Shown piece after piece: positions 1 through 64,000 of a stretch of 64,000 bases of DNA (positions are counted from its first letter, which is position 1; each line of letters opens with the position of its first letter). The position numbers were made by a program, and so were the translations under genes. The notes under the pieces were generated by a model. It worked only from the letters and a program-made list of their open reading frames with translations, was not told where the DNA came from and did not search any database. Location of the stretch: IMG/VR virus record IMGVR_UViG_3300042465_005589, positions 124,001 through 188,000 of that record. One strand, 5' to 3'.

Positions 1-413
1 AAACAGGTGATACAGTAAAAGTACACTACACAGGGAAATTAGAAGATGGGTCTATTTTTGATACGTCATTAGCTGAAGGTCGTGAGCCGATTGAAGTAAC
101 TTTAGGTCAGGGACAATTAATTCCGGGATTTGAAGCTGGGTTAATTGACATGAGTGAAGGTGAGAAAAAAACAGTTGAGATTGAATCTGCGGACGCTTAT
201 GGTGACCCAAGACCTGAAATGATTAATGAAGTACCTAAAGCTAATGTTCCTGAAGGAGTACAATCTGGAGAAATGTTACAAGGTATGGGACCACAAGGAC
301 CAGTTAATGTAAAGGTGGTATCTGTAACTGAAGAAACTGTTACATTAGATGCTAATCACCCATTAGCAGGTAAAAAATTAATTTTTGATTTAGAAATTGT
401 TAGTATCTCTTAA
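1..413 (+). CDS. FKBP-type peptidyl-prolyl isomerase, SlyD/SlpA-like (5' end outside window)
   Basis: The frame is open from base 3: TGDTVKVHYTGKLEDGSIFDTS...GQGQLIPGFE...AYG...LDANHPLAGKKLIFDLEI. This is an FKBP with insert-in-flap domain and no His-rich tail. The track ORF at 150 starts internally. Confidence 0.93.
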   Translation, partial: TGDTVKVHYTGKLEDGSIFDTSLAEGREPIEVTLGQGQLIPGFEAGLIDMSEGEKKTVEIESADAYGDPRPEMINEVPKANVPEGVQSGEMLQGMGPQGPVNVKVVSVTEETVTLDANHPLAGKKLIFDLEIVSIS

Positions 414-438
414 TGAGATATTAACAATTTTTTGTTAT

Positions 439-828
439 TTAATCATACATTTTATCAGCATCTTTCGGGTGCGATTTTTCGTATTTTTTAATTATTGAAC
501 CGGACTTTGCGTTAGCCTCATCTTCATTTTTACCACCAATATCACCACCTCTATCTCTATTGAGAATTGTTCGTTGATATTCATGAATCCACTCATGAGT
601 TAATGTTCTTAAAATATCGCGATTCATTCTCCCTTTAGATAAGACGAATATTTCACTATTGTCATTTCTAAGACCTGTAGTCATATTTGTGTCTCTCTTA
701 CCTACAAAAATAATGGTTAAGTCTCTTTTCAAGGGGCATTCTGTTTGCAAGTAACTAATGAAATTATTAAAAAATTTAAAATTATCTTTAGGTATATCAG
801 AATTAATATGTTTAATTGTAATTTTCAT
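439..828 (-). CDS. putative zinc metallopeptidase-like protein
   Basis: LRTLTHEWIHEYQ (HExxH) followed by NEDEANA; TATTTAT motif upstream (834-840). Confidence 0.6.
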   Translation of the reverse strand: MKITIKHINSDIPKDNFKFFNNFISYLQTECPLKRDLTIIFVGKRDTNMTTGLRNDNSEIFVLSKGRMNRDILRTLTHEWIHEYQRTILNRDRGGDIGGKNEDEANAKSGSIIKKYEKSHPKDADKMYD

Positions 829-833
829 ATTTT

Positions 834-863
834 ATAAATATATCACAATTGCTAAGTATTTAT
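834..863. promoter_or_regulatory. back-to-back TATTTAT motifs (candidate phage late promoters) between divergent genes
   Basis: ATAAATA at 834-840 (minus-strand sense) and TATTTAT at 857-863. The same motif lies about 3-20 nt upstream of roughly 20 other genes, e.g. near 12940, 13520, 15057, 17461, 20396, 20453, 24081, 25161, 28378, 35876, 39069, 41792, 42096, 48062, 53178, 54037, 57049, 60291, 60649. Confidence 0.65.
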
Positions 864-879
864 ATATAAAAGATTAAAC

Positions 880-1470
880 ATGTCAAAAAAATTAATAATA
901 ACTGAAGAAGAAAAAGATGAAATAAAATCTTTACACAATATTAATGAACAAATTGGGTTTGAGGAAATTATTAACTATGTTAAAAATTTATTAAATAATA
1001 TGGGTAAGGGAACTGAGTCTAAACCAAACACCAATATTGTTACAAGTAATATAACATCTGATGATGACATTTATAAGGGTATTTTAGAATGTATCGGGGC
1101 TAAACCAACAAAAAATAATATGTTATTTATGTATGCTTGGAGACAAGCCGAAGGAGGTGGGTCATCAAACAACCCCTTTAATACCACTCAAAAATGGGCA
1201 AATGCAACAATTCTTAAAAATAGTTCTGCTGGTGTTAAAAACTATAAAACACCTGAAGATGGAATACAAGCAACTTGTAAAACATTAAAAAATGGTAGGT
1301 ACCAAAGTATTATAGACGGGTTTAAAAATGATGTGGGACTATCCAAATTAACAGATGCTGTTGTAAATTCGCCTTGGGGTACTAAGGATTTATTACGTAC
1401 AGTAACTCAAGGATATATCGCTGGTAATACACCAAAACCAAAACCAATTAATAGAACTGAAATCGTTTAA
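880..1470 (+). CDS. putative lysozyme-like peptidoglycan hydrolase with IITE leader
   Basis: AWRQAEGG..NNPFNTTQ...GVKNYKTPEDGIQATCKTLKNGRY...SPWGT resembles lysozyme-fold phage muramidase/glucosaminidase domains; N-terminus MSKKLIITEEEK. Confidence 0.55.
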   Translation: MSKKLIITEEEKDEIKSLHNINEQIGFEEIINYVKNLLNNMGKGTESKPNTNIVTSNITSDDDIYKGILECIGAKPTKNNMLFMYAWRQAEGGGSSNNPFNTTQKWANATILKNSSAGVKNYKTPEDGIQATCKTLKNGRYQSIIDGFKNDVGLSKLTDAVVNSPWGTKDLLRTVTQGYIAGNTPKPKPINRTEIV

Positions 1471-1475
1471 ACAAG

Positions 1476-1500
1476 AAAACCGACATCAGTCGGTTTTTTT
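1476..1500. terminator. bidirectional intrinsic terminator
   Basis: AAAACCGAC-ATCA-GTCGGTTTTTTT between convergent genes. Confidence 0.8.
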
Positions 1501-1852
1501 ATTTAATAAATTGTAGTAAAACATAACATAGTTTGTATCCTGTGAACGCCCCTAAAGCGGAAGGTATCGGGAACACAATTAATTTACCCAAGTCAGTTAC
1601 GTATTTTGGACGGTTCACAATTTTACCCATATAGAAGTAATATACAATATACCCCACCAAAACAGCAATATCTGTTCGTGTTGCAATAAAAACCACTAAG
1701 GTGGCACCTAAGAATCCAAAAGTAAAATTGTCTCTTACACCTTCCCAAACTTCTTTGTTTGAGGCGGACTCATACTCCTTAACAATTTTTTTAATTTTTA
1801 CTTTATTCTTTTTAAAGTAATTATTCTCCGATTCTATATTTTGCTCTTCCAT
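1499..1852 (-). CDS. hypothetical membrane protein
   Basis: ORF with 2-3 hydrophobic segments. Confidence 0.75.
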   Translation of the reverse strand: MEEQNIESENNYFKKNKVKIKKIVKEYESASNKEVWEGVRDNFTFGFLGATLVVFIATRTDIAVLVGYIVYYFYMGKIVNRPKYVTDLGKLIVFPIPSALGAFTGYKLCYVLLQFIK

Positions 1853-2009
1853 CTAATGTTTCCGCTGTAAATTTATCCTTATTTAAGAATGTTAGTTCTA
1901 ATTGAATACTTGCTATTAATAATTCTTCAACTTGGTCCCAAGTTATCAAACCTTTCATCCATAATGTATGGAGTGACCTCATTATTTCAAATTCTGTTGC
2001 TTCGTTCAT
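1821..2009 (-). CDS. hypothetical protein
   Basis: 62-aa ORF in a co-oriented overlapping run. Confidence 0.65.
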   Translation of the reverse strand: MNEATEFEIMRSLHTLWMKGLITWDQVEELLIASIQLELTFLNKDKFTAETLDGRAKYRIGE

Positions 2010-2190
2010 TTTCTACTTGTTTATATAATTCGCTTAAATTTTGTTCATCCAATTCTGTTGTTGTGAATGTTTCGTTTGTTAACTCACATAAATAAAAGTG
2101 ATGTGTTACATCATATTCTTTTTCTCTGTATGTTAATGTGGATGGTTCCGACATTAACTTCATTTCCTTTCCGGATAATGGACTTTTCAT
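1987..2190 (-). CDS. stand-alone MqsA/YgiT-type N-terminal domain (antitoxin-like), no HTH
   Basis: MKSPLSGKEM...TYREKEYDVTHHFYLCELTNETFTTTELDEQNLSELYKQ resembles the N-terminus of Bacteroidota MqsA-family antitoxins. Confidence 0.55.
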   Translation of the reverse strand: MKSPLSGKEMKLMSEPSTLTYREKEYDVTHHFYLCELTNETFTTTELDEQNLSELYKQVENERSNRI

Positions 2191-2196
2191 AATACT

Positions 2197-2355
2197 CTAT
2201 GTTTTTTGTTTTACTTCTTCCTCATCAATAAGTTGATTAAGCTCTTTTGTGACCCAATCTAAATTATCTTCGGATATGGGTAATTCTTTTAATTCCCCAA
2301 TTAATTCATTCTTATTCTGTTCCGCGTCTTCCCTTGACCATTTTTTGTTTTCCAT
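2197..2355 (-). CDS. small hypothetical protein (52 aa, below track cutoff)
   Basis: Hand-translated MENKKWSREDAEQ...KQKT; fills the gap in the operon. Confidence 0.6.
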   Translation of the reverse strand: MENKKWSREDAEQNKNELIGELKELPISEDNLDWVTKELNQLIDEEEVKQKT

Positions 2356-2369
2356 AATTTGTTTGTTTT

Positions 2370-2576
2370 TTAATAATTTTCAATTTTTAATACTAAATTT
2401 TTTTCACTTGAAATTTCATAGTCACGATAGTCACTACAATTGTCCATTGAATTTATTTTATATGTGTGGTAATCATCACTATAAATTGTGATAGCAATTA
2501 CTATGTTTGGTATTTGATTTACATCTGTTCTAACATAAACAGTGTCTCCTATGTTGTATTTATTATTTATTTTCAT
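2370..2576 (-). CDS. hypothetical protein (possible SH3-like barrel)
   Basis: 68 aa, KYNIGDTVYV start typical of small phage barrels. Confidence 0.7.
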   Translation of the reverse strand: MKINNKYNIGDTVYVRTDVNQIPNIVIAITIYSDDYHTYKINSMDNCSDYRDYEISSEKNLVLKIENY

Positions 2577-2579
2577 AAC

Positions 2580-2765
2580 TTAATTTAAAACCCAATTGAT
2601 TAACGCATTCATTTGATGTTGTTCTTCTCTTATTCTAATATGCGTTTGAATGTTTTCAACATTAATCTTGTCATATTTACTTGGATTTTTAACCATATCA
2701 TCTAAATCTTCAGTATGTTTCAACATTTCTTCGTATTTTTCTCTAATTTCTTTTTCTGTTTTCAT
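2580..2765 (-). CDS. hypothetical protein
   Basis: ORF in tightly packed operon. Confidence 0.7.
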   Translation of the reverse strand: MKTEKEIREKYEEMLKHTEDLDDMVKNPSKYDKINVENIQTHIRIREEQHQMNALINWVLN

Positions 2766-2980
2766 ATTATTTGTTCTTCTTTACCATCGTTCCAAACGAT
2801 TTTACTTGTTTTACTTATTAAATCCGTAATAATTTTATAAAAAGGTGAGTCACTTCTTTTTTGGGTTACGGTTTGATTTTTATCGTCATATATAAAACTC
2901 CAAATGGAATTATAGTAAGGACCTGTTATTTTCTTTTCAACAACTCTACCTTTATCATCTACCTTTTCGTTAACTATCAT
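2762..2980 (-). CDS. hypothetical protein
   Basis: 4-nt overlaps with neighbours. Confidence 0.7.
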   Translation of the reverse strand: MIVNEKVDDKGRVVEKKITGPYYNSIWSFIYDDKNQTVTQKRSDSPFYKIITDLISKTSKIVWNDGKEEQII

Positions 2981-3213
2981 AATAATATTTCAATTGTTAT
3001 ACCTGCTGGACCTAATGATAGGTTGTAGGTGTTAAATCTGTTATCGTTTAACCATCCATACTTTTTGAAGTTAAAGATTATCACATCTTTTCCTTCGTAT
3101 TGTGCGTGGATGGCATTTGTTTGGTAATCAATCGCCGGATGAGACACAAACCCATTTTTAACCGGATTTATAAACTCTTTTTCCAATTCCCGTATCTGAA
3201 TATGTATTAACAT
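2977..3213 (-). CDS. hypothetical protein
   Basis: 78-aa ORF, coupled to neighbours. Confidence 0.75.
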   Translation of the reverse strand: MLIHIQIRELEKEFINPVKNGFVSHPAIDYQTNAIHAQYEGKDVIIFNFKKYGWLNDNRFNTYNLSLGPAGITIEILL

Positions 3214-3215
3214 TT

Positions 3216-4502
3216 TTAATTACTTAAAGGTGCTTTAATTGTTGGATGTGATTGATAGTTCTCTAACGTAAAATCTCCTATATCATATGTAAATATCCCA
3301 CCACCAATTCTCATTTTGTTATTGGGGTTAATTGTTATATTTGGTAACTCATAAGGTTCTCTTGTTGTATAAGGAATTTTATACGAATCATAATATTCGC
3401 TTAATCCACCGCCAAACGGCATTAATTCATCAACCGCTTTATTATAATTTTCTTCACCCATCGCTTGTTTTAACAATTCTGTTCTTTCTTCGTGAGTATA
3501 TTTTCTTCCAATTTGTTCTTTAGCTGCATCAATATGATTTGAATATAAATGGACATCCCCTAAATTTCCAATCAACTGGTCAGGAACCATATTAACTTCT
3601 TTTGCAATTATCACCAATAACAATCCATATGAAGCAATGTTGAATGGTAAACCTAAGAATGTATCTACTGAACGTTGATTCCACATTAAAGAGATTGCTC
3701 TGGTTGGTATGTTTAATTCATCTAAAACATCAGATGTTATTCTTTTATCAGGAGTCCAATCAAATTTTCTTTCATTTTTTAAAATGAAAATTTCAAATCT
3801 TTGGTCGTAACTTAATTCTCTTGTATAAACTTGAAATCCATAATGACAAGGTGGAAGAACCATTTGGTCTAATTCTCCAACATTCCAAGCATTAACCATT
3901 AATCGTCTTGAGTCTGGGTTTGTTTTAAGGTCGTTGATTAGGTTTTGGATTTGGTCTATTCCATTTTTTAATCGAAATATTTCATTTACTGTGTAACTAC
4001 TTATAAAGTTTTCAATTGTATGCGGCACTAGAATATCTTTACCACCCCAATTTCTCCATTGCTTACCATAAATTGGACCTAACTCACCCCACTTATTAGC
4101 AAACTCATCATCTGTTTTGATTTTGTTAATGAAAATTGTTTGTGTCATAATTTCATCAGAACCAGTTTTAGTTCCGATAAATCCACCATTAACACTTGAA
4201 ATTGGAAACCAATCTGAATTAAATAAATAATTCTTATAAGCATCACCATTCCAAATATGACAATTATTATCAACCAAATACTTAATGTTGGTATCACCTC
4301 GAAGGAACCAAAGAAGTTCTGTGACGATTGATTTCCACGGCATCTTTTTGGTTGTAAGTAATGGGAATCCTTCTGACATTTTATGTCTGATTTGTCTTCC
4401 AAATACTGATATTGTCCCCGTCCCGGTTCTGTCTTTCTTTTCTATCCCGTTATCCAAGATATCTTGGAGTAAGTCTGTGTATGTTTTGTCTAATTTATTC
4501 AT
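3216..4502 (-). CDS. thyA: thymidylate synthase with insertions
   Basis: DRTGTGT, FPLLTTKK, ELLWFL, GPIYGKQWR, SRR, PPCHYGFQ, NQRSVDTFLGLPFNIASY, YQSHPTIKAPLSN. Confidence 0.97.
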   Translation of the reverse strand: MNKLDKTYTDLLQDILDNGIEKKDRTGTGTISVFGRQIRHKMSEGFPLLTTKKMPWKSIVTELLWFLRGDTNIKYLVDNNCHIWNGDAYKNYLFNSDWFPISSVNGGFIGTKTGSDEIMTQTIFINKIKTDDEFANKWGELGPIYGKQWRNWGGKDILVPHTIENFISSYTVNEIFRLKNGIDQIQNLINDLKTNPDSRRLMVNAWNVGELDQMVLPPCHYGFQVYTRELSYDQRFEIFILKNERKFDWTPDKRITSDVLDELNIPTRAISLMWNQRSVDTFLGLPFNIASYGLLLVIIAKEVNMVPDQLIGNLGDVHLYSNHIDAAKEQIGRKYTHEERTELLKQAMGEENYNKAVDELMPFGGGLSEYYDSYKIPYTTREPYELPNITINPNNKMRIGGGIFTYDIGDFTLENYQSHPTIKAPLSN

Positions 4503-4668
4503 ATTTCAAAATATCTACGTAATAATTATCGGTGTTATAACCATATTTAATTCTGCTTTGTTCTGCCTCTTCTTTAGTTTTGAAAGGAGCCAAGATTACA
4601 TTATGTTCTTTACTCCCGTGGGCTGGTGATTTTTCATACACAGCATAAAGATTATCTATAAGTCCCAT
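4495..4668 (-). CDS. small hypothetical protein (57 aa)
   Basis: Hand-translated MGLIDNLYAVYEKSP...DILKYE; overlaps the thyA start. Confidence 0.6.
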   Translation of the reverse strand: MGLIDNLYAVYEKSPAHGSKEHNVILAPFKTKEEAEQSRIKYGYNTDNYYVDILKYE

Positions 4669-4692
4669 ATACTTTTTCTTTTTCGTTTTATT

Positions 4693-4839
4693 TTATTCAG
4701 TAGTAACTTCAGTATCATCGCCATCACTTGTATCTTCTTCTTCATCGTCTATTTCTGTAATATGTTGATACCACATTGGATTTGGTAATCCGCTGTAATG
4801 GTCCCACAATTCGTCGTCAATCACTTCCGAGTTATTCAT
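4693..4839 (-). CDS. small acidic protein (48 aa)
   Basis: Hand-translated MNNSEVIDDELWDHYSGLPNP...DTEVTTE. Confidence 0.55.
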   Translation of the reverse strand: MNNSEVIDDELWDHYSGLPNPMWYQHITEIDDEEEDTSDGDDTEVTTE

Positions 4840-5023
4840 CCAAATACTTGTTAAACATTTCTTTTGCTTTACCTAAATTTTCAACATCTTCATCAAAAAT
4901 AGTGTTAATAATAAATTCCGCTTCTTCTTCGGTACATTTTTCAATTATATCAATGTAAGTTTCTACTGAGACACCCAATCCCCGAGCAATTCCCAAATCT
5001 ATTAAGTCATATAATCCACTCAT
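4832..5023 (-). CDS. hypothetical protein
   Basis: 63-aa ORF in operon. Confidence 0.75.
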   Translation of the reverse strand: MSGLYDLIDLGIARGLGVSVETYIDIIEKCTEEEAEFIINTIFDEDVENLGKAKEMFNKYLDE

Positions 5024-5307
5024 TATTCATCTTTTTTATTTTGTTTTGATATGTAAAAATAAAGAGCTGTGATGGCATTACCCCACTCTTTATACAATTC
5101 ACTATTTGTGTTCATCTCATTATAGAATTCTTCTTTTGTTAGAAGTTCACCCGGATTAGGTGGTTGACAGGAATTGTCCTTACTATACGTTCCGTTTTGA
5201 AACATCGGATGAATCCACCGATTAGTCGCCATAGAATGTTCTACTTCATAACATTCATACACTTGGTCTATGGTCTCAACCATATTGGGGTCTATATTAT
5301 TCTCCAT
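5023..5307 (-). CDS. hypothetical protein
   Basis: Likely start MENNIDP at 5307. Confidence 0.7.
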   Translation of the reverse strand: MENNIDPNMVETIDQVYECYEVEHSMATNRWIHPMFQNGTYSKDNSCQPPNPGELLTKEEFYNEMNTNSELYKEWGNAITALYFYISKQNKKDE

Positions 5308-5803
5308 CCAATTCTTTTTCTCTACCTTCTTCAACTTTTTTATCAATATAATTTCTAAGGTCTTCCATAGATTGTAAGAACCCCAATCTCAACCGGTGGA
5401 ACTCCTCATCTTTGATTTCATCCCAATTGGAATAATTCTCAAAACAATAATCAAAACCTTCTTCATCCATTCTATATTGAACGGATTCCCAAAGTTCCAA
5501 ATCATCTTCCTCATCAATTTCTAAAGAAGTTAATCCCAAGAAACTTAATAATTTATCCGGTTTTGGTCTTGCGTTCTCGTGTTCATTTGGAATGGTGTAT
5601 GTTCTACCATAACTTGTTGTTAAAGATTTACCACCATTCATAATGTAGATGATACCTTTTGTATTGGTCATCTCAATTATCTCGTGTTGGTCATCCACAA
5701 TTACGTAATCAGAGACACCAATTTTGTATGCTCTGAATGTATCCCCTTCAAAATTTAGTAACCCTAAATGGGGTTTTCTGTTTTTATTCTCGTATTTCGC
5801 CAT
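5297..5803 (-). CDS. hypothetical protein
   Basis: 168-aa ORF, acidic C-terminal half. Confidence 0.75.
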   Translation of the reverse strand: MAKYENKNRKPHLGLLNFEGDTFRAYKIGVSDYVIVDDQHEIIEMTNTKGIIYIMNGGKSLTTSYGRTYTIPNEHENARPKPDKLLSFLGLTSLEIDEEDDLELWESVQYRMDEEGFDYCFENYSNWDEIKDEEFHRLRLGFLQSMEDLRNYIDKKVEEGREKELDGE

Positions 5804-5981
5804 TTGTGTGTTTTATTATTAATCTGTTTATTTTTCCTATTTTATTAAAACTATCCGCCCATTCTGCGTGGGTCTTTGGCTCACCAAAAACATCCAAATA
5901 TATTTCTTTGGACAAAGATAAGGTTTTAGAATAAGATTTCCAATTACTTTCTAATTTTTTATCCATTTGTGTGTAAATCAT
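5784..5981 (-). CDS. hypothetical protein
   Basis: MIYTQMDKKL...; the ATG coincides with the truncated end of the repeat array. Confidence 0.6.
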   Translation of the reverse strand: MIYTQMDKKLESNWKSYSKTLSLSKEIYLDVFGEPKTHAEWADSFNKIGKINRLIIKHTNGEIRE

Positions 5982-6693
5982 AGTGTTCCTCCACCTGTTC
6001 TTGTATACGCCAACCAAACTCCTGTATTGATGTTACACCCATTTTGTAGTGTTCCTCCACCTTAAATGGTAAATCATATTTAAAAAATAGTGTTGATGTT
6101 ACCCCCACTTTGTAGTGTTCCTCCACCGTGTGGTTCCAACATTTCCTGGATTCAATGGTTGTTGTTACCCCCACTTTGTAATGTTCCTCCACCCCATTGA
6201 TATAACCATACATACTGCCTGAAGTTGATATTACCCCCACTTTGTAGTGTTCCTCCACCTCCAAAGAAGCTTCTTTAATAAGTAATTCTGTTGATGTTAC
6301 CCCCACTTTGTAGTGTTCCTCCACCCAATGGAGATTGTGGTCCGCCTTGGCAATAGTTGATGTTACCCCCACTTTGTAGTGTTCCTCCACCCTTGGGGTA
6401 AGATAGTTGTTCTCAACCAACGTTGATGTTACCCCCACTTTGTAGTGTTCCTCCACCCATATCTTTGTGATGTCCTTAATTTGTTGGTTAGACATACTAA
6501 AATAGGATTCAAAAAACTTCCATATTTCTCTATAACTCACATAAACATACCCATTTTTTTTATTGTGTTGCAAGATACATCTCCCATCTTTCATATGAAA
6601 GATATAATCAGGGTATTCTTTCATAATGAATGGTTCCATAGGGTTAAAATTCGCATTCAACCACTTGATACAAAGTTTTTCTAATTTAGTCAT
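5959..6693 (-). CDS. repeat-spacer protein: ~80-aa family domain followed by 7 units of VEEHYKVGVTST + 10 variable residues
   Basis: Likely start MTKLEKL at 6693. The N-terminal domain resembles many paralogs in the window and the frame stays open through all spacers. Confidence 0.85.
   Translation of the reverse strand: MTKLEKLCIKWLNANFNPMEPFIMKEYPDYIFHMKDGRCILQHNKKNGYVYVSYREIWKFFESYFSMSNQQIKDITKIWVEEHYKVGVTSTLVENNYLTPRVEEHYKVGVTSTIAKADHNLHWVEEHYKVGVTSTELLIKEASLEVEEHYKVGVISTSGSMYGYINGVEEHYKVGVTTTIESRKCWNHTVEEHYKVGVTSTLFFKYDLPFKVEEHYKMGVTSIQEFGWRIQEQVEEHYDLHTNG
5981..6457 (+). repeat. 36-nt direct repeats with unique 30-nt spacers, period exactly 66 nt
   Basis: Consensus GTTGATGTTACCCCCACTTTGTAGTGTTCCTCCACC at 6026 (3 mismatches), 6092 (0), 6158 (2), 6224 (1), 6290 (0), 6356 (0), 6422 (0); 15-nt partial at 5981. 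Confidence 0.98.
5981..6457 (+). CRISPR. putative cas-less CRISPR-like mini-array embedded antisense in a CDS
   Basis: 36+30 geometry as in Bacteroidota II-C/VI-B arrays, GTTG start, 7 unrelated spacers, polarised decay. Against: no cas genes in window, a weak repeat hairpin, and full in-frame coding. Confidence 0.4.
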
Positions 6694-6877
6694 TACTCTC
6701 TTTATAAATTTTATAATCAAAATACCAGGGACTTTGTTCCCCCTCATTTTCGTTTTTAACAATTTCTTCGGCAGCAGCCTTAGCCTCCTCGTAACTATAA
6801 TACGATTCCATAAATTGACGAAAATCCACATCAATAAATGGTTCCCGGTGACTATTTCACCAAACTATAATATACAT
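6686..6877 (-). pseudogene. 63-codon ORF interrupted by an in-frame TGA at codon 7
   Basis: MYIIVW*NSHREPFIDVDFRQFMESYYSYEEAKAAAEEIVKNENEGKQSPWYFDYKIYKESND; overlaps both neighbours like a coupled gene. Confidence 0.5.
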
Positions 6878-7425
6878 AATTTTCTTTTTGGTGTTGGTTC
6901 CCAATATGGGTCATCAAAATCAGGGGGATTATTTGGAGTATACTCCATTCCGGTTTCATAGTTTTTTGCTAACCATAAATCATATCGTCTAATATATGAT
7001 AATTCCTCACAACAATTCTCACCCCACTTTTGGTAGAACTCATCATCAGTTAATAACATATGAACGAATTGGTTTTTACCCCATATTACGTCCGGGTCAG
7101 CATCCGGGTCAGGTGCATCCAAAAATTTATGAAATAACCTATCAATCGTATTCATCGGAATGATATCAGGATTCGGTTCACCACCTCGTAATTGATTTAG
7201 AATCTCTTGGTTAATTTCTTTTTGAACTTCTTTGAAAATTTCCGACGTTAACTCATCGTGTACTTTTTGTTTTTGAATTTCTCTCTCAAAAGTTTCCGGA
7301 GTTAATTGATGTAATGAATCCATTTTGAAATGTTGGGTCGGTATTGTGAAAACAGTGTAACCTTCCGTTGGATTACCTTTGATTGTAATTCCGTCCTTTA
7401 TGTATTCGTAAATTGTGTTATCCAT
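6865..7425 (-). CDS. hypothetical protein
   Basis: 186-aa ORF. Confidence 0.8.
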   Translation of the reverse strand: MDNTIYEYIKDGITIKGNPTEGYTVFTIPTQHFKMDSLHQLTPETFEREIQKQKVHDELTSEIFKEVQKEINQEILNQLRGGEPNPDIIPMNTIDRLFHKFLDAPDPDADPDVIWGKNQFVHMLLTDDEFYQKWGENCCEELSYIRRYDLWLAKNYETGMEYTPNNPPDFDDPYWEPTPKRKLCIL

Positions 7426-7828
7426 TATTTGAAACCCTTTCTCTCAATTCTGTTGAACTATATCCGTGTGTTCTTTTATTGTAATGATATTCCATATCTA
7501 AATAACTTCCGGTAAAATCTCTACCTTTATACTCATCACCTAAAATTCTAATGTCAATTTCATAGTTCTGTAATATAGTATCCAACTCATATTCAGTTGT
7601 GTATGGAATAATCTCATCCACATATTTAACCGCCGATAATTGAACCCATCTTTCATAAAACGATTGGATTGGTTGATTTTTAGTCGGTCTATCTATTGTT
7701 GGGTTAACCTGTAACGCAACAATTAAATAATTACAAACCGATTTTGCTTCTTTCAACATTAAGATGTGACCTGCATGAAGTAAGTCAAAAGTACTTGCCG
7801 TTATTCCTCTTTTAATTTTCTTTCCCAT
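7418..7828 (-). CDS. glycerol-3-phosphate cytidylyltransferase-like (TagD family)
   Basis: ASTFDLLHAGH (HxGH), LSAVKYVDEII, GDEY, RTHGYSSTELR. Confidence 0.9.
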   Translation of the reverse strand: MGKKIKRGITASTFDLLHAGHILMLKEAKSVCNYLIVALQVNPTIDRPTKNQPIQSFYERWVQLSAVKYVDEIIPYTTEYELDTILQNYEIDIRILGDEYKGRDFTGSYLDMEYHYNKRTHGYSSTELRERVSNNG

Positions 7829-7831
7829 TTC

Positions 7832-8281
7832 TTATATTTTATTCATCCACAAGTAATATTCCGTAGTATTTGAAGACCCGACTGAGATGTCCACAAATCT
7901 TGTTCCGACAATTTGACCTGACGTTATATTGTAATCGTTTATATTTCCACTTAAATTACCCCAAGGCGTATAGTTTAATGTTAAATTATAACCTGACCCT
8001 GTAAGATATAAACTATAGGTGGTTTGATAGTTATTGTACTTATATGTTGTTGGTGTCAGAAAACGAATTGTATCGTTTTTTGGGAGTATTTGTCCCATCT
8101 GTCCAATTCTATAATTTGTAACAACCCACGTTTGACCAACTAAACTTTGATTTGTTGTTCCAGTACCGTTTGGTGGTGGAACAATAATAATATCCCCACT
8201 ATGTTCGTTTGGACCATTTGGTAATTCTTGAACATAACACGACGATAAAATTAAACACAATAATAATATTAACTTTTTCAT
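7832..8281 (-). CDS. putative lipoprotein
   Basis: Signal peptide with lipobox LILSSC. Confidence 0.75.
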   Translation of the reverse strand: MKKLILLLCLILSSCYVQELPNGPNEHSGDIIIVPPPNGTGTTNQSLVGQTWVVTNYRIGQMGQILPKNDTIRFLTPTTYKYNNYQTTYSLYLTGSGYNLTLNYTPWGNLSGNINDYNITSGQIVGTRFVDISVGSSNTTEYYLWMNKI

Positions 8282-8284
8282 GTC

Positions 8285-8533
8285 TTAATTAATTAATTCG
8301 TCCACATCTATACTATGGTCTGTTAATACTTCGTAAATTCTATCAAACACTTCTTGAATCACATCGAAAGAGTCATACTCTGTTGTATCATCTTCAAATC
8401 TTCTTATTACCTTTTTTCTTAAATTTTGGGTTATTTCAAATAATGCTGACGCCATATCCAAAGATTTAACTGCTCTCATATGAGCCATTCTGTCATCCGG
8501 GTCGTTTAAATTATACGATAATGTTGCTTTCAT
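8285..8533 (-). CDS. hypothetical protein
   Basis: Likely start MKATLSYNL at 8533. Confidence 0.75.
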   Translation of the reverse strand: MKATLSYNLNDPDDRMAHMRAVKSLDMASALFEITQNLRKKVIRRFEDDTTEYDSFDVIQEVFDRIYEVLTDHSIDVDELIN

Positions 8534-8732
8534 ATTCTTGTTGTTTTTCAAATTGTTTTCTACCAATACATTTAGTTTCTTCTTTTGTTTCCCACAGACC
8601 ACCTCTTTTCTCCGGAGGTATCATATGACAATTGTGGGACTTGTCGTGTTTCATTGAATGTCCGACAATCATATCATTAAAATGATTTCTAACTATCCAG
8701 GGACATTCTTTGCAAGATTTTTTGTTATCCAT
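8511..8732 (-). CDS. small Cys/His-rich protein
   Basis: CKECPW...HNCH...C. Confidence 0.7.
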   Translation of the reverse strand: MDNKKSCKECPWIVRNHFNDMIVGHSMKHDKSHNCHMIPPEKRGGLWETKEETKCIGRKQFEKQQEYESNIIV

Positions 8733-9112
8733 TTGTTATCAGAATTTAATAAATACTCACCAACAAAATCTTTTCCTCGTGTCCATTCGTTGGGTGCGAT
8801 AAGTGATAATGTTAATTCTCCAGCAAAGTTATATAAAAAATATGACTTTCCAACTATTGGTTCAAAAGAAATTTTAGATTCCCACACCATTATTGATGTG
8901 TTGTATTCGTCATACATCTTTTCTATTCTTTCTTTTATCTCTTGATGCTCTCTATTAAAGACATCCATCATCTTTTTTGATGACTGTTCCCTAAACAACG
9001 GAACATTAGGTAAGTCAAATCCTTGACTACCCGCACTTGTGGGGTATGACTTTAATTTTGAGTCATAACCATCTTTCTCACTCCAAACAACTAAATCCGG
9101 TTTCTTCTCCAT
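8693..9112 (-). CDS. DUF2452-like protein
   Basis: SFEPIVGKSYFLY...LSLIAPNEW...YLLNSDNKW resembles Bacteroidota DUF2452. Confidence 0.7.
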   Translation of the reverse strand: MEKKPDLVVWSEKDGYDSKLKSYPTSAGSQGFDLPNVPLFREQSSKKMMDVFNREHQEIKERIEKMYDEYNTSIMVWESKISFEPIVGKSYFLYNFAGELTLSLIAPNEWTRGKDFVGEYLLNSDNKWITKNLAKNVPG

Positions 9113-9115
9113 TTT

Positions 9116-9373
9116 TTATTCTAAATAATTTAAATTTGAACTATGTTCAATCATAATTTCATGACTTAATAAACCTGATAATTGTTCAGAAAGGTTGTTA
9201 CACTTTAAATCAGTGTCTGTTTTTTCAAAAGTTATCACAACAAATAAAGCGGGAGAATCCTTAACCCATTTATTGTTTTCATCCAACCTACTTCTTTCCC
9301 AAGTATTATATTCTTTAATTTTTGCTTTAGAACAAAAACACTTTAATACTTTTTCAAATATCTCCCGTTTCAT
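9116..9373 (-). CDS. hypothetical protein
   Basis: 85-aa ORF. Confidence 0.7.
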   Translation of the reverse strand: MKREIFEKVLKCFCSKAKIKEYNTWERSRLDENNKWVKDSPALFVVITFEKTDTDLKCNNLSEQLSGLLSHEIMIEHSSNLNYLE

Positions 9374-9583
9374 TAAGTAAAAATATAATACAGAAAACAG
9401 GCAACAATAATATTGTAAACATAGTTTTCCATCTCCTGTTTAAAGGAAGGTTTAGGATTTGAGAATCCGTAAATAATCAATCTAAAAATTGTTATCCAAA
9501 AAATAACGGACATATAATGTATCATACCACAAGTATAATAAAAATATTTTTAATAAAAAGTTGTTGTAATGAGATTTTTTATA

Positions 9584-9591
9584 TATCTTTG
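9584..9591 (+). promoter_or_regulatory. Bacteroidota sigma-70 -7 element TAnnTTTG (representative copy)
   Basis: TATCTTTG here. Other plus-strand copies at 18500, 31761, 31953, 35972. Minus-strand copies at 18459, 26871, 29060, 30922, 41365, 42056, 42789, 44681, 50201, 52018, 58834, 61553, 62379. Almost all are intergenic and point into a downstream gene. Confidence 0.8.
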
Positions 9592-9621
9592 TCAAATAAT
9601 AATAATCTAAAACACTTAAAA

Positions 9622-9846
9622 ATGGGAAAACCAAGTTCAAAAGGAAAGTATGTTGTTAAAGCGAATCTTTACGACATTTATGTATTAGCAACGTCAAGAC
9701 CGGACACAACAAAAAAACACGGGTATTCAATGGGTTTTGATTTCCGAATCTATAAAAATGGAAAACTTGTTGAGAAAGGATTAAAATCTAAAGATGCTGC
9801 CGTTGCCAAAGCATTAACATTAGTTCCAAAAAAACAAAAAGCATAA
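9622..9846 (+). CDS. small basic hypothetical protein
   Basis: Likely start MGKPSSKGK after the promoter at 9584. Confidence 0.75.
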   Translation: MGKPSSKGKYVVKANLYDIYVLATSRPDTTKKHGYSMGFDFRIYKNGKLVEKGLKSKDAAVAKALTLVPKKQKA

Positions 9847-10580
9847 TGAATTACGGAAGAGAGTTTCAAAAGTTCGCAATGAGCGAAAGAGGGGTTTCAA
9901 GTCTTAACTTAGATTACTACCAAAAACATATTGAGAGTGTTACCCCATATATCTTGGAAGAAAGAGAGATGAGAGCAACTCAACTTGATATCTTTTCTCG
10001 ACTTATGATGGACCGAATTATTTGGGTTTCAGGACCGGTTGAGAGTCAGATGGCATCTATTATCCAAGCACAACTTATCTTCTTGGAAACGACCGATAAA
10101 AAGGATATCAGTATGTATCTTGACACACCGGGAGGTTCCGTATTGTCAGGTCTTGGAATCCGAGATACTATGAACTACATCAAACCGGATGTTGCAACAT
10201 TAAATGTTGGAATGTGTGCGTCTATGGGTTCTGTGTTAGTATCTTCAGGAACAAAAGGAAAAAGAAGTTCATTAATCTTCTCAAAGATTATGACACATAT
10301 GGTGTCTCACGGAACACAAGGAAATGTTCAGGACACTCGTATTAACCAATTCGAGGCAGAGAAATATAACTATATGTTATTCAAAATCTTGGCAGAGAAC
10401 TGCGGGAAAACATTTGATGAGATGTATGAGTCATCAAGAAATGACAAATGGTTCAACTCGGATGAGGCAAAATCATTTGGTTTAATTGACAACATCGTTG
10501 GATTAGAGACAAACAAATCTATGACAGAAATGATGGTTGGGTTTGATGAGTTCTACACTAAAGAAATCTTAAAACGATAA
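9846..10580 (+). CDS. clpP: ATP-dependent Clp protease proteolytic subunit
   Basis: DIFSRLMMDRII, YLDTPGGSV, GMCASMG (Ser), MTH (His), DKWFNSDEA (Asp); Bacteroidota-type N-terminal extension. Confidence 0.95.
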   Translation: MNYGREFQKFAMSERGVSSLNLDYYQKHIESVTPYILEEREMRATQLDIFSRLMMDRIIWVSGPVESQMASIIQAQLIFLETTDKKDISMYLDTPGGSVLSGLGIRDTMNYIKPDVATLNVGMCASMGSVLVSSGTKGKRSSLIFSKIMTHMVSHGTQGNVQDTRINQFEAEKYNYMLFKILAENCGKTFDEMYESSRNDKWFNSDEAKSFGLIDNIVGLETNKSMTEMMVGFDEFYTKEILKR

Positions 10581-10584
10581 TACG

Positions 10585-11139
10585 ATGGCAAACACGATGA
10601 CAACTTATGTTAAGGTTGGAAACCTTAACGAAGAAACTTTTAACAAATTAAATGGTCTTCTTGAAAAAGATAGTGATAATACTTCATATGTAGATATTAT
10701 AAATCACGTCAATAAATTATACGGAACTGAATTTAGTGAACCTGATAATTTTATGGATAGAGGATGGATGGAAGAGAATGTTGGTTCTAAATGGTTCACC
10801 ATTGAATGTGATGTGGATGAATATTCGTCAGAGGTTGATTTAGTTATAGAAACTGCTTGGACAGTTCCAACGGAATATCTTCAAAAGATTGTTGAGTACA
10901 TAGGTGGTGATGTTGTGGTATACGGAACTTATGAAGACGAGTCATACGACCCAATAGGAGCATTTGTATACGCGGTGGACTACGATGATATTGAAGATTA
11001 CGAAGAAGTGGAACACGATAGAATCTTTGAGGACGATGATTATTTGGAAGAGATGTACGATGGATTATACGAACTTCGTGATTCTCTATATGAAGGTTAT
11101 CGTGAAGTTATGGACGAAAGAAGTATTGAGGAAGATTAA
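10585..11139 (+). CDS. acidic hypothetical protein (possible DUF1281/YubB ferredoxin-like)
   Basis: WMEENVGSKW...IETAWTVP motif. Confidence 0.6.
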   Translation: MANTMTTYVKVGNLNEETFNKLNGLLEKDSDNTSYVDIINHVNKLYGTEFSEPDNFMDRGWMEENVGSKWFTIECDVDEYSSEVDLVIETAWTVPTEYLQKIVEYIGGDVVVYGTYEDESYDPIGAFVYAVDYDDIEDYEEVEHDRIFEDDDYLEEMYDGLYELRDSLYEGYREVMDERSIEED

Positions 11140-11158
11140 ACCATTATAAAAAACAAAT

Positions 11159-11500
11159 ATGAAATCACATTTTAGAAAAACGGAGTATTACACCTCCCAC
11201 AACGCCAACGCTCCGGTGGAGTTAGATAGCGAAAAATTCCCTGAATTCAAGGGAGAAACTGAAGAAGAATTTTTACAATACGTCTACGATAATTTAGACG
11301 GATGGATTGACGGAGAAGGAGAACCATTGTTTGACGAAGAAACACAAGACGCATTGTATGAATTACAACACGGGTCAATGGAAGAATATTGGGGGTCTTA
11401 TCAAAACTATTTTGAGGGAGAACTGCAAGTAGGAGAACCAACACCTAAAGATAATTACAAAAACGGTAATTTCAAAACAATAGATTCAATCTCAATTTAA
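11159..11500 (+). CDS. hypothetical protein
   Basis: 113-aa acidic ORF. Confidence 0.75.
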   Translation: MKSHFRKTEYYTSHNANAPVELDSEKFPEFKGETEEEFLQYVYDNLDGWIDGEGEPLFDEETQDALYELQHGSMEEYWGSYQNYFEGELQVGEPTPKDNYKNGNFKTIDSISI

Positions 11501-11507
11501 TAATTTT

Positions 11508-11798
11508 ATGAAAAAAATACTTATAATACTTACATTATTGTTATCTGCTCAAATTTATTCACAATCAACTCAGGTAGATAAACTTCCGGAACCAATGGAA
11601 TACGGACAAAAGATTTTCTACGATAAAGAAGGTCATTTAATTGTTGAAACAAAAAAGAATTTGAATCAGGAAGAGATTGAAACCGTAAAACAATATGTTA
11701 AGACATATTACAAAAAATATGATTGGTCTTCACCCGAGATTTTTGATAAGTCATTTTTTTCAAGAAAAGAAATTTTACGTTTTTACCGAATTAAATAA
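11508..11798 (+). CDS. exported hypothetical protein
   Basis: N-terminal signal peptide. Confidence 0.7.
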   Translation: MKKILIILTLLLSAQIYSQSTQVDKLPEPMEYGQKIFYDKEGHLIVETKKNLNQEEIETVKQYVKTYYKKYDWSSPEIFDKSFFSRKEILRFYRIK

Positions 11799-11805
11799 TA
11801 AAAAG

Positions 11806-11834
11806 AAACCCTCAACTATTGTTGGGGGTTTTTA
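11806..11834. terminator. bidirectional intrinsic terminator
   Basis: AAACCCTCAAC-TATT-GTTGGGGGTTTT between convergent genes. Confidence 0.75.
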
Positions 11835-12934
11835 TCTTTTAATAGGTAATATAACTTACTTAATTTCTTTGTCATCTTAAGACAAATGTTTCTCGTTTGA
11901 TTAATTTCATATTTGAAGAATCGTTCATAATCTTTACCAAACCTTGTTATCTTACCTAAATATTTATCAAAATATTTTTGTTTATCACCACTGAATCCCA
12001 TCATTGATTCAAAAAAGTTGTCCGATAAAAAGTCCCTCATTCCACCAGCCTTCCAATTTAATAACGTTTTGAAAAATTTTTGTAATGTAATGTCAACCAT
12101 TTCTTCATCGGTTGCGTCCTTTGGATAATCTATATTGTTATCATCAAATGTTTCTTTTATTTGAGGAATAATTACTTTTAAATCTTCTCTTAATTTTTCA
12201 TAACTTAAGTTAGCCCCTTCTCTATAATTCTCATAAACTTTATGATTTGTTATGAATTTATAAAACTCCTCTTTTGTTATACCACTCTCTTTTAATGCCG
12301 CGAAAATTTCAGTTGCTCTAACCAAATTTTCTGTGGTGTGAGCAAAATACATATAACCCAATAATTGATTCAATGGTGGTATGTTTCCAAATTTTCTTTG
12401 TGAACCAATATTATAATTAACTCTTTTATGTGTTTTGACTATTGAGTTAACGGATTCATCATAAGCGTGTTTTAGTTCGTGAGCTAAACTTGAAACCATA
12501 ATAGTTCGTTCTTTTTTGAACTCATCAATCACTTCTTGAGTTGTCACATCATTGTCAATTACAAAACTAATTGATAATATAACCTTGTTCATATTTTGGT
12601 TTGATTCAAAATTAAACTTGGCATTCATTTTAACCTTCCCGTGATGAGTCATACCTATTAATGAAATTTTAGGTAATTCACCGTCTGCACTACGATAGTC
12701 GTTTATATCATCAACATTAAAAGACACCTTTATTGTCTTAAATTTATAATCATTAATTTGGAAATCACCTTTTAAAGTAATTGTCTTTGTTAGAAAAGAA
12801 TTTATGTCATCATTAGGGTTAATTCCGGATATAATTTTGTCGTATAGTTGTTGAGCAATTTCAACGATGTTAGTTGGAACACCTACGGCTTCGGTCAATT
12901 TAATATATTGTTTTTCGTTGATTCTAATTTTCAT
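11816..12934 (-). CDS. leader-bearing protein with HExxH motif
   Basis: MKIRINEKQYIKLTEA leader; LAHELKHAYD. Confidence 0.75.
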   Translation of the reverse strand: MKIRINEKQYIKLTEAVGVPTNIVEIAQQLYDKIISGINPNDDINSFLTKTITLKGDFQINDYKFKTIKVSFNVDDINDYRSADGELPKISLIGMTHHGKVKMNAKFNFESNQNMNKVILSISFVIDNDVTTQEVIDEFKKERTIMVSSLAHELKHAYDESVNSIVKTHKRVNYNIGSQRKFGNIPPLNQLLGYMYFAHTTENLVRATEIFAALKESGITKEEFYKFITNHKVYENYREGANLSYEKLREDLKVIIPQIKETFDDNNIDYPKDATDEEMVDITLQKFFKTLLNWKAGGMRDFLSDNFFESMMGFSGDKQKYFDKYLGKITRFGKDYERFFKYEINQTRNICLKMTKKLSKLYYLLKDKNPQQ

Positions 12935-13096
12935 AATTATAAATACTCGTAAAAATAAAAAACCCTCTGATTCAGAGGGAATTTGGGTCTTGATAATTTA
13001 TTAATTCTATTGATAATAAATAATATTTTAAAAATAATAACTAGTTAATATTGCTCTAGTAAAAAATAAATATCTTAAATTTTATAAAAATTCCGA

Positions 13097-13513
13097 TTAT
13101 TTTAAAATTGTTTTTACACGAATGTGAAAATTATCTTCAAACCATTTTTTGAACGGTTCTTCCCATCTGTCACCAAAAATACTATCTAATTGATTTGATA
13201 AATGAGTATTCTCAAATTCAAGTATTGGGGAATCTTTAATATTTTTTTTTAATTGATGGCGGTCATACTCATGTCCTGTTGGTGGCAAAGCACTCTCATC
13301 TTCAATCCAATATTCTTTATCATACCATCTAAATAAAGTATTCTCGCCCCACCCTTCTTCATAATCACCTTCATAGAATTCCACAGCGTAATCAACCTCA
13401 TTACCCATATCGTCAGAACCAGGTGTCCAACCAATATTATTAACATCAAACATATTGTTAAGATGTTTAACGACTAAGTCATTAATTTTATTTTCAGTTA
13501 TAATAAATTTCAT
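13097..13513 (-). CDS. leader-bearing member of the expanded paralog family
   Basis: Start MKFIITENK at 13513; ends FKKWFEDNFHIRVKTI. Confidence 0.8.
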   Translation of the reverse strand: MKFIITENKINDLVVKHLNNMFDVNNIGWTPGSDDMGNEVDYAVEFYEGDYEEGWGENTLFRWYDKEYWIEDESALPPTGHEYDRHQLKKNIKDSPILEFENTHLSNQLDSIFGDRWEEPFKKWFEDNFHIRVKTILK

Positions 13514-13608
13514 ATCAATAAATATTTGATTTTCCATTATAAAACAAAAAATCACCAATTAAGGTGATTATTTTCCACTAAAACAGATATTTTAGTCATT
13601 ATTTTCCA

Positions 13609-13902
13609 TTAAGGGTTGTGTAATATATGTGTCTTATCTTTTGTTAAATACTTAAAAACACAATTATCTTCAGTAACAAATGGGTAAAATCCCGTAATAT
13701 CACTAATAAAATTATCAATTATTAACTCATTACCATTTTTAAAGACTAAAATTCGGTGAAAAGTTAATGGATTATACTCAATATTTTTCACGTTTTTAAC
13801 AATTATTTCGTAATTCTTCTTTTTATCAATGCGAACCACAAATTTAATATCCGGATAAAATACTTTTATAACCTTCCTTAAACCATTTAACTTATCCATC
13901 AT
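13609..13902 (-). CDS. hypothetical protein
   Basis: 97-aa ORF with its own terminator. Confidence 0.7.
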   Translation of the reverse strand: MMDKLNGLRKVIKVFYPDIKFVVRIDKKKNYEIIVKNVKNIEYNPLTFHRILVFKNGNELIIDNFISDITGFYPFVTEDNCVFKYLTKDKTHILHNP

Positions 13903-13964
13903 AGTTTAATTATAAGAAACAAAAACCCCCAATCAAGGGGGTTATTGTTTTATTAATTTAAATA

Positions 13965-15038
13965 TTAAATCAACGAATCATATGTTTGTTGTCCAACAAT
14001 TCCATCTACCGCAAGACCATTATCTTTTTGATATTGTTTAACCATTTCTTTTGTGGTTGGTCCATAAATACCGTCACATTTTTCAACATCATCTTTACAT
14101 GCTTCAACATCAGTAGTTATAGAACCCGAAGTTGTTCCACTATATCCAATTTCAATTAATATTTTTTGAACTTGTTTAACTAAATGACCTTTCGCATTTA
14201 ACCCAATGACTTTATTATCTTCAGTTACCGCTGACCAATCTGTATCAGTTGGTTGTACATATCCGGATGCGTTTTTTGAAATATCTTTAAATTTAAGTAC
14301 AGGTTTTGTTCCATCCCACTCCCAAGTACCTCTACTTTTACCAGTTCCTTGACCTTTATTCCAAACATAAACATCACCATCATCATAAATTCTCATTTGG
14401 CTATCAGTATCATTTGGGTCAGTAGAATTGACTATCACTAAATCCCATATATTTTCATCATCTTCTAATTTATCCATTTTATCAAATTTCCAATTTGAGT
14501 CTTTATTACCTTCATAATATTTAACAACATCTTCCCATTTATCTTTATTTGTAGATTCAGTTTTTGCTGGTGCCGCAGCCGCAGGTGCAACATCTTTCAA
14601 TGGTTTTGTTATTTTTTTAAATGTTAATACCGGAAATTCATCACCATCAATATTTAGTTTAATAGGTGTTGTAATAACAGATTTAAACTTATTTAGTCTT
14701 GTAATAATTTTATTTAAATCATCTCCTTGACTAAATTCTCCTTTAATCATATCGGTAAAACTAGAATAACCTGTTTTTTTATCGGCAAATAATGTTAGTA
14801 ATCGATGAAGTTCACTTGCATATGTAATCTTATTAAGACCATCTATTATATCTTGAGGCTCAGTTCCCATTCCGGATGCACCATCAATCATATTTTTGTA
14901 TGCAAGTTGAGCGTTTTGTTCTTTTTTACTAACAGGGGGGCGTTGTTCACCAATTTCTTGTTCTGAAATAACAACACCTCGTTGATATCCCAAAAGGTAT
15001 TTCATATACCCAAGTTCTTCTGTAATTATATTTTTCAT
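13965..15038 (-). CDS. annexin-like repeat plus C-terminal peptidoglycan-binding domain protein
   Basis: MIDGASGMGTEPQDII...GYSSFTDMIKGEFS (annexin-like); VKQVQKIL...DGIYGPTTKEMVKQYQKDNGLAVDGIVGQQT (PG_binding_1). Confidence 0.7.
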   Translation of the reverse strand: MKNIITEELGYMKYLLGYQRGVVISEQEIGEQRPPVSKKEQNAQLAYKNMIDGASGMGTEPQDIIDGLNKITYASELHRLLTLFADKKTGYSSFTDMIKGEFSQGDDLNKIITRLNKFKSVITTPIKLNIDGDEFPVLTFKKITKPLKDVAPAAAAPAKTESTNKDKWEDVVKYYEGNKDSNWKFDKMDKLEDDENIWDLVIVNSTDPNDTDSQMRIYDDGDVYVWNKGQGTGKSRGTWEWDGTKPVLKFKDISKNASGYVQPTDTDWSAVTEDNKVIGLNAKGHLVKQVQKILIEIGYSGTTSGSITTDVEACKDDVEKCDGIYGPTTKEMVKQYQKDNGLAVDGIVGQQTYDSLI

Positions 15039-15074
15039 AATTTAAATTTCTTTATTATAAATATACCAATAAAG

Positions 15075-15104
15075 AAAAAACCCCACTTTATAGGTGGGGT
15101 TTTT
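15075..15104. terminator. intrinsic terminator
   Basis: AAAAAACCCCAC-TTTATAG-GTGGGGTTTTT. Confidence 0.75.
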
Positions 15105-15105
15105 A

Positions 15106-15291
15106 TTAATCTTCAGATGATACCATTAAGTAGTAGTTAATTCCTTGATACTTAAAAAAGATATTTCTTAAATTTGTCACAGGAGGAGCTGAGGACCATA
15201 ATTCTGTTTTACCTATTTGTCCCTCCATAGGTTTAATTATACATTTTTTATCCGTGAACTTAATTGTTCTTGTAATTTGTGATTCTTCCAT
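15106..15291 (-). CDS. hypothetical protein
   Basis: 61-aa ORF. Confidence 0.6.
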   Translation of the reverse strand: MEESQITRTIKFTDKKCIIKPMEGQIGKTELWSSAPPVTNLRNIFFKYQGINYYLMVSSED

Positions 15292-15342
15292 ATAGTCGTT
15301 TTTAAAAAAATAGTCAATATGTTTGAAACAGTAAATGTATTT

Positions 15343-15459
15343 TTATAATTGTGACTTTAATCTTGAAAGGATTTCGTTGTTTTTATTCATTATTTTTAAT
15401 TTCTTAACAACATTCACTCTGTTTTTTTTAGGTTTCCCTGGTTTTCTTGATTTTGACAT
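15343..15459 (-). CDS. small very basic peptide (38 aa)
   Basis: Hand-translated MSKSRKPGKPKKNRVNVVKKLKIMNKNNEILSRLKSQL. Confidence 0.6.
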   Translation of the reverse strand: MSKSRKPGKPKKNRVNVVKKLKIMNKNNEILSRLKSQL

Positions 15460-15484
15460 AATAATGATTTACTAATAAGTATTG

Positions 15485-15877
15485 CTATTCTTCATTTTTA
15501 AAATGTAGTCCCGCCTTACCAAACGACCAAGAGGTTAAATCAATCCCCATATATTTCAAATCATCTACCATTTCAGGTTCAAAAGCCCAATTTAACGGGT
15601 ATTTTTTTGCAACGGAATTTTTAAAATGTTTTTCTTTATACTCATCACATAACTCTACAGGAATTGGAACTTCAGAATCAATTACAAGTATGTAATCGTA
15701 TTTATCCCTCCAACTATCGGCAAACTTCCAACGTTCCTCACCTTTATATAAATTAACAATATGAACACTGAAGTTATACTTCGTGTCGGAACAAGTCATT
15801 TTATTTATCCTCTTATTACCAAACGTGTTCATATATTTGGTAATCATTCTAGGGACTGCTTCGTCTTCTATATTCAT
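15485..15877 (-). CDS. hypothetical protein
   Basis: 130-aa ORF. Confidence 0.75.
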   Translation of the reverse strand: MNIEDEAVPRMITKYMNTFGNKRINKMTCSDTKYNFSVHIVNLYKGEERWKFADSWRDKYDYILVIDSEVPIPVELCDEYKEKHFKNSVAKKYPLNWAFEPEMVDDLKYMGIDLTSWSFGKAGLHFKNEE

Positions 15878-16248
15878 TATATCCTTTCAATTGTTTTAAC
15901 ATTATAACCGTATACCTTTTCAAACCAATCTTTTAATAACTCATCAAAATATTGACTAAACATAGATTCTATATTTGGGAATGAATAATGTTCTCCGTAT
16001 CGTAGTATTGGTAAATCTTCTTCTTCACCCTCATCACCCGGTTCACTTTGATATTGCATAACCCAATCGTCATCTTCGTAATCTTCTTCAATATCATTAT
16101 AAAAATTCAAAACATCCCAATCAACATAATCTCCTTTTTCTTGAACCCAATAATCATAAGATTTTTCGGTGTGGTCTAAATTTGAATAGGGTTGCATTAC
16201 TTTATCAAAGATAGAGAACAACTTATCATATTTAATTTTAATATCCAT
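15877..16248 (-). CDS. member of the expanded paralog family
   Basis: Likely start MDIKIKY at 16248; ends KDWFEKVYGYNVKTI. Confidence 0.75.
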   Translation of the reverse strand: MDIKIKYDKLFSIFDKVMQPYSNLDHTEKSYDYWVQEKGDYVDWDVLNFYNDIEEDYEDDDWVMQYQSEPGDEGEEEDLPILRYGEHYSFPNIESMFSQYFDELLKDWFEKVYGYNVKTIERI

Positions 16249-16249
16249 A

Positions 16250-16621
16250 TTACCAAGTTCTGCAAGCCCAATATTTAGCTTTCCATCTTGGTCCCGGATT
16301 ATCACAATTCATTCTTGCTCTAAAAGATTTTCTTCTAGCAGGATTATTTTTCTTAATGACCATTCGTTTTCCTTTTGCAGATTTTCCACCAAAACCAAAG
16401 TTAACCTTAACAACATTTCCTTTGTCGTTCTTAACATAAACTTTGAATTTCTTAATATCTCCTTGCATAATTTTACCAAGTTGAACTTTACGTCCCTGAT
16501 ATTCCGCCTCAGTCAACAAATCACCAACAACAAAGTTGGTCTCCTCAACTGAACCATAAAAACTATCATCTAATTCATTGAATAGTCTATTGTATTGTGA
16601 TTCTGTAATTATTATTTTCAT
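16250..16621 (-). CDS. leader-bearing basic protein of a family common in T4-like aquatic phages
   Basis: MKIIITESQY; EAEYQGRKVQLGK...KKFKVYVKN...NPARRKSFRARMNC...KYWACRTW. Confidence 0.75.
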   Translation of the reverse strand: MKIIITESQYNRLFNELDDSFYGSVEETNFVVGDLLTEAEYQGRKVQLGKIMQGDIKKFKVYVKNDKGNVVKVNFGFGGKSAKGKRMVIKKNNPARRKSFRARMNCDNPGPRWKAKYWACRTW

Positions 16622-17457
16622 TTTTTATAACTTGTCATTGTCGGTTTATTTCCTGTTCCCACTTTTGGGTCTTTCTTTTCTGCTCTTCTCTTTTGTTGAG
16701 TCATCGCTTTCTTCTCATCCTTATCATACGATGAAGCCACCTTAGGTGTTTCAGATGAAACCTTTTTTGATGGACGACATTTTGGATATGACTTACCATC
16801 AGCATCCTTTCTTCCACAAGGTGGATGTTTCCCGTCAACTTTTTTGCTTACATCAACCCACTTTTCCTTAAACCAATTACGCAAATCTTCATTAACATTT
16901 TCGTTCTTTGGTTTAATTCCTTTTTTCTTCATGTTGATTGCAATTGCTGCTTGTTGTGCCGGACTTGAAGCTTCATTAGTTTCCTCAGATTCGTTAGCCG
17001 ATTTTTTAACTGTTCTCCATCCACCACCTTTTGATTTATATCGTTTGGCTGCAGCACCATTACAATATGCACTCGGACAAACTTTATATTTTGACCTTGC
17101 CCAAGCCAAACTTCGAGACCATAACTCAGGATTGGTTGGTTTATTCTTACCTTCGGTTAACTGATTATCACCGGAACAATGTTTATCAAAATAATTATAA
17201 ATTAGTTCTTTAAATTCATTTTCAAGTAGTTCTAAAAAATCATCTTTATCCATACCATCAAAATCATTAATGTCCGTAAAATAATCTTCAGCGTTGTATT
17301 TAACACCTTCCATAAAATGCTCATCATTGTCATAATCACAAACATACATACCATCCATTAAGTTGTATAGGAAATTTTCAATTCTATGTATTCTTCTTCT
17401 AATTGAAGAATCCATCTCCAATAACTTGTATTGTCTTTCTGTAATTATAACTTTCAT
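16618..17457 (-). CDS. leader-bearing multi-module protein (DUF5872-like modules)
   Basis: KPTNPELW...PSAY...YKSKGGGW; EASSPAQQAAIAI; EDLRNWFKEKWVD...PKCRP. Confidence 0.7.
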   Translation of the reverse strand: MKVIITERQYKLLEMDSSIRRRIHRIENFLYNLMDGMYVCDYDNDEHFMEGVKYNAEDYFTDINDFDGMDKDDFLELLENEFKELIYNYFDKHCSGDNQLTEGKNKPTNPELWSRSLAWARSKYKVCPSAYCNGAAAKRYKSKGGGWRTVKKSANESEETNEASSPAQQAAIAINMKKKGIKPKNENVNEDLRNWFKEKWVDVSKKVDGKHPPCGRKDADGKSYPKCRPSKKVSSETPKVASSYDKDEKKAMTQQKRRAEKKDPKVGTGNKPTMTSYKK

Positions 17458-17497
17458 ATAAATAAATATCCCCCAACTACTAAATAGTAATGGGGGA

Positions 17498-17740
17498 TTA
17501 TTTAAGTTCTACATTAAATTTATTGGAGAACCATTTATGTAATTGAGGGTAGTATGTTCCGTCACCAAACCAACCATTTAAATCTGAATGAACCTCACCT
17601 GCAAATCCAACTTGTTTACTGATTTTATAATATATACAAACACCACCAATACTCATAGAATTTTCTAAATCACACATCTCTCTATCACCATAGGTAAGTT
17701 CCAAATATTTGATAATTAACTCTTCTTTTTTAGGATTCAC
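17498..17740 (-). CDS. member of the expanded paralog family (no leader)
   Basis: KEELIIKYLE...HKWFSNKFNVELK. Confidence 0.75.
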   Translation of the reverse strand: MNPKKEELIIKYLELTYGDREMCDLENSMSIGGVCIYYKISKQVGFAGEVHSDLNGWFGDGTYYPQLHKWFSNKFNVELK

Positions 17741-18011
17741 TCTTTAAAGTATTTGGTTGGATGGTAGCATCTTCAAAAGATTCTGTGGAAACAAACTCAC
17801 TTTTCATATATTCAATTACGTGTTCAAACATTTCATAATCTTTAAAATCACCTCGTTTGTGTCCAGCCTTCATTAATAATGACATACCCGCAGCCAACAT
17901 CATTGTTGTTTGCTTGACTGATAATAATTCTTGGTCTTTTGGGAATCCAATATCAAAATAGTTTCTCTTATCTTCTCGTCTCCAAGTTACTCCAACTGTT
18001 AAACTGTCCAT
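17730..18011 (-). CDS. hypothetical protein
   Basis: 93-aa ORF. Confidence 0.75.
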   Translation of the reverse strand: MDSLTVGVTWRREDKRNYFDIGFPKDQELLSVKQTTMMLAAGMSLLMKAGHKRGDFKDYEMFEHVIEYMKSEFVSTESFEDATIQPNTLKSES

Positions 18012-18016
18012 AATTT

Positions 18017-18442
18017 TTATATTTGAATTGGTAATAATCTCTCAGGTAAGTATTGTTCCGGACATACGATGGTAACGCTTTCAATATAATACGGATACTT
18101 CAATAAGTAATCCATTGACATTTTAGAAGTATCTCTATAATTCAAAACTATATACGGAGTGGTTACTTTATTATCAATTTTGATTCTAACCTTTTCAAAA
18201 TCAAATTGCATAAAACGATATTCCCCATTAACATCCCCCATAAGTTTTACAACTGTATTGGTTTCAGTATTTGAATTAACCGAACCGGCAATCAAAAAGA
18301 ACGAACCCGATGTATGGGTTTGTGTGATATCCCGGTTAACCAACTGTCTTAAATAAATTTTATCACTATGTAAATCTTTATATTCAATTGGTTGACACCC
18401 AATCATAAACAACACCACTAATAACCCTAATACTTTTTTCAT
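18017..18442 (-). CDS. putative lipoprotein
   Basis: Start MKKVLGLLVVLFMIGC (lipobox), downstream of the promoter at 18459. Confidence 0.75.
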   Translation of the reverse strand: MKKVLGLLVVLFMIGCQPIEYKDLHSDKIYLRQLVNRDITQTHTSGSFFLIAGSVNSNTETNTVVKLMGDVNGEYRFMQFDFEKVRIKIDNKVTTPYIVLNYRDTSKMSMDYLLKYPYYIESVTIVCPEQYLPERLLPIQI

Positions 18443-18511
18443 CTCTATTATTTTTTCACAAAGATACAAATAATATTTGAAACTATCCAAAAAAAATATT
18501 ATATTTGTTAT

Positions 18512-19918
18512 ATGAAAAATGCAATTAATTTATTAATGGAAAAGTGGATTAAAGGTGTGGATACATATACCCACAATGGTTCTACTTGGTTAATATTTAC
18601 CGATTCCAAAAAATGGGTAATTGAACTAACCGATTCTAAAACCCTATGGTATAACTACAACTTCTTCAAACAAATATTTGATTTCACTTCGTTGGATGTT
18701 GTGGAGAATCAATCATACATCACCAAATGGGTGGAAGATAATATTATCAATGGGGTAAACCATACCGGAGCACCTGATTGGAATAGAGATAAGGTTGCCA
18801 AATATGCAATTGAAAATGGTGTGAAGAACACCAAACAATCACATATAGATAACCGAATCCAAGAACGTGTTGAAGGTACCATTGAAAATGGGGTAAAGAA
18901 AACCAATTATAAATCTCTAGTGACAAGAGGTAATATTGAAGACATCATTGATGGCGGGGTTAAGGAAACTATTAGTACACTACGACGTACTCTTCTTGGG
19001 GTTGACGATATCATTCAAAATGGAATAAAAGAAACCCGTTTGGAAATGAACATTACTGAAGGAGAAGTTGATGACATCATTCAAGATGGGGTGAAACACA
19101 CCTTTGGTGATAAGTGGCATAAGCATAATTTTGTTGAAGACATAATTCAAAATGGTGTAAGAGATACACAGAGTAACCCGTATGAAAATACAAGTTGGAT
19201 TGAAGGTGTTATTAAAAAAGGTGTAAAACTTACCGGACGCATTCATAAAGATTATACTGAAGTTGTTGAATACCTTATTGAAAATGGTGTGAGGAAAACC
19301 TATCACGACACAGATAACTATACTGACGATGTGAAAGAAGTCATTAGAGAAGGTGTGAAAGAAACAAAGGAGATGTTGGATTGGGTTTGTACCGACCGAA
19401 TGTTATCTAATGTTCTTGAAAATGGTGTGAGAACTTCCCACCCACGTGCATATGTAGATGAAAAAATGATTGATAAGGTGATTGATAAGGGTGTAATAGA
19501 AACCCACGATGATGTATATCACCACAAAGGAAGAATTGATGGTGTGATTAAGAATGGTATTAAAGAAACGTTGAAAGCATCATATCTTAATGTTGATGAT
19601 GTAATTCAAGATGGTGTTAAAGAAACAAAAACACCCGGTGATTGTGACCTTGTATCAACCATTGAATGGATGAATGAAAATAATACCAGTAATGTTCCCA
19701 TAATGATTGATGATGTTATTGAGAATGGTGTTAAAGAAACTGTGGCAGCCGGATGTGTTGACAAAAAGACGGGTATTTTTCATTATCGGATTCAAGAACA
19801 AGTTGATGATGTTGTTGACAATGGTGAAAAAGTTAACGGAACTTACGCTGGCGGTCAACGTCAAAGTGAAAAATGTAAATCCGTTGTTGAATATGGAACA
19901 AAAAACCCCACCGATTAG
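18512..19918 (+). CDS. repeat-spacer protein: family domain followed by 17 units of VxxxIxNGVKET + ~10 variable residues
   Basis: 10 of 16 linkers are exactly 10 aa and all differ; own promoter (18500) and terminator (19900). Confidence 0.9.
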   Translation: MKNAINLLMEKWIKGVDTYTHNGSTWLIFTDSKKWVIELTDSKTLWYNYNFFKQIFDFTSLDVVENQSYITKWVEDNIINGVNHTGAPDWNRDKVAKYAIENGVKNTKQSHIDNRIQERVEGTIENGVKKTNYKSLVTRGNIEDIIDGGVKETISTLRRTLLGVDDIIQNGIKETRLEMNITEGEVDDIIQDGVKHTFGDKWHKHNFVEDIIQNGVRDTQSNPYENTSWIEGVIKKGVKLTGRIHKDYTEVVEYLIENGVRKTYHDTDNYTDDVKEVIREGVKETKEMLDWVCTDRMLSNVLENGVRTSHPRAYVDEKMIDKVIDKGVIETHDDVYHHKGRIDGVIKNGIKETLKASYLNVDDVIQDGVKETKTPGDCDLVSTIEWMNENNTSNVPIMIDDVIENGVKETVAAGCVDKKTGIFHYRIQEQVDDVVDNGEKVNGTYAGGQRQSEKCKSVVEYGTKNPTD

Positions 19919-19929
19919 GATGGGGTTTT
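19900..19929. terminator. bidirectional intrinsic terminator containing the stop codon of the 468-aa gene
   Basis: AAAAAACCCCA-CCGATTAGGA-TGGGGTTTT. Confidence 0.75.
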
Positions 19930-19932
19930 AAA

Positions 19933-20391
19933 TTATATTTCTTCTCCGAAAATATCATCGGTCCAATTCTCGGGAATCATTACAATAATATATCCTTGTC
20001 TAACTTCAATTAATGATTCCGGAACCACACCATTAAGTTGTTCCATTATTTCAGGTCGTTCTTTAAAAACAACTCTCAACTTACCATCAGGAGCAGTATC
20101 AACAACTTTGTGGTTAAACCCATCCATAATTTCCTTGAATTTATCAAGTCCTCCGAAATCTTCAGATTCTTCAGAATCAATATCCAATTCACCACCCAAA
20201 AATCTTTCAGGTACATTACTCTCACCACCACTCTTTAAATATTTAATTTCTTCATCAGTCATACCCTCAAGTCCAACCTCATTATATAAATCTAAAATAA
20301 TATCGTAGTAGTCATAATCAAATTGTTCATCCAAAAGTTTTAACACAATTTTTTTTAAATCCGATTCCGTTAATTTTATAATCTTTTTCAT
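19933..20391 (-). CDS. leader-bearing acidic protein
   Basis: MKKIIKLTESDLKKIVLKLLDEQ. Confidence 0.8.
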   Translation of the reverse strand: MKKIIKLTESDLKKIVLKLLDEQFDYDYYDIILDLYNEVGLEGMTDEEIKYLKSGGESNVPERFLGGELDIDSEESEDFGGLDKFKEIMDGFNHKVVDTAPDGKLRVVFKERPEIMEQLNGVVPESLIEVRQGYIIVMIPENWTDDIFGEEI

Positions 20392-20463
20392 ATCAATAAA
20401 TATGCAAAAAAAATATTAAAAACAAAGGGGCGTTAATTTTAAATCTATTAAGTATTTATAGAT

Positions 20464-22050
20464 ATGTCAAATATCATAAAATATAATTTAAGTACATCAC
20501 CAAATTCAATACAATCAGGTAATTTTAATGTTGCTGTTAATAATACTCCAACAAATTTAACCGGATTTTATAACGGAATTTCCCCAATAAATGGGGGTTA
20601 CACCATTTACATTAATAAAGAGTCTAATGGACCATCCATTTACGTCCCACAAAATGATAGTGATTTAATTCAAATAGTTAAACAATTGGGGGGTAATGTT
20701 TCAACTGCAGCGGAAGCTTTGGTTTGGATTAATTCTCAAAGTAATATGACGGTTCTAAATAATAATTACCCCTCAATTGTAACCAGTGGACTTGTATTAA
20801 ATGTAGATGCAGGATTTGTATCTTCATACCCAAAAACCGGAACAACTTGGAAAGATTTGAGCGGTGGTGGAAATAACGGTACTTTAGTTAATGGACCAAC
20901 TTATAGTAGTGGGAGTATAGTTTTTGATGGCGCGGATGATAGAGTTCAGACAACATATTCTCCAAATTTTGGGGATTTTACAGTTTGTCTTATTTTTAAA
21001 GATAATGGTTCAAATGCTTGGGGGAGATTAGTAGATAAATTATATACTACAGGTTTTTTCATTTCAAGCTATTTTGCATCATCAGGCGCTAATTACGTAG
21101 GCGCCGGAATAATAGAGCCTAATTATCCTTACGGAATAGCACTTCCTTATGAATCAGGAAAGTATCACTATTTCGCCTCAGTTAGAAACGGAACAACTCA
21201 TACAATCTACCTAGATGGTATTACCCAAACCACAAGCAAAACAGTATCTTCTAATCTTCTAGATAGTACTTCTATCGCCTTTGGGGATTGGAGCGGGGGG
21301 GTAAGTCAACCTTTTAAAGGTGATTTACCATATGTTCAAATTTACAACAGAGCACTCTCAGCCGCTGAGGTTCTACAAAACTATTACGCAGGACTACAAA
21401 GATTTATACCAACAGACGGATTAGTACTTTCATTAGATGCTCAAAATACAAATTTATATGCAATCTCTCCAACCACAGCATACGATGTGAGTGGGAATAA
21501 TATAAATGGTACATTAACAAATGGTGTTCAATATGTTGGTGATGGAAATGGTTCATGGAGATTTGACGGGGTTGATGATGTGATAACATTAGGTTATCAA
21601 CCATTATTAAATAATACTGATATAACACAGGAAGCTTGGGTTAATGGAAATTCTTTTACGAGTTGGCACGGAATTATTTCAAACATGCCTTCTTGGGGGA
21701 CAGGGTTTAGTTTACAAATTGGTATAATACAAAATATTGCGGCAATGGTTAGTGGGACTTATTTGAAAACTTCTTGGGCGCCCTCTGTAAATGTTTGGTA
21801 TCACATTGTGGCAACACATAGAAGTAGTGATAATTTCACTGCATTATATGTTAATGGTGTTTTAGAAAATACAACAACGCAAGCGGTAACTTATTCTGAA
21901 AATGCGATAACAACAATAGGGGTTTTTTATACTTCAGGGTCATTACCATTTAATGGTGAGATTGGGTCTGTTAAAACATACAACAGAGCATTAACGGCAA
22001 CAGAAGTAACAACAATATATAACGCAACTAAATCAAGATACGGATTATAA
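20464..22050 (+). CDS. tandem LamG/concanavalin A-like domain protein (virion/tail-associated)
   Basis: Two VTSGLVLNVDAG...WKDLSG.GNNGTLVNG...FDGADD...YNRALSAAEV units. Confidence 0.85.
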   Translation: MSNIIKYNLSTSPNSIQSGNFNVAVNNTPTNLTGFYNGISPINGGYTIYINKESNGPSIYVPQNDSDLIQIVKQLGGNVSTAAEALVWINSQSNMTVLNNNYPSIVTSGLVLNVDAGFVSSYPKTGTTWKDLSGGGNNGTLVNGPTYSSGSIVFDGADDRVQTTYSPNFGDFTVCLIFKDNGSNAWGRLVDKLYTTGFFISSYFASSGANYVGAGIIEPNYPYGIALPYESGKYHYFASVRNGTTHTIYLDGITQTTSKTVSSNLLDSTSIAFGDWSGGVSQPFKGDLPYVQIYNRALSAAEVLQNYYAGLQRFIPTDGLVLSLDAQNTNLYAISPTTAYDVSGNNINGTLTNGVQYVGDGNGSWRFDGVDDVITLGYQPLLNNTDITQEAWVNGNSFTSWHGIISNMPSWGTGFSLQIGIIQNIAAMVSGTYLKTSWAPSVNVWYHIVATHRSSDNFTALYVNGVLENTTTQAVTYSENAITTIGVFYTSGSLPFNGEIGSVKTYNRALTATEVTTIYNATKSRYGL

Positions 22051-22316
22051 TGGAAATACAAGAATACGACAACAGAGAATTTATGATTTTTAATGTTAAT
22101 GAATTATCTAACATTAATTTTGAAGAGGTTTTAGAAACCTCAATTGACACGGTTAGAAAATCGGTTGACCTAACAAAAACATTTGTTAAATGGGATGGTG
22201 TGATGCCAATATGTGTGTCAGATTTAACGACAAAAGAAGGTCCTTATACATATGATGAGATATTACAAATTCTATCAACACCTGAATGGACTATGCCAAT
22301 GCCGGATATGTTATAA
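22050..22316 (+). CDS. small companion of the LamG protein (possible fibre assembly partner)
   Basis: Coupled to the LamG gene; VRKSVD.TKTFVKW...YTYDEILQILSTPEWT. Confidence 0.65.
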   Translation: MEIQEYDNREFMIFNVNELSNINFEEVLETSIDTVRKSVDLTKTFVKWDGVMPICVSDLTTKEGPYTYDEILQILSTPEWTMPMPDML

Positions 22317-22322
22317 TTTATA

Positions 22323-22640
22323 TTACACACATTCCTTATCGTAAATACCTTGTAGATAATCGGCAAAATTATCTACCATAAAATAATACAAAGTATCTTT
22401 GGTTTTAGAATCAATCTTTCCGCCGTTTTCATAATAGTAATCATCAATTAAATCCAATACCAGCATATCACACATTTCACCAATAAAATCACCCAAACTT
22501 CCATAATCACAAGGATTATAATTCTGTATAACAAAATCTAAATGACCTTTAATTTCGTCATAATTAAACCTTCTACGAAGTGATGCCGGGATATTCTCCA
22601 TTAACAAGTTATGCTGTCTTTCAGTGATTATAATTTTCAT
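22323..22640 (-). CDS. leader-bearing protein (PCDY subfamily)
   Basis: MKIIITERQH...LRRR...NPCDY; similar to the N-terminal module of 16618-17457. Confidence 0.8.
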   Translation of the reverse strand: MKIIITERQHNLLMENIPASLRRRFNYDEIKGHLDFVIQNYNPCDYGSLGDFIGEMCDMLVLDLIDDYYYENGGKIDSKTKDTLYYFMVDNFADYLQGIYDKECV

Positions 22641-22999
22641 TCCTCAACAAATTCCTCAATTAATTTATTCAAACTTATTCCCAACATATCAAGACCAAGT
22701 ATTTTTAAAAAATTATTTTCGCTAATTTTACGATTGTGAGATTCACTTAAAACTAAGGTACCATATTCTTTACCTTGAGGGTGAAGATAATAATTATTTC
22801 CATTAACCTTAAACAAATACATTGGACCATAATTATTAAGTAACCACCTAAACTCATCTCTACCATCAGTAAACAAGTTTTGACCTTTAGGACCTAATTC
22901 AATCCAATTTGTAATTATTTCAATATTGTCGGATAAGTTATAACCCAATATATTATTGATTAACCCTTTTAATCTGTTTTCTGTTATTATTATTTTCAT
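22637..22999 (-). CDS. leader-bearing protein, paralog of 27999-28373
   Basis: MKIIITENRL...NNILGYNLSDNIEIITN...LLNNYGPMYL. Confidence 0.8.
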   Translation of the reverse strand: MKIIITENRLKGLINNILGYNLSDNIEIITNWIELGPKGQNLFTDGRDEFRWLLNNYGPMYLFKVNGNNYYLHPQGKEYGTLVLSESHNRKISENNFLKILGLDMLGISLNKLIEEFVEE

Positions 23000-23340
23000 A
23001 ATTCTTCCTCCACTCTTTTCCACCACCAGGGGTTATCGTCTCTCGCCGAAACATTATTTGAATGTAAACCATATTCCTCCAATAACCATTTTTTTAATAT
23101 TGTTTGAACATCAGAAAAATCTAATCCAAATATTTTGGTTAACCCACTCCATATATTAAACACATCAACATACACATTAGTGTTTGTTAAATGATAGTCA
23201 ATCATTACCTTACCGTCTTTAACATAGAAAAGACGAGTTGGGTTGGATTCGCTTGTAACCGAAGGTAACCCTCCAAATTTATCGGTCAACCATTTTAGGA
23301 CCAATCTATGTAATCTATCTTCAGTAATTATCATTCTCAT
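22996..23340 (-). CDS. leader-bearing family domain with a single spacer-like tail
   Basis: Ends KKWLLEEYGLHSNNV-SARDDNPWWWKR-VEEEL. Confidence 0.8.
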   Translation of the reverse strand: MRMIITEDRLHRLVLKWLTDKFGGLPSVTSESNPTRLFYVKDGKVMIDYHLTNTNVYVDVFNIWSGLTKIFGLDFSDVQTILKKWLLEEYGLHSNNVSARDDNPWWWKRVEEEL

Positions 23341-23341
23341 A

Positions 23342-23659
23342 TTAATTTAATCTTCTAGTAAAAAAAGTTGATTTTAATGCTGACGGTTCATTAAATTTAA
23401 TTGAAACATATTCTTTACAGATATCCACCAAATCAGGTATAGACATCCCTAACATATTTTTAGCGGTATAAAAATCATCGTAGTCAAATCGTATTGATTC
23501 TTGTTTGGTATCATATTCAAAAGCGGTACGACCATTATCATCCATATATTCATATAGAACGTGAGGATACCCCATACGTATCGGTCGTCTCCCGTGTTTC
23601 TCATAACCCCTAAAGGTCATATCAAAATATTTAAAGATGAGTTCTTTCTTTCTGTTCAT
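23342..23659 (-). CDS. member of the expanded paralog family
   Basis: KKELIFKYFD...YMDDNGRTAFEYD. Confidence 0.75.
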   Translation of the reverse strand: MNRKKELIFKYFDMTFRGYEKHGRRPIRMGYPHVLYEYMDDNGRTAFEYDTKQESIRFDYDDFYTAKNMLGMSIPDLVDICKEYVSIKFNEPSALKSTFFTRRLN

Positions 23660-23670
23660 AATTAACTACT

Positions 23671-24075
23671 CTAATTTAATCCGGAACAACGTCCACCTTT
23701 ACACGGGGACTTAGGACCATTATCTCCAGCCCAAAAAGTTCTTTCTCCTTTAGGTTCAGGATTTTCAGCAGCGTTCTTTTTTGTTCTATCATCAAATTCT
23801 TTATACCATTGGTCAAAAGTTTGTCCGGGTTTTTTATACTTTTCGTAAGATTTTGTCCAAACAAGTTTATTTCGTTCTTTCTTTAAAGAATCTTTAATAG
23901 CAAATGCTTTAGCCCGTTCTTGACGTAGAGCCTCCGCTTTTTCTTTATTAAGTTCAATTTGTTTTAATCTTTGTTGTTGAGGTGTTAAAACGGTAGTTGT
24001 CCCCCCACTAGTTACCGGAGGAGTGGTTTGTTCAATCAAAAAATTATACTGTGATTCTGTAATTAATATCTTCAT
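23671..24075 (-). CDS. leader-bearing hypothetical protein
   Basis: MKILITESQYNFLIEQ. Confidence 0.8.
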   Translation of the reverse strand: MKILITESQYNFLIEQTTPPVTSGGTTTVLTPQQQRLKQIELNKEKAEALRQERAKAFAIKDSLKKERNKLVWTKSYEKYKKPGQTFDQWYKEFDDRTKKNAAENPEPKGERTFWAGDNGPKSPCKGGRCSGLN

Positions 24076-24118
24076 ACAAATAAATATCCCCCAACACCGA
24101 AATAAAAGGGGGGTTAAA

Positions 24119-25156
24119 TTAATCTACGTTAGTTATTTCGGTGGGGTGCTCTGTAAATACAGCAGAATTAAAACTGTGGGTATAATTTTTATTATCAAAT
24201 TCCAACATTTTATTTGGATTAACAAATAATATTTTATCAACCAATGATTTTCCCTTATAATCTCTCATACCATAAGTTTTAATGAAAAAAGGACCTTCTT
24301 TTTTACCGGCATACGAGACCAATGGTTTAATTTGATAGTTTATACCATCAATAGTAGCATCAACCCCTTCATATCTATCCATTATAGAACCCGATGGATA
24401 AAATGTAGTATTACTACCTTTTTTTAATATTTTAGCCAATTCTTCACTTTTATATCCATTCTCAATGGATTGCCATTGACGTTCAACTAAAGGTTCAATA
24501 AAAGATGGATTATCTCTAAGTTCATTAGCCAACCAATTAACAATATCCAAATCACTGTCCGATTTAGAGTATCTTTTGTTTATCAGTTCCTGAATTTCTT
24601 TTTTGGTATCAAAATAATTTAAAATAGACCAATCATCTTCATTACCCAATTTTTCACCAATGGTATAGACACCTCTCACACCAGCAGAAAATATGTTATC
24701 TTGATAGTTCCATTTACCCGGACCATCATTATCCGGTGGGAACGCCAATTCCAAAGCCTTACGAATTTGATAAGATGTTATCTCCTGTTTAATATTGGTT
24801 TTAGAATCATCAAGTAAATTGAATAATATGTTATAGTATTTCCTATCCTTATAATATAATTCATCACTAAAAATAAATGGAACTCCTCCCTTATATCTAA
24901 TATCATTTTTATCCAATTCAAATACCCCGTTAGGACCTCTAAAGATTACAAATTGAGGTTCGTTTGGTTTTTTATAATCCGATTTTCCAAATTCAGTACC
25001 ATTAAAAAATGCAATAAATTTTTTAGGGTATTTTTTATCAGGAACAACACCGATTGATTTATACTCATATTCAGGATTCTCATCCGAATAATCAAACGCA
25101 CGATTAACCTCACTAACTAATACTTTATATTGTCGTTCTTTTATTAATATATTCAT
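24119..25156 (-). CDS. leader-bearing protein, possible PD-(D/E)xK-like C-terminus
   Basis: MNILIKERQY; MDRYEGVDATIDGINYQIKP. Confidence 0.7.
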   Translation of the reverse strand: MNILIKERQYKVLVSEVNRAFDYSDENPEYEYKSIGVVPDKKYPKKFIAFFNGTEFGKSDYKKPNEPQFVIFRGPNGVFELDKNDIRYKGGVPFIFSDELYYKDRKYYNILFNLLDDSKTNIKQEITSYQIRKALELAFPPDNDGPGKWNYQDNIFSAGVRGVYTIGEKLGNEDDWSILNYFDTKKEIQELINKRYSKSDSDLDIVNWLANELRDNPSFIEPLVERQWQSIENGYKSEELAKILKKGSNTTFYPSGSIMDRYEGVDATIDGINYQIKPLVSYAGKKEGPFFIKTYGMRDYKGKSLVDKILFVNPNKMLEFDNKNYTHSFNSAVFTEHPTEITNVD

Positions 25157-25177
25157 AATAATAAATATCTATGTTTT

Positions 25178-25218
25178 CAAAAAAAGGGGCGGGGGGATTT
25201 TAATTCGACCGGAGGAAG
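25178..25218 (+). repeat. G-rich dispersed intergenic repeat, copy 1 (diverged)
   Basis: CAAAAAAAGGGGCGGGGGGATTTTAATTCGACCGGAGGAAG. Confidence 0.8.
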
Positions 25219-25367
25219 ATTGGGTGGGGAATAACGTTACCACCAACCTTTAAATTTTCCATTTAAGAAAACTGTACCCACAATGGGTATTAATATTCGT
25301 AGAACTAATAGACCCAAACATATAAAACCTATGGTCTCCAAAAAATTATATTTCCAAATTATCTCCA

Positions 25368-26174
25368 TTACTTATTTAAATATTCTTTATACTCTTTCTC
25401 TAACACTTCTCTACTATCCGTTAAATAATCATTTTTAGATAACCAATCAAATAACCACCTTGTTTGGTAATGAAATACATTATTATAAACTTTCTCTTCT
25501 CTAATTCTAAATCTCTCATTACTCTCCTCAACAAACTTACTTGGTTCCTTAGATACAATCTTTTCCAACTTCTCACTAAGGGTTTCTACTTTACCAAAAT
25601 ATTTCTTTGGAACCATAAGTGGTCTAACTATTTCGTCCTTAACCTCAATACCCACCTTAGTTATGTACCCATAATCAACTCCAGTACAGTCATTACAATT
25701 TTCACACTGAAAACTACATTGTTCTCCGTAGTCAACCTCATCACCACAATAGAAATTCTTTATTGGAAGAATGATTTTGTAAAATGAAGATTCATAAAAT
25801 TCCATTGCCCCATCATAATGACCTCCTGTTCTATATATCTCAACTTCCTCACATCTTTGATTCTTCACAAACCACTTAAGGAACTCATCACTAATTTCCT
25901 GAACACCATCTTTTTGAAGGTCTAAGTCTGTTGTTAATATCACTTTGTTTTTAAAATTACCTTCATCTCTTGGTCTTGCTTGAAACACACTTCCTTCATA
26001 TACATAATAGTCTTTATCATATACGCCTTCTTCATCATTAGTGATGTACAAATTATGTGTAGATTTAATGTCTGTATGATACTTTGGAAACTCACATAGT
26101 TGATATGTTCTTTCTTGGCTATTGTAATATAGCCTACTTGTGTGTTCCGTTGGTAATACGTGTATGTTTTTCAT
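25368..26174 (-). CDS. hypothetical protein, MKNIH.LPT family, paralog of the next gene
   Basis: Start MKNIHVLPT; KVILTTD.DL.KDGVQ.I.DEFL.WFVKN. Confidence 0.8.
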   Translation of the reverse strand: MKNIHVLPTEHTSRLYYNSQERTYQLCEFPKYHTDIKSTHNLYITNDEEGVYDKDYYVYEGSVFQARPRDEGNFKNKVILTTDLDLQKDGVQEISDEFLKWFVKNQRCEEVEIYRTGGHYDGAMEFYESSFYKIILPIKNFYCGDEVDYGEQCSFQCENCNDCTGVDYGYITKVGIEVKDEIVRPLMVPKKYFGKVETLSEKLEKIVSKEPSKFVEESNERFRIREEKVYNNVFHYQTRWLFDWLSKNDYLTDSREVLEKEYKEYLNK

Positions 26175-26710
26175 TTTATTTCTTTTTAAATTGTTCAAAC
26201 CATCCTAATTTAACAGTATCTTTATGTTTTTGTTCAAAGTAAGTACAGTGCTTTTCAACTATCTCATTAATCATCACTATAACTTCTTCCTCACTATAAC
26301 TTCTTTTTTGTTGCCATTTAGCACCAAATTTCATAGCTCCTAATACAAATCCTTTAGTAAGTTGTCCACAAAAATTAGTTTCCATAAATTTTTCAAAAGC
26401 TTCTTCAAGTGTTTCTTTAGATTCTTGTTTTGGTTCATCAGCAAAGTACATTCTTCTAATATGATATTTCCCAAATGTATATTTTCCGTTTATAAAATCT
26501 CCTTCTACTATTTCAACTTCCTCACAACTTGGATTCTTTACAAAAAATTGTAAAAACTCATCATCAATCTTTTGCACACCATCTTTGATTAAGTCTTGGT
26601 CTGTTGTTAATATCACTTTGTTTTTAAAATTACCTTCATCTCTTGGTCTTGCTTGAAACACACTTCCTTCATATAGATAATAGTCTTTATCATATATACC
26701 TTCTTCATCA
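25926..26710 (+). repeat. 112-nt near-identical patch shared by two paralogs (25926-26037 and 26599-26710)
   Basis: 3 differences in 112 nt; flanks are diverged. Confidence 0.9.
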
Positions 26711-26856
26711 GATGTTATATACACATACTCGTGGGAACACTTGGTACATTCGTTACTATTGGAATGGGATAAATTATCAAACCTCAATTTATTGGAATCC
26801 AAATCTCTCCACAATCTACTCTCCTTATCGGTGGGAATTAAAAATATGTTTTTCAT
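26176..26856 (-). CDS. hypothetical protein, MKNIF.IPT family with ETLEEA motif
   Basis: Paralog of 25368-26174; promoter at 26871. Confidence 0.8.
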   Translation of the reverse strand: MKNIFLIPTDKESRLWRDLDSNKLRFDNLSHSNSNECTKCSHEYVYITSDEEGIYDKDYYLYEGSVFQARPRDEGNFKNKVILTTDQDLIKDGVQKIDDEFLQFFVKNPSCEEVEIVEGDFINGKYTFGKYHIRRMYFADEPKQESKETLEEAFEKFMETNFCGQLTKGFVLGAMKFGAKWQQKRSYSEEEVIVMINEIVEKHCTYFEQKHKDTVKLGWFEQFKKK

Positions 26857-26881
26857 AAATTATTTTTTTACAAAGATAACA

Positions 26882-27346
26882 TTATTTTCCAAACAATTCA
26901 AAAAATTTATCCTTATTTGTTTTCTCGGGTGGAAAAATAAATGATTGAACGTGAAAGGTTATATAATCCATATCACTATAGGTCATCTTAAAATAATCAT
27001 CAATCTCCTTACCGTATTCATTCTTACTTTTCTTCATACCATTATGATTATTAAAATAGATATCAATACCAACCAAATACTTATATATCGGATTAAATGT
27101 CATAGGGTCATACACAGTTTGTTCTCTATAACCAACTGAAACAACATCGTTAATCTCGGGACATAACTTCAAGATAACATCCTTGAATGTTTCGGGGATT
27201 GAAATCACCTTATTATCAGGAGACCCGTTGAGGTCAGGTTCAACACCTTTTTGTAATTCTCGTATAGGTTCATAATAATCCCGATAACATCCAGCAGGTC
27301 CGGTATCTATAATCCTATATGCCCCGTTTTCGTCTTCGTTTTCCAT
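26882..27346 (-). CDS. hypothetical protein
   Basis: Likely start MENEDENG. Confidence 0.75.
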   Translation of the reverse strand: MENEDENGAYRIIDTGPAGCYRDYYEPIRELQKGVEPDLNGSPDNKVISIPETFKDVILKLCPEINDVVSVGYREQTVYDPMTFNPIYKYLVGIDIYFNNHNGMKKSKNEYGKEIDDYFKMTYSDMDYITFHVQSFIFPPEKTNKDKFFELFGK

Positions 27347-27354
27347 AATAACAA

Positions 27355-27651
27355 TTAGAACATTTCTTTTACTGCACAAATATCTTGTGTTTCGTTTGTG
27401 ATTTTATCTCTACGAATATCCATTTCGTTAAGTTGTTCGGCTAATGAGGCATAACCATATTCATCATTGGTCGGTTTCATTTCCCAAGCATTTACTTCAA
27501 CATAATTAATAGCTTCCTCTTGAGTCATACCATCTAATTCCGGATAATCAGAAAGGGTTAATTCTACCGGTTGTTTAGTGATTGATGTTTCATAATATTC
27601 TCTTGAGAATACTGCAATTGTTTTTGGGGTTTGTTCTGTTTGTTCTGACAT
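27355..27651 (-). CDS. hypothetical protein
   Basis: 98-aa ORF. Confidence 0.75.
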   Translation of the reverse strand: MSEQTEQTPKTIAVFSREYYETSITKQPVELTLSDYPELDGMTQEEAINYVEVNAWEMKPTNDEYGYASLAEQLNEMDIRRDKITNETQDICAVKEMF

Positions 27652-27705
27652 GATATATAATTTTAGATAAAGATATAAATAAAAAACCCCACAATCAAGT
27701 GGGGG

Positions 27706-27996
27706 TTAATAAAGTTCCTGGTAATTACGATAATAATCAATCCTATTACCAAAATTTTTTCTAATTAAATCAGTTACATAAACTTTCTGTCCTAATGTTA
27801 AATCCTGTCTATCCGTTAAGTCGGAAATAACACGACGAACAACCTCATCAAAATAATCATCACGATAATAAAATCTGGATACAATTGTAGGTTCACCCAT
27901 AGAAACCAAATACTTGTCAACAAGTTTTCTGATAAGGTCAATTCTTCTCTTAAACCATATGTTATTAAATTGATTCTCTGTAATTATTATTTTCAT
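27706..27996 (-). CDS. leader-bearing hypothetical protein
   Basis: MKIIITENQF. Confidence 0.8.
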   Translation of the reverse strand: MKIIITENQFNNIWFKRRIDLIRKLVDKYLVSMGEPTIVSRFYYRDDYFDEVVRRVISDLTDRQDLTLGQKVYVTDLIRKNFGNRIDYYRNYQELY

Positions 27997-27998
27997 AT

Positions 27999-28373
27999 CT
28001 ATTCTTCTTTTACAAAATTATCAATAATAGTGCTAAGAGGAATTCCAAACATATCAATACCCATATAAGATAATAGTCGATGTTCATCAATACGTTCAAC
28101 ATATTCGGGTTTATAACCACCTTCATAAATAAACCATTCACGACCTTCACGTTGTTGAGCCAACCACTTGCCATTTCCGGGTGTCTTAATCCAAAACATA
28201 GGTCCCCAATGATTTAATAGTGTATTAAATTCTCCTTTACTCTCAAACATACGACGTATAAGAACATTAGCTTCCCAATAATTTGTAATCATTTCAATCG
28301 TATCCGACAAGTCATACCCCAATGTGTTGTTGACCATATTCATCAACTTACTTTCTGCAATAATAATTCTCAT
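27999..28373 (-). CDS. leader-bearing protein, paralog of 22637-22999
   Basis: MRIIIAESKL...NNTLGYDLSDTIEMITN...LLNHWGPMFW. Confidence 0.8.
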   Translation of the reverse strand: MRIIIAESKLMNMVNNTLGYDLSDTIEMITNYWEANVLIRRMFESKGEFNTLLNHWGPMFWIKTPGNGKWLAQQREGREWFIYEGGYKPEYVERIDEHRLLSYMGIDMFGIPLSTIIDNFVKEE

Positions 28374-28394
28374 AATGATAAATATACATCATTC

Positions 28395-28443
28395 CAAAAA
28401 AAGGGGGCGGGGGGATTTGAGAACGACCGAAGGGAGTCCGGGT
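28395..28443 (+). repeat. G-rich dispersed intergenic repeat, copy 2
   Basis: CAAAAAAAGGGGGCGGGGGGATTTGAGAACGACCGAAGGGAGTCCGGGT. Confidence 0.9.
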
Positions 28444-29048
28444 TATCTTTCATTATAAAAATCATCTAAAAATATTTCCAAAGAAGTTTTAGTATTATTT
28501 CTCATCATACTAAGTTTTATTAATCTATTGTAATCATCACTCCCCTTAACAAATGTTTTAGAAAGACCAACTTGGGTATTACCCTCATTTGACTTTTTTG
28601 TCCCATTTTGATATGTTAAATTAAACTCTTTCACAAATGAATATAATGGAATACAGTAGTATTCCGTATTAAAATTATCTAAAGCGTCTACGAAGGTAAT
28701 TAATAAAAAATCAAAATGTTGATAAGGTCTAATATTCTTAACATTAAACTTCTTATTTACACTTATTGATAATTTATTTTCAAAAACAATATTCTCTTTA
28801 GTTTTTTTGGTTCTAAGAAAAAAATCACCATACCCTAATGATGCGGGAATAGGATACAAATACTTAAAATGATATAATAATTTATCCGTCCATTTATTAC
28901 CATAAGACTGTGAATTACAATACAAGTAACAATTAATAAAAAATCTAATCCAATCCCCTTTGAATACAATATCTGAAATTACATTATGACTAACTAATTT
29001 CTTATTAGCTAATACCAATTCTTTTAATACGTTTTTTCTCATTATCAA
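28443..29048 (-). CDS. putative PD-(D/E)xK restriction-endonuclease-like protein
   Basis: SQSYGNKW...GYGDFF...IVFENKLSIS...NIRPYQHFDF; flanked by repeat copies 2 and 3. Confidence 0.5.
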   Translation of the reverse strand: MIMRKNVLKELVLANKKLVSHNVISDIVFKGDWIRFFINCYLYCNSQSYGNKWTDKLLYHFKYLYPIPASLGYGDFFLRTKKTKENIVFENKLSISVNKKFNVKNIRPYQHFDFLLITFVDALDNFNTEYYCIPLYSFVKEFNLTYQNGTKKSNEGNTQVGLSKTFVKGSDDYNRLIKLSMMRNNTKTSLEIFLDDFYNER

Positions 29049-29091
29049 TTTATTTTTGACAAAGATATAAATAATATTTTAATTATCCAAA

Positions 29092-29138
29092 CAAAAAAGG
29101 GGGCGGGGGGATTGAACCCGACCGAAGGGAGTCCGGGT
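29092..29138 (+). repeat. G-rich dispersed intergenic repeat, copy 3
   Basis: CAAAAAAGGGGGCGGGGGGATTGAACCCGACCGAAGGGAGTCCGGGT. Confidence 0.9.
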
Positions 29139-29151
29139 CCACAGAGGTCCG

Positions 29152-29559
29152 TCATTCCCGACCCCAACCGTAATGAATAATCTTACCATTCACGTATTCC
29201 TTCCAAGTTTTATTCCAACGTCCCGAGAACAATACCGTCATACATCCGGAACTATTAGATATCCGATGATAGGAATCACGGGGGAAATAAACCAACACCT
29301 TCTCACGTCTAGCAATACGATATTCCCCACTAATCTCATCATCCAAGATGTGCTCGTCATACCCCCCAAACAGTTTCACAGACCACGCGTTAAAAGCGTG
29401 GGTATGAAACCTATCCTGACTACCAAAGGATTTATGAAAATAAAAGAAGATGATGGAGAATAGCCACTTACATTCAAAGACCACGAATTGACTAACGATT
29501 TGTTCCCCAAACTCAAACCTGTTGTATTTGAGAAATGAAATTGATTTTGTTTTTACCAT
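29152..29559 (-). CDS. cupin-fold protein
   Basis: FHTHAFNAWSVKLFGGYDEH...SYHRI. Confidence 0.7.
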   Translation of the reverse strand: MVKTKSISFLKYNRFEFGEQIVSQFVVFECKWLFSIIFFYFHKSFGSQDRFHTHAFNAWSVKLFGGYDEHILDDEISGEYRIARREKVLVYFPRDSYHRISNSSGCMTVLFSGRWNKTWKEYVNGKIIHYGWGRE

Positions 29560-29630
29560 AATTGTTATATACCTTATGGAATTAAATGATAATCAATTAT
29601 ATTCCGGATGTCAACCAATCAAAGCGGGGG

Positions 29631-30893
29631 TTAATGTCTATTCCCTTGACTCTTGTTATCAGAACTCTCCTGTAACACCAAGTTATCATACGTACTATCA
29701 CCACCTTTAGAATGTGGTTTATCCTTATGACCCCCATTTATAACCTTACCGTTCTTAACCTGAAGGGGGGTGTAAATCTCAACACTACCATCCAACCTCG
29801 TAACAACACCTCCGGTCTCAATACACTTAGCCAACTTCTCCATCTCAGTGAACAATCTCTTAGAATCCAACTCATAGAAGTATTCCCCAATAAACGGGTG
29901 GAAATCATTATACATACACTCAAACTTATATTTCAAATTCTTAGTCATAGAACGACATAGATATGTCCAATTACTATTCATAGGATTCTTAAAGGTATCA
30001 ATTATCCTCTGATTGTCCAATTCCAAATACTTATCAACAAACTCAGATATCAAATCCTTATTCAATACACAGTTGTATTCACGACTCATATCCAATAAGA
30101 ACATAAACAAATTAAATGAATTACCCTTAGTAATATCCGATTTAGTTTCGTGTATCAAATTAATACACTTACCCCATACCTTCATAATGTCATTGAAATT
30201 CTTCTCATTGAATATTTCAACATTCTTATACATCAAATCCAAATTAGTAGTGTTCAATGTCTTGTCCTTTGATTGGTGATAAGATAAAAACTGACTAACC
30301 AATTCCAAATCTTTCATCCTTGAAAAGGTCAACCCACTTATCTTTAATAACTCCCCACTATAATCAATACCGTTCTTACGAATAAACTCAGAAATAATCC
30401 CCTCCTCAGCATTCCTTCTCTCTTGGGGATTAGCAGATGTATTACTGTTCAAATTAATGAAGGTTCTATGTAATTGATTCTTCGTAGCATTGAAAATATA
30501 CTTTAAACTAATCTCACTATTGAAGAAGTCAAACATCATATCACTCAATGGGGAATTCCAATCAATCTCATTATACTTCTCAATCAAAAACTCAGTCCTG
30601 TTCCCCCCATCTATTGAAATGTAACGATACCCCTGATTCCATAAACTTGAAAAATATTCATAGTCCTTCGTATTATTCTGACTAAAGGAATATTCCATTG
30701 AAGACTTAATGTCACACAATACAATGTTACTCGCATCTGTACCATCTAACAATGATAAATGATAACTAACCTTGTCGGTTTTCTTCCACACTTTTCTTCT
30801 TTGAATAGTTGGGTCATAATATACCCTATTCCCCTTAACAATGTGAATGAACCCCTGAATTGTTTTTGACTCGTACTTCTTAATGATTCCCAT
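29631..30893 (-). CDS. DUF262 (ParB-like) plus C-terminal HNH protein, GmrSD-like
   Basis: IQRRKVW, SIDGGNRT, FINLNSN; C-terminal GHKDKPHSKGGDSTYDNLVLQESSDNKSQGN. Confidence 0.75.
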   Translation of the reverse strand: MGIIKKYESKTIQGFIHIVKGNRVYYDPTIQRRKVWKKTDKVSYHLSLLDGTDASNIVLCDIKSSMEYSFSQNNTKDYEYFSSLWNQGYRYISIDGGNRTEFLIEKYNEIDWNSPLSDMMFDFFNSEISLKYIFNATKNQLHRTFINLNSNTSANPQERRNAEEGIISEFIRKNGIDYSGELLKISGLTFSRMKDLELVSQFLSYHQSKDKTLNTTNLDLMYKNVEIFNEKNFNDIMKVWGKCINLIHETKSDITKGNSFNLFMFLLDMSREYNCVLNKDLISEFVDKYLELDNQRIIDTFKNPMNSNWTYLCRSMTKNLKYKFECMYNDFHPFIGEYFYELDSKRLFTEMEKLAKCIETGGVVTRLDGSVEIYTPLQVKNGKVINGGHKDKPHSKGGDSTYDNLVLQESSDNKSQGNRH

Positions 30894-31169
30894 AACGTTT
30901 ATGTTTTAAAGTTTAACGGGACAAAGATAATACTTTTTTTTTAATAACCAAATTTTTTCCAGAATTTTTTTTTTCATATCTCATATTCCAATATACGATA
31001 TGACCCCATCCGGAAATTTTCCGGATTACTAATCATTATTTCCGGATACCCAATTAACAGGGGGGATTTTCCCCAATTTTTTTCCAAAAATTTTTTAAGG
31101 TTTTTTTTCTCGAATACTTTGTTTAAGGGATTATCCCCCCTATTTGACTGTCAATATGTCATATATGGA

Positions 31170-31217
31170 GGGGGGATACGGGGGAGGGAGGGGGTATGCC
31201 CCCACATAGGGGGTAAG
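31170..31217 (+). other. G-quadruplex consensus overlapping alternative G5/C5 hairpins
   Basis: GGGGGG-ATAC-GGGGG-A-GGG-A-GGGGG then TATG-CCCCC-ACATA-GGGGG. Confidence 0.6.
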
Positions 31218-31271
31218 ATGGGAGGAGTTATCATAAGTTATGAACACTCCCTCCGGTATGATGTTAATAAG

Positions 31272-31712
31272 TTATTGCATTATGTAATGGTCACGACGTA
31301 TTCGTCTTGGTACATTAACTATCTCCCCTCTGAAGTTTTCGTAAGGGTAATTGATTTGGAATTCTTCCGGTAGTTGTTCATTGACATCAGTCATTAGACG
31401 TTCCATGTTATCTGTTGTATCATATGATAGGTCTTTAAGTTGGGGGTTGTCATCGTAACTGAATAGACCACCCAATGTATATGTTTCATATGGACCTTGT
31501 GTATCAAGATGTTCTACCCAATGTTTATTGGTTTCAATACCAAAGAAGTTAGCTAACATCTTATAGTCCACCATGAAGTCAATGTTTAACATGGTATCAT
31601 ACTTAAGGAAGTCATTAGATGGTTTCCATCCTAAGATGAAAGGGTATTTCTTTTTGATAGCGTTGACCATCATGTCCACACTTCTCATTTGTTTTTTAGT
31701 TAATTGTTCCAT
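31272..31712 (-). CDS. hypothetical protein
   Basis: 146-aa ORF behind a TATTTAT motif. Confidence 0.8.
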   Translation of the reverse strand: MEQLTKKQMRSVDMMVNAIKKKYPFILGWKPSNDFLKYDTMLNIDFMVDYKMLANFFGIETNKHWVEHLDTQGPYETYTLGGLFSYDDNPQLKDLSYDTTDNMERLMTDVNEQLPEEFQINYPYENFRGEIVNVPRRIRRDHYIMQ

Positions 31713-32005
31713 ATGTTAATAAATATAATGAAATTTGTTTGTGGATACAAATCTTTTTTGTATCTTTGTACCACAGAATCGGTAATCAGTCCGGATGGGG
31801 GCGAACCTTAAGGGTGGAAGAGTAGACTCCACAGCGCTCTATATTTATATATATCCCCCCATTTACTGAGAATATGATAATGGAGTATATATACTTCTGA
31901 AAATAATTGTTAATGAATCCCCCATTTTGTTGAGAATGTCATAATTTATTTATATCTTTGTTAATTGACGGTGATTATCGCCGGTAACTATTAAACATTT
32001 AAACT

Positions 32006-32158
32006 ATGATGATACTATTTAATATACTAATTGTGATGGGGGTTCTTATTTTCATTGGTGAAGTTGTGGCTCAGAAACTACCTAAAGACAATTCCTTTGT
32101 TATATGGTGGAGGAAACATATCATCGAACATTTATCCGATGATGACCCCCGATTCTAA
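32006..32158 (+). CDS. small membrane protein (50 aa)
   Basis: Hand-translated MMILFNILIVMGVLIFIGEVVAQKLPKDNSFVIWWRKHII...; promoter TATCTTTG at 31953. Confidence 0.65.
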   Translation: MMILFNILIVMGVLIFIGEVVAQKLPKDNSFVIWWRKHIIEHLSDDDPRF

Positions 32159-32484
32159 TTCCCGTTTATAATATAGTCCTCGACACATTGAAGGGAATGT
32201 TCCCTTATCTCCATAGTCATCCCTGTTAAGTCATCACTTGATAGGGGGGAATCTATATTTATCTTTTCTATAATATCCCCCATCTCACATGCCGTTAGAA
32301 GTAAAATCTTTTGACTGATTGGTTTTCTCTGTCCCGGAAGACTAACATAATTATACTCACACACTCCTGTGTACTGCTCATAACTATAATTTACAATATA
32401 CTTTTCCCCCTCACAAACAACCTCAATTGCGAAATTGTTTAGTAATCTTTGACTCTTATTTAGACTTGTTCTGTTTTGGTACAT
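32155..32484 (-). CDS. hypothetical protein
   Basis: 109-aa ORF. Confidence 0.65.
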   Translation of the reverse strand: MYQNRTSLNKSQRLLNNFAIEVVCEGEKYIVNYSYEQYTGVCEYNYVSLPGQRKPISQKILLLTACEMGDIIEKINIDSPLSSDDLTGMTMEIREHSLQCVEDYIINGN

Positions 32485-33452
32485 ATTATTAACACTTATT
32501 TGTTAATAAATATAAGGGTCTAATGTTTATTCTACATACTCATGGGGGGAATTGTTGATAACTTAATATGTTAAATTCCTTGATTTTGTCAAAATGTCAT
32601 GTCTGTTTCACGATGGGGATAATCCTTTTTCCCACTTTTTCCCCCATTTAACCTACACAGTCTACCACTTTTTACCACCGGATATGGTCATGACGCTATG
32701 TCAGTGTCCACTTTTCCCCCTCTGTAGGTAGTGTTAGGACCAATAAATTAGGTATAGACGTTTCCCAGTAAATTGTATTAGTTATGGTCTATGATGCGGT
32801 GGAACCGTTAGGTGTTAGGAGATTCACTTCAACGACCCGTTAAGGGTATATAATTGACCACTAATGAACGAATTAAAAATATATAATATGGGACACTATA
32901 GAGACATAAAATACCATTAAAACTTACTATTCGTATCACTCTTGTGAGTTTAAAACTGACTGTAGTGATACAAAACATAACTTTTTAATCGATACCGTAA
33001 TACAAGTTACCGTAACGTCCATTACAATGTTCATTTAAATCTATTGTTCATTGCAAATGAACATACTCTAATAATGAACACCTCATCCGGATAACTAATC
33101 ATGTCTGTAGTTTGTGTCGGAGACCGACACATAGTGGAGTCCCACTCTATATGGGGGGAACTTGTTCCCCCAACATAAATGGGGGGATTGTTTACTTGAC
33201 TATTAATGGTCAATAGTAAAATGTATATATGGTGAGTAAAAGGATTATAATATATGATGTGTAAAGTAAAACAGTTATAATATGTAAACTAATAGTATCT
33301 GTATAGATTATTGAGTTTTTTATACAGATGGAAGTTAACGTATATAAATAAATGGATTTCTTATACATAAGAAAATAGTAAAGGATAAAACTATGAGTGA
33401 ATTCCGGAGTGAAACGCAGGACTATGAACGAATGGTTTAATCGTTTAGTATT

Positions 33453-33911
33453 TTACATATTGTATTCTAATGCGTCAACCATAAACAGGAAAATCTCATC
33501 TAATGTATTATCATCTAAATCCGTATATCGTTCAGTAAAACTACCTTTGTGTCTATCATACTCTTCACCATCATAAACATCTATGGTAACAAAGTCCGGA
33601 TTGAAATACTCAATTTGTTGTAACTCATAATCAGGAGAACCATATGGAATAGCATTCATATTTAATTCATACGTAGATATCCCGGTTGAATTGTATTTTT
33701 CTGTTAACTGTTTTATTGCATCTCTAATGAAATTAATTTTATCATCAATGGTAAAGTATTTGTGACCAAGAATATTTAATATTGGTTCATATCCACCCAT
33801 TAACTTAATGGTATGATATAACCCGTACTTGGATATCATATTCTTCACCATTTCCTCCCGGTTCTCCGTTAGTAATGATTGGATTCTATGTATGTTCTCG
33901 TGTAAATTCAT
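33453..33911 (-). CDS. MNL.EN-leader protein, paralog of the next gene
   Basis: MNLHENIHRIQSLLTEN; LQQIEYF...IDVYD. Confidence 0.8.
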   Translation of the reverse strand: MNLHENIHRIQSLLTENREEMVKNMISKYGLYHTIKLMGGYEPILNILGHKYFTIDDKINFIRDAIKQLTEKYNSTGISTYELNMNAIPYGSPDYELQQIEYFNPDFVTIDVYDGEEYDRHKGSFTERYTDLDDNTLDEIFLFMVDALEYNM

Positions 33912-33914
33912 ATC

Positions 33915-34337
33915 TTACTTATTGATTAATATCTCAACCAATTCATCAAGTATTTGCCCCGGCAAACTTTCATATGGAATATTATAATCACCTAAATGAG
34001 TACCCATATCCTCATCATAAACATCTACCATAGCTCGGTTCTTACCCAAATATTCTATTTGACGTAATTCACCATCCTGTTCACTAAAATGAATTGGTTC
34101 TTCATTTATCTCGTGTAAAGCAAAACCACTACCATCATCATTTATTTCTATAATTTTCTCTTTAATATAATTTACTTTGTCAATTTCCTTTAAGTATGGC
34201 TCAATCACATAGTAATTCCCCGTCATTTTAATGGCGTCAGCAACACCCATCTTGTCAATCATATTTCTGATGGCTTTATCCCTGTCATTTTCAGAGATTA
34301 AGGTATTAATTCTTTGTATGTTTTCTATTAAGTTCAT
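33915..34337 (-). CDS. MNL.EN-leader protein
   Basis: MNLIENIQRINTLISEN; LRQIEYL...VDVYD. Confidence 0.8.
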   Translation of the reverse strand: MNLIENIQRINTLISENDRDKAIRNMIDKMGVADAIKMTGNYYVIEPYLKEIDKVNYIKEKIIEINDDGSGFALHEINEEPIHFSEQDGELRQIEYLGKNRAMVDVYDEDMGTHLGDYNIPYESLPGQILDELVEILINK

Positions 34338-35095
34338 TATCCAATATTTGCTCCGGTTATTTGTCTAACCCCATATTCAGGGAAATGTTTCTTAAAGTAG
34401 TCCTGAACCGCATACCTGTAATGTCTTGACACATATCCAAAAGGAACAAATTGAACTAACTCATCATGTAATGAATAGTCCCACCATATTTGTTCGTCCT
34501 TTTTATCGTATCTCATTAAAGTTTTTTTAAGGTCTTTATCATTAAACAATATAATTACATTATCATTCTCATCATACGCGTTTATTGCCATATCTAAAAA
34601 CTTAACCATAGTTTTCCCCCACTTTGGATATTCATCTTCATACTCTTGGTCAAAAGAAGCTCTTGAAACATAAGCGTCTTTACCCTCGCTCATCATATGT
34701 TTAAACACTTGTTTAATATGTTTTGGTAAGGAATTAATCGGTATTACTTTTGCTCTAATTGTTTCTAATCCTTGTCTTGCGGCTTTCTGTGCTCTGTGGT
34801 GCCCATCTATAATCGTTATGAACTCCCCATCATCATTAACAAAGATTAATATTGGATATTGTAAGTCAGCGCTTTCTATCTTTCTAACCTCATCTTCATC
34901 CCCATCCCACGATAATAAGTGTGACTTTAATTCTTCTACAGATATTTTCCTCACCGGAATATCTTCTGTGGCGTTTAATAAATCAATAAGGGTGATTTTA
35001 TCCCCCTCGTCATTTTCCCAAGATGTATCATGCAACCCTTCATTGATTACCCCCATCATCTGATGGATTCTATGTATGTTCTCTTGTAAGTTCAT
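34337..35095 (-). CDS. MNL.EN-leader protein with ParB/Srx-like domain and C-terminal family domain
   Basis: ADLQYPILI...IIDGHHRAQKA. Confidence 0.75.
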   Translation of the reverse strand: MNLQENIHRIHQMMGVINEGLHDTSWENDEGDKITLIDLLNATEDIPVRKISVEELKSHLLSWDGDEDEVRKIESADLQYPILIFVNDDGEFITIIDGHHRAQKAARQGLETIRAKVIPINSLPKHIKQVFKHMMSEGKDAYVSRASFDQEYEDEYPKWGKTMVKFLDMAINAYDENDNVIILFNDKDLKKTLMRYDKKDEQIWWDYSLHDELVQFVPFGYVSRHYRYAVQDYFKKHFPEYGVRQITGANIG

Positions 35096-35096
35096 A

Positions 35097-35870
35097 TTAT
35101 TTGAAGTCCGGTAATTTAGTATCTTTAATAAACTTCTTGTGCGAATCTTTATACGATTTTTGAGTCTCGTCAGTCACTTTCTTGGTGTACTGCCAATTCC
35201 AATATAAATCATCGTTTGGTTTGAATCCGTAGAATCCATGTACTTCCTTCTGTGTTTCACTTACTGTCTCCCCGTTCCAATTCTGCCCAACACAAATGAA
35301 ACCGGTCTCAATATCTTTTACAAGATTTGATTCCCCCAATGTTGCGTGTCTATTCTCAATCCAAGTCAGTCTCTCAATTAAGTTCTGATAAAACATATTT
35401 GTTTGTCCCCACCTTACCGAACTAAAGAATATAACAGCGTCAGATTCAAACAACTCTTTGGAAATCTTCCATAACTCATCCTTTGGGTTGTTATAACTTG
35501 CCCAACATCTATGGTCTCCCGATGGATTCTTTTTCTTATCTTTGAGCATCGCTTTCAGTAATCCACAAGAGTTACCATCCTTTCTCGATACATTTCCCTC
35601 ACAAGAAACAATATTAAGTTCCGAAACATCTATTAGAACTGACTTATCACCCAACTCATCGTTCAGGTACATCGCAATCATTTTTGACTTTGGAATGTCT
35701 ATGTTTTTATCATCCCAATTATATCTATTGGAACAACTAAGTAGTAATACTTTCTTTTTCTTTTTAAGAATATCTAAAGTATTCTTAATTGATTTCCAAG
35801 CATCGGACTGAACCATCTCTTCGGAAATCATAATCTCTCTTATTCTTTGTATATCTTCGTTTAAATTCAT
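35097..35870 (-). CDS. MNL.ED-leader flavodoxin-fold NAD(P)H-dependent FMN reductase / iron-sulfur flavoprotein-like
   Basis: LLLSCSNR...LIDVSELNIVSCEG...C...HRC...ESDAVIFFSSVRWG...LIERL. Confidence 0.8.
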   Translation of the reverse strand: MNLNEDIQRIREIMISEEMVQSDAWKSIKNTLDILKKKKKVLLLSCSNRYNWDDKNIDIPKSKMIAMYLNDELGDKSVLIDVSELNIVSCEGNVSRKDGNSCGLLKAMLKDKKKNPSGDHRCWASYNNPKDELWKISKELFESDAVIFFSSVRWGQTNMFYQNLIERLTWIENRHATLGESNLVKDIETGFICVGQNWNGETVSETQKEVHGFYGFKPNDDLYWNWQYTKKVTDETQKSYKDSHKKFIKDTKLPDFK

Positions 35871-35983
35871 AATGATAAATATAATGTTTGGTGAAACAGT
35901 TTTAATTGTTATATTGACGTATTTTTTTATTTATAAATATCTTACTAAGCGGAATAATTAAATATATGTTGTATCTTTGAAGT

Positions 35984-36268
35984 ATGAAATTACTTAAATA
36001 CTTAATCATCCGTCTAACAACCAAAGGGTCCGATAACGCCATTAAAGTATATAATACTTTATACCCAACAACTCAACCGGAAATCAAATACGTTAGAGTT
36101 CCCGTAACTGAATCAACTATTCAGGTTCCCAACTCACCTATGAAACCTGCCGATAAACGTGAAGAGCTTGAGGAATCATTATCCTACTTGAATAACAAGA
36201 AAGTTAAAACCAAACAGGACAAGGAATCCATCGAAATCATCAAGTCAATATTGAAGAATATGAAGTAG
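35984..36268 (+). CDS. hypothetical protein
   Basis: 94-aa ORF 4 nt after a TATCTTTG promoter, followed by a terminator. Confidence 0.7.
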   Translation: MKLLKYLIIRLTTKGSDNAIKVYNTLYPTTQPEIKYVRVPVTESTIQVPNSPMKPADKREELEESLSYLNNKKVKTKQDKESIEIIKSILKNMK

Positions 36269-36388
36269 TTACTTTTTGTGGTAAGATAGACCCCACCTTT
36301 TGGGGTTTATCTTGTGGTGATTGGTAATATATTTTATTCACGGTTTACTACGCATTGTGTAGTGTTACGCAAATGAAATATATCTGTT

Positions 36389-36503
36389 GATTACACTTTT
36401 TGGTACGAATAAATGTAATAGATAACACTTTTTGGTACGAATAAATGTAAATGTCCGTTATTACAAACATTATTATTGTTTTTGATTAGAATAACGGACA
36501 TTT
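36389..36503. repeat. tandem 30-nt direct repeat (period 32) followed by a perfect 14-bp inverted repeat
   Basis: GATWACACTTTTTGGTACGAATAAATGTAA at 36389 and 36421; AAATGTCCGTTATT (36449) / AATAACGGACATTT (36490). Confidence 0.85.
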
Positions 36504-36837
36504 AATCCTCATTGTGATACCCCATCAAATATACTTCTTCGGGTTCTAACCTTATTCTATCTTTAAACCACCAAAAAATAACTCTTTGTAGTTCTTCCTC
36601 ACCAAATGAGAAAACCGATAGAGGTAACCAAAAATCCCTATAAACATATAATCCCCCATTATTCTCTAACCATTTCAATATAATTTTACCATCACTATCT
36701 TTGAATAACACTCGGTGATTACTAAACACTGAATTTACATTCATATCTTTATCTTCACGTGTTAATTTACTCAAGACATTATCTAATACCTTATAGGATA
36801 ATTGTCTTCTTTTATCTTCTGTAAGAAGTACTCTCAT
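36502..36837 (-). CDS. leader-bearing family-domain protein
   Basis: MRVLLTEDK; FKDSDGKII...FWWFKDRIRLEP. Confidence 0.8.
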   Translation of the reverse strand: MRVLLTEDKRRQLSYKVLDNVLSKLTREDKDMNVNSVFSNHRVLFKDSDGKIILKWLENNGGLYVYRDFWLPLSVFSFGEEELQRVIFWWFKDRIRLEPEEVYLMGYHNED

Positions 36838-37223
36838 ATATAATCATTAGTTATTTGAGCAACATTTAATCCTGTGTTTTCTTCAAACCATTCCTTAAAT
36901 ACCGGTAACCATCTATCACCAAATAAAGATGTTAGTTCTTGACCAACTCTCGGATATATAGATAGTAAAGGACATTTATAATTATGTAAGTGACCATAAC
37001 CAGCAAAGAATTCATCTTCCGGACCAGCATTTGCGTTACACCCATAGTAAATGTAGCTATCAGCATCATCTATAAAGAAAACAATATCACCCCACTTATC
37101 AACATCTCTTTGATATGAACCGTGTCTTGTATTTTCATTCCACCCATAATCCGGATAAAATTCTTTGTCTAAATACTTACGTATAATCTGATTAACTTTA
37201 TTTTCTGATATAATTACTTTCAT
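36834..37223 (-). CDS. leader-bearing family-domain protein
   Basis: MKVIISENK; FGDRWLPVFKEWFEENTGLNV. Confidence 0.8.
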   Translation of the reverse strand: MKVIISENKVNQIIRKYLDKEFYPDYGWNENTRHGSYQRDVDKWGDIVFFIDDADSYIYYGCNANAGPEDEFFAGYGHLHNYKCPLLSIYPRVGQELTSLFGDRWLPVFKEWFEENTGLNVAQITNDYI

Positions 37224-37831
37224 TCTTTTATAATTCTAAATCTCAATAATGGTTTACCATTAATTGTGATGTCACCTTTATCATTTTTTTCTATTGTCTT
37301 AACAATAACTTTTTTGTTTTTAAATTTACCCCCCATTAGAGTATCACCAACTTTAATATCTAACTTAATCATTTCACTTAATGTTAATTCTTCTTCATCA
37401 TGATGATTCCAAGTATCACCACCTGTTCCTTTGTATATTAATCTAACGGCATTCGCCGGAATATCCCCAAAGGTAACGATATGTTTAGTATCACCACCCT
37501 CAAAATGAGCGTCTTTATACCATTGCACACCAGCTCTTTCAGTATCAATCACCCATATGTCATCATCATAAGTTGAATCAAACATATCTTTCTTCTTTAA
37601 ACTATCTGTTGCAAACACAGCAGGAATACATTCTTCATCTTCACCATAATTACTATCGGCATAAATCAAATAACATTCCCCCAAAGATACCTGAAGACCT
37701 GTAGTTGAAATATTATCTCTATTTGATGGATTTGATGAATGAACAATAAATCTTCCGGGAGTAATCTCTTCCCCCTTCACTCGTTGTTCTTGTAGTTTTC
37801 TATATTGTGTTTCTGTTATAATTACTTTCAT
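37220..37831 (-). CDS. leader-bearing ADP-ribosyltransferase-fold-like protein
   Basis: FIVHSS...NISTTGL...PAVFAT...YDDDIWVIDT...GDIPANAVRLI; extra C-terminal module IKVGDTLMGGKFKNK. Confidence 0.55.
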   Translation of the reverse strand: MKVIITETQYRKLQEQRVKGEEITPGRFIVHSSNPSNRDNISTTGLQVSLGECYLIYADSNYGEDEECIPAVFATDSLKKKDMFDSTYDDDIWVIDTERAGVQWYKDAHFEGGDTKHIVTFGDIPANAVRLIYKGTGGDTWNHHDEEELTLSEMIKLDIKVGDTLMGGKFKNKKVIVKTIEKNDKGDITINGKPLLRFRIIKE

Positions 37832-38139
37832 TAGTCCCTTACCATTTTAACTTCCATACCCCAACTTGCACCATATGTATTAATATAAAGACCAAACATT
37901 GAATTAATATCATTTCTTATTTGTCTAGCCATATAACTTGGACTATGTGTCATCTTACCATCAATGAAGTCAATGTTTAGTATATTTCTAACAATATCAT
38001 TCTCACCTTTTTCATTTGGTTCACCGGCTAAACGAATTAACTTTGTTGTAAAAAACACCCTTTTAACCATAGGATATCCTTTAAGAATATATTTCTCAAT
38101 TGAACTATTTAACCTATTTTCTGTGATTATTACTTTCAT
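37831..38139 (-). CDS. leader-bearing hypothetical protein
   Basis: MKVIITENRL. Confidence 0.8.
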   Translation of the reverse strand: MKVIITENRLNSSIEKYILKGYPMVKRVFFTTKLIRLAGEPNEKGENDIVRNILNIDFIDGKMTHSPSYMARQIRNDINSMFGLYINTYGASWGMEVKMVRD

Positions 38140-38732
38140 TATGTACCTATATTATTCAATCGTGCGTTATAAACACTTCTGTAGTCAGATTTTAGTTTAT
38201 CATCAGGTAATTCTTCCAATTCACTTCTTCTTTTTAATGTTTGAGTATCTAAATAATCAATCATATATTCTCTACTCAACTTATCAGTATCAACCATCTC
38301 ATAACATTTACGAGGGTCATCAGTTTCCAAAGTTTCATAAATTTCAAATTCCGGATGACCGGTCTCTTGTCCAAATTTGGGTGTGTATCTATCATCATAC
38401 CATTCGGTTATCACATTATAAATAAATGTCTTTCTAACCTGTAACATTTTGGATAAAAACTCAATCTCCTCCGCATCAACATACAAATCACCTGTGAAAA
38501 ATTCATCAGTTTCATCATCAATATGATATCTGGCTTCAATAACTTTCTTACCACCTTTACACCACTCTTCAATAAAGATACCATAGTTATCTTCAGGTGG
38601 TGGAATAATTCTTTTTGAATTGGAGATTATACTCTCCATATGTTTAATAATAATACGTTCAAAGTTCGGATTAGATTTTGTAAATCTCTTCTGAACTTCC
38701 TCTCGTAATATTTTTCTAATTAAATTTTTCAT
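38139..38732 (-). CDS. leader-bearing hypothetical protein
   Basis: MKNLIRKILREE. Confidence 0.8.
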   Translation of the reverse strand: MKNLIRKILREEVQKRFTKSNPNFERIIIKHMESIISNSKRIIPPPEDNYGIFIEEWCKGGKKVIEARYHIDDETDEFFTGDLYVDAEEIEFLSKMLQVRKTFIYNVITEWYDDRYTPKFGQETGHPEFEIYETLETDDPRKCYEMVDTDKLSREYMIDYLDTQTLKRRSELEELPDDKLKSDYRSVYNARLNNIGT

Positions 38733-38733
38733 A

Positions 38734-39063
38734 TTAGTTTAATATATGTTTATTTACGTGATGAACTTTTTCAACCGGTAACTCAAAAAACTCCGAGAAC
38801 CATTTACCAACTAACCTTTTTACTTCAGGTGGAGTATAACTAAAATATGTAATTGGTTTTACCACATCTTCACAAATATATAACGTTTTATTTCTATCAC
38901 CATAAAGCATAATAACACCATCACCATTACGAAATTCGATTTTTTTTTGTTCTCCAACACTATCTGTCATATAACTAACATCTTCATACATATTAGAGAA
39001 GGCTTTATCTAATTCTTTTTTAGCTAATTGGTCTCTTCGGCTTTCTATTATCAAAATCTTCAT
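38734..39063 (-). CDS. leader-bearing family-domain protein
   Basis: Start MKILIIESR; GKWFSEFFELPVEKV. Confidence 0.8.
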   Translation of the reverse strand: MKILIIESRRDQLAKKELDKAFSNMYEDVSYMTDSVGEQKKIEFRNGDGVIMLYGDRNKTLYICEDVVKPITYFSYTPPEVKRLVGKWFSEFFELPVEKVHHVNKHILN

Positions 39064-39114
39064 ATTAATAAATATCATATAAATTAAAAACCCCCACGTT
39101 TGTGAGGGTTATTA

Positions 39115-39309
39115 TTATTGGATGTTGATTTCAGTATATTCTTCATCAGCACCATCATATTCTTCCTTTGTGGATTTGAGTAAGACGTAACCATTATCAG
39201 CAACATAGTCCAACACCGCCACCTCATTCTCTGTATCAATCTCCATAGCAATATATCCTACGAGCTCACCATCTATTGTCTCTATCTTCGCATAATTATA
39301 CTCTGACAT
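39115..39309 (-). CDS. small acidic protein
   Basis: 64-aa ORF. Confidence 0.7.
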   Translation of the reverse strand: MSEYNYAKIETIDGELVGYIAMEIDTENEVAVLDYVADNGYVLLKSTKEEYDGADEEYTEINIQ

Positions 39310-39644
39310 TACAATACTTCAGTCAATATTCTCCAACTCTTTAACATATTTCCATCAAGGGTTACCTCAACCGGCTTTCCTTTTAATTTGTCAACTGAAT
39401 CGACCTTAGCGTCTTTGAGTAAAGATGAAATATATCTCATAATCTCAGCGTACCAACCATCTCTGTCTTCTTCAGACCATTTACTATGTTCTGACCACTT
39501 TATTTGTTCCGCATCCCAATTTGATTTTGTATCTCCAACACCCCAACTCCCATTACCTAGTGTAACGTGAAGCCCTAACATTGCTCCTTGATATCCACCA
39601 AGACCAAAACTTACCGACTCAATTTTTCCTAATTTCTTTTCCAT
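39309..39644 (-). CDS. conserved phage hypothetical protein
   Basis: KLGKIESVSFGLGGYQ...LKGKPVEV. Confidence 0.8.
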   Translation of the reverse strand: MEKKLGKIESVSFGLGGYQGAMLGLHVTLGNGSWGVGDTKSNWDAEQIKWSEHSKWSEEDRDGWYAEIMRYISSLLKDAKVDSVDKLKGKPVEVTLDGNMLKSWRILTEVL

Positions 39645-39646
39645 AA

Positions 39647-40255
39647 TTAATCTTTTAATCGTTCACCTGTTTCTTTAACTTTGAATTGTGATAGGTTGTT
39701 TGTACCACTACCACCTTTAACTCCCTTAACGAATTTTACCACTCCGTTATTATATAACTTGTTTGGTGTATCAAAATACTCCCCATTGAAGACCAACATC
39801 CCCTTTGTTGTTAGTATCACTTCATAATCATTCCCCAAATAAGTTCTGATTAATACTGTATCTTTACCAAATCCATTTGCCAAGTCAATTAATCTTGTGT
39901 CCGGAGTTGATTGTAACGATTCTCTCGATTCTTTAATCTCATTGATGTCACACACAACTCCACCATACGTATTCATAAAGTTAATGAACTCACCGGTTAA
40001 TGTGTCCTCATCATCTTTAAACCACTCACCAAATACTCTACGACTATCCAATATGGAATGTAACATCTTCTCAACTTTATTCATATCATCAACCTTATAC
40101 ACAGCAATGATTGAATAACCTATTGGTGACTTGGTCCTATTAAGTTGATATTCTCTCGATACAGGGTCTTTGGACAATCCAATTTTCTTATCCGATAATG
40201 TTAAGGTTCTACCCAACACATCGTAGTATTGACCTAAATAAATGTAACCTTCCAT
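39647..40255 (-). CDS. T5orf172 (GIY-YIG-like) nuclease with possible C-terminal RAMA-like domain
   Basis: GYIYL...KIGLSKDPVSREYQL...EKMLHSILDSRRVFGEWF; C-terminal FNGEYFDTPN...GTNN. Confidence 0.75.
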   Translation of the reverse strand: MEGYIYLGQYYDVLGRTLTLSDKKIGLSKDPVSREYQLNRTKSPIGYSIIAVYKVDDMNKVEKMLHSILDSRRVFGEWFKDDEDTLTGEFINFMNTYGGVVCDINEIKESRESLQSTPDTRLIDLANGFGKDTVLIRTYLGNDYEVILTTKGMLVFNGEYFDTPNKLYNNGVVKFVKGVKGGSGTNNLSQFKVKETGERLKD

Positions 40256-40509
40256 TACTTTCCTCTATTTTTACTTACAAAATCTATTAATTCATTTGCC
40301 AATCTCAACGCCTCATCATAAGACATATATAATCTTGCTGAACCCGGTTCTTCCACCTCAACGATGTTTAAGACAACCGAATTCTGTGCCGGACTTGGTT
40401 GGATGATTGCCTCTTGGTAACCTCCATCCATTACTAATTTAGTTTCTACCCACATATTATTCAATTGATTTATATAATTTATCTCTACGTTCCTGAGCAT
40501 CTTTCTCAA
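40255..40509 (-). CDS. hypothetical protein
   Basis: ORF in operon; the true start may be the internal Met. Confidence 0.65.
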   Translation of the reverse strand: MRKMLRNVEINYINQLNNMWVETKLVMDGGYQEAIIQPSPAQNSVVLNIVEVEEPGSARLYMSYDEALRLANELIDFVSKNRGK

Positions 40510-40873
40510 TAAGATATACTCTCATATCATTCATAGCTTTTCTTAATCGTCTTGACTTATTACTAAACGGATTATGATACACCCAAAATGGAATTTCCCA
40601 CGCAAATTCACCATCAATATAAGCACTAACGTAGTCCCTATCAGAAAAAGATAAAGTCCCTTCGTTTGTTGTTGGATATTTTGGACTATAGTAATCCACA
40701 AAACATCCATCCATTCCACACATCACTTCTCTCTCCCAAAGTTCTTTATCATTCTCTAATGACCCAATAATACGATTAACATATTTCTCGTTAATCTCCT
40801 TCATAGTTAAACCCTGAGGTTTATCACCCATTTCATTCGCTGTGTAAGAATACTCACTCATAATCGTCTTCAC
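40457..40873 (-). CDS. hypothetical protein
   Basis: 138-aa ORF. Confidence 0.7.
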   Translation of the reverse strand: MKTIMSEYSYTANEMGDKPQGLTMKEINEKYVNRIIGSLENDKELWEREVMCGMDGCFVDYYSPKYPTTNEGTLSFSDRDYVSAYIDGEFAWEIPFWVYHNPFSNKSRRLRKAMNDMRVYLIEKDAQERRDKLYKSIE

Positions 40874-41360
40874 TTTTTTTTATTGAAACAGGCTCTTCGT
40901 AGTCCCACTCAATTGTTTCTAATTCATTTCTCCACCCAAGAATATCTTGTTCTGTCCACATCGGAGCAAAGGTTGGTCTTGAATGGAATGGAATGTTATC
41001 TCTATCTTTCCATTTTGACAACCTCTCCTCAGCACTTTTTATTGAAGATATTAATTTCTCACTATCTTTCCACTTACGGTATTGTTCCTCCGATTTGATG
41101 TAGTTAACCTCACCGTAGTTATTAATATCTGCATCCGGATTGGTTGTATATACATCCACAATACCATCATAACCATCGTAATCGGCACACAAATCATTCA
41201 CAGCAAGTTCATTGGTGTATTTATTCACCCAATTTTTACCATACGACCTAATCTCACAGATATAAACAAAATCATCATTACGAGTTTGTAAATAATAACC
41301 AATCTTATTTTGAAGTTCTCTTAATTCTTCTACCGAGTATTTTGTAAAGTCCATTTCCAT
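40854..41360 (-). CDS. hypothetical protein
   Basis: Start MEMDF 4 nt after the promoter at 41365. Confidence 0.75.
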   Translation of the reverse strand: MEMDFTKYSVEELRELQNKIGYYLQTRNDDFVYICEIRSYGKNWVNKYTNELAVNDLCADYDGYDGIVDVYTTNPDADINNYGEVNYIKSEEQYRKWKDSEKLISSIKSAEERLSKWKDRDNIPFHSRPTFAPMWTEQDILGWRNELETIEWDYEEPVSIKKSEDDYE

Positions 41361-41412
41361 AGCACAAATGTAGGCATAAAAAAAGGAACTACAAAATAGT
41401 TCCTTACTTTTT

Positions 41413-41787
41413 TTACTTTTTATTGAAGTCAGTATTACTAACATACTTCATGTCCCGGATTTCGTCAGGATATATTACACTCTTAAATCTTTTAGTGAAT
41501 TTTTTATATATTCTTTTAATAATTTCATCTTTAATTATATCATATAATTTATATGAACTAACCCATACACTAACCAAATCATAAAACTTTTCATCATTCA
41601 CCACAACTCTATTTATGTCAGGGTAATATCTTGAAATAACATCACGTCTATTTCCCGGAGTCAGAAATTCCACATAACGTAAATTAATACTTCTTGTTTG
41701 AAACGAATCTCTACTATCCACACCAATACTATTAACTATGGTATCAATTATTTTTTCTAATTTCTCTTCACTAATTTTAATTTCCAT
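41413..41787 (-). CDS. leader-bearing hypothetical protein
   Basis: MEIKISEEKL. Confidence 0.75.
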   Translation of the reverse strand: MEIKISEEKLEKIIDTIVNSIGVDSRDSFQTRSINLRYVEFLTPGNRRDVISRYYPDINRVVVNDEKFYDLVSVWVSSYKLYDIIKDEIIKRIYKKFTKRFKSVIYPDEIRDMKYVSNTDFNKK

Positions 41788-41899
41788 ATCTATAAATATA
41801 ACATGAGGGTAAAAATTACCCCCGTCTTTTGAACGAGGGTAATTATTTTATTTTTTTACTCTCATTAAATAAAAAACCCATCCGGAGATGGGTTTGATA

Positions 41900-42013
41900 T
41901 TAGTACTTATCTTTGTTGTGTTTTGGTTTTCGATTGTAAGCTTTTTTACTTTTTTGAACAGATGGACGAGATGCTGCCCATATTTCTTGCATTGTGAAGG
42001 TAATTGTTTTCAT
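41900..42013 (-). CDS. ArfA-like small basic peptide (37 aa)
   Basis: MKTITFTMQEIWAASRPSVQKSKKAYNRKPKHNKDKY; own promoter (42056) and terminator (~41875). Confidence 0.55.
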   Translation of the reverse strand: MKTITFTMQEIWAASRPSVQKSKKAYNRKPKHNKDKY

Positions 42014-42116
42014 AGTTTCTGTATGTGTTAAGGTTATTGTTTCATTTTGACAAGACAAAAGTAATTCTTTTAATCGAATTATACAAGTATTTATTAAAAT
42101 ATTTATATTTATTATT

Positions 42117-42602
42117 ATGAAAGAATTAATTAGACGGATATTAAGAGAATATACAGAACCAAAACCTATTTTAGTATACGAAATTGTTGTAAACGATATT
42201 TTAAGTGAACAAGAGTTTATTAGACAAATATATAGAAATAACGACAATTTAATTAATTTATATAAAAACCCACATTCTCAGGAATTCATAGGAAATAAAA
42301 CCTCATTTCAAAGAGTTGACCCAGATGAGATTAACGATTCAATAATGGATATTGAACCGGCAATAATCAGTTCAGCTAAAAGAGTAATGGAAACATGTAT
42401 TACAAGATGTTCAATTAATGTTATCGATAATATAGCAGGAATTGATTACCACATGTGGTTAAATGGAACAAATAATAGGATTAAAATAATAATTAACACA
42501 TCAATCAGACATCCCAACCATCTAAAATTTAGAGTTAATGAATCTCCAACAATAATAGTGGATAGGTACGGTGACATATCAACAAGAAACATATATAATT
42601 AA
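42117..42602 (+). CDS. leader-bearing hypothetical protein
   Basis: MKELIRRILRE. Confidence 0.8.
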   Translation: MKELIRRILREYTEPKPILVYEIVVNDILSEQEFIRQIYRNNDNLINLYKNPHSQEFIGNKTSFQRVDPDEINDSIMDIEPAIISSAKRVMETCITRCSINVIDNIAGIDYHMWLNGTNNRIKIIINTSIRHPNHLKFRVNESPTIIVDRYGDISTRNIYN

Positions 42603-42630
42603 AAAAGGTCCCCGAAGGAACCTTTTTTTT
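42601..42630. terminator. bidirectional intrinsic terminator
   Basis: AAAAAAGGT-CCCGAAGGA-ACCTTTTTTT. Confidence 0.75.
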
Positions 42631-42784
42631 TATTTCACCATAAGTTGAGGTTGTTAACCCGAATCATAACACTTGATTCTTAGCAGTTAGGTTTTAGGAT
42701 TGCCTAACATTCCTTGTCACCATCTTTCGATGTATTTGGGTTTCCGCCCCTCTTTTTCGACATAATCTTTTATTCCTTATTTGT
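42631..42784 (-). ncRNA. candidate structured small RNA
   Basis: Between promoter 42789 and terminator 42601; longest ATG ORF seen is 19 aa; hairpins CATC-GAAA-GATG, GTTAGG...CCTAAC, GAATCA...TGATTC, GGTT-AAC-AACC. Confidence 0.4.
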
Positions 42785-43333
42785 TTGACAAAGATAATAC
42801 TTTTTTTAATACTACCAAACTTTTTTAAAGTTTTTTTTATTTATTATCTAATTAACTTTAATGTCAGTAGTTATACGTATCATACATTAAAAAAGTTACA
42901 AAAACATTCATTTCTTTTTCATTAATTCTTTAACAAATTCTTGTAGCTCAAATAGTTCAGGGTCCGTATCCAAAAGATAACGAGATTTCATATCATTATA
43001 GTTCTCTCGGATATCTGATATACACCATCCGAAGAACACAAACAATAATTTAACCTTTATTTTTATCTTTTTTAAACTCATCTTTAATAACAATTAACGC
43101 AAAAACACAAACAATACCAATCAATAATGGTAGTGGTGCAGAAGGGTCTAATGTTTCCATTATTCCTCCTTAGATTTCTTTTTATTCACTTTTTTTTTCT
43201 TGACCGATGGTTTAACAACCATTTCCTCTTGAGCAATTCGTTTAGGGGTTTTCTTCACTAAATAAAGAACAAGTGATACTAAAATCACAAGGGTTGCGGC
43301 AAGTGCAATGAATTTCATTTTTGTTGGGTTTGC

Positions 43334-43654
43334 TTATAGATTAGGGAAGATTAATACATCTTCATCGGATAAATAGTCGTCTATTTTGCTTTGTTTTCTA
43401 TTTTGATAAGTTTTTCCAATTTTTCTCATATTTTCACACTCTTCTTCCGAATATTCGTGAGTTATTCTATAAATAAGACCATCTTCACTAAGATTTAACG
43501 CAATTCCGTTCTCATTTCTAATGTGGGGAACTTCATATGAGACACAATTCTTGGTATCAACACAAATTGTATTAAAAACCTCACTAACAACACCTCTGTT
43601 TATCCCACCATACTTGGTAAATTGAACGTACTTATCCCCTTCTTTGAAATCCAT
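43334..43654 (-). CDS. hypothetical protein
   Basis: 106-aa ORF. Confidence 0.75.
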   Translation of the reverse strand: MDFKEGDKYVQFTKYGGINRGVVSEVFNTICVDTKNCVSYEVPHIRNENGIALNLSEDGLIYRITHEYSEEECENMRKIGKTYQNRKQSKIDDYLSDEDVLIFPNL

Positions 43655-43659
43655 CTTTT

Positions 43660-44058
43660 TTATTTACTAGGTTTACAAACATAGAACCACACATAGTCAC
43701 TGAATTCTACCGTTAACGACAGATATCCCGGACTACTTTTTAGTGCTCCCAAATAAATGTTACAAGTTCTACCTAATAAATCAGAGCAATACCATCTACT
43801 TGAACCATTCGATAATTTACCATCAAATTTAATTACGTGATATTCTTGTCTTGTTTGAGAATAAATTGTGATGTCAGTCTCGTTTAATTTAATTAAAATA
43901 TCACAATCTCTATATGTTGTTGTGTCCCAAGTCACTTTATTTTTAGAATCTTTACTACCCATTTCAAATGTCTCAGCTCTAACATAATAAGGAGCGTCTT
44001 GACCAAAGGTTAGTAATGTCGTAAGTAGTAATACGAATGTAATTAATAGTTTTTTCAT
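43660..44058 (-). CDS. exported protein
   Basis: Signal peptide MKKLLITFVLLLTTLLTFGQ. Confidence 0.75.
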   Translation of the reverse strand: MKKLLITFVLLLTTLLTFGQDAPYYVRAETFEMGSKDSKNKVTWDTTTYRDCDILIKLNETDITIYSQTRQEYHVIKFDGKLSNGSSRWYCSDLLGRTCNIYLGALKSSPGYLSLTVEFSDYVWFYVCKPSK

Positions 44059-44062
44059 TTTG

Positions 44063-44530
44063 TTATTTTAATAGTTGTATAATTGTTTCAATGATTGCCG
44101 ATAATATAATTCCTGTTAACACACCTAAAGCAAATCTATGTTGTTTCACAGGTTCCGGAGTAACCTCAACAGGTGTTGGTTTATTGTATTTCTTTCTGTA
44201 GTATGGTTTTTTCTTTTTAACCGGTTTATCTTCAGAGATTCCCAATATGGATTCTTTTACGATTTTAGGTGTTGGTTTTATTACCTTTTCAGGGTCTACA
44301 GTTACTCTTTTTTCTTTGTTGAATAATTCTCCTTCAACATGTTCGCTTAATTTTCTTGACGACATTTCTTTTGTTTTATTTATTAAATTTATTGGTGGTA
44401 GTGGGATAAACTTACTACCTTTTTTTGATGGCTTTAAAAAACTCCAATAGTTATTTTGGAAATCAATTAATTGCTTTCTATATTCATCCATTGATTGACC
44501 GGGATATGGTACAGGTAATAGTTTTCCCAT
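44063..44530 (-). CDS. hypothetical protein with C-terminal membrane anchor
   Basis: 155-aa ORF. Confidence 0.7.
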   Translation of the reverse strand: MGKLLPVPYPGQSMDEYRKQLIDFQNNYWSFLKPSKKGSKFIPLPPINLINKTKEMSSRKLSEHVEGELFNKEKRVTVDPEKVIKPTPKIVKESILGISEDKPVKKKKPYYRKKYNKPTPVEVTPEPVKQHRFALGVLTGIILSAIIETIIQLLK

Positions 44531-44676
44531 TAATGTTTTGATTTACTTGCTCCGATTACAAGAAAAAAAAGTGACGGTATGGCAAATACCGCACTAACAG
44601 AGAACATTAAAATTATACAACCTAAAGATAAAAGGTCGTATTTATTCTTTACTATAAAGTTTATTAAATTATCCAT
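44530..44676 (-). CDS. small membrane protein
   Basis: Start MDNLINF 4 nt after the promoter at 44681. Confidence 0.65.
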   Translation of the reverse strand: MDNLINFIVKNKYDLLSLGCIILMFSVSAVFAIPSLFFLVIGASKSKH

Positions 44677-44731
44677 AGCACAAAGATAAATAAAAAACCC
44701 CAAGAACTCAACTCTTAGGGTTATTTTTTTT

Positions 44732-44911
44732 TTAACATTTACAAATTCCATCACCACCTTTGGAAGGATTACAAACACATTCCCTCTTTGGTGTTCCCGT
44801 TTTTAGGGTATAATCCGGAAATAGTTTCATTAATGATTTAACCTCATCAACTTTTCCGATACTATCAATAATTGTGATAGTTTTCTCTTCTGTATTAATT
44901 TTATATTCCAC
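44732..44911 (-). CDS. small protein with C-terminal CxC...CxC motif (59 aa, GTG start)
   Basis: Hand-translated MEYKINTEEK...RECVCNPSKGGDGICKC. Confidence 0.6.
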   Translation of the reverse strand: MEYKINTEEKTITIIDSIGKVDEVKSLMKLFPDYTLKTGTPKRECVCNPSKGGDGICKC

Positions 44912-45023
44912 TGTACTGATTTATTACTAAGGCTCCGATAACAATTATTATAAACATAATTATTAACATTTTTGTCCCTCTTTTATATTCTTTTTCCATC
45001 TCCATATAATCTTTCTTTTTCAT
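44901..45023 (-). CDS. small membrane protein
   Basis: Likely start MKKKDY; one hydrophobic helix. Confidence 0.6.
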   Translation of the reverse strand: MKKKDYMEMEKEYKRGTKMLIIMFIIIVIGALVINQYSGI

Positions 45024-45024
45024 T

Positions 45025-45744
45025 TTATTTTTTGTGGAATTCAATAACTTCCCACACACCTTTTTTTGTCTCAACAAGAGCGGTACAATTTTCACACCAA
45101 TCCCCACTATTCATATAATTATCTTTTAACTCCGGTTGATGAATGTGTCCACATACGGCAACATCACATCCTTTTTTGTAAGCCAATAGTATTGCGTTAT
45201 GTTCAAAATCATTTATAAAGTTAACGGCTTTCTTAACACCATTCTTAATATCTTTAGAGATGGAATAATAAGGTAACCCTCTCATCTCACGATATTTGTT
45301 ATAAACTCTATTCATCCATAATGCTAAGTCATAACCTATTGAACCAATGTGAGCCAACCATTTTGCTTTGGTTATAAATACATCCAACACATCTCCGTGA
45401 AACACATACATCTTACGACCATCTATAGATGTGAAAGTATAATCCTCCGTGATTGTTAGATTGGATAATTGGAATGGAATAAAATCTTTTAGGAACTCAT
45501 CGTGATTTCCTCTGAGCCAAATAACATTCACACCTTTCTCACTCATCTTCATTATCTTTCTCAATACTTTGGTATGACTTTCCTTCCATTTCCCACCTCT
45601 TTTAAGAGCCCAACCATCTACGATATCACCATTTAAAATTAAGGTCTCTGTGGTGTTGTTTTCAAGAAATTCTACCACATCTTCAGCTCTACTTGATTTA
45701 GAACCCAAGTGAATGTCTGATAGAATTATTGTTTTATATTTCAT
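45025..45744 (-). CDS. metallophosphoesterase, LpxH/UDP-2,3-diacylglucosamine hydrolase-like
   Basis: SDIHLG, GDIVDGW, GNHD, HGD, GHIH, NSGDW. Confidence 0.9.
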   Translation of the reverse strand: MKYKTIILSDIHLGSKSSRAEDVVEFLENNTTETLILNGDIVDGWALKRGGKWKESHTKVLRKIMKMSEKGVNVIWLRGNHDEFLKDFIPFQLSNLTITEDYTFTSIDGRKMYVFHGDVLDVFITKAKWLAHIGSIGYDLALWMNRVYNKYREMRGLPYYSISKDIKNGVKKAVNFINDFEHNAILLAYKKGCDVAVCGHIHQPELKDNYMNSGDWCENCTALVETKKGVWEVIEFHKK

Positions 45745-46454
45745 TATGTCCAGTAATTATGTTCCTTTGTGAAGAACTCATCGTTATTTCTATTAAACCA
45801 AGATTTAATCATCATCTTAACCATATAGAATAAACCTTTGTTCTTAAATCGTCTTGATGTGGTATAAACAATTTTGTCCGCTACATAAAACTTATTTGGT
45901 TTTATCTTTGAACTTAAATGATAATCCTCAGCGAACTTGTCATCCGGATTAAATCCTCCCAATGAATTAAATTCCTCTAAATTAAATAACATAAATCCTC
46001 CAACCGCAAATGGTGTAGAGAATTTGGTTAAGTATTGGATAACATCAAATGATTTATACACATAATTGTAATCACCATCGTCAGTTCTCATTTTAGTTGT
46101 TGACAAATGATAATCATTTTCTTTCATAACTTCAACCATACAATTTAATAGGCAATATTGGTTGATGAATATGTCGGCATCCAAAAATAAAACATAAGGA
46201 GTTTTTATCTTTTTGGTTCCGTTGTTTCTGGCTTCGGCAGGAAATCCCCCTTTAACTATTTTTACATTGATATTGGTATGGTATGAACCAAGAATACATT
46301 TCTGTGTGAATCCATCGTCCGTTGAAGAATCGGCAACCATTACATTTACACCTTTAATATTATTTTGCAAGTTTAACAATCCTAAAGTTTTCTTTATGAT
46401 TAATCCCTCATTTTTACAGGGGATTACAATTGTTAAATCCTTACTTAAACTCAT
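45744..46454 (-). CDS. family 2 glycosyltransferase
   Basis: IVIPCKNE, VADSSTDD, ARNNG, FLDAD, GGFML, EDYHL. Confidence 0.9.
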   Translation of the reverse strand: MSLSKDLTIVIPCKNEGLIIKKTLGLLNLQNNIKGVNVMVADSSTDDGFTQKCILGSYHTNINVKIVKGGFPAEARNNGTKKIKTPYVLFLDADIFINQYCLLNCMVEVMKENDYHLSTTKMRTDDGDYNYVYKSFDVIQYLTKFSTPFAVGGFMLFNLEEFNSLGGFNPDDKFAEDYHLSSKIKPNKFYVADKIVYTTSRRFKNKGLFYMVKMMIKSWFNRNNDEFFTKEHNYWT

Positions 46455-48055
46455 ATACTTATATCATCTAATCTATAATTAACATTTTCATTTACAACAC
46501 TATCATCAGGTGATGGATACCATCTGTCATCGGGGTCAAAGTCAGGTTTATCAATATGACTTTCAGATAATAATTCATTAAATATTCCTTCTAAATCATA
46601 CTTACCATCCCTATTCATATGATTTTCAAATATTTCATCAACCCAACCTTCATCAATATCAACTAAATTAGCTAAATCGACTTGAATTTTGGCTCCGGTG
46701 TCATTAAATTCATATACATTACCATAAAACTCTAACGCCGACTCAATTTCTTTCTGTAGAAAATCTACATAATCATTTGCGTCAGCATCATTTATCGCAC
46801 CACCAATAGCATTTCTTATTTCCCAATCATCATCCACTTGTTTGATAGAATCTTCTAAATCTAAATCCTCATCTAATTCAACACCATCTCTTTCTGCCAT
46901 TTTTCTAACAATATCCCACAATCTTTCTTCGGTTGGTTTGTCTACTGTATATTGGAAATAACTACCAAAATCTTCGTAACCGTCTTGATTCCACAAATCC
47001 CAAGCATCACCAGCCATTATTTCAACAAAAATACTTGTTCTTGTTTGTTTTCCGGTTGTTCTATTAGTATAAGTACGATAGGTACATCCATCAACATAAT
47101 CATCAAAATCCTCAGGTTTAATTTCTAATGAGAATCCTGTTGGTAATGGTTCCATTTCAATAATACCCATCTTATCTAACAATCGTTGCATAGGTCTTGA
47201 CGAGAACAACTCCGGTCTATTTTGATACAATTCTTTGATTGTTTGTTCCGGTAAGTCAGACAATTTAAAATCCTGTTCTGATGCGTACTCCGTTCCAAAT
47301 CCTTGAATTAAATAATCATCTTCTTCACCTTCACCACCTAACACGTAGAATAACGGTTGAATGTATTGATGGTATTCATCTTTTGGTTTTGAGTTCTTAA
47401 CACCCTTCAACTGATACATAATACCATCCTCACCAATTGCCGCAGTTAGAACTGATTTGTTTAATTTATATTTGTTGTTAATCGGAATTACTTGTCTTAA
47501 TGAATAAAGATATCCATAAGAACTTCTTCCACAATGCCCCATTCTATTACATTCTTCTGATGAGTTTTTTGTATTCAAATCAGCCCAATAAAACCCATTT
47601 CCATTTTCATCAGTGAAATCTAATATAGTTGGGTTTTCTTCCTTATAATTAATATCACCCTGACCAATTTCCAAACTATCGTGCCATTGTTTTGATTTAC
47701 GATGTAATTCATTCAAATTTAACTCTTTATTTTCACCTAAATTACCATTCAAACCAACTCTAATCCAATCCATTATTGATGTAATATCTTGTCTATGTGA
47801 ATTAATAGCTAAATTATTGTTCATATTTTTAATCGTAGCTCTTTTATATTCTTTATCATCGTCAAATTCCGGAAGGATTGATACTAAACGTTTAGAATAA
47901 AAATCAATAAATTTATTACCCATCCAAACAGATAAAGGACCACATAGTTTATCCAATAGGTCAGCATTCTCCTCATTAAACCCAATCTTATCCATTAAGA
48001 TTTGTTTCTTGGATGCCTCCGTAATGATTTGTCTTATACTCTCAATTAATTTCAT
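46451..48055 (-). CDS. leader-bearing large protein (possible PcfJ-like domain)
   Basis: Start MKLIESIRQIITEA; ECNRMGHCG...YQLKGVKNSKP. Confidence 0.75.
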   Translation of the reverse strand: MKLIESIRQIITEASKKQILMDKIGFNEENADLLDKLCGPLSVWMGNKFIDFYSKRLVSILPEFDDDKEYKRATIKNMNNNLAINSHRQDITSIMDWIRVGLNGNLGENKELNLNELHRKSKQWHDSLEIGQGDINYKEENPTILDFTDENGNGFYWADLNTKNSSEECNRMGHCGRSSYGYLYSLRQVIPINNKYKLNKSVLTAAIGEDGIMYQLKGVKNSKPKDEYHQYIQPLFYVLGGEGEEDDYLIQGFGTEYASEQDFKLSDLPEQTIKELYQNRPELFSSRPMQRLLDKMGIIEMEPLPTGFSLEIKPEDFDDYVDGCTYRTYTNRTTGKQTRTSIFVEIMAGDAWDLWNQDGYEDFGSYFQYTVDKPTEERLWDIVRKMAERDGVELDEDLDLEDSIKQVDDDWEIRNAIGGAINDADANDYVDFLQKEIESALEFYGNVYEFNDTGAKIQVDLANLVDIDEGWVDEIFENHMNRDGKYDLEGIFNELLSESHIDKPDFDPDDRWYPSPDDSVVNENVNYRLDDISI

Positions 48056-48104
48056 ACCTATATAAATATAACGAAAACAAAAAACCCCCAATGAGGAGGT
48101 TTTT

Positions 48105-48407
48105 TTATACTGTAAATTTGAAATGATTAGTTTCGTCAAAATCAAAGGTAGCTATCACATCATCTGTACCCCACACAAATCTAATAAAAAAACTAATGTC
48201 GGGATAAAGATTACCTGAATTTCCGGGAAATGAAATCACAATTTCATGTTTTTGTGAATTATAATTGAGTTCTGCCCTCATCCTACCATCACCACCTAAA
48301 TACTGTTTATAATTGGAGTAAGCACTAATTTTAATACCAACTTTATCCCAAAGTGTAGGGTATTTGTGTTTTAATAACCTTTGGAAATAATTAACCTCGT
48401 GTGTCAT
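48105..48407 (-). CDS. hypothetical protein
   Basis: 100-aa ORF. Confidence 0.7.
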   Translation of the reverse strand: MTHEVNYFQRLLKHKYPTLWDKVGIKISAYSNYKQYLGGDGRMRAELNYNSQKHEIVISFPGNSGNLYPDISFFIRFVWGTDDVIATFDFDETNHFKFTV

Positions 48408-48948
48408 TCCCTACCCAATCAATCTTTGGACAATACTTGTTGTATTTCGCTTTGATAAATTCTGTGGTTAAATTAACTTTGGTTTTTTCATAAACCCATT
48501 TGTTCTCTGTTTCAGAATAATATGATTTATCTGTGGTAGAATATTCTCTCAAATATTTAATACCTTCAATGATTCCAATCACAATTAACCCCAACCATAC
48601 CATACAACCTAAGATTTGACAAAACTCCCAAAAACTTTTTGTTTCAATAGGTGTGAAGAAACCAGCAATCGCGGTGATTAAAGAGGTAACCAACAATATT
48701 CCAATATAAACACCACAACTAACTCCTAATCGTTCTCCTGTACCTCTATCACCATTCTCATATCGTTTATCAAACAAATCATAAACAACCACCGGGATTG
48801 ATATTAATGTATATGGAATGATTGTTAGGTACATCAAAACCACTTTCCAAAAGTAAGGACACAAGTTATTTGGTAACCCTTTCCACTCACTAACACCATA
48901 AAACCATTTGTATAGTTTTGAACTAACTGAATTTTTATTTAATCTCAT
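48391..48948 (-). CDS. membrane protein
   Basis: Three hydrophobic segments; NLCPYFW. Confidence 0.75.
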   Translation of the reverse strand: MRLNKNSVSSKLYKWFYGVSEWKGLPNNLCPYFWKVVLMYLTIIPYTLISIPVVVYDLFDKRYENGDRGTGERLGVSCGVYIGILLVTSLITAIAGFFTPIETKSFWEFCQILGCMVWLGLIVIGIIEGIKYLREYSTTDKSYYSETENKWVYEKTKVNLTTEFIKAKYNKYCPKIDWVGNDTRG

Positions 48949-49298
48949 AATCCTAATTTTTCTTTTTTTGTTTTACCACTTTTTGCTCCCAACTCAACGT
49001 ATAGTTTTTGAATCTCTCCATACGACTTATACCATCTCGGTATTGCACCAACATCTGAAATATAATAACCCATCAAACAAGTACTTAAACTTGAAGAGAT
49101 ATACGGGTTACCACTTGAACTAATCATACAATCCGGATTTTTTCCGTCTAAAAGGTATGGGTTACTTTTTCTAACTTTCTCAATGAACTCTAAAACATCC
49201 CCATCTTTTGGTGGGAACCCTGTAACACTTATATTTACAATCTCATACACCGAGAAACACACAAACCCAACAATCAACAATATTACTAATCCTATCAT
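48945..49298 (-). CDS. membrane-anchored hypothetical protein
   Basis: N-terminal hydrophobic helix. Confidence 0.75.
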   Translation of the reverse strand: MIGLVILLIVGFVCFSVYEIVNISVTGFPPKDGDVLEFIEKVRKSNPYLLDGKNPDCMISSSGNPYISSSLSTCLMGYYISDVGAIPRWYKSYGEIQKLYVELGAKSGKTKKEKLGL

Positions 49299-49304
49299 AA
49301 CCTA

Positions 49305-50162
49305 TTATTTTCTATTTAATAATATTCCCTGAGCCGAACCAAACACATTATTATGTCCGTATTCTGATGTACCATTCGTAGCTCTTATTCTCTCGGTCTC
49401 CGCTCTATACAACTCTAACAATTTAGGTTGAGATAAAATTTCCTTTGTTTTAGCGTCGTATAGTGCTGCCTCATAGTTACCTTTCGCATTTGCCACTTTC
49501 TTAAGTGCCGTTTGTTCCGCTTGTTTTGTTTGAGATATAATGGTTGCCGTCTCCTGAAGAACCGCAATCTTTCTCTCAATAGCCGCCTTATACGAAGCCG
49601 GTAATGCCATTTTAAGGATTGCGATGTTATTCAATGTAAACCCTTCTTTCTCTAACGCCACAGTCAAGGTCTTAGTCACGTTCGACTCATACACATTTCT
49701 ATGTTGTAATAAACTATCCGATGCGAACGATACAGCATTTTCCAATAATTCCTTTCTAACAATCGTTCTTACTCTTGAATTAATTAAATCCTCCATACCC
49801 ACTCGATACTTAATAAATAAGTCAGCCGCTCTCGCTCTCTGTAATTGTAAGTTAATCGACACATCTAACCCGAATGTCGCACCATCCGCAGATGTTACAT
49901 CAATATGTTCATCCGTTGGGGAATCTTCATTTGAATCTGCTGACCATACTTTGTGTTGAACCGATGTTGGATACATAAACACATCCTGTGTTGGTGGGAA
50001 ATAAAAGATAAACCCCGAAGCCATTTCAATATTGGGAATACCCTTGTTAGTCCCAATTTGGTCCACCACTAACGCAACCTCAGCCGAGTCAGCAATCTTA
50101 CAAGAAGCTACTCCAAAAATAAACAATAACACTACACCTACTACTACTAAAATTCTTTTCAT
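49305..50162 (-). CDS. SPFH/Band 7 (prohibitin-like) membrane protein
   Basis: N-terminal anchor, YPTSVQH, VTSADG...LDVSI, coiled-coil AIERKIAVLQE. Confidence 0.88.
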   Translation of the reverse strand: MKRILVVVGVVLLFIFGVASCKIADSAEVALVVDQIGTNKGIPNIEMASGFIFYFPPTQDVFMYPTSVQHKVWSADSNEDSPTDEHIDVTSADGATFGLDVSINLQLQRARAADLFIKYRVGMEDLINSRVRTIVRKELLENAVSFASDSLLQHRNVYESNVTKTLTVALEKEGFTLNNIAILKMALPASYKAAIERKIAVLQETATIISQTKQAEQTALKKVANAKGNYEAALYDAKTKEILSQPKLLELYRAETERIRATNGTSEYGHNNVFGSAQGILLNRK

Positions 50163-50236
50163 TTTTTTTCTATTTTAATTATTACTTTTTTAATTGGGTA
50201 CAAAGATATACCATTTTTTTTAATACACAACTTTTT

Positions 50237-50479
50237 TTATTCTTTTTTTTCTTTATCAAAGAAAACACCCTTCATATTCTTTAAGAACATTGCAATGTTA
50301 TCCCCAAAATAGATTATTGGTCCGATAGTTGTTAACACCAATAATAAAAACCCACCATAGAATACAAAGGTATTAGGTAGTTTCATAAGGTAAAACGATA
50401 ATTTAATCAATTCTACCCAAGCGAAGATTCCAATTAGAACTCCCATAAATTTCAATAAACTTTTCATACTTTTAATCAT
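50237..50479 (-). CDS. two-helix membrane protein
   Basis: Hydrophobic ORF. Confidence 0.7.
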   Translation of the reverse strand: MIKSMKSLLKFMGVLIGIFAWVELIKLSFYLMKLPNTFVFYGGFLLLVLTTIGPIIYFGDNIAMFLKNMKGVFFDKEKKE

Positions 50480-51038
50480 TAAATAAATTATTCAAATATC
50501 TAAACATTTCACCATATGGGTGATTCTCTTTTCTATCCCATCCTAACTGAACGATGAAATTATCATTCTCATTTTTATACATCTCAAACATACGAGATTT
50601 AGTCATCTTACCATACTGAACGTTTGCTATTCTATCACATAGTTTCACAAACACTGCTCCCGGAGTATTTCTAATACCTTCGTAGTATTTGTCTCCAGCT
50701 CTCTCTTTACGATTCTTACCTTTGTCGTTGGTAACTGCGTAGATAATATCTGTAGCCTCTTCACCCAACTCAGTTTTAACATCGTTGTAAGACACTCGTG
50801 TGTCCTCAATTAAATCGTGACCCCAACTAGCTTTACGACAAGCATCTCTTAACGTGATTTGAAATGGTGGATGAGTAACTTTGTCACCGGTCTTCATATC
50901 AAATTCTCCATCCAATAGATGTTGGAAATCCTCACACACATTATTCACCATTCGTAAGTGAAATTCATACGGTAAATATCTGTCGTATTGATGATTTGTT
51001 TTGCGGTGTTGTTCTATACACCAATCTACATAGTTCAT
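50472..51038 (-). CDS. HD-domain protein, (p)ppGpp hydrolase (SAH/Mesh1)-like
   Basis: QH...QYD...LPYEFHL...GHDLIEDT...VKLCDRIANV. Confidence 0.85.
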   Translation of the reverse strand: MNYVDWCIEQHRKTNHQYDRYLPYEFHLRMVNNVCEDFQHLLDGEFDMKTGDKVTHPPFQITLRDACRKASWGHDLIEDTRVSYNDVKTELGEEATDIIYAVTNDKGKNRKERAGDKYYEGIRNTPGAVFVKLCDRIANVQYGKMTKSRMFEMYKNENDNFIVQLGWDRKENHPYGEMFRYLNNLFND

Positions 51039-51039
51039 T

Positions 51040-51249
51040 TTATCTTTGAATTAACATATTTGTATTTGCCATTGGTACTCTTAACACCGGAACTACTCCT
51101 CCGGTATCACCTGATTTTTGCATTACCTCGTAATACCCGTTTTCAACTTTCACAGTTGGAACATCTTTAAAGTTTAATAATTCCAACCCTCTTAACCCAT
51201 CTTGGAGTACAACTGTTTTATCTGTACTGTTAAACACTAATGTTTGCAT
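51040..51249 (-). CDS. hypothetical protein
   Basis: 69-aa ORF. Confidence 0.7.
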   Translation of the reverse strand: MQTLVFNSTDKTVVLQDGLRGLELLNFKDVPTVKVENGYYEVMQKSGDTGGVVPVLRVPMANTNMLIQR

Positions 51250-51255
51250 AATTTG

Positions 51256-52011
51256 TTATTTTAATTTTAATTTATTCATCATTCTTTTAAATACACTCTC
51301 TTTTTCAACTTTTGGTCTTTCAATTATTCTTGGTTCTATAGAATAACTCATTTGTTGTTCACCACCAATATATTGTTTCATTCGTTCTTGTTTTCTATAA
51401 TCAGAAACAAAATCATCTCTTAATTGAAGGAACTCTCTCTGTTCTCTACCTCTATCCATATAAGAATATGGGTCAGCCGCTAATGGGGCTTTTTGTGTTA
51501 CTCTATCATATTCTCTGTTTCTAACTACCCATTCTTTCATTTGTTGAATTCTTGGATGGGTTTCAATCACAACCCTAACATCCGACCATCTACGACTTTG
51601 ACTCATCGTCACATATTCATACAACAAATCCAAATAAGTTTTTCCAATGGTTCTATGTGGCGTGATGATAAGGATATTGAAATTAACTATAGTAGTCAAG
51701 TCATACCAATCTAATACTTTATCCGTTGATTCCATAATAGCACCAATTAAAACTTCAGTTTGATTATATTCCTCCTTCATTTTATAAACAAAACAATAAT
51801 TCCCAACACCCCAATATTTTGTAAAATAAACCTCCGATAACATTGTATTGTCTTTATCAATATGATGACCCAACTCTATATCAAGAAGTCTGTTGATAAT
51901 TTTAGTTCTTCTATCTTCATCCTCACGGAAATTACGATTCCAATCGGGGTTAATCTTATAACCTCGTGAAACTAAATTTAAATAATCCGTATATTTTAAT
52001 TCTCTTGCCAT
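51256..52011 (-). CDS. hypothetical protein
   Basis: Likely start MARELKY after the promoter at 52018. Confidence 0.75.
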   Translation of the reverse strand: MARELKYTDYLNLVSRGYKINPDWNRNFREDEDRRTKIINRLLDIELGHHIDKDNTMLSEVYFTKYWGVGNYCFVYKMKEEYNQTEVLIGAIMESTDKVLDWYDLTTIVNFNILIITPHRTIGKTYLDLLYEYVTMSQSRRWSDVRVVIETHPRIQQMKEWVVRNREYDRVTQKAPLAADPYSYMDRGREQREFLQLRDDFVSDYRKQERMKQYIGGEQQMSYSIEPRIIERPKVEKESVFKRMMNKLKLK

Positions 52012-52085
52012 ATGAGGCAAATATAAGACAAAAAAAATCACCTAACAAATTATTAGGTGATATTATTATAAAAAAAGTTATTAAA

Positions 52086-53171
52086 TTAAGGGTTGTAATG
52101 TCTTTGATATGATTTAAATCTTTGTTGACTAACATCATCAGTATCAATTATATTAAAATACTTCTCAACATTTGGATTGTTAAGTAACTTAAGAAAATAA
52201 TTATTTACTTGACCTCTAGAGATAGATAATCTTTTTAATTTGGTATATCGTCTGATAGATAATTCTTTAGACATTTTTTTATACAACCAATACGGTATTT
52301 TAATAAATTCAAACCCTTCTTTACCTTCAACCGGTCCTAACATTTCTATTTGAGATTTTGGTAGTTTAGCAAAATGAATGTCAATGTTATATGATTCCGC
52401 ACCATCCATAAATAATCCTGAGCGGTCTAATTGTTCGTAAATATTTAAAACATCAATCATCGTCCCACTGTCACCAACTATCATATAAGCACCTATCATC
52501 GTTTTTTCTTCTGGAAGATAAACTAACTTATTAAAGTCAGGTGTTGTATCAATTGGTTCTTCTTGTTCATTAATTCTTGAAGACAATGGTGGGTTTAATA
52601 AAAACTTATCATTAACCCAACGTCTTAATTCATTCTCAACAAAATATTCAGGTACTTCCTCATCGTCCGGTTTTTCAGTCGCCAACTCAGCAATGTGTTT
52701 AGCAAATTTAACTTTATATTTATCATCCAACATGGTCATTAAACCATCTGAAATAAAGAATATCTTAGAGAAGGGGTCATCTAAATGTATGTCGCCTTCC
52801 GCAATTTGAAATGATTTAAGAATTGCTCTTCCCCAAAAAGTTTTATAACTTTCTGTTTCAGTTAAACTTGGTTTCAATATCTTATTGATAGCTCTAACAA
52901 CACTACCAACAACACCCGGAATCATAAGTTGTGGTAAAAACCAAGGCAATAATCTAATGGTCGCCTTAACACCTCCCTCACCAATGTGTTTGAATATTCT
53001 TTTCTTTGTCGCACTTTCAACAATCGCCCGTAACTGACCAAAGGTAATTTTACCCTGAGCATGACAAAACTTTTCACTATCACAAATATTTTTGACTGTA
53101 GTTTTTGAAGGTTCTACATCAATATTCTCAGTTAATTTCGTATATTGCGGTCCTGTAATCTTAATTTTCAT
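52086..53171 (-). CDS. leader-bearing two-module protein
   Basis: Start MKIKITGPQYTKLTEN; internal SRINEQE junction. Confidence 0.8.
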   Translation of the reverse strand: MKIKITGPQYTKLTENIDVEPSKTTVKNICDSEKFCHAQGKITFGQLRAIVESATKKRIFKHIGEGGVKATIRLLPWFLPQLMIPGVVGSVVRAINKILKPSLTETESYKTFWGRAILKSFQIAEGDIHLDDPFSKIFFISDGLMTMLDDKYKVKFAKHIAELATEKPDDEEVPEYFVENELRRWVNDKFLLNPPLSSRINEQEEPIDTTPDFNKLVYLPEEKTMIGAYMIVGDSGTMIDVLNIYEQLDRSGLFMDGAESYNIDIHFAKLPKSQIEMLGPVEGKEGFEFIKIPYWLYKKMSKELSIRRYTKLKRLSISRGQVNNYFLKLLNNPNVEKYFNIIDTDDVSQQRFKSYQRHYNP

Positions 53172-53213
53172 AATTATAAATATCTTGAATATATTTATTG
53201 TTAAACTCATACA

Positions 53214-54026
53214 ATGGAAAAATACAAATTAATCAATTTAGTTAAAAAAACCAGTAGGTCATTCAGGAATCAAAGTCCGACCGGTATATATAGATTAATA
53301 ATTACTGACAACAGTTACGAACCATTATCTTATGTACTAAAGGCTAAAGATTTGGTAATCTTTTCTCTATTAGTACCACGTTTTCATATGGGTTCCGATA
53401 TCGACGAAGATTATGATAGAATTGAATTTAATATGTTCTCAGTTGAATTAGTTGAAGTTTATGATTCTGAACCTGAATTAGATTGTCCCGAATGTAATGA
53501 CGGACATGTTAATTGTGATAATTGTGATGGTACAGGAGAGATAGAATGTGATAGATGTGACAATACAGGTCAAGTTGATTGTTCTTCTTGTGGTGGTGAT
53601 GGTGTTGATGATGAAGGTGAAGAATGTTCTGAATGTGAAGGCATGGGTAAAGAAAGTTGCAATTATTGTTACGGTAGTGGATACGAATCTTGTAATTATT
53701 GTGGTGGAGATGGAGATAATATTTGCCCAACTTGTGATGGTGAGGGTAAAAAATATTCTAAAGAAAAATCTGAAGTAATTTATTCTGATTTTATTTCTTG
53801 GAGTGGTCGTTGGAAATTATTTTTTTCCAATATTAAACAGGAAGAACAAATAGACCGTGAAGATTCTGATAATTTTCTTAACAATAACCAAACATTATTA
53901 TTGAAAACTTATTATGAGATGTCTGAAGAATATGAAGGTTATGAAAATGGTGACACTTTTTTATTTAAAATGAATGAAAAACCTGAAATAATAACTAGAG
54001 ATAAAGAAGGTATTGTCAGAATTTAA
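53214..54026 (+). CDS. protein with DnaJ-type CxxCxGxG zinc-finger repeats, no J domain
   Basis: Eight CxxC motifs between residues ~90 and 180. Confidence 0.8.
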   Translation: MEKYKLINLVKKTSRSFRNQSPTGIYRLIITDNSYEPLSYVLKAKDLVIFSLLVPRFHMGSDIDEDYDRIEFNMFSVELVEVYDSEPELDCPECNDGHVNCDNCDGTGEIECDRCDNTGQVDCSSCGGDGVDDEGEECSECEGMGKESCNYCYGSGYESCNYCGGDGDNICPTCDGEGKKYSKEKSEVIYSDFISWSGRWKLFFSNIKQEEQIDREDSDNFLNNNQTLLLKTYYEMSEEYEGYENGDTFLFKMNEKPEIITRDKEGIVRI

Positions 54027-54047
54027 TAATAAACTATATTTATAATT

Positions 54048-54719
54048 ATGGTATCAGAAAGATTAATAAAATTATATTACGACAAACTTAAAAAACCCAC
54101 AAATATGTTTGGGTTATTATTACACCCATTCATGTCTAATAATAAAATAAAATGGGAATATGAAAATCCTAACGATGTTTCTTTTGCAACTACCGTAGTT
54201 GAAGGTCATCTTGAGGAGATGTTACACGACTTTTTACAATTAGCTGGTATAACAAATGGGTTTAACCCTAATTCAGGACTTGATTGGTCACAACTATCTA
54301 AAGATTATTGTAAATTAACTAAATCAGATGTTTATATCAATAAAGAAATTAGAAATAAAATAAATAGGTCATTTAATAATCTTAAAAAGATTGGATTATA
54401 TGATAATGGAGAACTTTTAACCTCCGAATGTTCTATAAAAAATTGGTCTCTTGAATATCTTGATAAAGAAGCTCTTGGATTTCATTTAGATTTAGAATTA
54501 TATAATCCTAAAATTGAAGGTAAAGAGGTTGATAATGATACATTACAAGATTATATTCAAAGTTTTATATATGATGATGATGCTCACGAACAAGAATATG
54601 AAATCATAGGAAATGTATCGTCAATAGTTCGTGATGAAAAAAATCTTTTTGATAATGATTATATGTTTGTCCAACCAATAATTGGTTATTACGATTCTTT
54701 TGGAAATGGTTTAACTTAA
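54048..54719 (+). CDS. hypothetical protein
   Basis: 223-aa ORF behind a TATTTAT motif. Confidence 0.8.
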   Translation: MVSERLIKLYYDKLKKPTNMFGLLLHPFMSNNKIKWEYENPNDVSFATTVVEGHLEEMLHDFLQLAGITNGFNPNSGLDWSQLSKDYCKLTKSDVYINKEIRNKINRSFNNLKKIGLYDNGELLTSECSIKNWSLEYLDKEALGFHLDLELYNPKIEGKEVDNDTLQDYIQSFIYDDDAHEQEYEIIGNVSSIVRDEKNLFDNDYMFVQPIIGYYDSFGNGLT

Positions 54720-55078
54720 TCAAAAGTTAAATCAACACACACCATAGGTAAGTATTGTTCTATATTATTTAATATTTTATCTTCAATATCATCTTGAACC
54801 CAACTTGGTAAATCCCCCATACCGTATTCTTCCCAATCACCTTCAAACCCTACCATAACATCCACATCAAGATAAACAGTACCACTATAGTTACAACCAG
54901 GTTCAGATTCTTTTGAGAAAATCACAACACGTTTTACTTTAAACTTAACCTTCCAATCAGCGTAATCATCCTCTGAATGACTGTATGGCATACTATATTG
55001 ACCTTCCATAGTATTATCACTATTAACAATTTTGTTAATTAATACCGCAATTTTTTCAATCTTTTCTTGTTTAGTCAT
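54716..55078 (-). CDS. hypothetical protein
   Basis: 120-aa ORF. Confidence 0.75.
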   Translation of the reverse strand: MTKQEKIEKIAVLINKIVNSDNTMEGQYSMPYSHSEDDYADWKVKFKVKRVVIFSKESEPGCNYSGTVYLDVDVMVGFEGDWEEYGMGDLPSWVQDDIEDKILNNIEQYLPMVCVDLTFD

Positions 55079-56112
55079 TATATATAATCAGGGAAAAACT
55101 CATTTATATATTTATCTACTAAACGACTATCAGGATAATCCGGTATTCTAAAGTCAAGCCAAGGCTCATCACCATTATCCATAAAAGTATTCATCATATT
55201 TAACCAAGTACTAACATAGTCAATGTTATTAGCATAATATCCCCAATTACTAGTGTCCGCAACAAATTTCTTAATAGAATTTGATACTTCGTTTGGATTA
55301 AATTTAATGTAGTAGAACTCAGTAAGTTTGGTAGAATCACCATACAAAGGAACTGCCTCCCACTTAGCTGATTTCATATCAAAAAAAGTTTCCAACTCAT
55401 CTATAGCCATATTATATATTTCTGTTTCATGAGCAGTATTATAAGCATTACTATGAATACTATATAAGTCACCTGTTAAGTCAGGTAAATAATCATTGTC
55501 AAGCAAGTATTGAAAAGATTCTTCATCACCAATAACATCACTAACATTCTCCGGTGTTAAATAAAAAATACCCTCATCGTCAGCATAATTACGAAATAAA
55601 TCAGGTGTCTCATCATCAACTTCTATTTTCCAATTAGTTAACACATCTAACATATGTTGTTTTAATCGTTCCATGTTCTCGGGGTTCAATTCTTCAATAA
55701 CATCTCTATGTATATCATCGGTAGTATTGTCATGATATTCCCAATTATCTTCACCAAATATAGATTTAACATAATCTCTCGCACTTAAATCACGACCACC
55801 ACTATAAAATAATTCGGATAAGTCCTCTCTATCTTGAACTCTTAAATAATAAACCCCATCTTTAGGTATTATATCCGATAGTTGAGCAACACAATACTCT
55901 AAAGTTTTTTTATCATTTAAAACGTTTAAAAGATAATTTAATATTTCTAACTGATAATCACTTACATCATCATCAAAAGGGTCGACATATTCTAATAAAT
56001 TTTGTCTATGGAAAAACTTTAAAATATTTCCCACATTATCAAACATATCAATAAGATGGTCAATATCACCACCGTTAAAATCATTAACATATTTTAAATA
56101 TTTTTCATTCAT
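55078..56112 (-). CDS. acidic hypothetical protein
   Basis: 344-aa ORF, similar in style to the C-terminus of 46451-48055. Confidence 0.8.
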   Translation of the reverse strand: MNEKYLKYVNDFNGGDIDHLIDMFDNVGNILKFFHRQNLLEYVDPFDDDVSDYQLEILNYLLNVLNDKKTLEYCVAQLSDIIPKDGVYYLRVQDREDLSELFYSGGRDLSARDYVKSIFGEDNWEYHDNTTDDIHRDVIEELNPENMERLKQHMLDVLTNWKIEVDDETPDLFRNYADDEGIFYLTPENVSDVIGDEESFQYLLDNDYLPDLTGDLYSIHSNAYNTAHETEIYNMAIDELETFFDMKSAKWEAVPLYGDSTKLTEFYYIKFNPNEVSNSIKKFVADTSNWGYYANNIDYVSTWLNMMNTFMDNGDEPWLDFRIPDYPDSRLVDKYINEFFPDYI

Positions 56113-56114
56113 AA

Positions 56115-56645
56115 TTAATTCATTTGGAAATATCGACTAGAGTATTTAGGTCTGTCAAAAATAATGTTTATACCTGTCTGTGATGTAATGTTGTCCTTAA
56201 AATAATCATTGATACCCCAATTAACTTCATCTTCAACTTCCCATCCGTAATCATCATTGTCTAAAGCATCCTCTAATGTCTTGTGGTCACCACCTACATC
56301 AACATGACCACCCAAATCATCAACCTTAATTTTAACAACAACATTTGGTTCTGAGCTATCTAAATACCAATTACCAATACCAATAACCTCAAAGAAAAAA
56401 TTATAACCACCAAAATTATCTATATGGTGTGGGTTCTGAAGTAATAAGGTTTTAGCAAGTTCTTTCGATTCTTTTTCACCTCTCCACTCAATTAAGTATT
56501 TGTAGGCTTGGTTATAAGTAATGTCACTATCACTATTATCTAACCCAAAAAAAGAAATGAAATTCTTATCTACCTTACCAGCTGTTTTGTCCCAATACTT
56601 AAAAAGTATATTTTTGTATTTAGATTCAGTTATTATTAATTTCAT
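56115..56645 (-). CDS. leader-bearing hypothetical protein
   Basis: MKLIITESKY. Confidence 0.8.
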   Translation of the reverse strand: MKLIITESKYKNILFKYWDKTAGKVDKNFISFFGLDNSDSDITYNQAYKYLIEWRGEKESKELAKTLLLQNPHHIDNFGGYNFFFEVIGIGNWYLDSSEPNVVVKIKVDDLGGHVDVGGDHKTLEDALDNDDYGWEVEDEVNWGINDYFKDNITSQTGINIIFDRPKYSSRYFQMN

Positions 56646-56695
56646 TTATTATTTTGTTTCTTAAATTATAATTATAAATAGTTAAAACTACAGAA

Positions 56696-57046
56696 ATGGC
56701 ACACCCAATAATTCACGCGAAATCATCCGCCAAAAAGTTTGGTGGAATATGGGAAGATTATATCCACTTACATAACTGGCTTGACCACACAAAATCGTGG
56801 TATGGACATTCATTACATAGAATGTTCAGACATCACAGCGAGGGTATATTTGAAATGGAAGAGAAGTTTGGTCCAATGTTTACAAATAGTGACGGAAAGG
56901 TTGTCTATACTCGTTATGTGGGAGAACAACACGTTAAAGAGGATTGTTATAACTACATTCCAACAGCTCGTGAATGGATAATAGCTTTGGATTCCAAAGA
57001 AAAACCTATGTGGATGATTCGAACTATGGAAATTAACGTAGATTAA
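56696..57046 (+). CDS. DUF6915-like protein
   Basis: MAHPIIHAKSSAKKFGG..EDYIHLHNWLD..K...HRMFRHHSEGIFE...VGEQHVKED. Confidence 0.75.
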   Translation: MAHPIIHAKSSAKKFGGIWEDYIHLHNWLDHTKSWYGHSLHRMFRHHSEGIFEMEEKFGPMFTNSDGKVVYTRYVGEQHVKEDCYNYIPTAREWIIALDSKEKPMWMIRTMEINVD

Positions 57047-57068
57047 CATATTTATAATAAAAAGATTT

Positions 57069-57770
57069 ATGACACCACAAATAACAGAAGAACAATTAAA
57101 ATCATTAAAACTTTTCGCATACTACTGTCGTTCACACGGTGCCGAAACTGTTCACAAAGAATATTATATAGAAAATTGTAATTTAGATTGGGAAGAAGAA
57201 AATTTTCAATCACCACAAATACGTACAAGTATCGAAAGTTACTCTAAAATAGATGAAGTTCTTAATGAAATTATTGAAACTAACGAACTAATTGAAAATT
57301 CTACTACAGATTGTGACTTCAGAGGTCAGTTAACCATTGAAATTGATTGTGTTGAAAGAATACTAACTACGGACGCAATGGAGTGGCAATTTTCAAGTAA
57401 TTTTAATGATTTTTCCAAAGACTTAACCGAGATTGCTGAAGATTATACTGAAGAAATATATAATGAAGTTTTAAGATTATTTGAACAAATTGGTGAAGAT
57501 GGTGATGCTGAGTTAACATTTAATGGTGGTGGAGATAGTGGAGCTTTAGATGATTATATTAACATCAATGGGTCCACTGAGAACATTCCAAAACTTATTG
57601 AAGATATGTCGTATCAATGGTTAGAAGAAACCGGTTTAGATTGGTTTAACAATGAAGGTGGTCAAGGTAGATTTGTGTTTAGCCCAAAGGATAATCAAAT
57701 TATATTAGAAGTCGAAACAAACTACGAAGAAGATGTTAATGTTCCTTTAAATTTTAAAATACAATTTTAA
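57069..57770 (+). CDS. DUF6878-like protein
   Basis: LTFNGGGDSG...WFNNEGGQGRF. Confidence 0.7.
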   Translation: MTPQITEEQLKSLKLFAYYCRSHGAETVHKEYYIENCNLDWEEENFQSPQIRTSIESYSKIDEVLNEIIETNELIENSTTDCDFRGQLTIEIDCVERILTTDAMEWQFSSNFNDFSKDLTEIAEDYTEEIYNEVLRLFEQIGEDGDAELTFNGGGDSGALDDYININGSTENIPKLIEDMSYQWLEETGLDWFNNEGGQGRFVFSPKDNQIILEVETNYEEDVNVPLNFKIQF

Positions 57771-57775
57771 AATAC

Positions 57776-57807
57776 AAAAACCCCCCGATTTCTCGAGGGG
57801 TTTTTTT
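57776..57807. terminator. bidirectional intrinsic terminator
   Basis: AAAAACCCCCCGA-TTTC-TCGAGGGGTTTTTTT. Confidence 0.8.
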
Positions 57808-57810
57808 ATA

Positions 57811-57997
57811 GTCAGGTTGGAAGTTCAATAAGTAAATCAAAAAGAGTTTTAAGTTTTGACAAATTAATTTTGAACTGCTGAGTGTTGAGGTTTGAGTACT
57901 TCATCATCATCAAAACGTCGACGACTTTCATAATGAGTTTGTAGGTAATACGGAATAGTCCATATATATTACATTATATCCCTTCCGGACACTGAAC
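57811..57997 (-). ncRNA. candidate structured RNA with heptad repeats downstream of the DIP1984-like gene
   Basis: 5' and 3' ends pair (TCAG/CTGA, GGAAG/CTTCC); about 7 heptads CTCAAAC CTCAACA CTCAGCA GTTCAAAA TTAATTT GTCAAAA CTTAAAA; a 39-aa ORF is an alternative reading. Confidence 0.4.
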
Positions 57998-58434
57998 TAT
58001 ATTTCGGTGATTTGGTTATGGTAATCCAAAATATCTTGAATCTCTTCAATTTGTCCTTCCATATGTTTAACCATCTCGTCTCTCTCAACAATTGAGATTT
58101 CCGTTTCTTTCACAGCAGGTGTCTCACGATTTCTTGAGTAGTAATCTTGGACAATACCCTCATTACAATCCAAGTTTTTAATTCTCGCAATCATAGATTT
58201 CAATTCCGACAATCTAAAAATGTGTTGATACACCAAATCATTTGCTCTGTGGATTTTAGTTTTAAGTTCCACTAACTCATTACTTTTTTGGTTAAGTAAT
58301 TCCATTGATTCTTTAGCCGAATATGGTCTAACATTCCCAACCTCAACTGAGTTGTATGTCGCCACTCTAGTGTGTAAATCTAAAATCTCTTTAACCAATC
58401 GGTTTTTCTCTTTTAAAGCTTTCTTTATGTTCAT
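57997..58434 (-). CDS. DIP1984/septicolysin-like (DUF6847-like) coiled-coil protein
   Basis: MNIKKALKEKNRL...LKTKIHRAN...RLSELK...IQDILDYHNQITEI. Confidence 0.7.
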   Translation of the reverse strand: MNIKKALKEKNRLVKEILDLHTRVATYNSVEVGNVRPYSAKESMELLNQKSNELVELKTKIHRANDLVYQHIFRLSELKSMIARIKNLDCNEGIVQDYYSRNRETPAVKETEISIVERDEMVKHMEGQIEEIQDILDYHNQITEI

Positions 58435-58493
58435 AATAAAATTGTTTTATTGTTTGTTTGTATAGTATAATTATTTTTTATTAAGAAGTCAAA

Positions 58494-58829
58494 TTACCAC
58501 ACCTCATATCCAAAACTTTTATACTCACTACCCCGTAAATCTTTTATATTCTCATTTATTGGTTCTAAAATAAATTTTTCAAAATCGTCCGGTTTCATCA
58601 ATGCCGCCTCAATAAAACCAAAAACAGGTGCCATTTGATTTATGTAAGAAACAAGGTCATTGTCATTGTAAGATTCAGGTATCAAGTTTGTTAGAACAAG
58701 GAAGTACTCCTTTGTAGGATATCCGTAATGTAAATAATAAAAACGATATTCAGGATGTCTCCTCAAGTGAGGAAACTCCTTATATATCTCTTTTAATAAT
58801 AATTGTAAAGGTTTTGGATACGGATTCAT
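58494..58829 (-). CDS. hypothetical protein
   Basis: ATG 4 nt after the promoter at 58834. Confidence 0.75.
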   Translation of the reverse strand: MNPYPKPLQLLLKEIYKEFPHLRRHPEYRFYYLHYGYPTKEYFLVLTNLIPESYNDNDLVSYINQMAPVFGFIEAALMKPDDFEKFILEPINENIKDLRGSEYKSFGYEVW

Positions 58830-58891
58830 AGTACAAAGATAATACTTAATCCCATATAAACAAAAAAAAGGAACTAAATGTTCCTTTTTTT

Positions 58892-59812
58892 TTAATCTAA
58901 TAATTCTATCTCAGTGTTATCATCCGTTAAGTATTTCGGATAAGTTCTTAGTATGTCTTGTTTAATTGTATTTGTAATATTGTTCAATAACTCAGGATTG
59001 TCTCTAAAATTGGAATCCGGTATCATTTTCCTGTCAACCATTTTACCAGCTTTAAGAACTTTGACAGATATTTTAATTTTACCATCAACATCCTCAATGT
59101 CTTTAATCATAAAATTAACTCTGTGAGCATTATCCCCCCAACCTCCACTGATTAATTTTGATTGATTAGTTATTTTATCTTTATCTTTTACAAAGTTTGA
59201 AACTCTACTAGATTTAACCGTTTCAATGTTACGACTTCCTCGAATAAGACCTTCCATCTCATCTTTGGTAATACTCATAACATTTGCATTTAAGTTTGAA
59301 TCAAATTTAACAGGGTTAACCTGACTCATTTGTTTTCTTGTAGAACTTGAATACGTTTCTAATGTTCTGTACCATTGGTCATTAATAAATAAGAACACTG
59401 GATACCACCCATATGATGTAATAACATAATACCAATCATTATTATTATTTACATTCCACTGACCTTCAATATTTGAACCCTTAAACGGCATTCTAGCCGA
59501 CGCATATTCATAAGCCGTATTATTAGTAACTTTTCTCTGTTTGAATTGTCTGAAATCCTTGAAATTCTCGTTTGTTAAATTTTCATAATCCCCTTCCGGT
59601 CTGAAGTTAGCCGTGTATACTTCATAATAAAAATGAGAGTCGTTTGGTGACATTCCAAGTACCGGTAAAATAGACCTTAAAAATTTTAAAAATTCAGGTT
59701 GAGTCTTAGTTTCCCTTTTATGTTTGTCAATATACTTAAATAACATAATTTCCTTTTTAGTTAAAGGACCTTCTTGTTCTTCTCGTAGTATACGTCTAAT
59801 TAGTTCTTTCAT
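58892..59812 (-). CDS. leader-bearing hypothetical protein
   Basis: MKELIRRILREEQE. Confidence 0.8.
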   Translation of the reverse strand: MKELIRRILREEQEGPLTKKEIMLFKYIDKHKRETKTQPEFLKFLRSILPVLGMSPNDSHFYYEVYTANFRPEGDYENLTNENFKDFRQFKQRKVTNNTAYEYASARMPFKGSNIEGQWNVNNNNDWYYVITSYGWYPVFLFINDQWYRTLETYSSSTRKQMSQVNPVKFDSNLNANVMSITKDEMEGLIRGSRNIETVKSSRVSNFVKDKDKITNQSKLISGGWGDNAHRVNFMIKDIEDVDGKIKISVKVLKAGKMVDRKMIPDSNFRDNPELLNNITNTIKQDILRTYPKYLTDDNTEIELLD

Positions 59813-59816
59813 TATA

Positions 59817-60275
59817 TTATTTTAAGAATCTTAATTTATATAATGTGGAATATATTAATTCTTGAACTGTATCAATTTGATTTTGAAGAAATGATTCTTT
59901 CACACTTTTTCTGTTTTTTTCAACCATTGAATCCAATGATTTGAAGTACTTAATAACTTGTTCAGAACTTTTATACTCTTCAGTTTTGATTGAATTGTAT
60001 CCAGTAATCACATCGTGTTTACCTTGATAACTTTCAATAATACCATCTATAAGTGCATCAATCCCTTCATAATACCCTTGTAGAGCCTTATGTTCTGAAT
60101 ATGATTTTGTTTGTAAATGAAAAATGTGTACTTGAGTTTGTGAATGCAATAAAATAGACACCATATCTTTAAACCCTGAATTGGTTTTTGTATCATCTAC
60201 CTCAATTTCACCCTCTTCTTTTTGCTCTCTCATTAAGTTTTTTTTCTTAACTTCTAATAATACATTGTTTCCCAT
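59817..60275 (-). CDS. Dps/ferritin-like four-helix protein (DUF5856-like)
   Basis: LHSQTQVHIFHLQTKSYSEHKALQGYYE.IDALIDGIIESYQG...NQIDTVQELIYSTLYKLRFL. Confidence 0.8.
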   Translation of the reverse strand: MGNNVLLEVKKKNLMREQKEEGEIEVDDTKTNSGFKDMVSILLHSQTQVHIFHLQTKSYSEHKALQGYYEGIDALIDGIIESYQGKHDVITGYNSIKTEEYKSSEQVIKYFKSLDSMVEKNRKSVKESFLQNQIDTVQELIYSTLYKLRFLK

Positions 60276-60317
60276 AATAAAGTTTTACATATAAATATAT
60301 CGTTTAATTGTAATTTA

Positions 60318-60635
60318 TTATTTACCAATTATAATTTCATCGTAATTTAATTTACCCATTCCATCATTGTTTTGGGACTCACCCTTAAATTCATCATACA
60401 TAAATGTTTTTACAACACCAATAATACTTTGTTCTGCTTGAGATATTTTAGATTCCATCCAATCTTCAAGTTGCTCCCCATTTTCCATTTTTTCCCACAT
60501 AGCGTTAGCTAATGTTGCAATAGTAAATAATTGTTGTTTAGCCATGTAAGAACCTTCTTCATGATTCTCGTTAACTGTTCTCATTTTACTAATCAACTTT
60601 TCAAGTTGTTTTTCTGTTAATATAACGTTACCCAT
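60318..60635 (-). CDS. leader-bearing protein with a module common in T4-like aquatic phages
   Basis: MGNVILTEKQL; EGSYMAKQQL...LEDWMESKISQA. Confidence 0.8.
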   Translation of the reverse strand: MGNVILTEKQLEKLISKMRTVNENHEEGSYMAKQQLFTIATLANAMWEKMENGEQLEDWMESKISQAEQSIIGVVKTFMYDEFKGESQNNDGMGKLNYDEIIIGK

Positions 60636-60746
60636 AATTCTTTTATTTATAAATATCCGATTAAACAAAAAACCCCCACTTTATGTGAGGGTTAATTTTG
60701 GACCGACATAAAGTCGGCGACTCCACCATCCTATTTTTAAAGAGAA

Positions 60747-61247
60747 TTAGGAAAACTCAGTTGATGATGATACTCGAAGTCCATCAACTTCTTTATCATA
60801 ATATTTTGACATATCGGTAAAAGGTTTGTAATGAGCCAACTTACTTTGTTCGTCCATATAATTCTTATCCAACACATAACCATCCGGTTGACCCCACTCC
60901 AAAGCCATCTTAATGAACTCTTCGGTGTCTTGTAATTCACCATATTCGTCCACAACTCTACCTGAACGGATGAACTTAAATAGTTCTTCCTTATTAGTGT
61001 AAAATTTGTTATCTTGGAAATTCCATAAGAATTTCCACCCTGAACTTCTTTTACCAATATGAATTTTCATACCATCAAGGAATTCATCCCAAGCAGACCA
61101 TCTCTCATAACCCTTTTCAGTGGTTCTAAATTCATTATAAATGTTTTCCGGACTCCATATGTCCAAATCGTTTATTTGTTCAACCAAGTTAAGGTATTTG
61201 ACTCTAACCTCACTTGCTTTTGGAATTTTGTAATAATTTGTGCTCAT
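60747..61247 (-). CDS. conserved phage hypothetical protein
   Basis: MSTNYY...IHIGKRSSGWKFLW...VVDEYGE. Confidence 0.8.
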   Translation of the reverse strand: MSTNYYKIPKASEVRVKYLNLVEQINDLDIWSPENIYNEFRTTEKGYERWSAWDEFLDGMKIHIGKRSSGWKFLWNFQDNKFYTNKEELFKFIRSGRVVDEYGELQDTEEFIKMALEWGQPDGYVLDKNYMDEQSKLAHYKPFTDMSKYYDKEVDGLRVSSSTEFS

Positions 61248-61256
61248 ACCTTACTA

Positions 61257-61532
61257 TTATTTAGTTACTAATGCTTCTACTTTACTTCTCATATGGTCAG
61301 CCAAGTCGTAATCGTTAACTGATGTAACAATAATTGAATCAACTAAGTATTTGTGTGGGACGTGAATTAAGAAGTCACTCCCGTTGAAGAATGTTAAATC
61401 ATTTTTCAACTCAATACAACCCTGGACCATCTTCAAGAATAATTTGAATTGAATTGCGTCCACGAATGTCTCGTGTAATAGTTTTCCGAACTTTTCGTTC
61501 TCAATTCTAATAGAGTAAGTATTTGTTTTCAT
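61257..61532 (-). CDS. hypothetical protein
   Basis: 91-aa ORF after the promoter at 61553. Confidence 0.8.
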   Translation of the reverse strand: MKTNTYSIRIENEKFGKLLHETFVDAIQFKLFLKMVQGCIELKNDLTFFNGSDFLIHVPHKYLVDSIIVTSVNDYDLADHMRSKVEALVTK

Positions 61533-61590
61533 ATGTTTAATTTTCTATGGGACAAAGATAATACTATTTTTTTAATATACAAATTTTTTT

Positions 61591-61845
61591 TTAATATTCT
61601 GTAATGTTATACATACCACATATTCTATGTGACCTACCAAACTCATCTTTGAATGTTATACATCCATCTTTCTCCACATACTTTTCAGTATAGAAACTTG
61701 TCTCTTGTCGTCTGTTACCCGGAATGGAGATTTCATATAAATGACCCCCCTTTTTTATTCCACTAACCAAATAAACTTTATAACCTACAGAGGTTACGAT
61801 AAGTAATAAAATTATCACCATAAAACCTAACACACTATTTCTCAT
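61591..61845 (-). CDS. membrane-anchored hypothetical protein
   Basis: N-terminal hydrophobic helix. Confidence 0.75.
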   Translation of the reverse strand: MRNSVLGFMVIILLLIVTSVGYKVYLVSGIKKGGHLYEISIPGNRRQETSFYTEKYVEKDGCITFKDEFGRSHRICGMYNITEY

Positions 61846-61846
61846 A

Positions 61847-62356
61847 TTATCTAAATTTTTCCATTCTTTTTTTAATCAACTCAGCGGTGTCATAATCTTC
61901 TTCTTCCAAAGCTTTCTTCAAATAAACCTCACATTCAACCTCATTCATTAAGTCAATAGGTTTACCATCAACTTTTTTACCTGTAGTTTCTAATTCATCA
62001 CCAATAGTACCACTAAAACCAGGATTAACACCCATTACTTTTTTAGCCTCTTCATAGTTTTGTCTCCATAAGTCGGATTTATTAGTAAGTAATACATTCC
62101 AATTTACTTTATAAGTGGAACCATCACCACAATCAATATATAAATCAGTCAAAGACCAACCTTTAAGGGTTGCGAATTCTTTTCTATTTTGTTTTAATAT
62201 TGAAACGTAATCACCAACTCGGGTTAGAATCAGTTTATCACCAACCTTCCAATTTTTACATTTTTTCTTTCTATAGTTATCTTTACCTGAACCGTTAACC
62301 CCAATTATCATTAACACTACTAAAATAACCCCCAATATAATCCCTAATACTACCAT
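61847..62356 (-). CDS. membrane-anchored protein with UVR-like C-terminal motif
   Basis: LKKALEEEDYDTAELIKKRM. Confidence 0.75.
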   Translation of the reverse strand: MVVLGIILGVILVVLMIIGVNGSGKDNYRKKKCKNWKVGDKLILTRVGDYVSILKQNRKEFATLKGWSLTDLYIDCGDGSTYKVNWNVLLTNKSDLWRQNYEEAKKVMGVNPGFSGTIGDELETTGKKVDGKPIDLMNEVECEVYLKKALEEEDYDTAELIKKRMEKFR

Positions 62357-62407
62357 AATTTAAGATTTAAATTCCCGACAAAGATAATACTATTTTTAAT
62401 ATAAACA

Positions 62408-62444
62408 AAAAAAACCTCAACAAATTTTACTCTGTTGAGGTTTC
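62408..62444. terminator. intrinsic terminator
   Basis: AAAAAAACCTCAAC-AAATTTTACTCT-GTTGAGGTTT. Confidence 0.7.
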
Positions 62445-62589
62445 AATGTGTCCAACCGTAAGAAAGGGGTTGTTGGCTTATGAGATTATAAATATATCGT
62501 AAAATTAAAAAAGTTAATCTTTTTTATAATTATATTTACAAAAGTATAACTTTTCATACTTTTCGTGATATTTATATATAAAGACAATT

Positions 62590-62742
62590 ATGAAACCAAG
62601 AAAAAACGAAGAAGATAAGAAAATTAAATTCGCTATTAGTTTAGACCCAAAACTTTTTAAGAGAATGGATAATGAAATGATAAACAAATCAAGATTGATT
62701 GAAAATTTATTAAAAGAGTATTATGGAAAGAAAGATTTGTAA
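62590..62742 (+). CDS. ribbon-helix-helix-like small DNA-binding protein (50 aa)
   Basis: Hand-translated MKPRKNEEDKKIKFAISLDPKLFKRMDNEMINKSRLIENLLKEYYGKKDL. Confidence 0.7.
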   Translation: MKPRKNEEDKKIKFAISLDPKLFKRMDNEMINKSRLIENLLKEYYGKKDL

Positions 62743-63397
62743 AAAATGTGGTAAAGAAAAAAATGTTTGTGAATTTTATTCTGACAAAACAACCAAAGAC
62801 GGTAAAAGAGGTTCTTGCAAACTATGTATGTCTTTATACGACAAAAATTGGAAAATAAATAACCCAAATAAGGTATTAGAATTGTCTCGTAAATATAACT
62901 CTGAAAATAAAGAATTAGTAAATATAAAAACGAGAAAATGGCGAGAAAAAAATAAAACTTCAGAAATTATTAGAAATCGTGAGTGGAAAAAACTTAATAA
63001 TGAAAAAATAAAAGAATCAACAAAAAAATGGAGAGAAAAAAATAAAGAAAATATAAAAGAATATAAAAAAAATTATGAAAAATTAAAAATAAAAACAGAT
63101 ATATTATACAAATTAAAAAAAACATTACGAAATACAATATTACGATACCTTAAAAATAAAAGATTTACAACTACCGAAATTATTGGTTGTGATTATGATT
63201 CATTCAAGATTTATTTTGAATCATTATTTACCGAAGGTATGTGTTGGGACAAATTAGGTTCTGAAATCCATATTGACCACATTATTCCATTATCATCAGC
63301 AAAAACAGAAGATGAGTTATATAAATTAAATCATTATACTAATCTTCAACCATTATGGGCGAAAGATAATTTAATAAAAGGTAGTAAATTATTGTAA
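62723..63397 (+). CDS. HNH endonuclease (homing type) with N-terminal Zn ribbon
   Basis: CKKCGKEK...CKLC; HIDHIIPLSSA...NHYTNLQPLWAKDNLIKG. Confidence 0.88.
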   Translation: MERKICKKCGKEKNVCEFYSDKTTKDGKRGSCKLCMSLYDKNWKINNPNKVLELSRKYNSENKELVNIKTRKWREKNKTSEIIRNREWKKLNNEKIKESTKKWREKNKENIKEYKKNYEKLKIKTDILYKLKKTLRNTILRYLKNKRFTTTEIIGCDYDSFKIYFESLFTEGMCWDKLGSEIHIDHIIPLSSAKTEDELYKLNHYTNLQPLWAKDNLIKGSKLL

Positions 63398-63808
63398 AAT
63401 TCTTTTAATTAAACGACATAGTTGGTCATTTTTGTCCTCAAATGGTAGGTTGTTAATATTGAAGTATGAGCACATAGAATGTTCATCACCATCGATAGCA
63501 TTTTCCAAGTCAGGGTTGATTCTCTCATCCGTCTCCATCATAAACACATACATCAATCCTTTAATCTCAGAACCATCACGATTATATCTTTTAACAAATC
63601 CAACTAAATTTAATTTATTATCTAACGTATAATTTGTTTCTTCTTTGAACTCTCTTTGGACCCCATCCATTGGATGTTCATCGTTTTCCAAATGACCACA
63701 AGGTATACTCCATTGTCCGGGCAAAGTACCTGTAGCATTTCTTTTACAAAGTAATACTTCATCACCACATTTAACAATTACACCGGAATATCGTTTAACT
63801 TCTTTCAT
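63389..63808 (-). CDS. Nudix hydrolase
   Basis: WSIPCGHLENDEHPMDGVQREFKEET (Nudix box). Confidence 0.9.
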   Translation of the reverse strand: MKEVKRYSGVIVKCGDEVLLCKRNATGTLPGQWSIPCGHLENDEHPMDGVQREFKEETNYTLDNKLNLVGFVKRYNRDGSEIKGLMYVFMMETDERINPDLENAIDGDEHSMCSYFNINNLPFEDKNDQLCRLIKRILQ

Positions 63809-63837
63809 TTTATATTTTTTTGTGTATTTATAAGTAT

Positions 63838-64000
63838 ATGGAACTAACTATAAACAAAAATAAATTCAAAGTCAAAACTGTTATATCTCCCAAAGACACT
63901 AGTCGTGGTATGATGAATAAAAGATTTGACGATACTTTTAATGGTATGTTATTTATTATGTCAGATGGTCATCACTGTTTTTGGATGAAGAATTGTATAA
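63838..64000 (+). CDS. DUF192-like protein (3' end outside window)
   Basis: Hand-translated MELTINKNKFKVKTVISPKDTSRGMM...GMLFIM...FWMKNCI. Confidence 0.75.
   Translation, partial: MELTINKNKFKVKTVISPKDTSRGMMNKRFDDTFNGMLFIMSDGHHCFWMKNCI

What the first reader, a model, noticed from the sequence alone, without database searches (positions are those of the whole stretch)
13097..39063. One ~85-aa domain is expanded into at least ten dispersed paralogs and is the scaffold for both repeat-spacer proteins
Seen: ORFs at 13097, 15877, 17498, 22996, 23342, 36502, 36834 and 38734, plus the N-termini of 5959 and 18512, share this layout: K.I.KYL...; a beta-rich middle with DG..I..Y; and a C-terminal W.E..(Y/F).(L/V).V. 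The repeat unit VEEHYKVGVTST is exactly this C-terminal helix-strand. ORF 22996-23340 ends with one spacer-like insert plus a partial unit (VEEEL), like a one-unit array. Inference: a diversifying family in which some members grow by reiterating their last element around variable inserts.
Basis: partly seen in the sequence, partly recalled or inferred. Interest (0 to 1): 0.6.

Follow-up and report, generated by a model that had tools for sequence, protein, structure and literature searches.

The report
Phage proteins with CRISPR-like coding arrays
A small protein domain known only from a group of giant freshwater phages occurs about a dozen times per genome, and in some copies the last 36 bases of the domain have been reiterated around unrelated 30-base inserts, giving something that looks like a CRISPR array at the DNA level yet is kept open and read as protein; what adds the inserts is unknown.

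Summary
The window is part of a 318-kb uncultured jumbo phage. Decoy-controlled profile searches and HHalign unite eight of the ten named ORFs, plus two copies outside the window. Related phages carry 12-17 copies each. ORF 17498 matches only through its C-terminal element. The N-terminus of ORF 18512 is not united by sequence, though its predicted secondary structure has the same order. The repeat unit VEEHYKVGVTST is the end of helix 3 plus strand 5 of the domain.

Comparative data add more. In 38 loci fetched by the N-domain alone, ORF 5959-type arrays have 1-7 units: 36-nt repeats, near-identical within each array, and mostly 30-nt unrelated spacers. The coding frame holds 1 stop in 750 spacer codons; the other five frames hold about 6.6%. 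New units sit next to the domain, and old shared units and degenerate repeats sit distally. Spacers encode random-like decapeptides and are GC-richer than the phage. Two other lineages show the same anatomy.

No Cas1, reverse transcriptase, bacterial array, protospacer or Rfam repeat was found. Best reading: translated cassette arrays built by an unidentified ruler-like insertion process. Function is unknown.

The parts
5959..6693 (-). ORF 5959 gene from its likely start (MTKLEK...; 244 aa): N-terminal domain plus an 8-repeat array
   Evidence: Translation. Orthologues start here. HHalign to the small paralogs gives probability 98.1%. AlphaFold residues 1-95 have pLDDT about 90.
6421..6693 (-). 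Domain of ORF 5959 (helix, four strands, two helices, one strand), including repeat 1 at 6421-6456
5959..6456 (-). Array of eight 36-nt repeats, at 6421-6456, 6355-6390, 6289-6324, 6223-6258, 6157-6192, 6091-6126, 6025-6060 and 5959-5994 (the last degenerate and carrying the stop), separated by seven unrelated 30-nt spacers
   Evidence: Seven matches to the repeat against 0 expected by chance.
18512..19918 (+). ORF 18512 (468 aa): N-terminal domain-like region (about 18512-18766), then about 15 diverged units [VI][ED]D[IT][IL]xNGVKET with a dominant 22-aa period. This is an 'old' array whose repeats are conserved as protein, not as DNA.
13097..13513 (-). Paralogue, subgroup A (expanded middle), 138 aa from MKFIITE
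15877..16248 (-). Paralogue, subgroup A, 123 aa
17498..17740 (-). Short 80-aa protein that shares only the C-terminal helix-strand element with the family
22996..23340 (-). Paralogue, subgroup B, 114 aa. Its tail is SARDDNPWWWKR + VEEEL*, a possible single spacer plus a truncated repeat. Its stop overlaps the ATG of the next gene.
   Evidence: (orthologue P0001 keeps the tail)
23342..23659 (-). Paralogue, 105 aa, lacking the MKIIITE start
36502..36837 (-). Paralogue, subgroup B, 111 aa
36834..37223 (-). Paralogue, subgroup A, 129 aa
38734..39063 (-). Paralogue, subgroup B, 109 aa. Its orthologues are widespread on 200-325 kb phage contigs.
22637..22999 (-). Partial relative (MKIIITE start plus N-terminal half) that ends after helix 3. 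ORF 27999-28373 is similar.
37831..38139 (-). Weak or partial relative, matching mainly through the N-terminal helix motif

Best explanation
SHOWN. The named ORFs belong to an unannotated, phage-restricted alpha/beta domain of about 95 residues: helix 1, a four-strand meander, helices 2 and 3, strand 5. It is present in 12-17 copies per genome in a clade of freshwater jumbo phages, almost always as stand-alone proteins of 100-140 aa.

In at least three lineages (ORF 5959 type, ORF 18512 type, P0378 type), the 36 bp that encode the end of helix 3 and strand 5 have been reiterated. Each new copy is separated from the next by about 30 bp of unrelated DNA, giving a 66-bp (22-codon) period.

The arrays are translated, or at least kept open in one frame. 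Units turn over mainly at the domain-proximal end. Distal repeats decay, and distal cassettes are old and shared between phages. Recombination between repeats shuffles, duplicates and deletes cassettes.

Young spacers look like arbitrary, GC-richer, non-phage DNA that merely lacks stop codons. Old cassettes, as in the window's ORF 18512, have become ordinary conserved protein sequence.

INFERRED.
- Each unit is added by a ruler-like insertion event at the junction between the domain (...ITKW) and the first repeat. The event duplicates the 36-bp repeat and captures a fragment of about 30 bp, the outcome that CRISPR adaptation gives.
- Because 66 is a multiple of 3 and about half of random 30-mers are stop-free, only mild selection is needed to keep the gene open.
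- The agent is unidentified. It could be an unknown phage function, or a host spacer integrase acting off target.
- At the protein level, the product is a folded domain carrying a flexible or beta-hairpin tail of conserved 12-mers that present variable decapeptide loops. Its role (binding, decoy or other) is unknown.
For: Family:
- Decoy-controlled searches.
- HHalign probabilities of 97.5%, 98.1% and 90.8%.
- Census of 12, 16, 17, 13 and 14 copies in five genomes.
- 850 clusters at E<=1e-3 among 1.84 billion representatives, nearly all 100-135 aa, with no fused Pfam domain.
- No Pfam or PHROG match.
- A confident AlphaFold domain whose only good structural neighbours are viral hypothetical proteins.

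Array anatomy and translation:
- Repeats differ by 0-3 nt, and spacers are unrelated.
- 38 loci were retrieved by the N-domain only. In 36 the array stays in frame to a conserved end.
- Of 77 distinct spacers, 69 are 30 nt, 3 are 33, 3 are 27 and 2 are 29.
- Frame 0 has 1 stop in 750 codons against 6.6% in the other five frames, P=4e-21.

Polarity:
- 113 distinct arrays hold 179 spacer families, of which 117 are singletons.
- Singletons have a mean relative position of 0.30; common spacers 0.70; P=1e-19.

DNA-level unit:
- The base before GTGGAG is G in 97% of cases although the codon it closes varies. The same holds in P0378.
- Repeats carry array-specific variants.
- The repeat uses rare codons, with a codon adaptation index of 0.48.

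Spacers are random-like and foreign-looking:
- No codon-position signature, and amino-acid composition close to the expectation from base composition.
- GC 37.5% in ORF 5959-type arrays, and up to 47.6% in the youngest ORF 18512-type array (L102). Flanks are 31.5%, and stop-free 30-mers from the phage's own genome are 32.8%.
- No source in the phage's own genome.

Other lineages:
- L102 has 8 identical 36-nt repeats with 30-nt spacers. L094, L097, L101 and L091 have young proximal units and old distal ones.
- P0378.

Protein-level constraint on old cassettes:
- Synonymous-only differences in GRSMSLPFYK, MVDYKEITNQ and others.
- A shared ordered vocabulary of cassettes in close relatives of ORF 18512.
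Against: - No enzyme that could do the insertion was found. There is no Cas1 or reverse transcriptase in the 318-kb genome, and no conserved neighbour gene (at most 11 of 34 loci).
- No spacer source was found. Three spacers have no match in IMG/VR beyond the arrays themselves. INPHARED gave nothing. 401 sampled Bacteroidota genomes gave nothing.
- No unit gain has been observed directly. Polarity could partly reflect stronger constraint on distal units.
- Some first-position spacers, such as RSISRSLIYK, are shared while middle ones differ, so recombination blurs the picture.
- Translation is inferred from frame statistics only. An open frame could be kept for reasons other than the peptide, for example to avoid polarity on downstream genes.
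- AlphaFold gives no confident structure for either array (pLDDT about 30).
- The ORF 18512 N-domain is not joined to the family by sequence.
Confidence: 0.6

Rival explanations
1. The ORF 5959 array is an ordinary non-coding CRISPR array carried by the phage. The ORF across it is a gene-calling artefact.
For: The array has 36-nt near-identical repeats, 30-nt unique spacers and a degenerate last repeat, with conserved trailer-end and variable leader-end spacers. Its geometry resembles that of type II and VI-B arrays; this resemblance is my own recollection and was not tested.
Against: - Frame 0 has 1 stop in 750 spacer codons against 6.6% in the other five frames, in loci retrieved independently of ORF length.
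- Spacer lengths other than 30 are mostly 27 or 33.
- The first repeat is the C-terminus of a protein domain with paralogues (probability 98%).
- The upstream 'leader' is coding sequence.
- There is no Cas1 in the genome and no Rfam CRISPR repeat match.
- The repeat is absent from 185,579 species genomes.
- The sister array in ORF 18512 conserves its repeats as protein with synonymous variation.
Confidence: 0.03
2. This is an ordinary tandem-repeat protein. Whole 66-bp units duplicate by slippage or unequal crossing-over, linkers then diverge fast under diversifying selection, and gene conversion keeps the repeats identical. No insertion of new DNA occurs.
For: - Unit number varies, cassettes are duplicated and shuffled (for example QEFGWRLQKE occurs twice in P0154), and repeats evolve in concert within arrays.
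- Some spacer families differ by point mutations.
- Phage recombination is efficient (general knowledge).
Against: - Within-array spacer pairs are no more alike than random (mean identity 0.28 against 0.29), while their flanking repeats are 92-100% identical, synonymous sites included.
- Similarity between spacers is bimodal: near-identical or unrelated.
- Young spacers lack coding signatures and are GC-richer than the genome.
- The repeat boundary is out of codon phase, with a fixed G.
Confidence: 0.15
3. The inserting agent is the host's CRISPR spacer integrase (Cas1-Cas2). It acts off target on a repeat-like gene end, so the arrays are 'neo-CRISPR' scars, filtered for an intact reading frame and later co-opted.
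For: - The outcome matches integrase chemistry: duplication of a repeat-length target, a fixed insert length, and leader-proximal polarity.
- Off-target integration that seeds new arrays is documented (Nivala et al. 2018, as cited in PMC6698737).
- Spacer GC differs from the phage's.
- SD motifs are rare in this genome. That is typical of Bacteroidota hosts, many of which have 36+30 arrays (own knowledge).
Against: - No bacterial genome among 185,579 species representatives has either repeat, and none of 401 sampled Bacteroidota does.
- Three lineages with different repeat sequences show the same process.
- No protospacers were found.
- The host is unknown.
- It does not explain why hundreds of phages keep long arrays.
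Confidence: 0.2
4. Functional reading: the array proteins are multi-core precursors of short peptides, as in ribosomally made natural products or signalling peptides. The conserved 12-mers would be recognition or cleavage sites and the 10-mers the hypervariable cores.
For: Conserved flanks around hypervariable cassettes of under 30 bp, in otherwise identical DNA, are known from cyanobactin-type precursors (PMC3062557). There is an N-terminal conserved part followed by a reiterated flank-core layout.
Against: - No modifying enzyme, protease or transporter lies next to either gene.
- Cores are random-like, with no conserved Cys, Ser, Thr or Pro positions.
- The 'leader' is a folded domain whose paralogues have no cores.
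- Old cassettes of ORF 18512 are 13-40 residues long and conserved in order.
Confidence: 0.08
5. The N-terminal region of ORF 18512 is not a member of the family. Only the reiterated C-terminal element is shared, by transfer or convergence.
For: HHalign probability is at most 20% with every subfamily, even with 33 diverse orthologues. jackhmmer finds nothing.
Against: - The AlphaFold helix/strand order and lengths match those of ORF 5959.
- The weak alignments are always in the same register, strand 4 to strand 5.
- Diverged orthologues carry KWFESRFLNI..V, the family's C-terminal motif.
- Both models share the same top BFVD hits.
- Both arrays have the same 12+10 unit and a similar terminal unit.
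Confidence: 0.2

Closest known systems
CRISPR arrays (36-nt repeat with 30-nt spacer, as in type II and VI-B loci) and 'neo-CRISPR' arrays from off-target Cas1-Cas2 integration
   Same: Near-identical direct repeats; unique spacers of fixed length; polarised turnover next to one end; decay of distal repeats; old spacers shared at the distal end; spacers compositionally foreign.
   Different: - It lies inside a gene and is kept open in one frame.
- The first repeat is the end of a protein domain.
- There is no non-coding leader.
- There are no cas genes, no bacterial array with the repeat, no protospacers, and no Rfam repeat family.
- Old arrays conserve repeats as amino acids, not nucleotides.
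Multi-core precursor peptides of ribosomal natural products (cyanobactin pat/tru type)
   Same: Short hypervariable cassettes embedded in conserved, nearly DNA-identical flanks, reiterated within one ORF (PMC3062557).
   Different: No biosynthetic neighbours. Cores are random-like. There is a folded N-terminal domain with many core-less paralogues. Unit number reaches 26.
Beta-hairpin repeat proteins with a period of about 20 residues (choline-binding / cell-wall-binding repeats, clostridial CROP repeats)
   Same: Period of 20-22 residues, made of a conserved segment that could form a tight hairpin (IQ-NG-VK, YK-VG-VT) plus a variable linker. This comes from my own reading of the motif.
   Different: There is no sequence match to those Pfam families. 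No confident structure was obtained. In those families the linkers are not unrelated between units.
Diversity-generating retroelements in phages
   Same: Targeted hypervariability in a phage protein.
   Different: No reverse transcriptase and no template repeat. The variation is by whole-cassette insertion, not adenine-directed substitution.
Small alpha+beta folds of the YjbR/MmcQ, YdhG (DUF1801), TfoX-N and T4 MotA C-terminal kind
   Same: These are the weak structural neighbours of both N-domains.
   Different: TM-score at most 0.5 and Z at most 5.8, below the level that shows a shared fold. There is no sequence relation.

Membership tests
The paralogue family itself (about 95-aa domain) | Full-length profile match to the core members, beyond decoys | tested here: met
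   Met for 13097, 15877, 22996, 23342, 36502, 36834, 38734 and the 5959 N-terminus.
The paralogue family itself (about 95-aa domain) | Full-length profile match for ORF 17498 and for the ORF 18512 N-terminus | tested here: not met
   ORF 17498 matches over 24 C-terminal columns only. ORF 18512 N-terminus: probability at most 20%. Predicted helix/strand order is the same.
CRISPR array | Near-identical direct repeats of 23-50 nt, separated by unique spacers of similar length | tested here: met
CRISPR array | Non-coding locus with a leader | tested here: not met
   The array is in frame with a domain. Frame 0 has 1 stop in 750 codons against 6.6% elsewhere. The upstream sequence is coding.
CRISPR array | Associated cas genes, or the same repeat in a host array | tested here: not met
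   No Cas1 in the genome (other cas families were not scanned). The repeats are absent as arrays from 185,579 species genomes and from 401 Bacteroidota. There is no Rfam CRISPR repeat match.
CRISPR array | Spacers match mobile elements (protospacers) | tested here: inconclusive
   No match for 3 spacers in IMG/VR, for the whole array in INPHARED, or in the phage's own genome. Most spacers and the metagenomes were not searched.
CRISPR array | Transcript processed into guide RNAs | not testable with these tools
Diversity-generating retroelement | Reverse transcriptase and a template repeat near the variable region | tested here: not met
   No RVT_1 match in the genome. Spacers have no second copy in the genome.
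Multi-core ribosomal peptide precursor | Adjacent modifying enzymes or protease, and conserved residues in the cores | tested here: not met
   Neighbours have no such domains. There is no conserved neighbour. Core composition is random-like.
Any Pfam / PHROG family | Match above the curated threshold | tested here: not met
   The sub-threshold Dodecin and SPMIP1 hits fall on repeat units only.

The most novel reading that the evidence does not exclude
A previously undescribed DNA-insertion process operates in a clade of jumbo phages. It works like CRISPR adaptation: a 36-bp target duplication plus a ruler-measured insert of about 30 bp at a fixed junction. Its target is the 3' end of a protein-coding domain, so it writes strings of new, essentially random decapeptides into proteins. 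That would be a natural generator of protein novelty, or a protein-level record of captured DNA. It acts in at least three gene lineages and is represented by well over a thousand sequenced variants.
Probability: 0.35. Interest if true: 0.92.

Novelty: categorically new. Interest (0 to 1): 0.8.

Why it matters
If the reading is right, these genes show a way of making new protein sequence that is neither point mutation, domain shuffling nor retroelement mutagenesis. Unrelated short DNA is inserted in register between copies of a gene's own last 36 bases and is then translated.

This would matter in four ways:
- It gives a natural system in which random peptides enter a protein and are seen at all ages, from GC-rich newcomers to conserved old cassettes. 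That makes de novo sequence birth directly observable.
- It raises the question of which enzyme measures 30 bp and duplicates 36 bp without Cas1 in the phage. This could link to, or be independent of, the origin of CRISPR adaptation.
- It warns that CRISPR finders will call these genes arrays and gene callers will call them proteins.
- It marks an abundant, unannotated family in freshwater jumbo phages (850 clusters of the domain, more than 1,600 array proteins) whose function is open.

Tried and rejected
- CRISPR array misread as an ORF: rejected on frame statistics.
- Phage-encoded Cas1 or reverse transcriptase: none found.
- Host array with the same repeat: two whole-collection scans gave 0 hits and one chance hit inside a Bacteroides protein. 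A BLAST of the L102 array against 401 Bacteroidota genomes gave only chance hits on repeat sequence.
- Rfam: nothing.
- RNA structure of the repeat: weak hairpin, z -1.8, not informative.
- Protospacer hunts: own genome, fetched loci, INPHARED and three IMG/VR scans were all negative.
- Known phage relatives: none in INPHARED by DNA or protein.
- Known fold: Foldseek against PDB gave no hit at E<0.1. VIA-align against 48,161 chains gave Z at most 5.8, aligning helices only. The ESM Atlas returned only viral hypothetical proteins.
- Feature search of the Atlas: no usable hit.
- Conserved neighbour as candidate machinery: none.
- My interim idea that VEEEL of ORF 22996 is just the ribosome-binding site of the next gene: weakened. 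SD motifs are nearly absent upstream of genes in this genome (3 of 226).
- My idea that loss of the MKIIITE start is what permits arrays: contradicted by P0378, which has both.
- Pfam Dodecin, SPMIP1, DUF445 and bacHORMA_2 hits: sub-threshold matches on repeats, discarded.
- Literature: five searches found no description of such arrays.

Full report
**Source.** The window is bases 124,001-188,000 of a 318,164-bp IMG/VR virus record that CheckV rates complete. GC is about 31%. It has no DNA or protein relative among 50,697 deposited phages. A near-identical contig, related contigs of 200-325 kb, and many freshwater and some marine metagenome contigs exist. It is an uncultured jumbo phage. Canonical Shine-Dalgarno motifs are almost absent upstream of its genes.

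**The observation.**
- All ten ORFs are present. Several have likely internal starts at an MK(I/V)IITE motif.
- BLASTP already links them in two groups. Group A is 13097, 36834, 15877 and a copy at genome 286,821-287,240. Group B is 22996, the 5959 N-terminus, 36502, 38734 and a copy at genome 287,237-287,542.
- Iterated HMM searches over all 1,039 ORFs of the genome, mixed with reversed and shuffled decoys, merge A and B and add 23342. No decoy scored below E 0.1.
- After adding orthologues from two complete related phages and from the protein databases, HHalign gives:
  - A vs B: probability 97.5% (E 7e-12, 96 columns).
  - 23342-type vs B: probability 90.8% (92 columns).
  - 5959 N-domain vs the small paralogues: probability 98.1% (E 8e-14, 84 columns).
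- ORF 17498 and its orthologues match only over the last 24 columns.
- The N-terminus of ORF 18512 is not joined by any profile comparison, even with 33 orthologues down to 43% identity. Probability is at most 20%, although the weak alignments always fall in the same register.
- A family profile finds 12 copies in this genome, 16 and 17 in two complete relatives, and 13 and 14 in two fragments.
- It finds 850 clusters (50% identity) at E<=1e-3 among 1.84 billion representatives. Nearly all are stand-alone proteins of 100-135 aa. A few are tandem two- or three-domain proteins. None is fused to a known Pfam domain.
- Pfam and PHROGs have no model for it.

**Fold.**
- AlphaFold2, run with a 63-row alignment, models residues 1-95 of ORF 5959 at pLDDT about 90. 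The order is helix 3-16, strands 20-24, 27-35, 38-44 and 49-53, helices 54-65 and 69-84, and strand 88-94.
HHalign aligns it with WFSEFFELPV of ORF 38734.
- The ORF 18512 model has the same order and similar lengths, at pLDDT 63-85: helix 2-11, strands 16-21, 24-29, 35-39 and 44-48, helices 50-59 and 67-79.
- Both models have the same top hits in BFVD, all uncharacterised proteins of uncultured phages.
- No solved structure matches convincingly. Foldseek gave no E below 0.1 and VIA-align gave Z at most 5.8 on helices only. The ESM Atlas neighbours at TM about 0.7 are viral hypothetical proteins of about 113 aa.
- Weak resemblance of both N-domains to YjbR, YdhG and TfoX-N type folds is not enough to claim a fold.
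- Both arrays are modelled at pLDDT about 30.

**The ORF 5959 array at the DNA level.** It consists of eight 36-nt repeats and seven 30-nt spacers with an exact 66-nt period. Repeats differ by 0-3 nt, the last is degenerate, and the spacers are unrelated. That is CRISPR anatomy, so I tested whether the ORF is an artefact.

**Test of the ORF-artefact idea.**
- Word search found 204 relatives of 134-246 aa, with lengths in steps of 22 and with shared spacers in different combinations. That retrieval favours open frames.
- I therefore fetched DNA by the 79-residue N-domain alone: 12 viral and 26 metagenome loci.
- In 36 of the 38 loci the array stays in frame to a conserved end. Two have a 29-nt spacer that breaks the frame while the array continues.
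- Of 77 distinct spacers, 69 are 30 nt, three are 33, three are 27 and two are 29.
- Frame 0 holds 1 stop in 750 spacer codons, and that one lies behind a frameshift. Each of the other five frames holds 32-55 stops. The binomial P is 4e-21.
- The array is therefore kept open. The plain CRISPR reading is rejected.

**DNA-level signatures.** The process that builds the array nevertheless works on DNA.
- The base before each repeat is G in 97% of spacers, although it is the third base of a variable codon. The repeated block is therefore out of codon phase. The same holds in P0378.
- Repeats within one array share array-specific variants. Between phages, the first repeat is no more conserved at third positions (0.83) than the N-domain (0.81).
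- The repeat uses rare codons: GTG 12%, GGG 13%, TAC 21% of synonymous use.
- Spacer pairs within an array are as unlike as random pairs (0.28 against 0.29 identity).

**Nature of the spacers.**
- They have no codon-position signature. Their peptides have roughly the amino-acid composition expected from their base composition, with no positional motif.
- Their GC is 37.5%. Flanks are 31.6%, and stop-free 30-mers sampled from the phage's own genome are 32.8%.
- None has a source in the phage's own genome.

**Polarity and turnover.**
- Among 113 distinct arrays there are 179 spacer families, of which 117 were seen once.
- Singletons lie near the domain (mean relative position 0.30). Widely shared spacers lie distally (0.70; Mann-Whitney P 1e-19).
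- Closely related arrays differ by extra domain-proximal units, for example L016 vs L017, L019 vs L020 and L030 vs L032.
- Older cassettes differ by synonymous changes only (GRSMSLPFYK, MVDYKEITNQ).

**Other lineages.**
- ORF 18512 has at least 1,458 relatives of 296-784 aa.
- In the window copy and its close kin the units ([VI][ED]D[IT][IL]xNGVKET plus about 10 residues, dominant spacing 22 aa) are conserved as protein with synonymous variation: about 65% DNA identity and normal codon usage.
- Their cassettes form a shared vocabulary in roughly conserved order, without polarity. This is an old array.
- In more distant orthologues, fetched again by the N-domain (48 loci), the domain-proximal units are young. 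L102 has eight identical 36-nt repeats (GTTGAAGACACCATTCAAAATGGGGTTAAGAACACC) with unrelated 30-nt spacers of 47.6% GC, in a 31.5% GC context. L094, L097, L101 and L091 combine identical proximal repeats with degenerate distal ones and old cassettes.
- The two unit consensuses align without gaps (VE[ED]x[IY]xxGVxxT), and both proteins end in a similar terminal unit.
- A third lineage, P0378, is a canonical member starting MKLIITE. It has two identical repeats, one 30-nt spacer, and a third decayed repeat read out of frame.
- P0420 has a two-unit stretch inside a three-domain protein.
- In a related phage, a single-unit paralogue ending WVEEHYNLSVTT... sits next to the array gene.
- Reiteration of the last element is therefore recurrent in this family.

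**ORF 22996.**
- Its tail is conserved in a 94%-identical orthologue.
- The DNA ends AGA GTG GAG GAA GAA TTA TGA. GTGGAGGAA equals the first 9 nt of the ORF 5959 repeat and lies 69 nt (36+33) after TTGGAGGAA of its own unit.
- I first took GGAGG for the ribosome-binding site of the overlapping downstream gene. Such motifs are almost never found upstream of genes here.
- A single spacer plus a truncated repeat is therefore plausible, but one case cannot prove it.

**What adds the units.**
- Nothing was identified. There is no Cas1 or reverse transcriptase in the genome and no conserved neighbour.
- Neither repeat occurs as an array in 185,579 species genomes or in 401 sampled Bacteroidota.
- There is no Rfam repeat family and no protospacers in the limited searches possible.
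- The fixed insert length, the duplication of a fixed 36-bp block and the polarity are what a staggered-cut integrase with a ruler produces. Off-target Cas1-Cas2 integration that seeds new arrays is documented (Nivala et al. 2018, cited in PMC6698737).
- Since 66 is divisible by 3 and 52% of random 30-mers are stop-free, such events would often leave the gene intact.
- I therefore favour an insertion process with an unknown agent (confidence about 0.6 for the whole package). A host integrase acting off target is one candidate (0.2). Slippage plus divergence is the main conventional rival (0.15).
- A peptide-precursor role resembling cyanobactin cassettes (PMC3062557) is possible but unsupported by context.

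**Limits.**
- Translation and unit gain are inferred from comparative statistics, not observed.
- The function of the domain and of the arrays is unknown.
- The host is unknown.
- Only Cas1 and RVT_1 were scanned genome-wide.
- The costly profile search was used once, because the word search and the family scans left the protein open.

Noticed in passing
Whole genome; in the window at 13513, 16248, 16621, 22999, 23340, 24075, 27996, 28373, 36837, 37223, 38139, 39063 and 56645 (starts, minus strand): Seventeen ORFs begin with MK(I/V)IITE(N/S)(K/Q/R). There are 0 matches elsewhere in ORFs and 0 in reversed sequences. The set includes proteins that otherwise do not match the domain (16250-16621, 23671-24075, 27706-27996, 56115-56645). 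This is a shared N-terminal module of unknown role. Possible readings are a first strand of the fold or a sorting/processing signal.
   Followed up: partly
L036:1501-2100 and L038:1501-2110: In two related arrays a 29-nt spacer shifts the frame. The ORF stops early while 4-5 more repeats follow. These are pseudogenes, sequencing errors or tolerated untranslated arrays.
   Followed up: partly
Whole genome (226 ORFs of 150 aa or more): GGAG/GAGG lies within 18 nt upstream of only 3 of 226 long-ORF starts. GGAGG occurs 0.41 times per kb, yet every ORF 5959-type repeat contains GGAGG. Rare Shine-Dalgarno use hints at a Bacteroidota-like or cyanobacterial host (own knowledge). Starts were taken as the longest ORF, so this is a rough figure.
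   Followed up: partly
L111:1501-2172: The third, decayed repeat of P0378 is read in another frame, giving the C-terminus ...EGWRNITN*. A second paralogue (MKLIITENKLNDVV...) starts 15 nt after the stop in the 'intergenic' stretch that the gene caller left empty.
   Followed up: partly
P0377, P0383, P0392, P0420, P0455 (database proteins): Proteins with two or three tandem copies of the whole domain. P0420 also has an internal two-unit stretch (MVEDYYKLESVKP-YRLFTITDDL-VEEHYKLESVRP).
   Followed up: partly
window:22996-22999: The stop of ORF 22996 (TGA) overlaps the ATG of the next family-related gene (ATGA). Several family genes are packed head to tail on the minus strand, for example 36502/36834 and 22637/22996/23342.
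   Followed up: no
window:13965-15038 (-), 20464-22050 (+), 16618-17457 (-), 7418-7828 (-): Annotatable neighbours: a protein with a C-terminal peptidoglycan-binding domain (PG_binding_1, E 4e-15); a 528-aa protein with two Laminin_G_3 / concanavalin-like stretches, just downstream of ORF 18512 on the same strand; a DUF5872 protein; and a cytidylyltransferase-like protein.
   Followed up: no
window:3216-4502 (-): A 428-aa ORF that reads like a thymidylate synthase with extra inserted segments, by eye, from the identical copy listed for L005. It was not scanned.
   Followed up: no
window:6312-6392 (-), residues 127-153 of the long ORF 5959: Weak PHROG hits (phrog_23100 E 7e-4, phrog_35947 E 3e-3) fall exactly on one repeat unit. 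Unit-like peptides may therefore already sit unnoticed in PHROG families of unknown function.
   Followed up: no
L102, L094, L097 (ORF 18512-type arrays): The younger an array looks (identical repeats), the higher its spacer GC: 43-48% against about 32% in the flanks. Old arrays sit at 34-37%, as if inserts drift towards the phage's composition with age.
   Followed up: partly

What the first reader, a model, noticed from the sequence alone, without database searches (positions are those of the whole stretch)
18512..19918. Older sister of the array gene: 17 units with the same 12-constant + 10-variable design
Seen: units such as VDDIIQNGIKET-RLEMNITEGE and VEDIIQNGVRDT-QSNPYENTSW. The constant part aligns with VEEHYKVGVTST (V, acidic, acidic, G-V, T). 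Ten of 16 linkers are exactly 10 aa and none repeat. DNA repeats have diverged, and irregular units cluster at the C-terminal end, the same polarity as at 5981-6457. A late linker ends in RIQEQ-V in both genes with different codons, which hints at protein-level selection or shared cassette ancestry. Inference: a solenoid displaying an array of variable loops, conceptually like lamprey VLRs, possibly binding host defence proteins or receptors.
Basis: partly seen in the sequence, partly recalled or inferred. Interest (0 to 1): 0.75.

Follow-up and report, generated by a model that had tools for sequence, protein, structure and literature searches.

The report
Jumbo-phage protein built from reshuffled peptide cassettes
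A real gene of a lake-water giant phage encodes a folded head domain followed by 17 units of 12 constant residues plus a variable stretch (10 residues in ten of 16). The variable pieces come from a shared pool of at least 246 conserved cassettes that related phages carry in different combinations, and the function is still unknown.

Summary
ORF 18512-19918 (+, 468 aa) has a 73-aa N-domain, 16 clear and one degenerate 12-aa constants, and 16 linkers, ten of exactly 10 aa. The linkers do not resemble one another.

It is not an assembly artefact. The gene is identical in two IMG/VR contigs (up to 318 kb) and is held by at least 20 lake metagenome runs.

The family is large (510 clusters at 50% identity), found only on viral or metagenomic contigs, and has no informative Pfam, PHROG, NCBIfam or PDB match.

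The "variable loops" are not hypervariable. They form a pool of at least 246 cassette types, each conserved (dN/dS 0.2-0.3), usually present once per protein, and reassorted between phages. Proteins whose N-domains are at least 95% identical share a median of only 37% of types. One near-clonal variant differs only by a cassette swap.

AlphaFold gives a confident N-domain but no solenoid (array pLDDT 31-45).

The N-domain belongs to a multigene family of small phage proteins with roughly 13-20 copies in this window. The constant repeats the end of that domain's last helix.

The gene has a Bacteroidota-type promoter and its own terminator, unlike the putative late genes nearby. My best guess, at low confidence, is an early, non-virion host-interaction protein that presents peptide modules on a flexible chain.

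The parts
18476..18479 (+). TTTG, upstream element of a Bacteroidota-type promoter, 20 nt before the -7 box
   Evidence: Read from the sequence. The same arrangement recurs before about a dozen operons in the window and before the gene in syntenic relatives.
18500..18507 (+). TATATTTG, matching the Bacteroidota -7 promoter box TAnnTTTG. It ends 4 nt before the ATG, so the mRNA would be leaderless or nearly so. No Shine-Dalgarno sequence is present.
   Evidence: The consensus itself is from my own knowledge of Bacteroides/Flavobacterium promoters.
18512..19918 (+). Coding sequence, 468 aa, pI 5.2, net charge about -19, with no signal peptide visible on reading the N-terminus
   Evidence: Homologues show dN/dS of 0.16-0.47.
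18512..18730 (+). N-terminal alpha/beta domain (residues 1-73). Its last helix runs on to residue 79, into the first constant.
   Evidence: AlphaFold2 pLDDT is 86-93 over residues 1-80. About 60 of 80 positions are at least 90% conserved across 121 proteins. It matches the stand-alone paralog profile and ESM Atlas/BFVD models of 105-122-aa phage proteins.
18731..19837 (+). Array of 16 clear units (residues 74-442). The constant consensus is V-E-D-[VIT]-I-Q-N-G-V-K-E-T. The 15 linkers between them are 7-26 aa long, ten of them 10 aa.
   Evidence: All 15 linkers recur in 4 to 95 of the 121 related proteins.
19838..19915 (+). Conserved C-terminal tail (residues 443-468) holding a degenerate 17th constant
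   Evidence: Conserved in the family consensus. It is retained even in a 144-aa relative with a single unit (P0409).
19570..19802 (+). A 233-nt segment (two units plus one cassette allele) that is replaced by 83 nt in a near-clonal relative
   Evidence: In L036 the flanks are 99.8% identical (1674 nt) and 100% identical (775 nt). The inner part has lost the LKASYLN and VAAG units and carries a KTPG cassette allele only 82% identical.
19902..19929 (.). GC-rich hairpin spanning the stop codon, with T-runs on both strands. Probably a bidirectional terminator shared with the convergent gene 19933-20391.
   Evidence: Free energy -15.7 kcal/mol, z = -3.2, and no shuffle folds as well. Sequence.
5959..6693 (-). 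Sister array gene with the same family domain followed by 8 units of VEEHYKVGVTST plus 10 aa. The start at 6693 is taken from its homologues.
22996..23340 (-). Stand-alone paralog of the N-domain (114 aa), the best of 13-20 in the window. Others include 17498-17740, 23342-23659, 36502-36837, 36834-37223, 38734-39078 and 13097-13558.
   Evidence: E = 3.9e-16 with the sister N-domain HMM. The iterated profile gives E values of 1e-25 to 1e-7 with full-length coverage for about 13 ORFs.

Best explanation
The gene belongs to a large, phage-only family. A conserved ~75-aa alpha/beta head domain is followed by a chain of about 22-aa modules and a short conserved tail.

Shown:
1. The head domain is a diverged member of a multigene family of ~105-116-aa phage proteins, present in roughly 13-20 copies in this window.
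2. The constant 12-mer copies the end of that domain's last helix plus its N-G cap, so the array arose by tandem duplication of the domain's C-terminal end.
3. The evolutionary module is [K-x-T + linker + V-E-D-I-I-Q-N], and modules join at the invariant G-V.
4. Linkers fall into at least 246 types. Each type is conserved under purifying selection, is usually present once per protein, and has a preferred place along the array.
5. Relatives carry different subsets, from 1 to 27 units. Even near-identical phages differ by cassette loss or replacement.

Inferred: new combinations arise by recombination between co-infecting relatives, with crossovers in shared cassettes or at the constant junction.

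Inferred, with low confidence: the protein is made early, from a host-type promoter. It stays in the cell rather than in the virion. The head domain holds a conserved partner, while the array presents many short, individually functional peptide modules on a flexible chain. The set of modules would be tuned by selection from the host, for example as binding or decoy epitopes for host takeover or counter-defence.

I put about 0.9 on the anatomy and mode of evolution and about 0.3 on the function. The score given is a blend of the two.
For: Anatomy.

Family size and absence of annotation: at least 1458 proteins at 90% clustering and 510 clusters at 50%. No informative Pfam, PHROG, NCBIfam or PDB hit. 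No relative in 185,579 bacterial and archaeal species genomes.

Cassette pool: 121 proteins carry 6-27 units, and 640 distinct linkers fall into 246 types. All 15 window linkers are shared with 4-95 other proteins. Unit order is the same in 376 of 520 type pairs and appears both ways in 144.

Preferred positions: median Kendall tau 0.81.

Module phase: a linker co-varies with positions 1-7 of the following constant (identity 0.69-0.88 against a background of 0.22-0.65) and with positions 10-12 of the preceding one. Each type has about 9 different right-hand neighbours.

Selection: linker dN/dS is 0.22. It is 0.24-0.34 when pairs are chosen by nucleotide identity, against 0.99 for the same DNA read in the +1 frame. 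The N-domain gives 0.16 and the KTPG cassette 0.47.

Turnover: among proteins with N-domains at least 95% identical, the median Jaccard index of cassette types is 0.37, and only 5% have identical sets. L036 matches the window at 99.8-100% in the flanks but has a cassette swap bounded by constants.

Head-domain family.

Expression class: a TTTG-N20-TAnnTTTG promoter lies 4 nt before the ATG and is conserved in syntenic relatives. The endolysin-like gene and the LamG gene (PHROG family annotated 'virion structural protein') instead carry a TATATTTAT box. The gene has its own terminator.

Flexibility: array pLDDT is 31-50, and its charge-hydropathy value is borderline.
Against: No partner, no expression data and no virion proteome exist for any member, so the function is a guess from context.

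The promoter classes are assigned by motif and by two marker genes only. Late genes of Bacteroidota phages might also use host-type promoters.

Low AlphaFold confidence does not prove disorder. A unit-shuffled alignment carries little covariation, and an obligate oligomer or a partner-induced fold would look the same. The linkers are rich in aromatic residues and histidine and are well conserved, which is unusual for disordered spacers.

Relatives with only 1-3 units exist, so a long array is not essential to the family.

The dN/dS pairs were chosen by similarity, which biases the estimate, although the frame control argues that the signal is real.

Metagenome assemblies can mis-join repeats, so some unit orders in short contigs may be wrong.
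Confidence: 0.4

Rival explanations
1. A virion-exposed fibre, whisker or decoration protein. The head domain would anchor it to the particle, and the array would form an oligomeric shaft whose variable segments contact host surfaces, as in tail-fibre adhesins with conserved motifs alternating with variable segments.
For: A conserved N-terminus with a variable remainder is the classic layout of phage fibres. Unit content changes fast between close relatives, as expected for host-range proteins. A LamG gene (PHROG family annotated 'virion structural protein') lies 550 nt downstream on the same strand. A monomer model cannot show an obligate oligomer.
Against: The promoter is of the host type, unlike the TATATTTAT box of the endolysin-like and LamG genes. 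The gene sits among small genes of unknown function, not in a structural module. Its head domain belongs to a family of 13-20 small stand-alone proteins in this window, which is not expected for structural parts. Both ends are conserved and it is the middle that varies. Versions with 1-3 units exist. There is no match to any fibre family.
Confidence: 0.13
2. A precursor or polyprotein that is cut at the constant parts to release many short peptides, in the manner of multi-core RiPP precursors or T4 prohead-core proteins cleaved at hydrophobic-x-Glu sites.
For: The layout is a conserved leader-like head followed by repeated constant sequences that flank diverse, individually conserved short segments. 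Near-identical genomes differ only in cassettes. The constant contains V-K-E before T. A phage ClpP gene lies on the same strand 8 kb upstream and is syntenic in relatives.
Against: Pfam scans of 31 of the window's ORFs found no ATP-grasp, YcaO, radical SAM, cyclase or dedicated protease. Position 11 of the constant is Glu in only 51% of units. The head is a folded domain shared with stand-alone proteins. The long C-terminal cassettes are predicted to fold with pLDDT 73-83. Linkers show no enrichment of Cys, Ser or Thr.
Confidence: 0.08
3. A length-variable spacer or stalk in which only the two ends work. On this view the cassettes matter only as filler, and their reassortment is a neutral by-product of repeat recombination.
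For: Unit number ranges from 1 to 27 while both ends stay conserved. The sister gene has near-identical DNA repeats typical of number-variable arrays.
Against: Linkers are under purifying selection as strong as the constants. They are 87% identical within a type across diverged phages. They keep preferred positions. Filler would drift.
Confidence: 0.12

Closest known systems
gp38-type adhesins of T-even phages (conserved glycine-rich motifs alternating with hypervariable segments), from my own knowledge: Trojet et al. 2011; Dunne et al. 2018
   Same: It is a phage protein in which short conserved motifs alternate with variable segments. The conserved motifs serve both as scaffold and as points for modular exchange between related phages.
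   Different: gp38 is a late tail-fibre tip protein with a fixed number of Gly-rich motifs forming a polyglycine-II sandwich. Here the constant is a short helix plus an N-G cap, unit number varies from 1 to 27, the promoter is of the host type, there is no sequence or fold match, and the variable parts are conserved cassettes.
Lamprey variable lymphocyte receptors and other LRR arrays with variable positions, including the rearranged repeat families surveyed in PMC10392669
   Same: The period is about 22 residues, the design is constant plus variable, and diversity comes from combining cassettes.
   Different: There is no LxxLxLxxN signature and no Pfam LRR hit. No solenoid is predicted. No flanking donor cassettes exist in 64 kb. 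The combinations differ between genomes and are not assembled within one.
Multi-core RiPP precursors such as the cyanobactin precursor PatE (own knowledge: Donia et al. 2006)
   Same: A conserved N-terminal part is followed by repeated constant sequences flanking diverse cassettes, and otherwise near-identical genomes differ only in the cassettes.
   Different: No maturation enzymes were found in the window. This protein is ten times larger, and its head is a folded domain of a stand-alone protein family.
Periscope proteins, bacterial surface stalks with variable repeat number (PMC9704523)
   Same: Repeat number varies between strains while the ends stay constant. The sister gene at 5959-6693, with 93% identical DNA repeats, fits this pattern.
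   Different: Periscope repeats are near-identical folded domains on cell surfaces. In the focal gene the repeats have diverged at the DNA level (65%) and each carries a different conserved insert.
An unnamed family of ~105-116-aa phage proteins that often begin M-K-I-I-I-T-E (ESM Atlas clusters of 53-71 members, all viral)
   Same: The N-domain matches by profile and by model (TM 0.55-0.58, rmsd 2.4 A over 78-80 residues). The array starts exactly at that family's C-terminal K-x-W-x-x-E motif.
   Different: Family members are single domains. Only this gene and the sister gene carry arrays. The focal head domain is the most diverged member and lacks the M-K-I-I-I-T-E start.

Membership tests
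Unnamed small-domain phage multigene family (stand-alone ~105-116 aa) | Profile match over the whole ~90-position domain, ending in K-x-W-[VLF]-x-[ED] | tested here: met
   hhalign of the stand-alone profile against the focal N-domain gives Prob 74.9%, E 2.6e-5, over 77 columns. The iterated HMM gives E 8e-22, covering HMM positions 8-88. The direct N-domain HMM did not cross-hit, so the link is transitive.
Unnamed small-domain phage multigene family (stand-alone ~105-116 aa) | Same fold as the family's predicted models | tested here: met
   The AlphaFold2 N-domain (pLDDT 86-93) matches Atlas viral clusters of 110-117 aa at TM 0.55-0.58 and rmsd 2.4-2.9 A, and BFVD models at rmsd 2.3-2.4 A over about 79 residues. 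One of those clusters appears to be a feature match of the stand-alone paralog 22996-23340, judged by equal size and taxa. Both sides are predictions.
Leucine-rich repeat / VLR-type solenoid | LxxLxLxxN(C) motif in each repeat | tested here: not met
   The constant profile is V-E-D-[VIT]-I-Q-N-G-V-K-E-T. No LRR family appears in Pfam even at E <= 1.
Leucine-rich repeat / VLR-type solenoid | Curved solenoid fold with variable residues on one face | tested here: inconclusive
   AlphaFold2 gives array pLDDT 35-50 in the full-length model and 31.5 for a 6-unit segment with a 64-row alignment. No solenoid appears, but low confidence is not proof of absence.
Leucine-rich repeat / VLR-type solenoid | Store of donor cassettes near the gene for assembly by gene conversion | tested here: not met
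   No further constant 12-mer occurs in any frame of the 64 kb. blastn of the gene against the rest of the window finds only one 36-nt, out-of-frame match. The rest of the 318-kb genome was not searched.
T-even gp38-type adhesin | Glycine-rich conserved motifs; late tail-fibre gene context; sequence homology | tested here: not met
   The constant has a single Gly. There is no PHROG or Pfam fibre hit. The promoter is of the host type and no tail genes are adjacent.
Multi-core RiPP precursor | Maturation enzymes encoded beside the precursor | tested here: not met
   Pfam scans of 31 of the window's ORFs and of 8 neighbours in two relatives show none. Many ORFs were not scanned.
Multi-core RiPP precursor | Release of modified peptides from the cassettes | not testable with these tools
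   This needs mass spectrometry of infected cells.
Diversity-generating retroelement target | Template repeat copy of the variable region and a reverse transcriptase nearby; adenine-directed changes | tested here: not met
   There is no second DNA copy of the array in the window, and no reverse transcriptase among the scanned ORFs. Linker variants within a type are few and under purifying selection.
Number-variable identical tandem repeats (periscope-like) | Near-identical DNA repeats that expand and contract | tested here: not met
   The focal constants are 65% identical at the DNA level, with a median exact run of 6 nt. The sister gene meets this criterion at 93%.

The most novel reading that the evidence does not exclude
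These lake jumbo phages maintain a population-wide library of hundreds of short, individually functional peptide modules. By recombination at an invariant junction they reassort the modules into one early protein per genome. This would be a germline, exon-shuffling-like way to retune a multivalent host-interaction or counter-defence protein, built by repeatedly copying the last helix of a common phage domain.
Probability: 0.2. Interest if true: 0.8.

Novelty: new variant of a known kind. Interest (0 to 1): 0.6.

Why it matters
Proteins that pair a constant frame with exchangeable inserts have repeatedly turned out to be recognition systems, for example tail-fibre adhesins, VLRs and TALEs. This is a large, unannotated, phage-only family with that layout. 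The inserts form a finite, conserved and reassorted vocabulary rather than random variation, which points to many distinct targets or functions.

The family is abundant in well-sampled lakes, so its turnover can be followed in time series and linked to host populations.

It also gives a clear example of how a repeat array is born from the end of a folded domain. And it flags a multigene family (13-20 copies in 64 kb) that may make up a sizeable share of the unknown genes in these jumbo phages.

Tried and rejected
**Family and structure searches without an informative result**
- Pfam (only a sub-threshold DUF445 match, 25.5 bits against a cut-off of 33.8), PHROGs and NCBIfam.
- PDB sequences.
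- VIA-align against 48,161 PDB chains: best Z 5.0, short helical matches, treated as noise.
- AlphaFold DB clusters: only two 69-aa unnamed hits.
- INPHARED phages by DNA and by tblastn: no match.

**Structure prediction**
- A homotrimer of a 6-unit segment was sent to complex prediction. The verdict was 'no answer' (score 0.00, pLDDT 25-38). This counts neither for nor against oligomerisation.
- AlphaFold2 on the 6-unit segment gave pLDDT 31.5.

**Homology between the two array genes**
- Direct tests were weak. The focal N-domain HMM does not hit the sister gene. N-domain-only hhalign gives E 0.099. The whole-profile comparison gives Prob 15%.
- The link holds only through the stand-alone paralogs.

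**Donor cassettes or a DGR template**
- None found.
- The one 36-nt similarity, at 39138-39173, is out of frame with indels inside an unrelated small ORF and was dismissed.

**Metagenome contigs laid on the gene**
- Laying contigs from four lake runs showed the array broken into 200-500-nt pieces, with many joints between different units.
- This fits co-occurring relatives that share cassettes. But the joints have short sides and cannot be assigned to strains, so I do not use them as evidence of rearrangement within one population.

**Other checks**
- No tRNA or Rfam family in the window.
- The generic sigma-70 and terminator scan was uninformative.
- Nucleic-acid binding (TALE/PPR-like) was set aside because the protein is acidic (pI 5.2). 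DNA mimicry is not favoured, because the net charge of -19 over 468 aa is modest.
- Neighbour genes in distant relatives gave no Pfam clue.
- Motif text searches of the literature found nothing relevant.
Full report
**1.

ORF 18512-19918 on the + strand encodes 468 aa. A position matrix for the 12-residue constant (V-E-D-[VIT]-I-Q-N-G-V-K-E-T; Gly8 99%, Ile5 and Val9 76%, Lys10 74%, Thr12 72%) finds 16 non-overlapping copies between residues 74 and 442. It finds none elsewhere in any frame of the window. A degenerate 17th copy lies in the conserved tail.

Ten of the 16 linkers are exactly 10 aa. The long ones (26 and 20 aa) are at the C-terminal end.

Constants are 47% identical to one another and linkers 5.8%, no better than shuffled linkers (z = 0.63). 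The gene is not an assembly artefact. It is identical in two IMG/VR contigs of 157 and 318 kb from different samples, and at least 20 lake-water runs hold 94-100% of its sampled words.

**2. The genome**

The window has about 32% G+C and is densely packed with small genes, mostly on the - strand. Recognisable genes are:
- a thymidylate synthase;
- a ClpP whose nearest relatives are in 540-640-kb uncultured phages and Lak phages;
- a protein with a peptidoglycan-binding domain (endolysin-like);
- a LamG protein;
- a GT2 glycosyltransferase;
- a metallophosphatase;
- an SPFH protein.

Contigs carrying homologues reach 214-332 kb and keep the same gene order around the gene.

Many operons in the window are preceded by TTTG, about 20 nt, then TAnnTTTG. 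I recognise this as the Bacteroidota housekeeping promoter, from my own knowledge.

A 2025 paper describes freshwater 200-307-kb 'moraphages' with predicted Flavobacteriia hosts, related to Lak phages (PMC12619734). That is a plausible home for this phage, but I did not test membership.

**3. The family**

The protein has at least 1458 relatives at 90% clustering and 510 clusters at 50%. All come from metagenomes or viral contigs, and none is informatively named. No relative exists in 185,579 bacterial and archaeal species genomes or in deposited phage genomes. Pfam, PHROGs, NCBIfam and PDB sequence searches give nothing informative.

Across 121 aligned members the first 80 residues are almost invariant and the last ~30 are conserved. 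The middle cannot be aligned column by column.

**4. What the linkers really are**

I parsed all 121 proteins into units. This gives 6-27 units per protein (median 14), and a separate search found short members with 1-3 units. The 640 distinct linkers fall into 246 types at 60% identity or better.

- Sixty-four types occur in five or more proteins and 22 types in twenty or more.
- A type nearly always occurs once per protein.
- Every one of the window's 15 linkers recurs in 4 to 95 other proteins.
- Within a type, linkers are 87% identical.
- Across types, each position is close to maximal entropy, with only a weak excess of aromatic residues at positions 2 and 5.

Codon analysis of 20 distinct genes gives dN/dS 0.22 for linkers and 0.21 for the adjacent constants. 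When pairs are chosen by nucleotide identity instead, dN/dS is 0.24-0.34, against 0.99 for the same DNA read in the +1 frame.

So the linkers are conserved peptides, not hypervariable loops and not filler.

**5. How the arrays differ**

Types have preferred places along the array (median Kendall tau 0.81). Long cassettes are concentrated in the last quarter. But 144 of 520 type pairs occur in both orders, and a type has on average nine different right-hand neighbours.

Proteins whose head domains are at least 95% identical share a median of only 37% of their types, and 5% have the same set. One pair has identical head domains and shares 12%.

The clearest case is contig L036. It is 99.8% and 100% identical to the window over 1674 and 775 nt of flank. 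Between them, window 19570-19802 is replaced by 83 nt. Two units are removed and the KTPG cassette is exchanged for an allele 82% identical. Both edges lie at constants.

A linker co-varies with positions 1-7 of the constant after it and with positions 10-12 of the constant before it. The heritable module is therefore K-x-T + linker + V-E-D-I-I-Q-N, and modules meet at the invariant G-V.

Within this gene the constants share only short exact DNA runs (median 6 nt). New combinations therefore most likely arise by recombination between related phages that share whole cassettes. That step is inferred.

**6. Structure**

AlphaFold2 with the 121-row alignment models residues 1-80 confidently (pLDDT 86-93): a helix, four strands and two helices. 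The last helix runs into the first constant.

The array scores 35-50, with each constant drawn as a short helix ending at N-G. Only the 26-aa KTPG cassette and its neighbour reach 73-83. A 6-unit segment with its own 64-row alignment scores 31.5.

On a charge-hydropathy plot the array lies just on the disordered side and the head domain on the folded side.

There is thus no support for a solenoid, though the prediction cannot exclude a fold that needs partners or oligomerisation.

**7. Origin of the array and the sister gene**

The gene at 5959-6693 (-) has the same plan: an ~80-aa head and then 22-aa units with the constant VEEHYKVGVTST. Its family has 180 members, and these also share and lose cassettes.

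Direct comparison of the two head domains is not significant. However, the sister head-domain HMM finds stand-alone small proteins in the window (22996-23340 at E 3.9e-16; 36502-36837 at 9e-5).

A profile of nine such proteins matches the sister head at Prob 99.5% (E 6.6e-23). It matches the focal head at Prob 74.9% (E 2.6e-5) over its whole length.

Iterating that profile over the window and fetched loci recovers the focal gene (E about 1e-21), the sister gene (about 1e-20) and 17-18 more window ORFs. About 13 of these have full-length coverage. The weaker ones share mainly the N-terminal helix and could reflect profile drift.

Independently, the focal head model matches ESM Atlas and BFVD models of 105-122-aa phage proteins (TM 0.55-0.61, rmsd 2.3-2.4 A). 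One of those Atlas clusters appears also to be a feature match of the paralog 22996-23340, judged by equal size and taxa.

In the stand-alone proteins the domain ends with K-x-W-[VLF]-x-E-x-[YF]-x-[LV]. In both array genes this same motif is the start of the first constant. The arrays therefore arose by tandem duplication of the end of the domain's last helix plus the following tail.

The shared RIQEQV before the last constant is real (14 of 18 nt, all differences synonymous), but it is too short to prove anything.

**8. Expression context**

The gene stands alone on the + strand between - strand genes. A TATATTTG box ends 4 nt before its ATG, with TTTG 20 nt upstream. The same arrangement is conserved before the gene in syntenic relatives, although the surrounding spacer differs.

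The divergent neighbour (18017-18442), which reads as a lipoprotein, has its own copy of the box. A hairpin of -15.7 kcal/mol spans the stop codon and serves both convergent genes.

A second upstream motif, TATATTTAT next to the ATG, precedes the endolysin-like gene, the LamG gene (PHROG family annotated 'virion structural protein') and several large unknown genes. It recalls the T4 late promoter TATAAATA (own knowledge).

I read the first class as host-polymerase, early genes and the second as phage-directed, late genes. On that reading the array gene is early. This rests on motifs and two marker genes only.

**9. Interpretation**

Solid conclusions:
- This is a phage-only family built from a common small domain.
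- Its last helix end has been copied many times.
- Each copy is paired with a distinct conserved peptide.
- The set of copies is reassorted quickly among co-circulating phages.

The function is unknown. I favour an early intracellular role in which the head domain holds a conserved partner and the chain presents many short modules to host or phage proteins, with host pressure selecting the combination. The reasons are:
- the promoter class;
- the accessory-gene neighbourhood;
- membership in an expanded family of small proteins;
- the lack of any structural-protein signal;
- the apparent flexibility of the array.

I give this about 0.3. The rivals are a virion fibre or adhesin (0.13), a spacer of variable length (0.12) and a cleaved multi-peptide precursor (0.08). 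The remainder is unassigned.

**10. Novelty**

The constant-frame, variable-insert design and modular exchange are known from T-even gp38 adhesins, LRR/VLR systems, multi-core RiPP precursors and number-variable stalks. A published survey has searched for rearranged repeat families in general (PMC10392669).

I found no description of this family. It differs from each precedent in a tested feature.

I rate it a new variant of a known kind. It is of clear interest to phage biologists, but its function is still to be found.

Noticed in passing
window 13097-13558, 15877-16305, 17498-17740, 22637-23659, 34337-35095, 36502-39078 and others: A multigene family of small proteins, many beginning M-K-I-I-I-T-E, with roughly 13-20 copies in 64 kb, several in tandem runs. 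It has no Pfam or PHROG match, and all its ESM Atlas neighbours are unnamed viral clusters.
   Followed up: partly
window 5959-6693 (-): A second array gene with 8 units of VEEHYKVGVTST plus 10 aa. Its DNA repeats are 93% identical (66- and 198-nt periods by Tandem Repeats Finder). Its 180-member family also gains, loses and shares cassettes.
   Followed up: partly
window-wide, e.g. 18459-18466 (-), 18500-18507 (+), and upstream of 29042, 30893, 50162, 58829, 61532 and 62356: There are two classes of upstream motif. One is TTTG-N~20-TAnnTTTG (Bacteroidota-like), before operons of small genes. The other is TATATTTAT, a few nt before the ATG of the endolysin-like gene, the LamG gene and several large unknown genes, often just after a hairpin. 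Both lie so close to the start codon that the mRNAs would be nearly leaderless, and no Shine-Dalgarno sequences are seen.
   Followed up: partly
window 18017-18442 (-): The divergently transcribed neighbour begins with a lipoprotein-like signal (a hydrophobic stretch ending in a Cys). It could be an early envelope protein such as a superinfection-exclusion factor. It has only a weak PHROG hit.
   Followed up: no
window 3216-4502 (-): The thymidylate synthase is 428 aa and matches the 266-position Pfam model in two stretches, so it seems to carry an insertion of about 100-150 residues.
   Followed up: no
window 9846-10580 (+): A phage-encoded ClpP protease is 60% identical to one in a 635-kb uncultured phage and 44% identical to those of Prevotella Lak phages. 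It is syntenic with the array gene and on the same strand in relatives.
   Followed up: partly
window 19933-20391 (-): In three of the four lake runs laid, contigs carry a second allele of this gene with about 50-60 differences per 400-450 nt. Related strains therefore co-exist in the same samples.
   Followed up: no
L014 1162-2136 and 2140-4578; L016 2939-4000 (-) and 5962-7077; L011 5269-6696 and 6671-7051: Some relatives carry two genes of the focal family, in tandem or nearby.
   Followed up: no
window 39647-40255 (-): A protein with a T5orf172/MUG113 domain (GIY-YIG-like), possibly a homing endonuclease.
   Followed up: no
window 36389-36450: A 32-nt direct repeat, 1.9 copies at 96% identity, lies in the gap just upstream of the tandem run of small-family genes.
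   Followed up: no

Follow-up and report, generated by a model that had tools for sequence, protein, structure and literature searches.

In this study, we asked whether a 37-aa peptide encoded in a viral genome is a ribosome-rescue factor related to ArfA. An earlier note on the same DNA, made from the sequence alone, had proposed an ArfA-like peptide that is produced from a gene of its own and acts in ribosome rescue or in the mRNA channel. The window that we analysed is a stretch of 64,000 nt. It covers bases 124001-188000 of an IMG/VR virus record of 318,164 bp, which is complete by the CheckV estimate. The phage genome has a GC content of about 31% and carries 23 tRNA genes clustered on the minus strand outside the window (G000:C1:65121-87996); no tmRNA gene was found in its 318 kb. 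A megablast search of the peptide region against GenBank phages gave no match. Twelve of the homologous loci are in bacterial assemblies, and because 11 of these 12 are from Bacteroidota (Flavobacterium, Flavobacteriaceae, Weeksellaceae and, as an isolate, Moheibacter lacus), the host very probably belongs to the Flavobacteriia. The carrier is a jumbo phage that most likely infects this class. Elsewhere in the window, a 428-aa thymidylate synthase (3219-4502, minus strand) matches the 266-position model PF00303 in two stretches, and this split suggests that the phage protein has an insertion. A 528-aa protein (20464-22047, plus strand) has a C-terminal concanavalin-A-like lectin/Laminin_G_3 domain, and the C-terminus of a 357-aa protein (13968-15038, minus strand) is endolysin-like by PHROGs.

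The peptide gene reads MKTITFTMQEIWAASRPSVQKSKKAYNRKPKHNKDKY from 42013 to 41903 on the minus strand and ends with a TAA codon at 41902-41900. Upstream of it lies a 103-bp intergenic region in common with a divergent plus-strand gene (42117-42602), and this placement makes the peptide gene monocistronic. Its features are collected in Table 1. A GC-containing terminator hairpin, AAACCCATCTCCGGATGGGTTT, with its T-run begins 4 nt past the peptide stop codon. The alignment of nine loci showed different hairpin sequences at the same place in relatives, indicating that the terminator function is conserved while the hairpin sequence is replaced. Housekeeping promoters of Bacteroidota have the form TTTG / TAnnTTTG. 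The corresponding motif, TTG-N17-21-TAnnTTTG, occurs 40 times on the plus strand and 63 times on the minus strand of the 318-kb genome, compared with 14-23 times in shuffled sequences, an enrichment of about 3-fold. A sigma-70 consensus scan gave no convincing E. coli-type promoter (TTGACA/TATAAT) for the peptide gene, and the sigma-70 model was dropped as unsuited to a Bacteroidota phage, the Bacteroidota-type motif being present instead. The earlier note had described the 37-aa gene as monocistronic, with a promoter and a terminator of its own. This description was borne out by signals that could be mapped and are kept in relatives, with the correction that the promoter is of the Bacteroidota type and not of the E. 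coli type. It had also called the peptide short, stop-terminated and free of GKG, which the sequence bears out. An TATAAATA octamer is located in the divergent intergenic region at 42100-42107 (minus strand), about 90 nt upstream of where the peptide begins; in T4, this octamer is the late-promoter consensus.

Table 1. Features of the peptide gene and its flanks (positions in the window)
Feature	Position	Strand	Evidence
Bacteroidota-type promoter, -33-like TTG element	42084..42086	minus	N20 before the -7 box; kept in 9 related loci
Bacteroidota-type promoter, -7 box TACTTTTG (consensus TAnnTTTG)	42056..42063	minus	TAnnTTTG at this place in 9/9 aligned loci
A/C-rich leader (5' UTR of about 35-42 nt), no Shine-Dalgarno sequence	42014..42055	minus	DNA-level conservation in close relatives
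Coding sequence of the 37-aa peptide, including the stop codon	41900..42013	minus	Translation, purifying selection, family
Intrinsic terminator, 9-bp stem and 4-nt loop, then TTTTATTT	41865..41895	minus	Terminator scan

An ORF that is very short, lacks a Shine-Dalgarno sequence and has a start disputed among gene callers might be a chance frame in AT-rich intergenic DNA, or part of a conserved non-coding RNA. However, the comparison of 41 distinct homologous coding sequences gave a pN/pS of 0.26 in the ORF frame, with a pS of 0.74 that is near saturation, whereas pN/pS was 1.0-1.75 in four of the five other frames. One conserved arginine, for example, is coded by CGT or by AGA. The same frame recurs in 197 clusters at 50% identity, and the position of the stop codon is conserved among relatives. 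It is also established that Shine-Dalgarno sequences are generally unused in Bacteroidota. The results indicate that the peptide ORF is a real gene under purifying selection, and the non-coding reading, to which we assign hardly any probability, is effectively refuted. Database gene calls often run through the leader and give products of 54-73 aa. These calls, as well as a 115-aa TTG-initiated frame, were rejected, since in more distant relatives the protein begins with the MKT methionine, and only close relatives keep the upstream part, as conserved DNA.

We then considered the family to which the peptide belongs. The word search with the 44-aa in-frame reference as query found 11 clusters, and the profile search of 1.84 billion representatives returned the 197 clusters at E<=1e-3, 56 of which reached E<=1e-10; scanning IMG/VR gave 57 loci. 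Nearly all members are 35-60 aa long and follow the consensus MK.I.vT.QEIW.A.RP.V.K.KK.Y.RK.KHK. In a 35-sequence alignment, T7, Q9, E10, I11, W12, K21, K23, K24, Y26, R28 and K31 were invariant. Across the family H32 varies, and some chromosomal copies have KG or KP in place of KH. The KGKGS motif, and GKG itself, was absent from all of the approximately 185 family sequences examined. These results show a large and previously undescribed family of at least 197 clusters.

Most members lie in viral contigs and a few in Flavobacteriales chromosomes. The only cultured carriers found were Flavobacterium phages of the genus Immutovirus, whose copies are 65% identical and annotated as hypothetical. 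Bacteroidota do not generally have the family as a cellular factor, as only 1 of 401 genomes in a phylum-wide sample had a clear match; among Weeksellaceae, 4 of 201 genomes had a match. The neighbourhoods of 58 viral loci contained no conserved partner gene and no translation-related theme, and the phage neighbours, which include a family-B DNA polymerase, HtrL_YibB and unknowns, vary by lineage. In one phage lineage from IMG/VR (L009-L013), the peptide gene lies directly upstream of the family-B DNA polymerase gene and downstream of that for an HtrL_YibB-domain protein. In Flavobacterium MAGs (L162-L166), it is found just upstream of genes for a fusion of ParB_N with an N6/N4 DNA methylase and for an HTH_17 excisionase-like protein. 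The context of the copies in Flavobacterium assemblies points to a mobile element or prophage, not to the core chromosome.

To compare the peptide with ArfA (PF03889; YhdL of E. coli), we took the E. coli protein from NC_000913.3, which contains exactly the string that the earlier note had given for it. BLASTP aligned residues 16-33 of the peptide with ArfA 26-46, with 10 of 21 positions identical and a 3-residue gap at GKG, the same gap that the note had proposed; the E value of 0.003 is that of a single comparison. The ArfA profile search that the note had named as a check came out against it: with PF03889 (gathering cut-off 25.5 bits), the peptide gave no match at E<=1, the translated genome none at E<=10, and none of the 35 relatives matched. 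Searches of the peptide and its family against all PDB chains, ArfA included, by phmmer and hmmsearch gave nothing at E<=10, and NCBIfam gave no match for the peptide. Of the proposed ArfA likeness, the part that stands is the tail, which specifically matches the A-site/tunnel segment according to the shuffles, the decoys and the bridge through DUF7230 and phrog_6310 presented below; the part that does not is membership by PF03889, a PDB match, or a counterpart for the N-terminal half.

By profile, the closest family to the peptide is DUF7230 (PF23876)/phrog_6310, both being 42-position models. The peptide scored 13.9 bits against PF23876 (E = 0.059), under the 27-bit gathering cut-off, and matched phrog_6310 at E = 0.0038. 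Among the relatives, 21 of 35 matched PF23876, all under the cut-off, with a best E of 2.5e-5. In hhalign comparisons, the family aligned to DUF7230 with a probability of 92.9 (score 34.1, E = 3.7e-7; column-shuffle null 8.7 ± 2.1) and to enterobacterial ArfA with a probability of 53.7 (score 26.8; null 9.1 ± 1.8), the latter alignment placing R16-Y37 onto R26-N50. DUF7230 in turn aligned to the phage ArfA peptides of KGKGS type with a probability of 79.7, and these to ArfA with 98.2; the family itself gave no match to the marine phage KGKGS-type peptides (probability 9.7). Column shuffling was used because the alignable segment is short and basic. The target-column shuffles had a mean of about 9 ± 2 and a maximum of 17, and in 0 of 150 were the observed DUF7230 and ArfA scores reached.

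Similar results were obtained with a 183-sequence family HMM, for which the test set contained, among others, 3,963 six-frame K/N-rich decoys from the same AT-rich genome. The HMM matched 9 of 10 DUF7230 sequences (best E = 6e-7) and 103 of 121 ArfA sequences (best 16.6 bits), the latter always with residues 16-37 onto ArfA 26-50, whereas no decoy was matched, and none of 62 marine phage KGKGS-type peptides. The GKG gap fell at the same place (peptide KSKK-AY) in the BLASTP, hhalign and HMM alignments. A 51-aa protein of Pseudoalteromonas phage J2-1, annotated as 'alternative ribosome-rescue factor A' (L065:383-535), exceeded the cut-offs of both PF03889 (41.3 bits) and PF23876 (28.6 bits) over overlapping residues; in it an ArfA-like N-terminus is joined to a GKG-less tail, RVERDKTKYRRKKKHK. 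This double match suggests that DUF7230, which has a Pfam entry of its own, belongs to the ArfA superfamily as a GKG-less branch. As a lead only, DUF7230 and ArfA clusters were also among the nearest named neighbours of the peptide in a language model.

The similarity could still be of another kind. The region alignable with ArfA is about 22 residues long and of biased composition, so that the likeness may have arisen by convergence on a common binding site. A small basic protein with a different target, whether DNA, RNA or a protein, could have come to resemble ArfA and DUF7230 by convergence, or could share their ancestry without their function; the short K/R-rich stretch, scores below every curated Pfam cut-off, and phage neighbours that differ by lineage with no translation theme are all compatible with this. 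Against it, the order of the residues matters, as column-shuffled profiles never came near the observed scores, and the HMM separated 103 of 121 ArfA sequences from all K/N-rich decoy frames, while the J2-1 protein bridges the two families above the cut-offs of both. We regard a different target as doubtful. Judging by the alignments, the C-terminal 22 residues appear to be specifically related to the A-site/tunnel segment of ArfA, most likely through common descent via the GKG-less branch. The peptide as a whole does not qualify as a member of ArfA, since it falls below the formal thresholds of both ArfA and DUF7230, lacks KGKGS, has an N-terminal module of its own and is made from a normal stop-terminated mRNA.

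The peptide was next mapped onto the published ArfA-RF2-70S structures. In ArfA, His21-Glu30 lie in the A site and residues 31-48 in the mRNA tunnel, with Lys44-Arg48 reaching the tunnel entry; the protein is active when truncated at N47 and inactive when truncated after M40, and its L19, L24 and F25 bind W319, V198 and F217 of RF2 (PMC5378476). The Lys-His motif contacts U534 of 16S rRNA (PMC6881298), and the KGKGS residues are individually non-essential for ArfA activity (PMC6299226). The basic tail of the peptide, RPSVQKSKKAYNRKPKHNKDKY, comprises residues 16-37 with the pattern R-P-x-V-x-K-x-K-K-x-Y-x-R-K-x-K-H, and residues 21-37 contain nine K/R plus H. In the alignment, R16-Q20 correspond to the A-site strand of ArfA and K21-K35 to the tunnel part, which is three residues shorter than in ArfA; K31-H32 fall on K44-H45, and the C-terminus falls at the equivalent of N50, the length of mature active ArfA.

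Residues 1-15 form a strongly conserved hydrophobic module in which I11 and W12 are invariant. An AlphaFold2 model built from the family alignment (mean pLDDT 78) showed residues 1-7 extended, a helix at 8-15 (MQEIWAAS) and an unstructured tail. The module is 10 residues shorter than the 25-residue minidomain of ArfA, and no alignment to the A18/L19/L24/F25 region was obtained, indicating that these 15 residues are probably a different module from the RF2-binding minidomain. A Flavobacteriaceae RF2 keeps the residues that ArfA contacts, V198, F217 and W319, which would permit recruitment of the ArfA type. A structure-based pairing of the peptide and an RF2 fragment from Flavobacteriaceae (L182:1627-2508), run without controls, scored 0.00, which counts neither for nor against such recruitment.

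That the ArfA likeness is confined to the tunnel segment, with an N-terminus unrelated to the RF2-binding minidomain, is also what would be seen in a channel plug. Such an inhibitor would fill the tunnel of vacant or stalled ribosomes with its tail and recruit no release factor, thereby blocking rescue by tmRNA-SmpB or ArfB, or host initiation, as a shut-off or anti-rescue device; the host-type promoter would make early expression possible. However, the invariant T7, Q9, E10, I11 and W12 point to a specific protein partner and away from a passive plug, and a syntenic chromosomal copy is stably inherited in a Weeksellaceae clade with SmpB and without ArfB. In the four Weeksellaceae genomes with a match, the peptide gene is at the same place, convergent with alaS, and the AlaRS proteins are 78-81% identical; this shared place beside similar AlaRS genes marks a vertically kept chromosomal gene. 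ArfB (NF006718 above cut-off) was found in 0 of the 4 carriers, compared with 127 of 201 genomes in the Weeksellaceae sample, and SmpB in 3 of the 4; since the four carriers without ArfB form one clade, they amount to one evolutionary event. A back-up rescue factor would fit this pattern, which favours rescue over inhibition, because trans-translation would be the only other rescue route of a carrier cell, in which an inhibitor is unlikely to be kept. We consider the plug improbable. The neighbouring alaS of all four carriers encodes the enzyme that charges tmRNA. In M. lacus (L168:3327-4180), the peptide gene follows a RelE/HigB-like and HTH pair, as judged by eye from the translations, and in a related MAG (L169:3664-3954) it follows a cREC_REC 'cyclic-phosphate processing receiver' gene (PF20274).

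Compared with known rescue systems, the peptide resembles ArfA in being small, with a conserved hydrophobic N-terminus and a basic C-terminal tail, and in sharing R..V.K.KK...Y.RK.KH and the Lys-His motif (16-37 onto R26-N50). It differs in the missing GKG of KGKGS and in its first 15 residues, which cannot be aligned and bear no likeness to the L19/L24/F25 patch. ArfA is made from a truncated non-stop mRNA under tmRNA control, whereas the peptide gene has a normal stop codon and a terminator. Their hosts also differ: the peptide occurs in phages of Bacteroidota and a few Flavobacteriales, and ArfA, reported to be limited to Gamma- and some Betaproteobacteria, was detected in 0 of 1,956 FCB-group genomes (PMC11633108). 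No report of an ArfA-type factor in Bacteroidota was found in the literature searched.

DUF7230 comprises 42-50-aa proteins of Pseudomonas Pakpunavirus, phage Cassandra and Vibrio phages, whose hosts are Gammaproteobacteria. It has a GKG-less tail like that of the peptide, RPSVERDKTKYRRKPKHK, and is similar in size, in having its own stop codon and in its phage origin. Its N-terminus carries (K/R)-N-P-V-A, which is also seen in phage ArfA-like peptides, where the peptide family has T.QEIW.A. DUF7230 has no assigned function, and no mention of it was found in the literature searched.

The phage peptides of KGKGS type, such as those of Roseobacter phage CRP-212, Erythrobacter phage XM05, Citromicrobium phage RXM and pelagiphage HTVC027P (gp30), are likewise encoded by phage ORFs of 30-65 aa that end in a stop codon of their own, and have an ArfA-like tail, but score above the PF03889 cut-off and keep KGKGS and an NP(I/V)A N-terminus. 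Genome papers annotate such ORFs as ArfA (PMC8953757, PMC12753301); no functional study of phage ArfA-like peptides was found in the literature searched. In IMG/VR (L082-L161), short KGKGS-type ORFs of 30-65 aa with their own stop have the consensus +NPIAKxVRTPKYKxRvVKPKKGKGSYKR. Viral contigs carry them very commonly: of 581 pattern matches, at least 173 were confirmed, and many of the contigs are only 4-9 kb long. Salmonella phage Arash encodes an ArfA homologue, gp99c (L063:317-541; PF03889 67.8 bits), that is annotated as 'ribosomal protein L2', and Pseudomonas phage pf16 has an unannotated ArfA-like frame of 72 bits (L064:386-535), over which a CDS is annotated on the opposite strand.

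ArfT of Francisella and BrfA of Bacillus are also small RF-dependent rescue factors with basic tails, likened to the peptide here by description only. ArfT is 40 aa long and does not depend on a non-stop mRNA for its regulation (PMC6299226), while BrfA shares only the Lys-His motif and the beta-strand augmentation of RF2 (PMC6881298). The literature regards the two as independently evolved, and they serve as precedents for independent small rescue factors without the exact ArfA motifs.

Taken together, the peptide is probably a phage-carried ribosome-rescue, or ribosome-channel, factor. The more specific form of this reading, in which the peptide would bind the vacant mRNA channel and recruit a release factor through the conserved N-terminal module, we hold at even odds (a probability of about 0.5). 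Where a ribosome has stalled at the 3' end of a broken or non-stop mRNA, the tail would sense and occupy its empty mRNA channel, and the N-terminal module would then recruit and activate a class-I release factor, so that peptidyl-tRNA would be hydrolysed and the ribosome recycled without tmRNA tagging. Because the gene has a normal stop codon and a terminator, unlike arfA, the factor would be made whenever the promoter fires and not just upon failure of trans-translation. The analysis shows the gene with its transcription signals, its conservation, its family and how the tail is related in sequence; we infer ribosome binding, release-factor recruitment and the benefit to the phage alike. A wider picture, possible but held only tentatively, is that the family is the missing RF-dependent rescue factor of Flavobacteriia: a GKG-less relative of ArfA with a new RF-recruiting N-terminal module, kept chromosomally in an ArfB-less Weeksellaceae clade and spread mainly by phages. 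The phages would produce it constitutively, keeping ribosomes free when host or phage nucleases or mRNA-cleaving defences create non-stop messages, and with DUF7230 and the KGKGS-type peptides it would represent a common, unstudied form of phage-encoded rescue.

If the family works in the proposed way, Bacteroidota and their phages would come within the range of RF-dependent rescue, and the KGKGS motif and the minidomain at ArfA's N-terminus would turn out to be replaceable. At its size the peptide can be synthesised, which makes the idea directly testable. With ArfA-like ORFs in hundreds of viral contigs, ribosome rescue would then be a widespread auxiliary function of phages.
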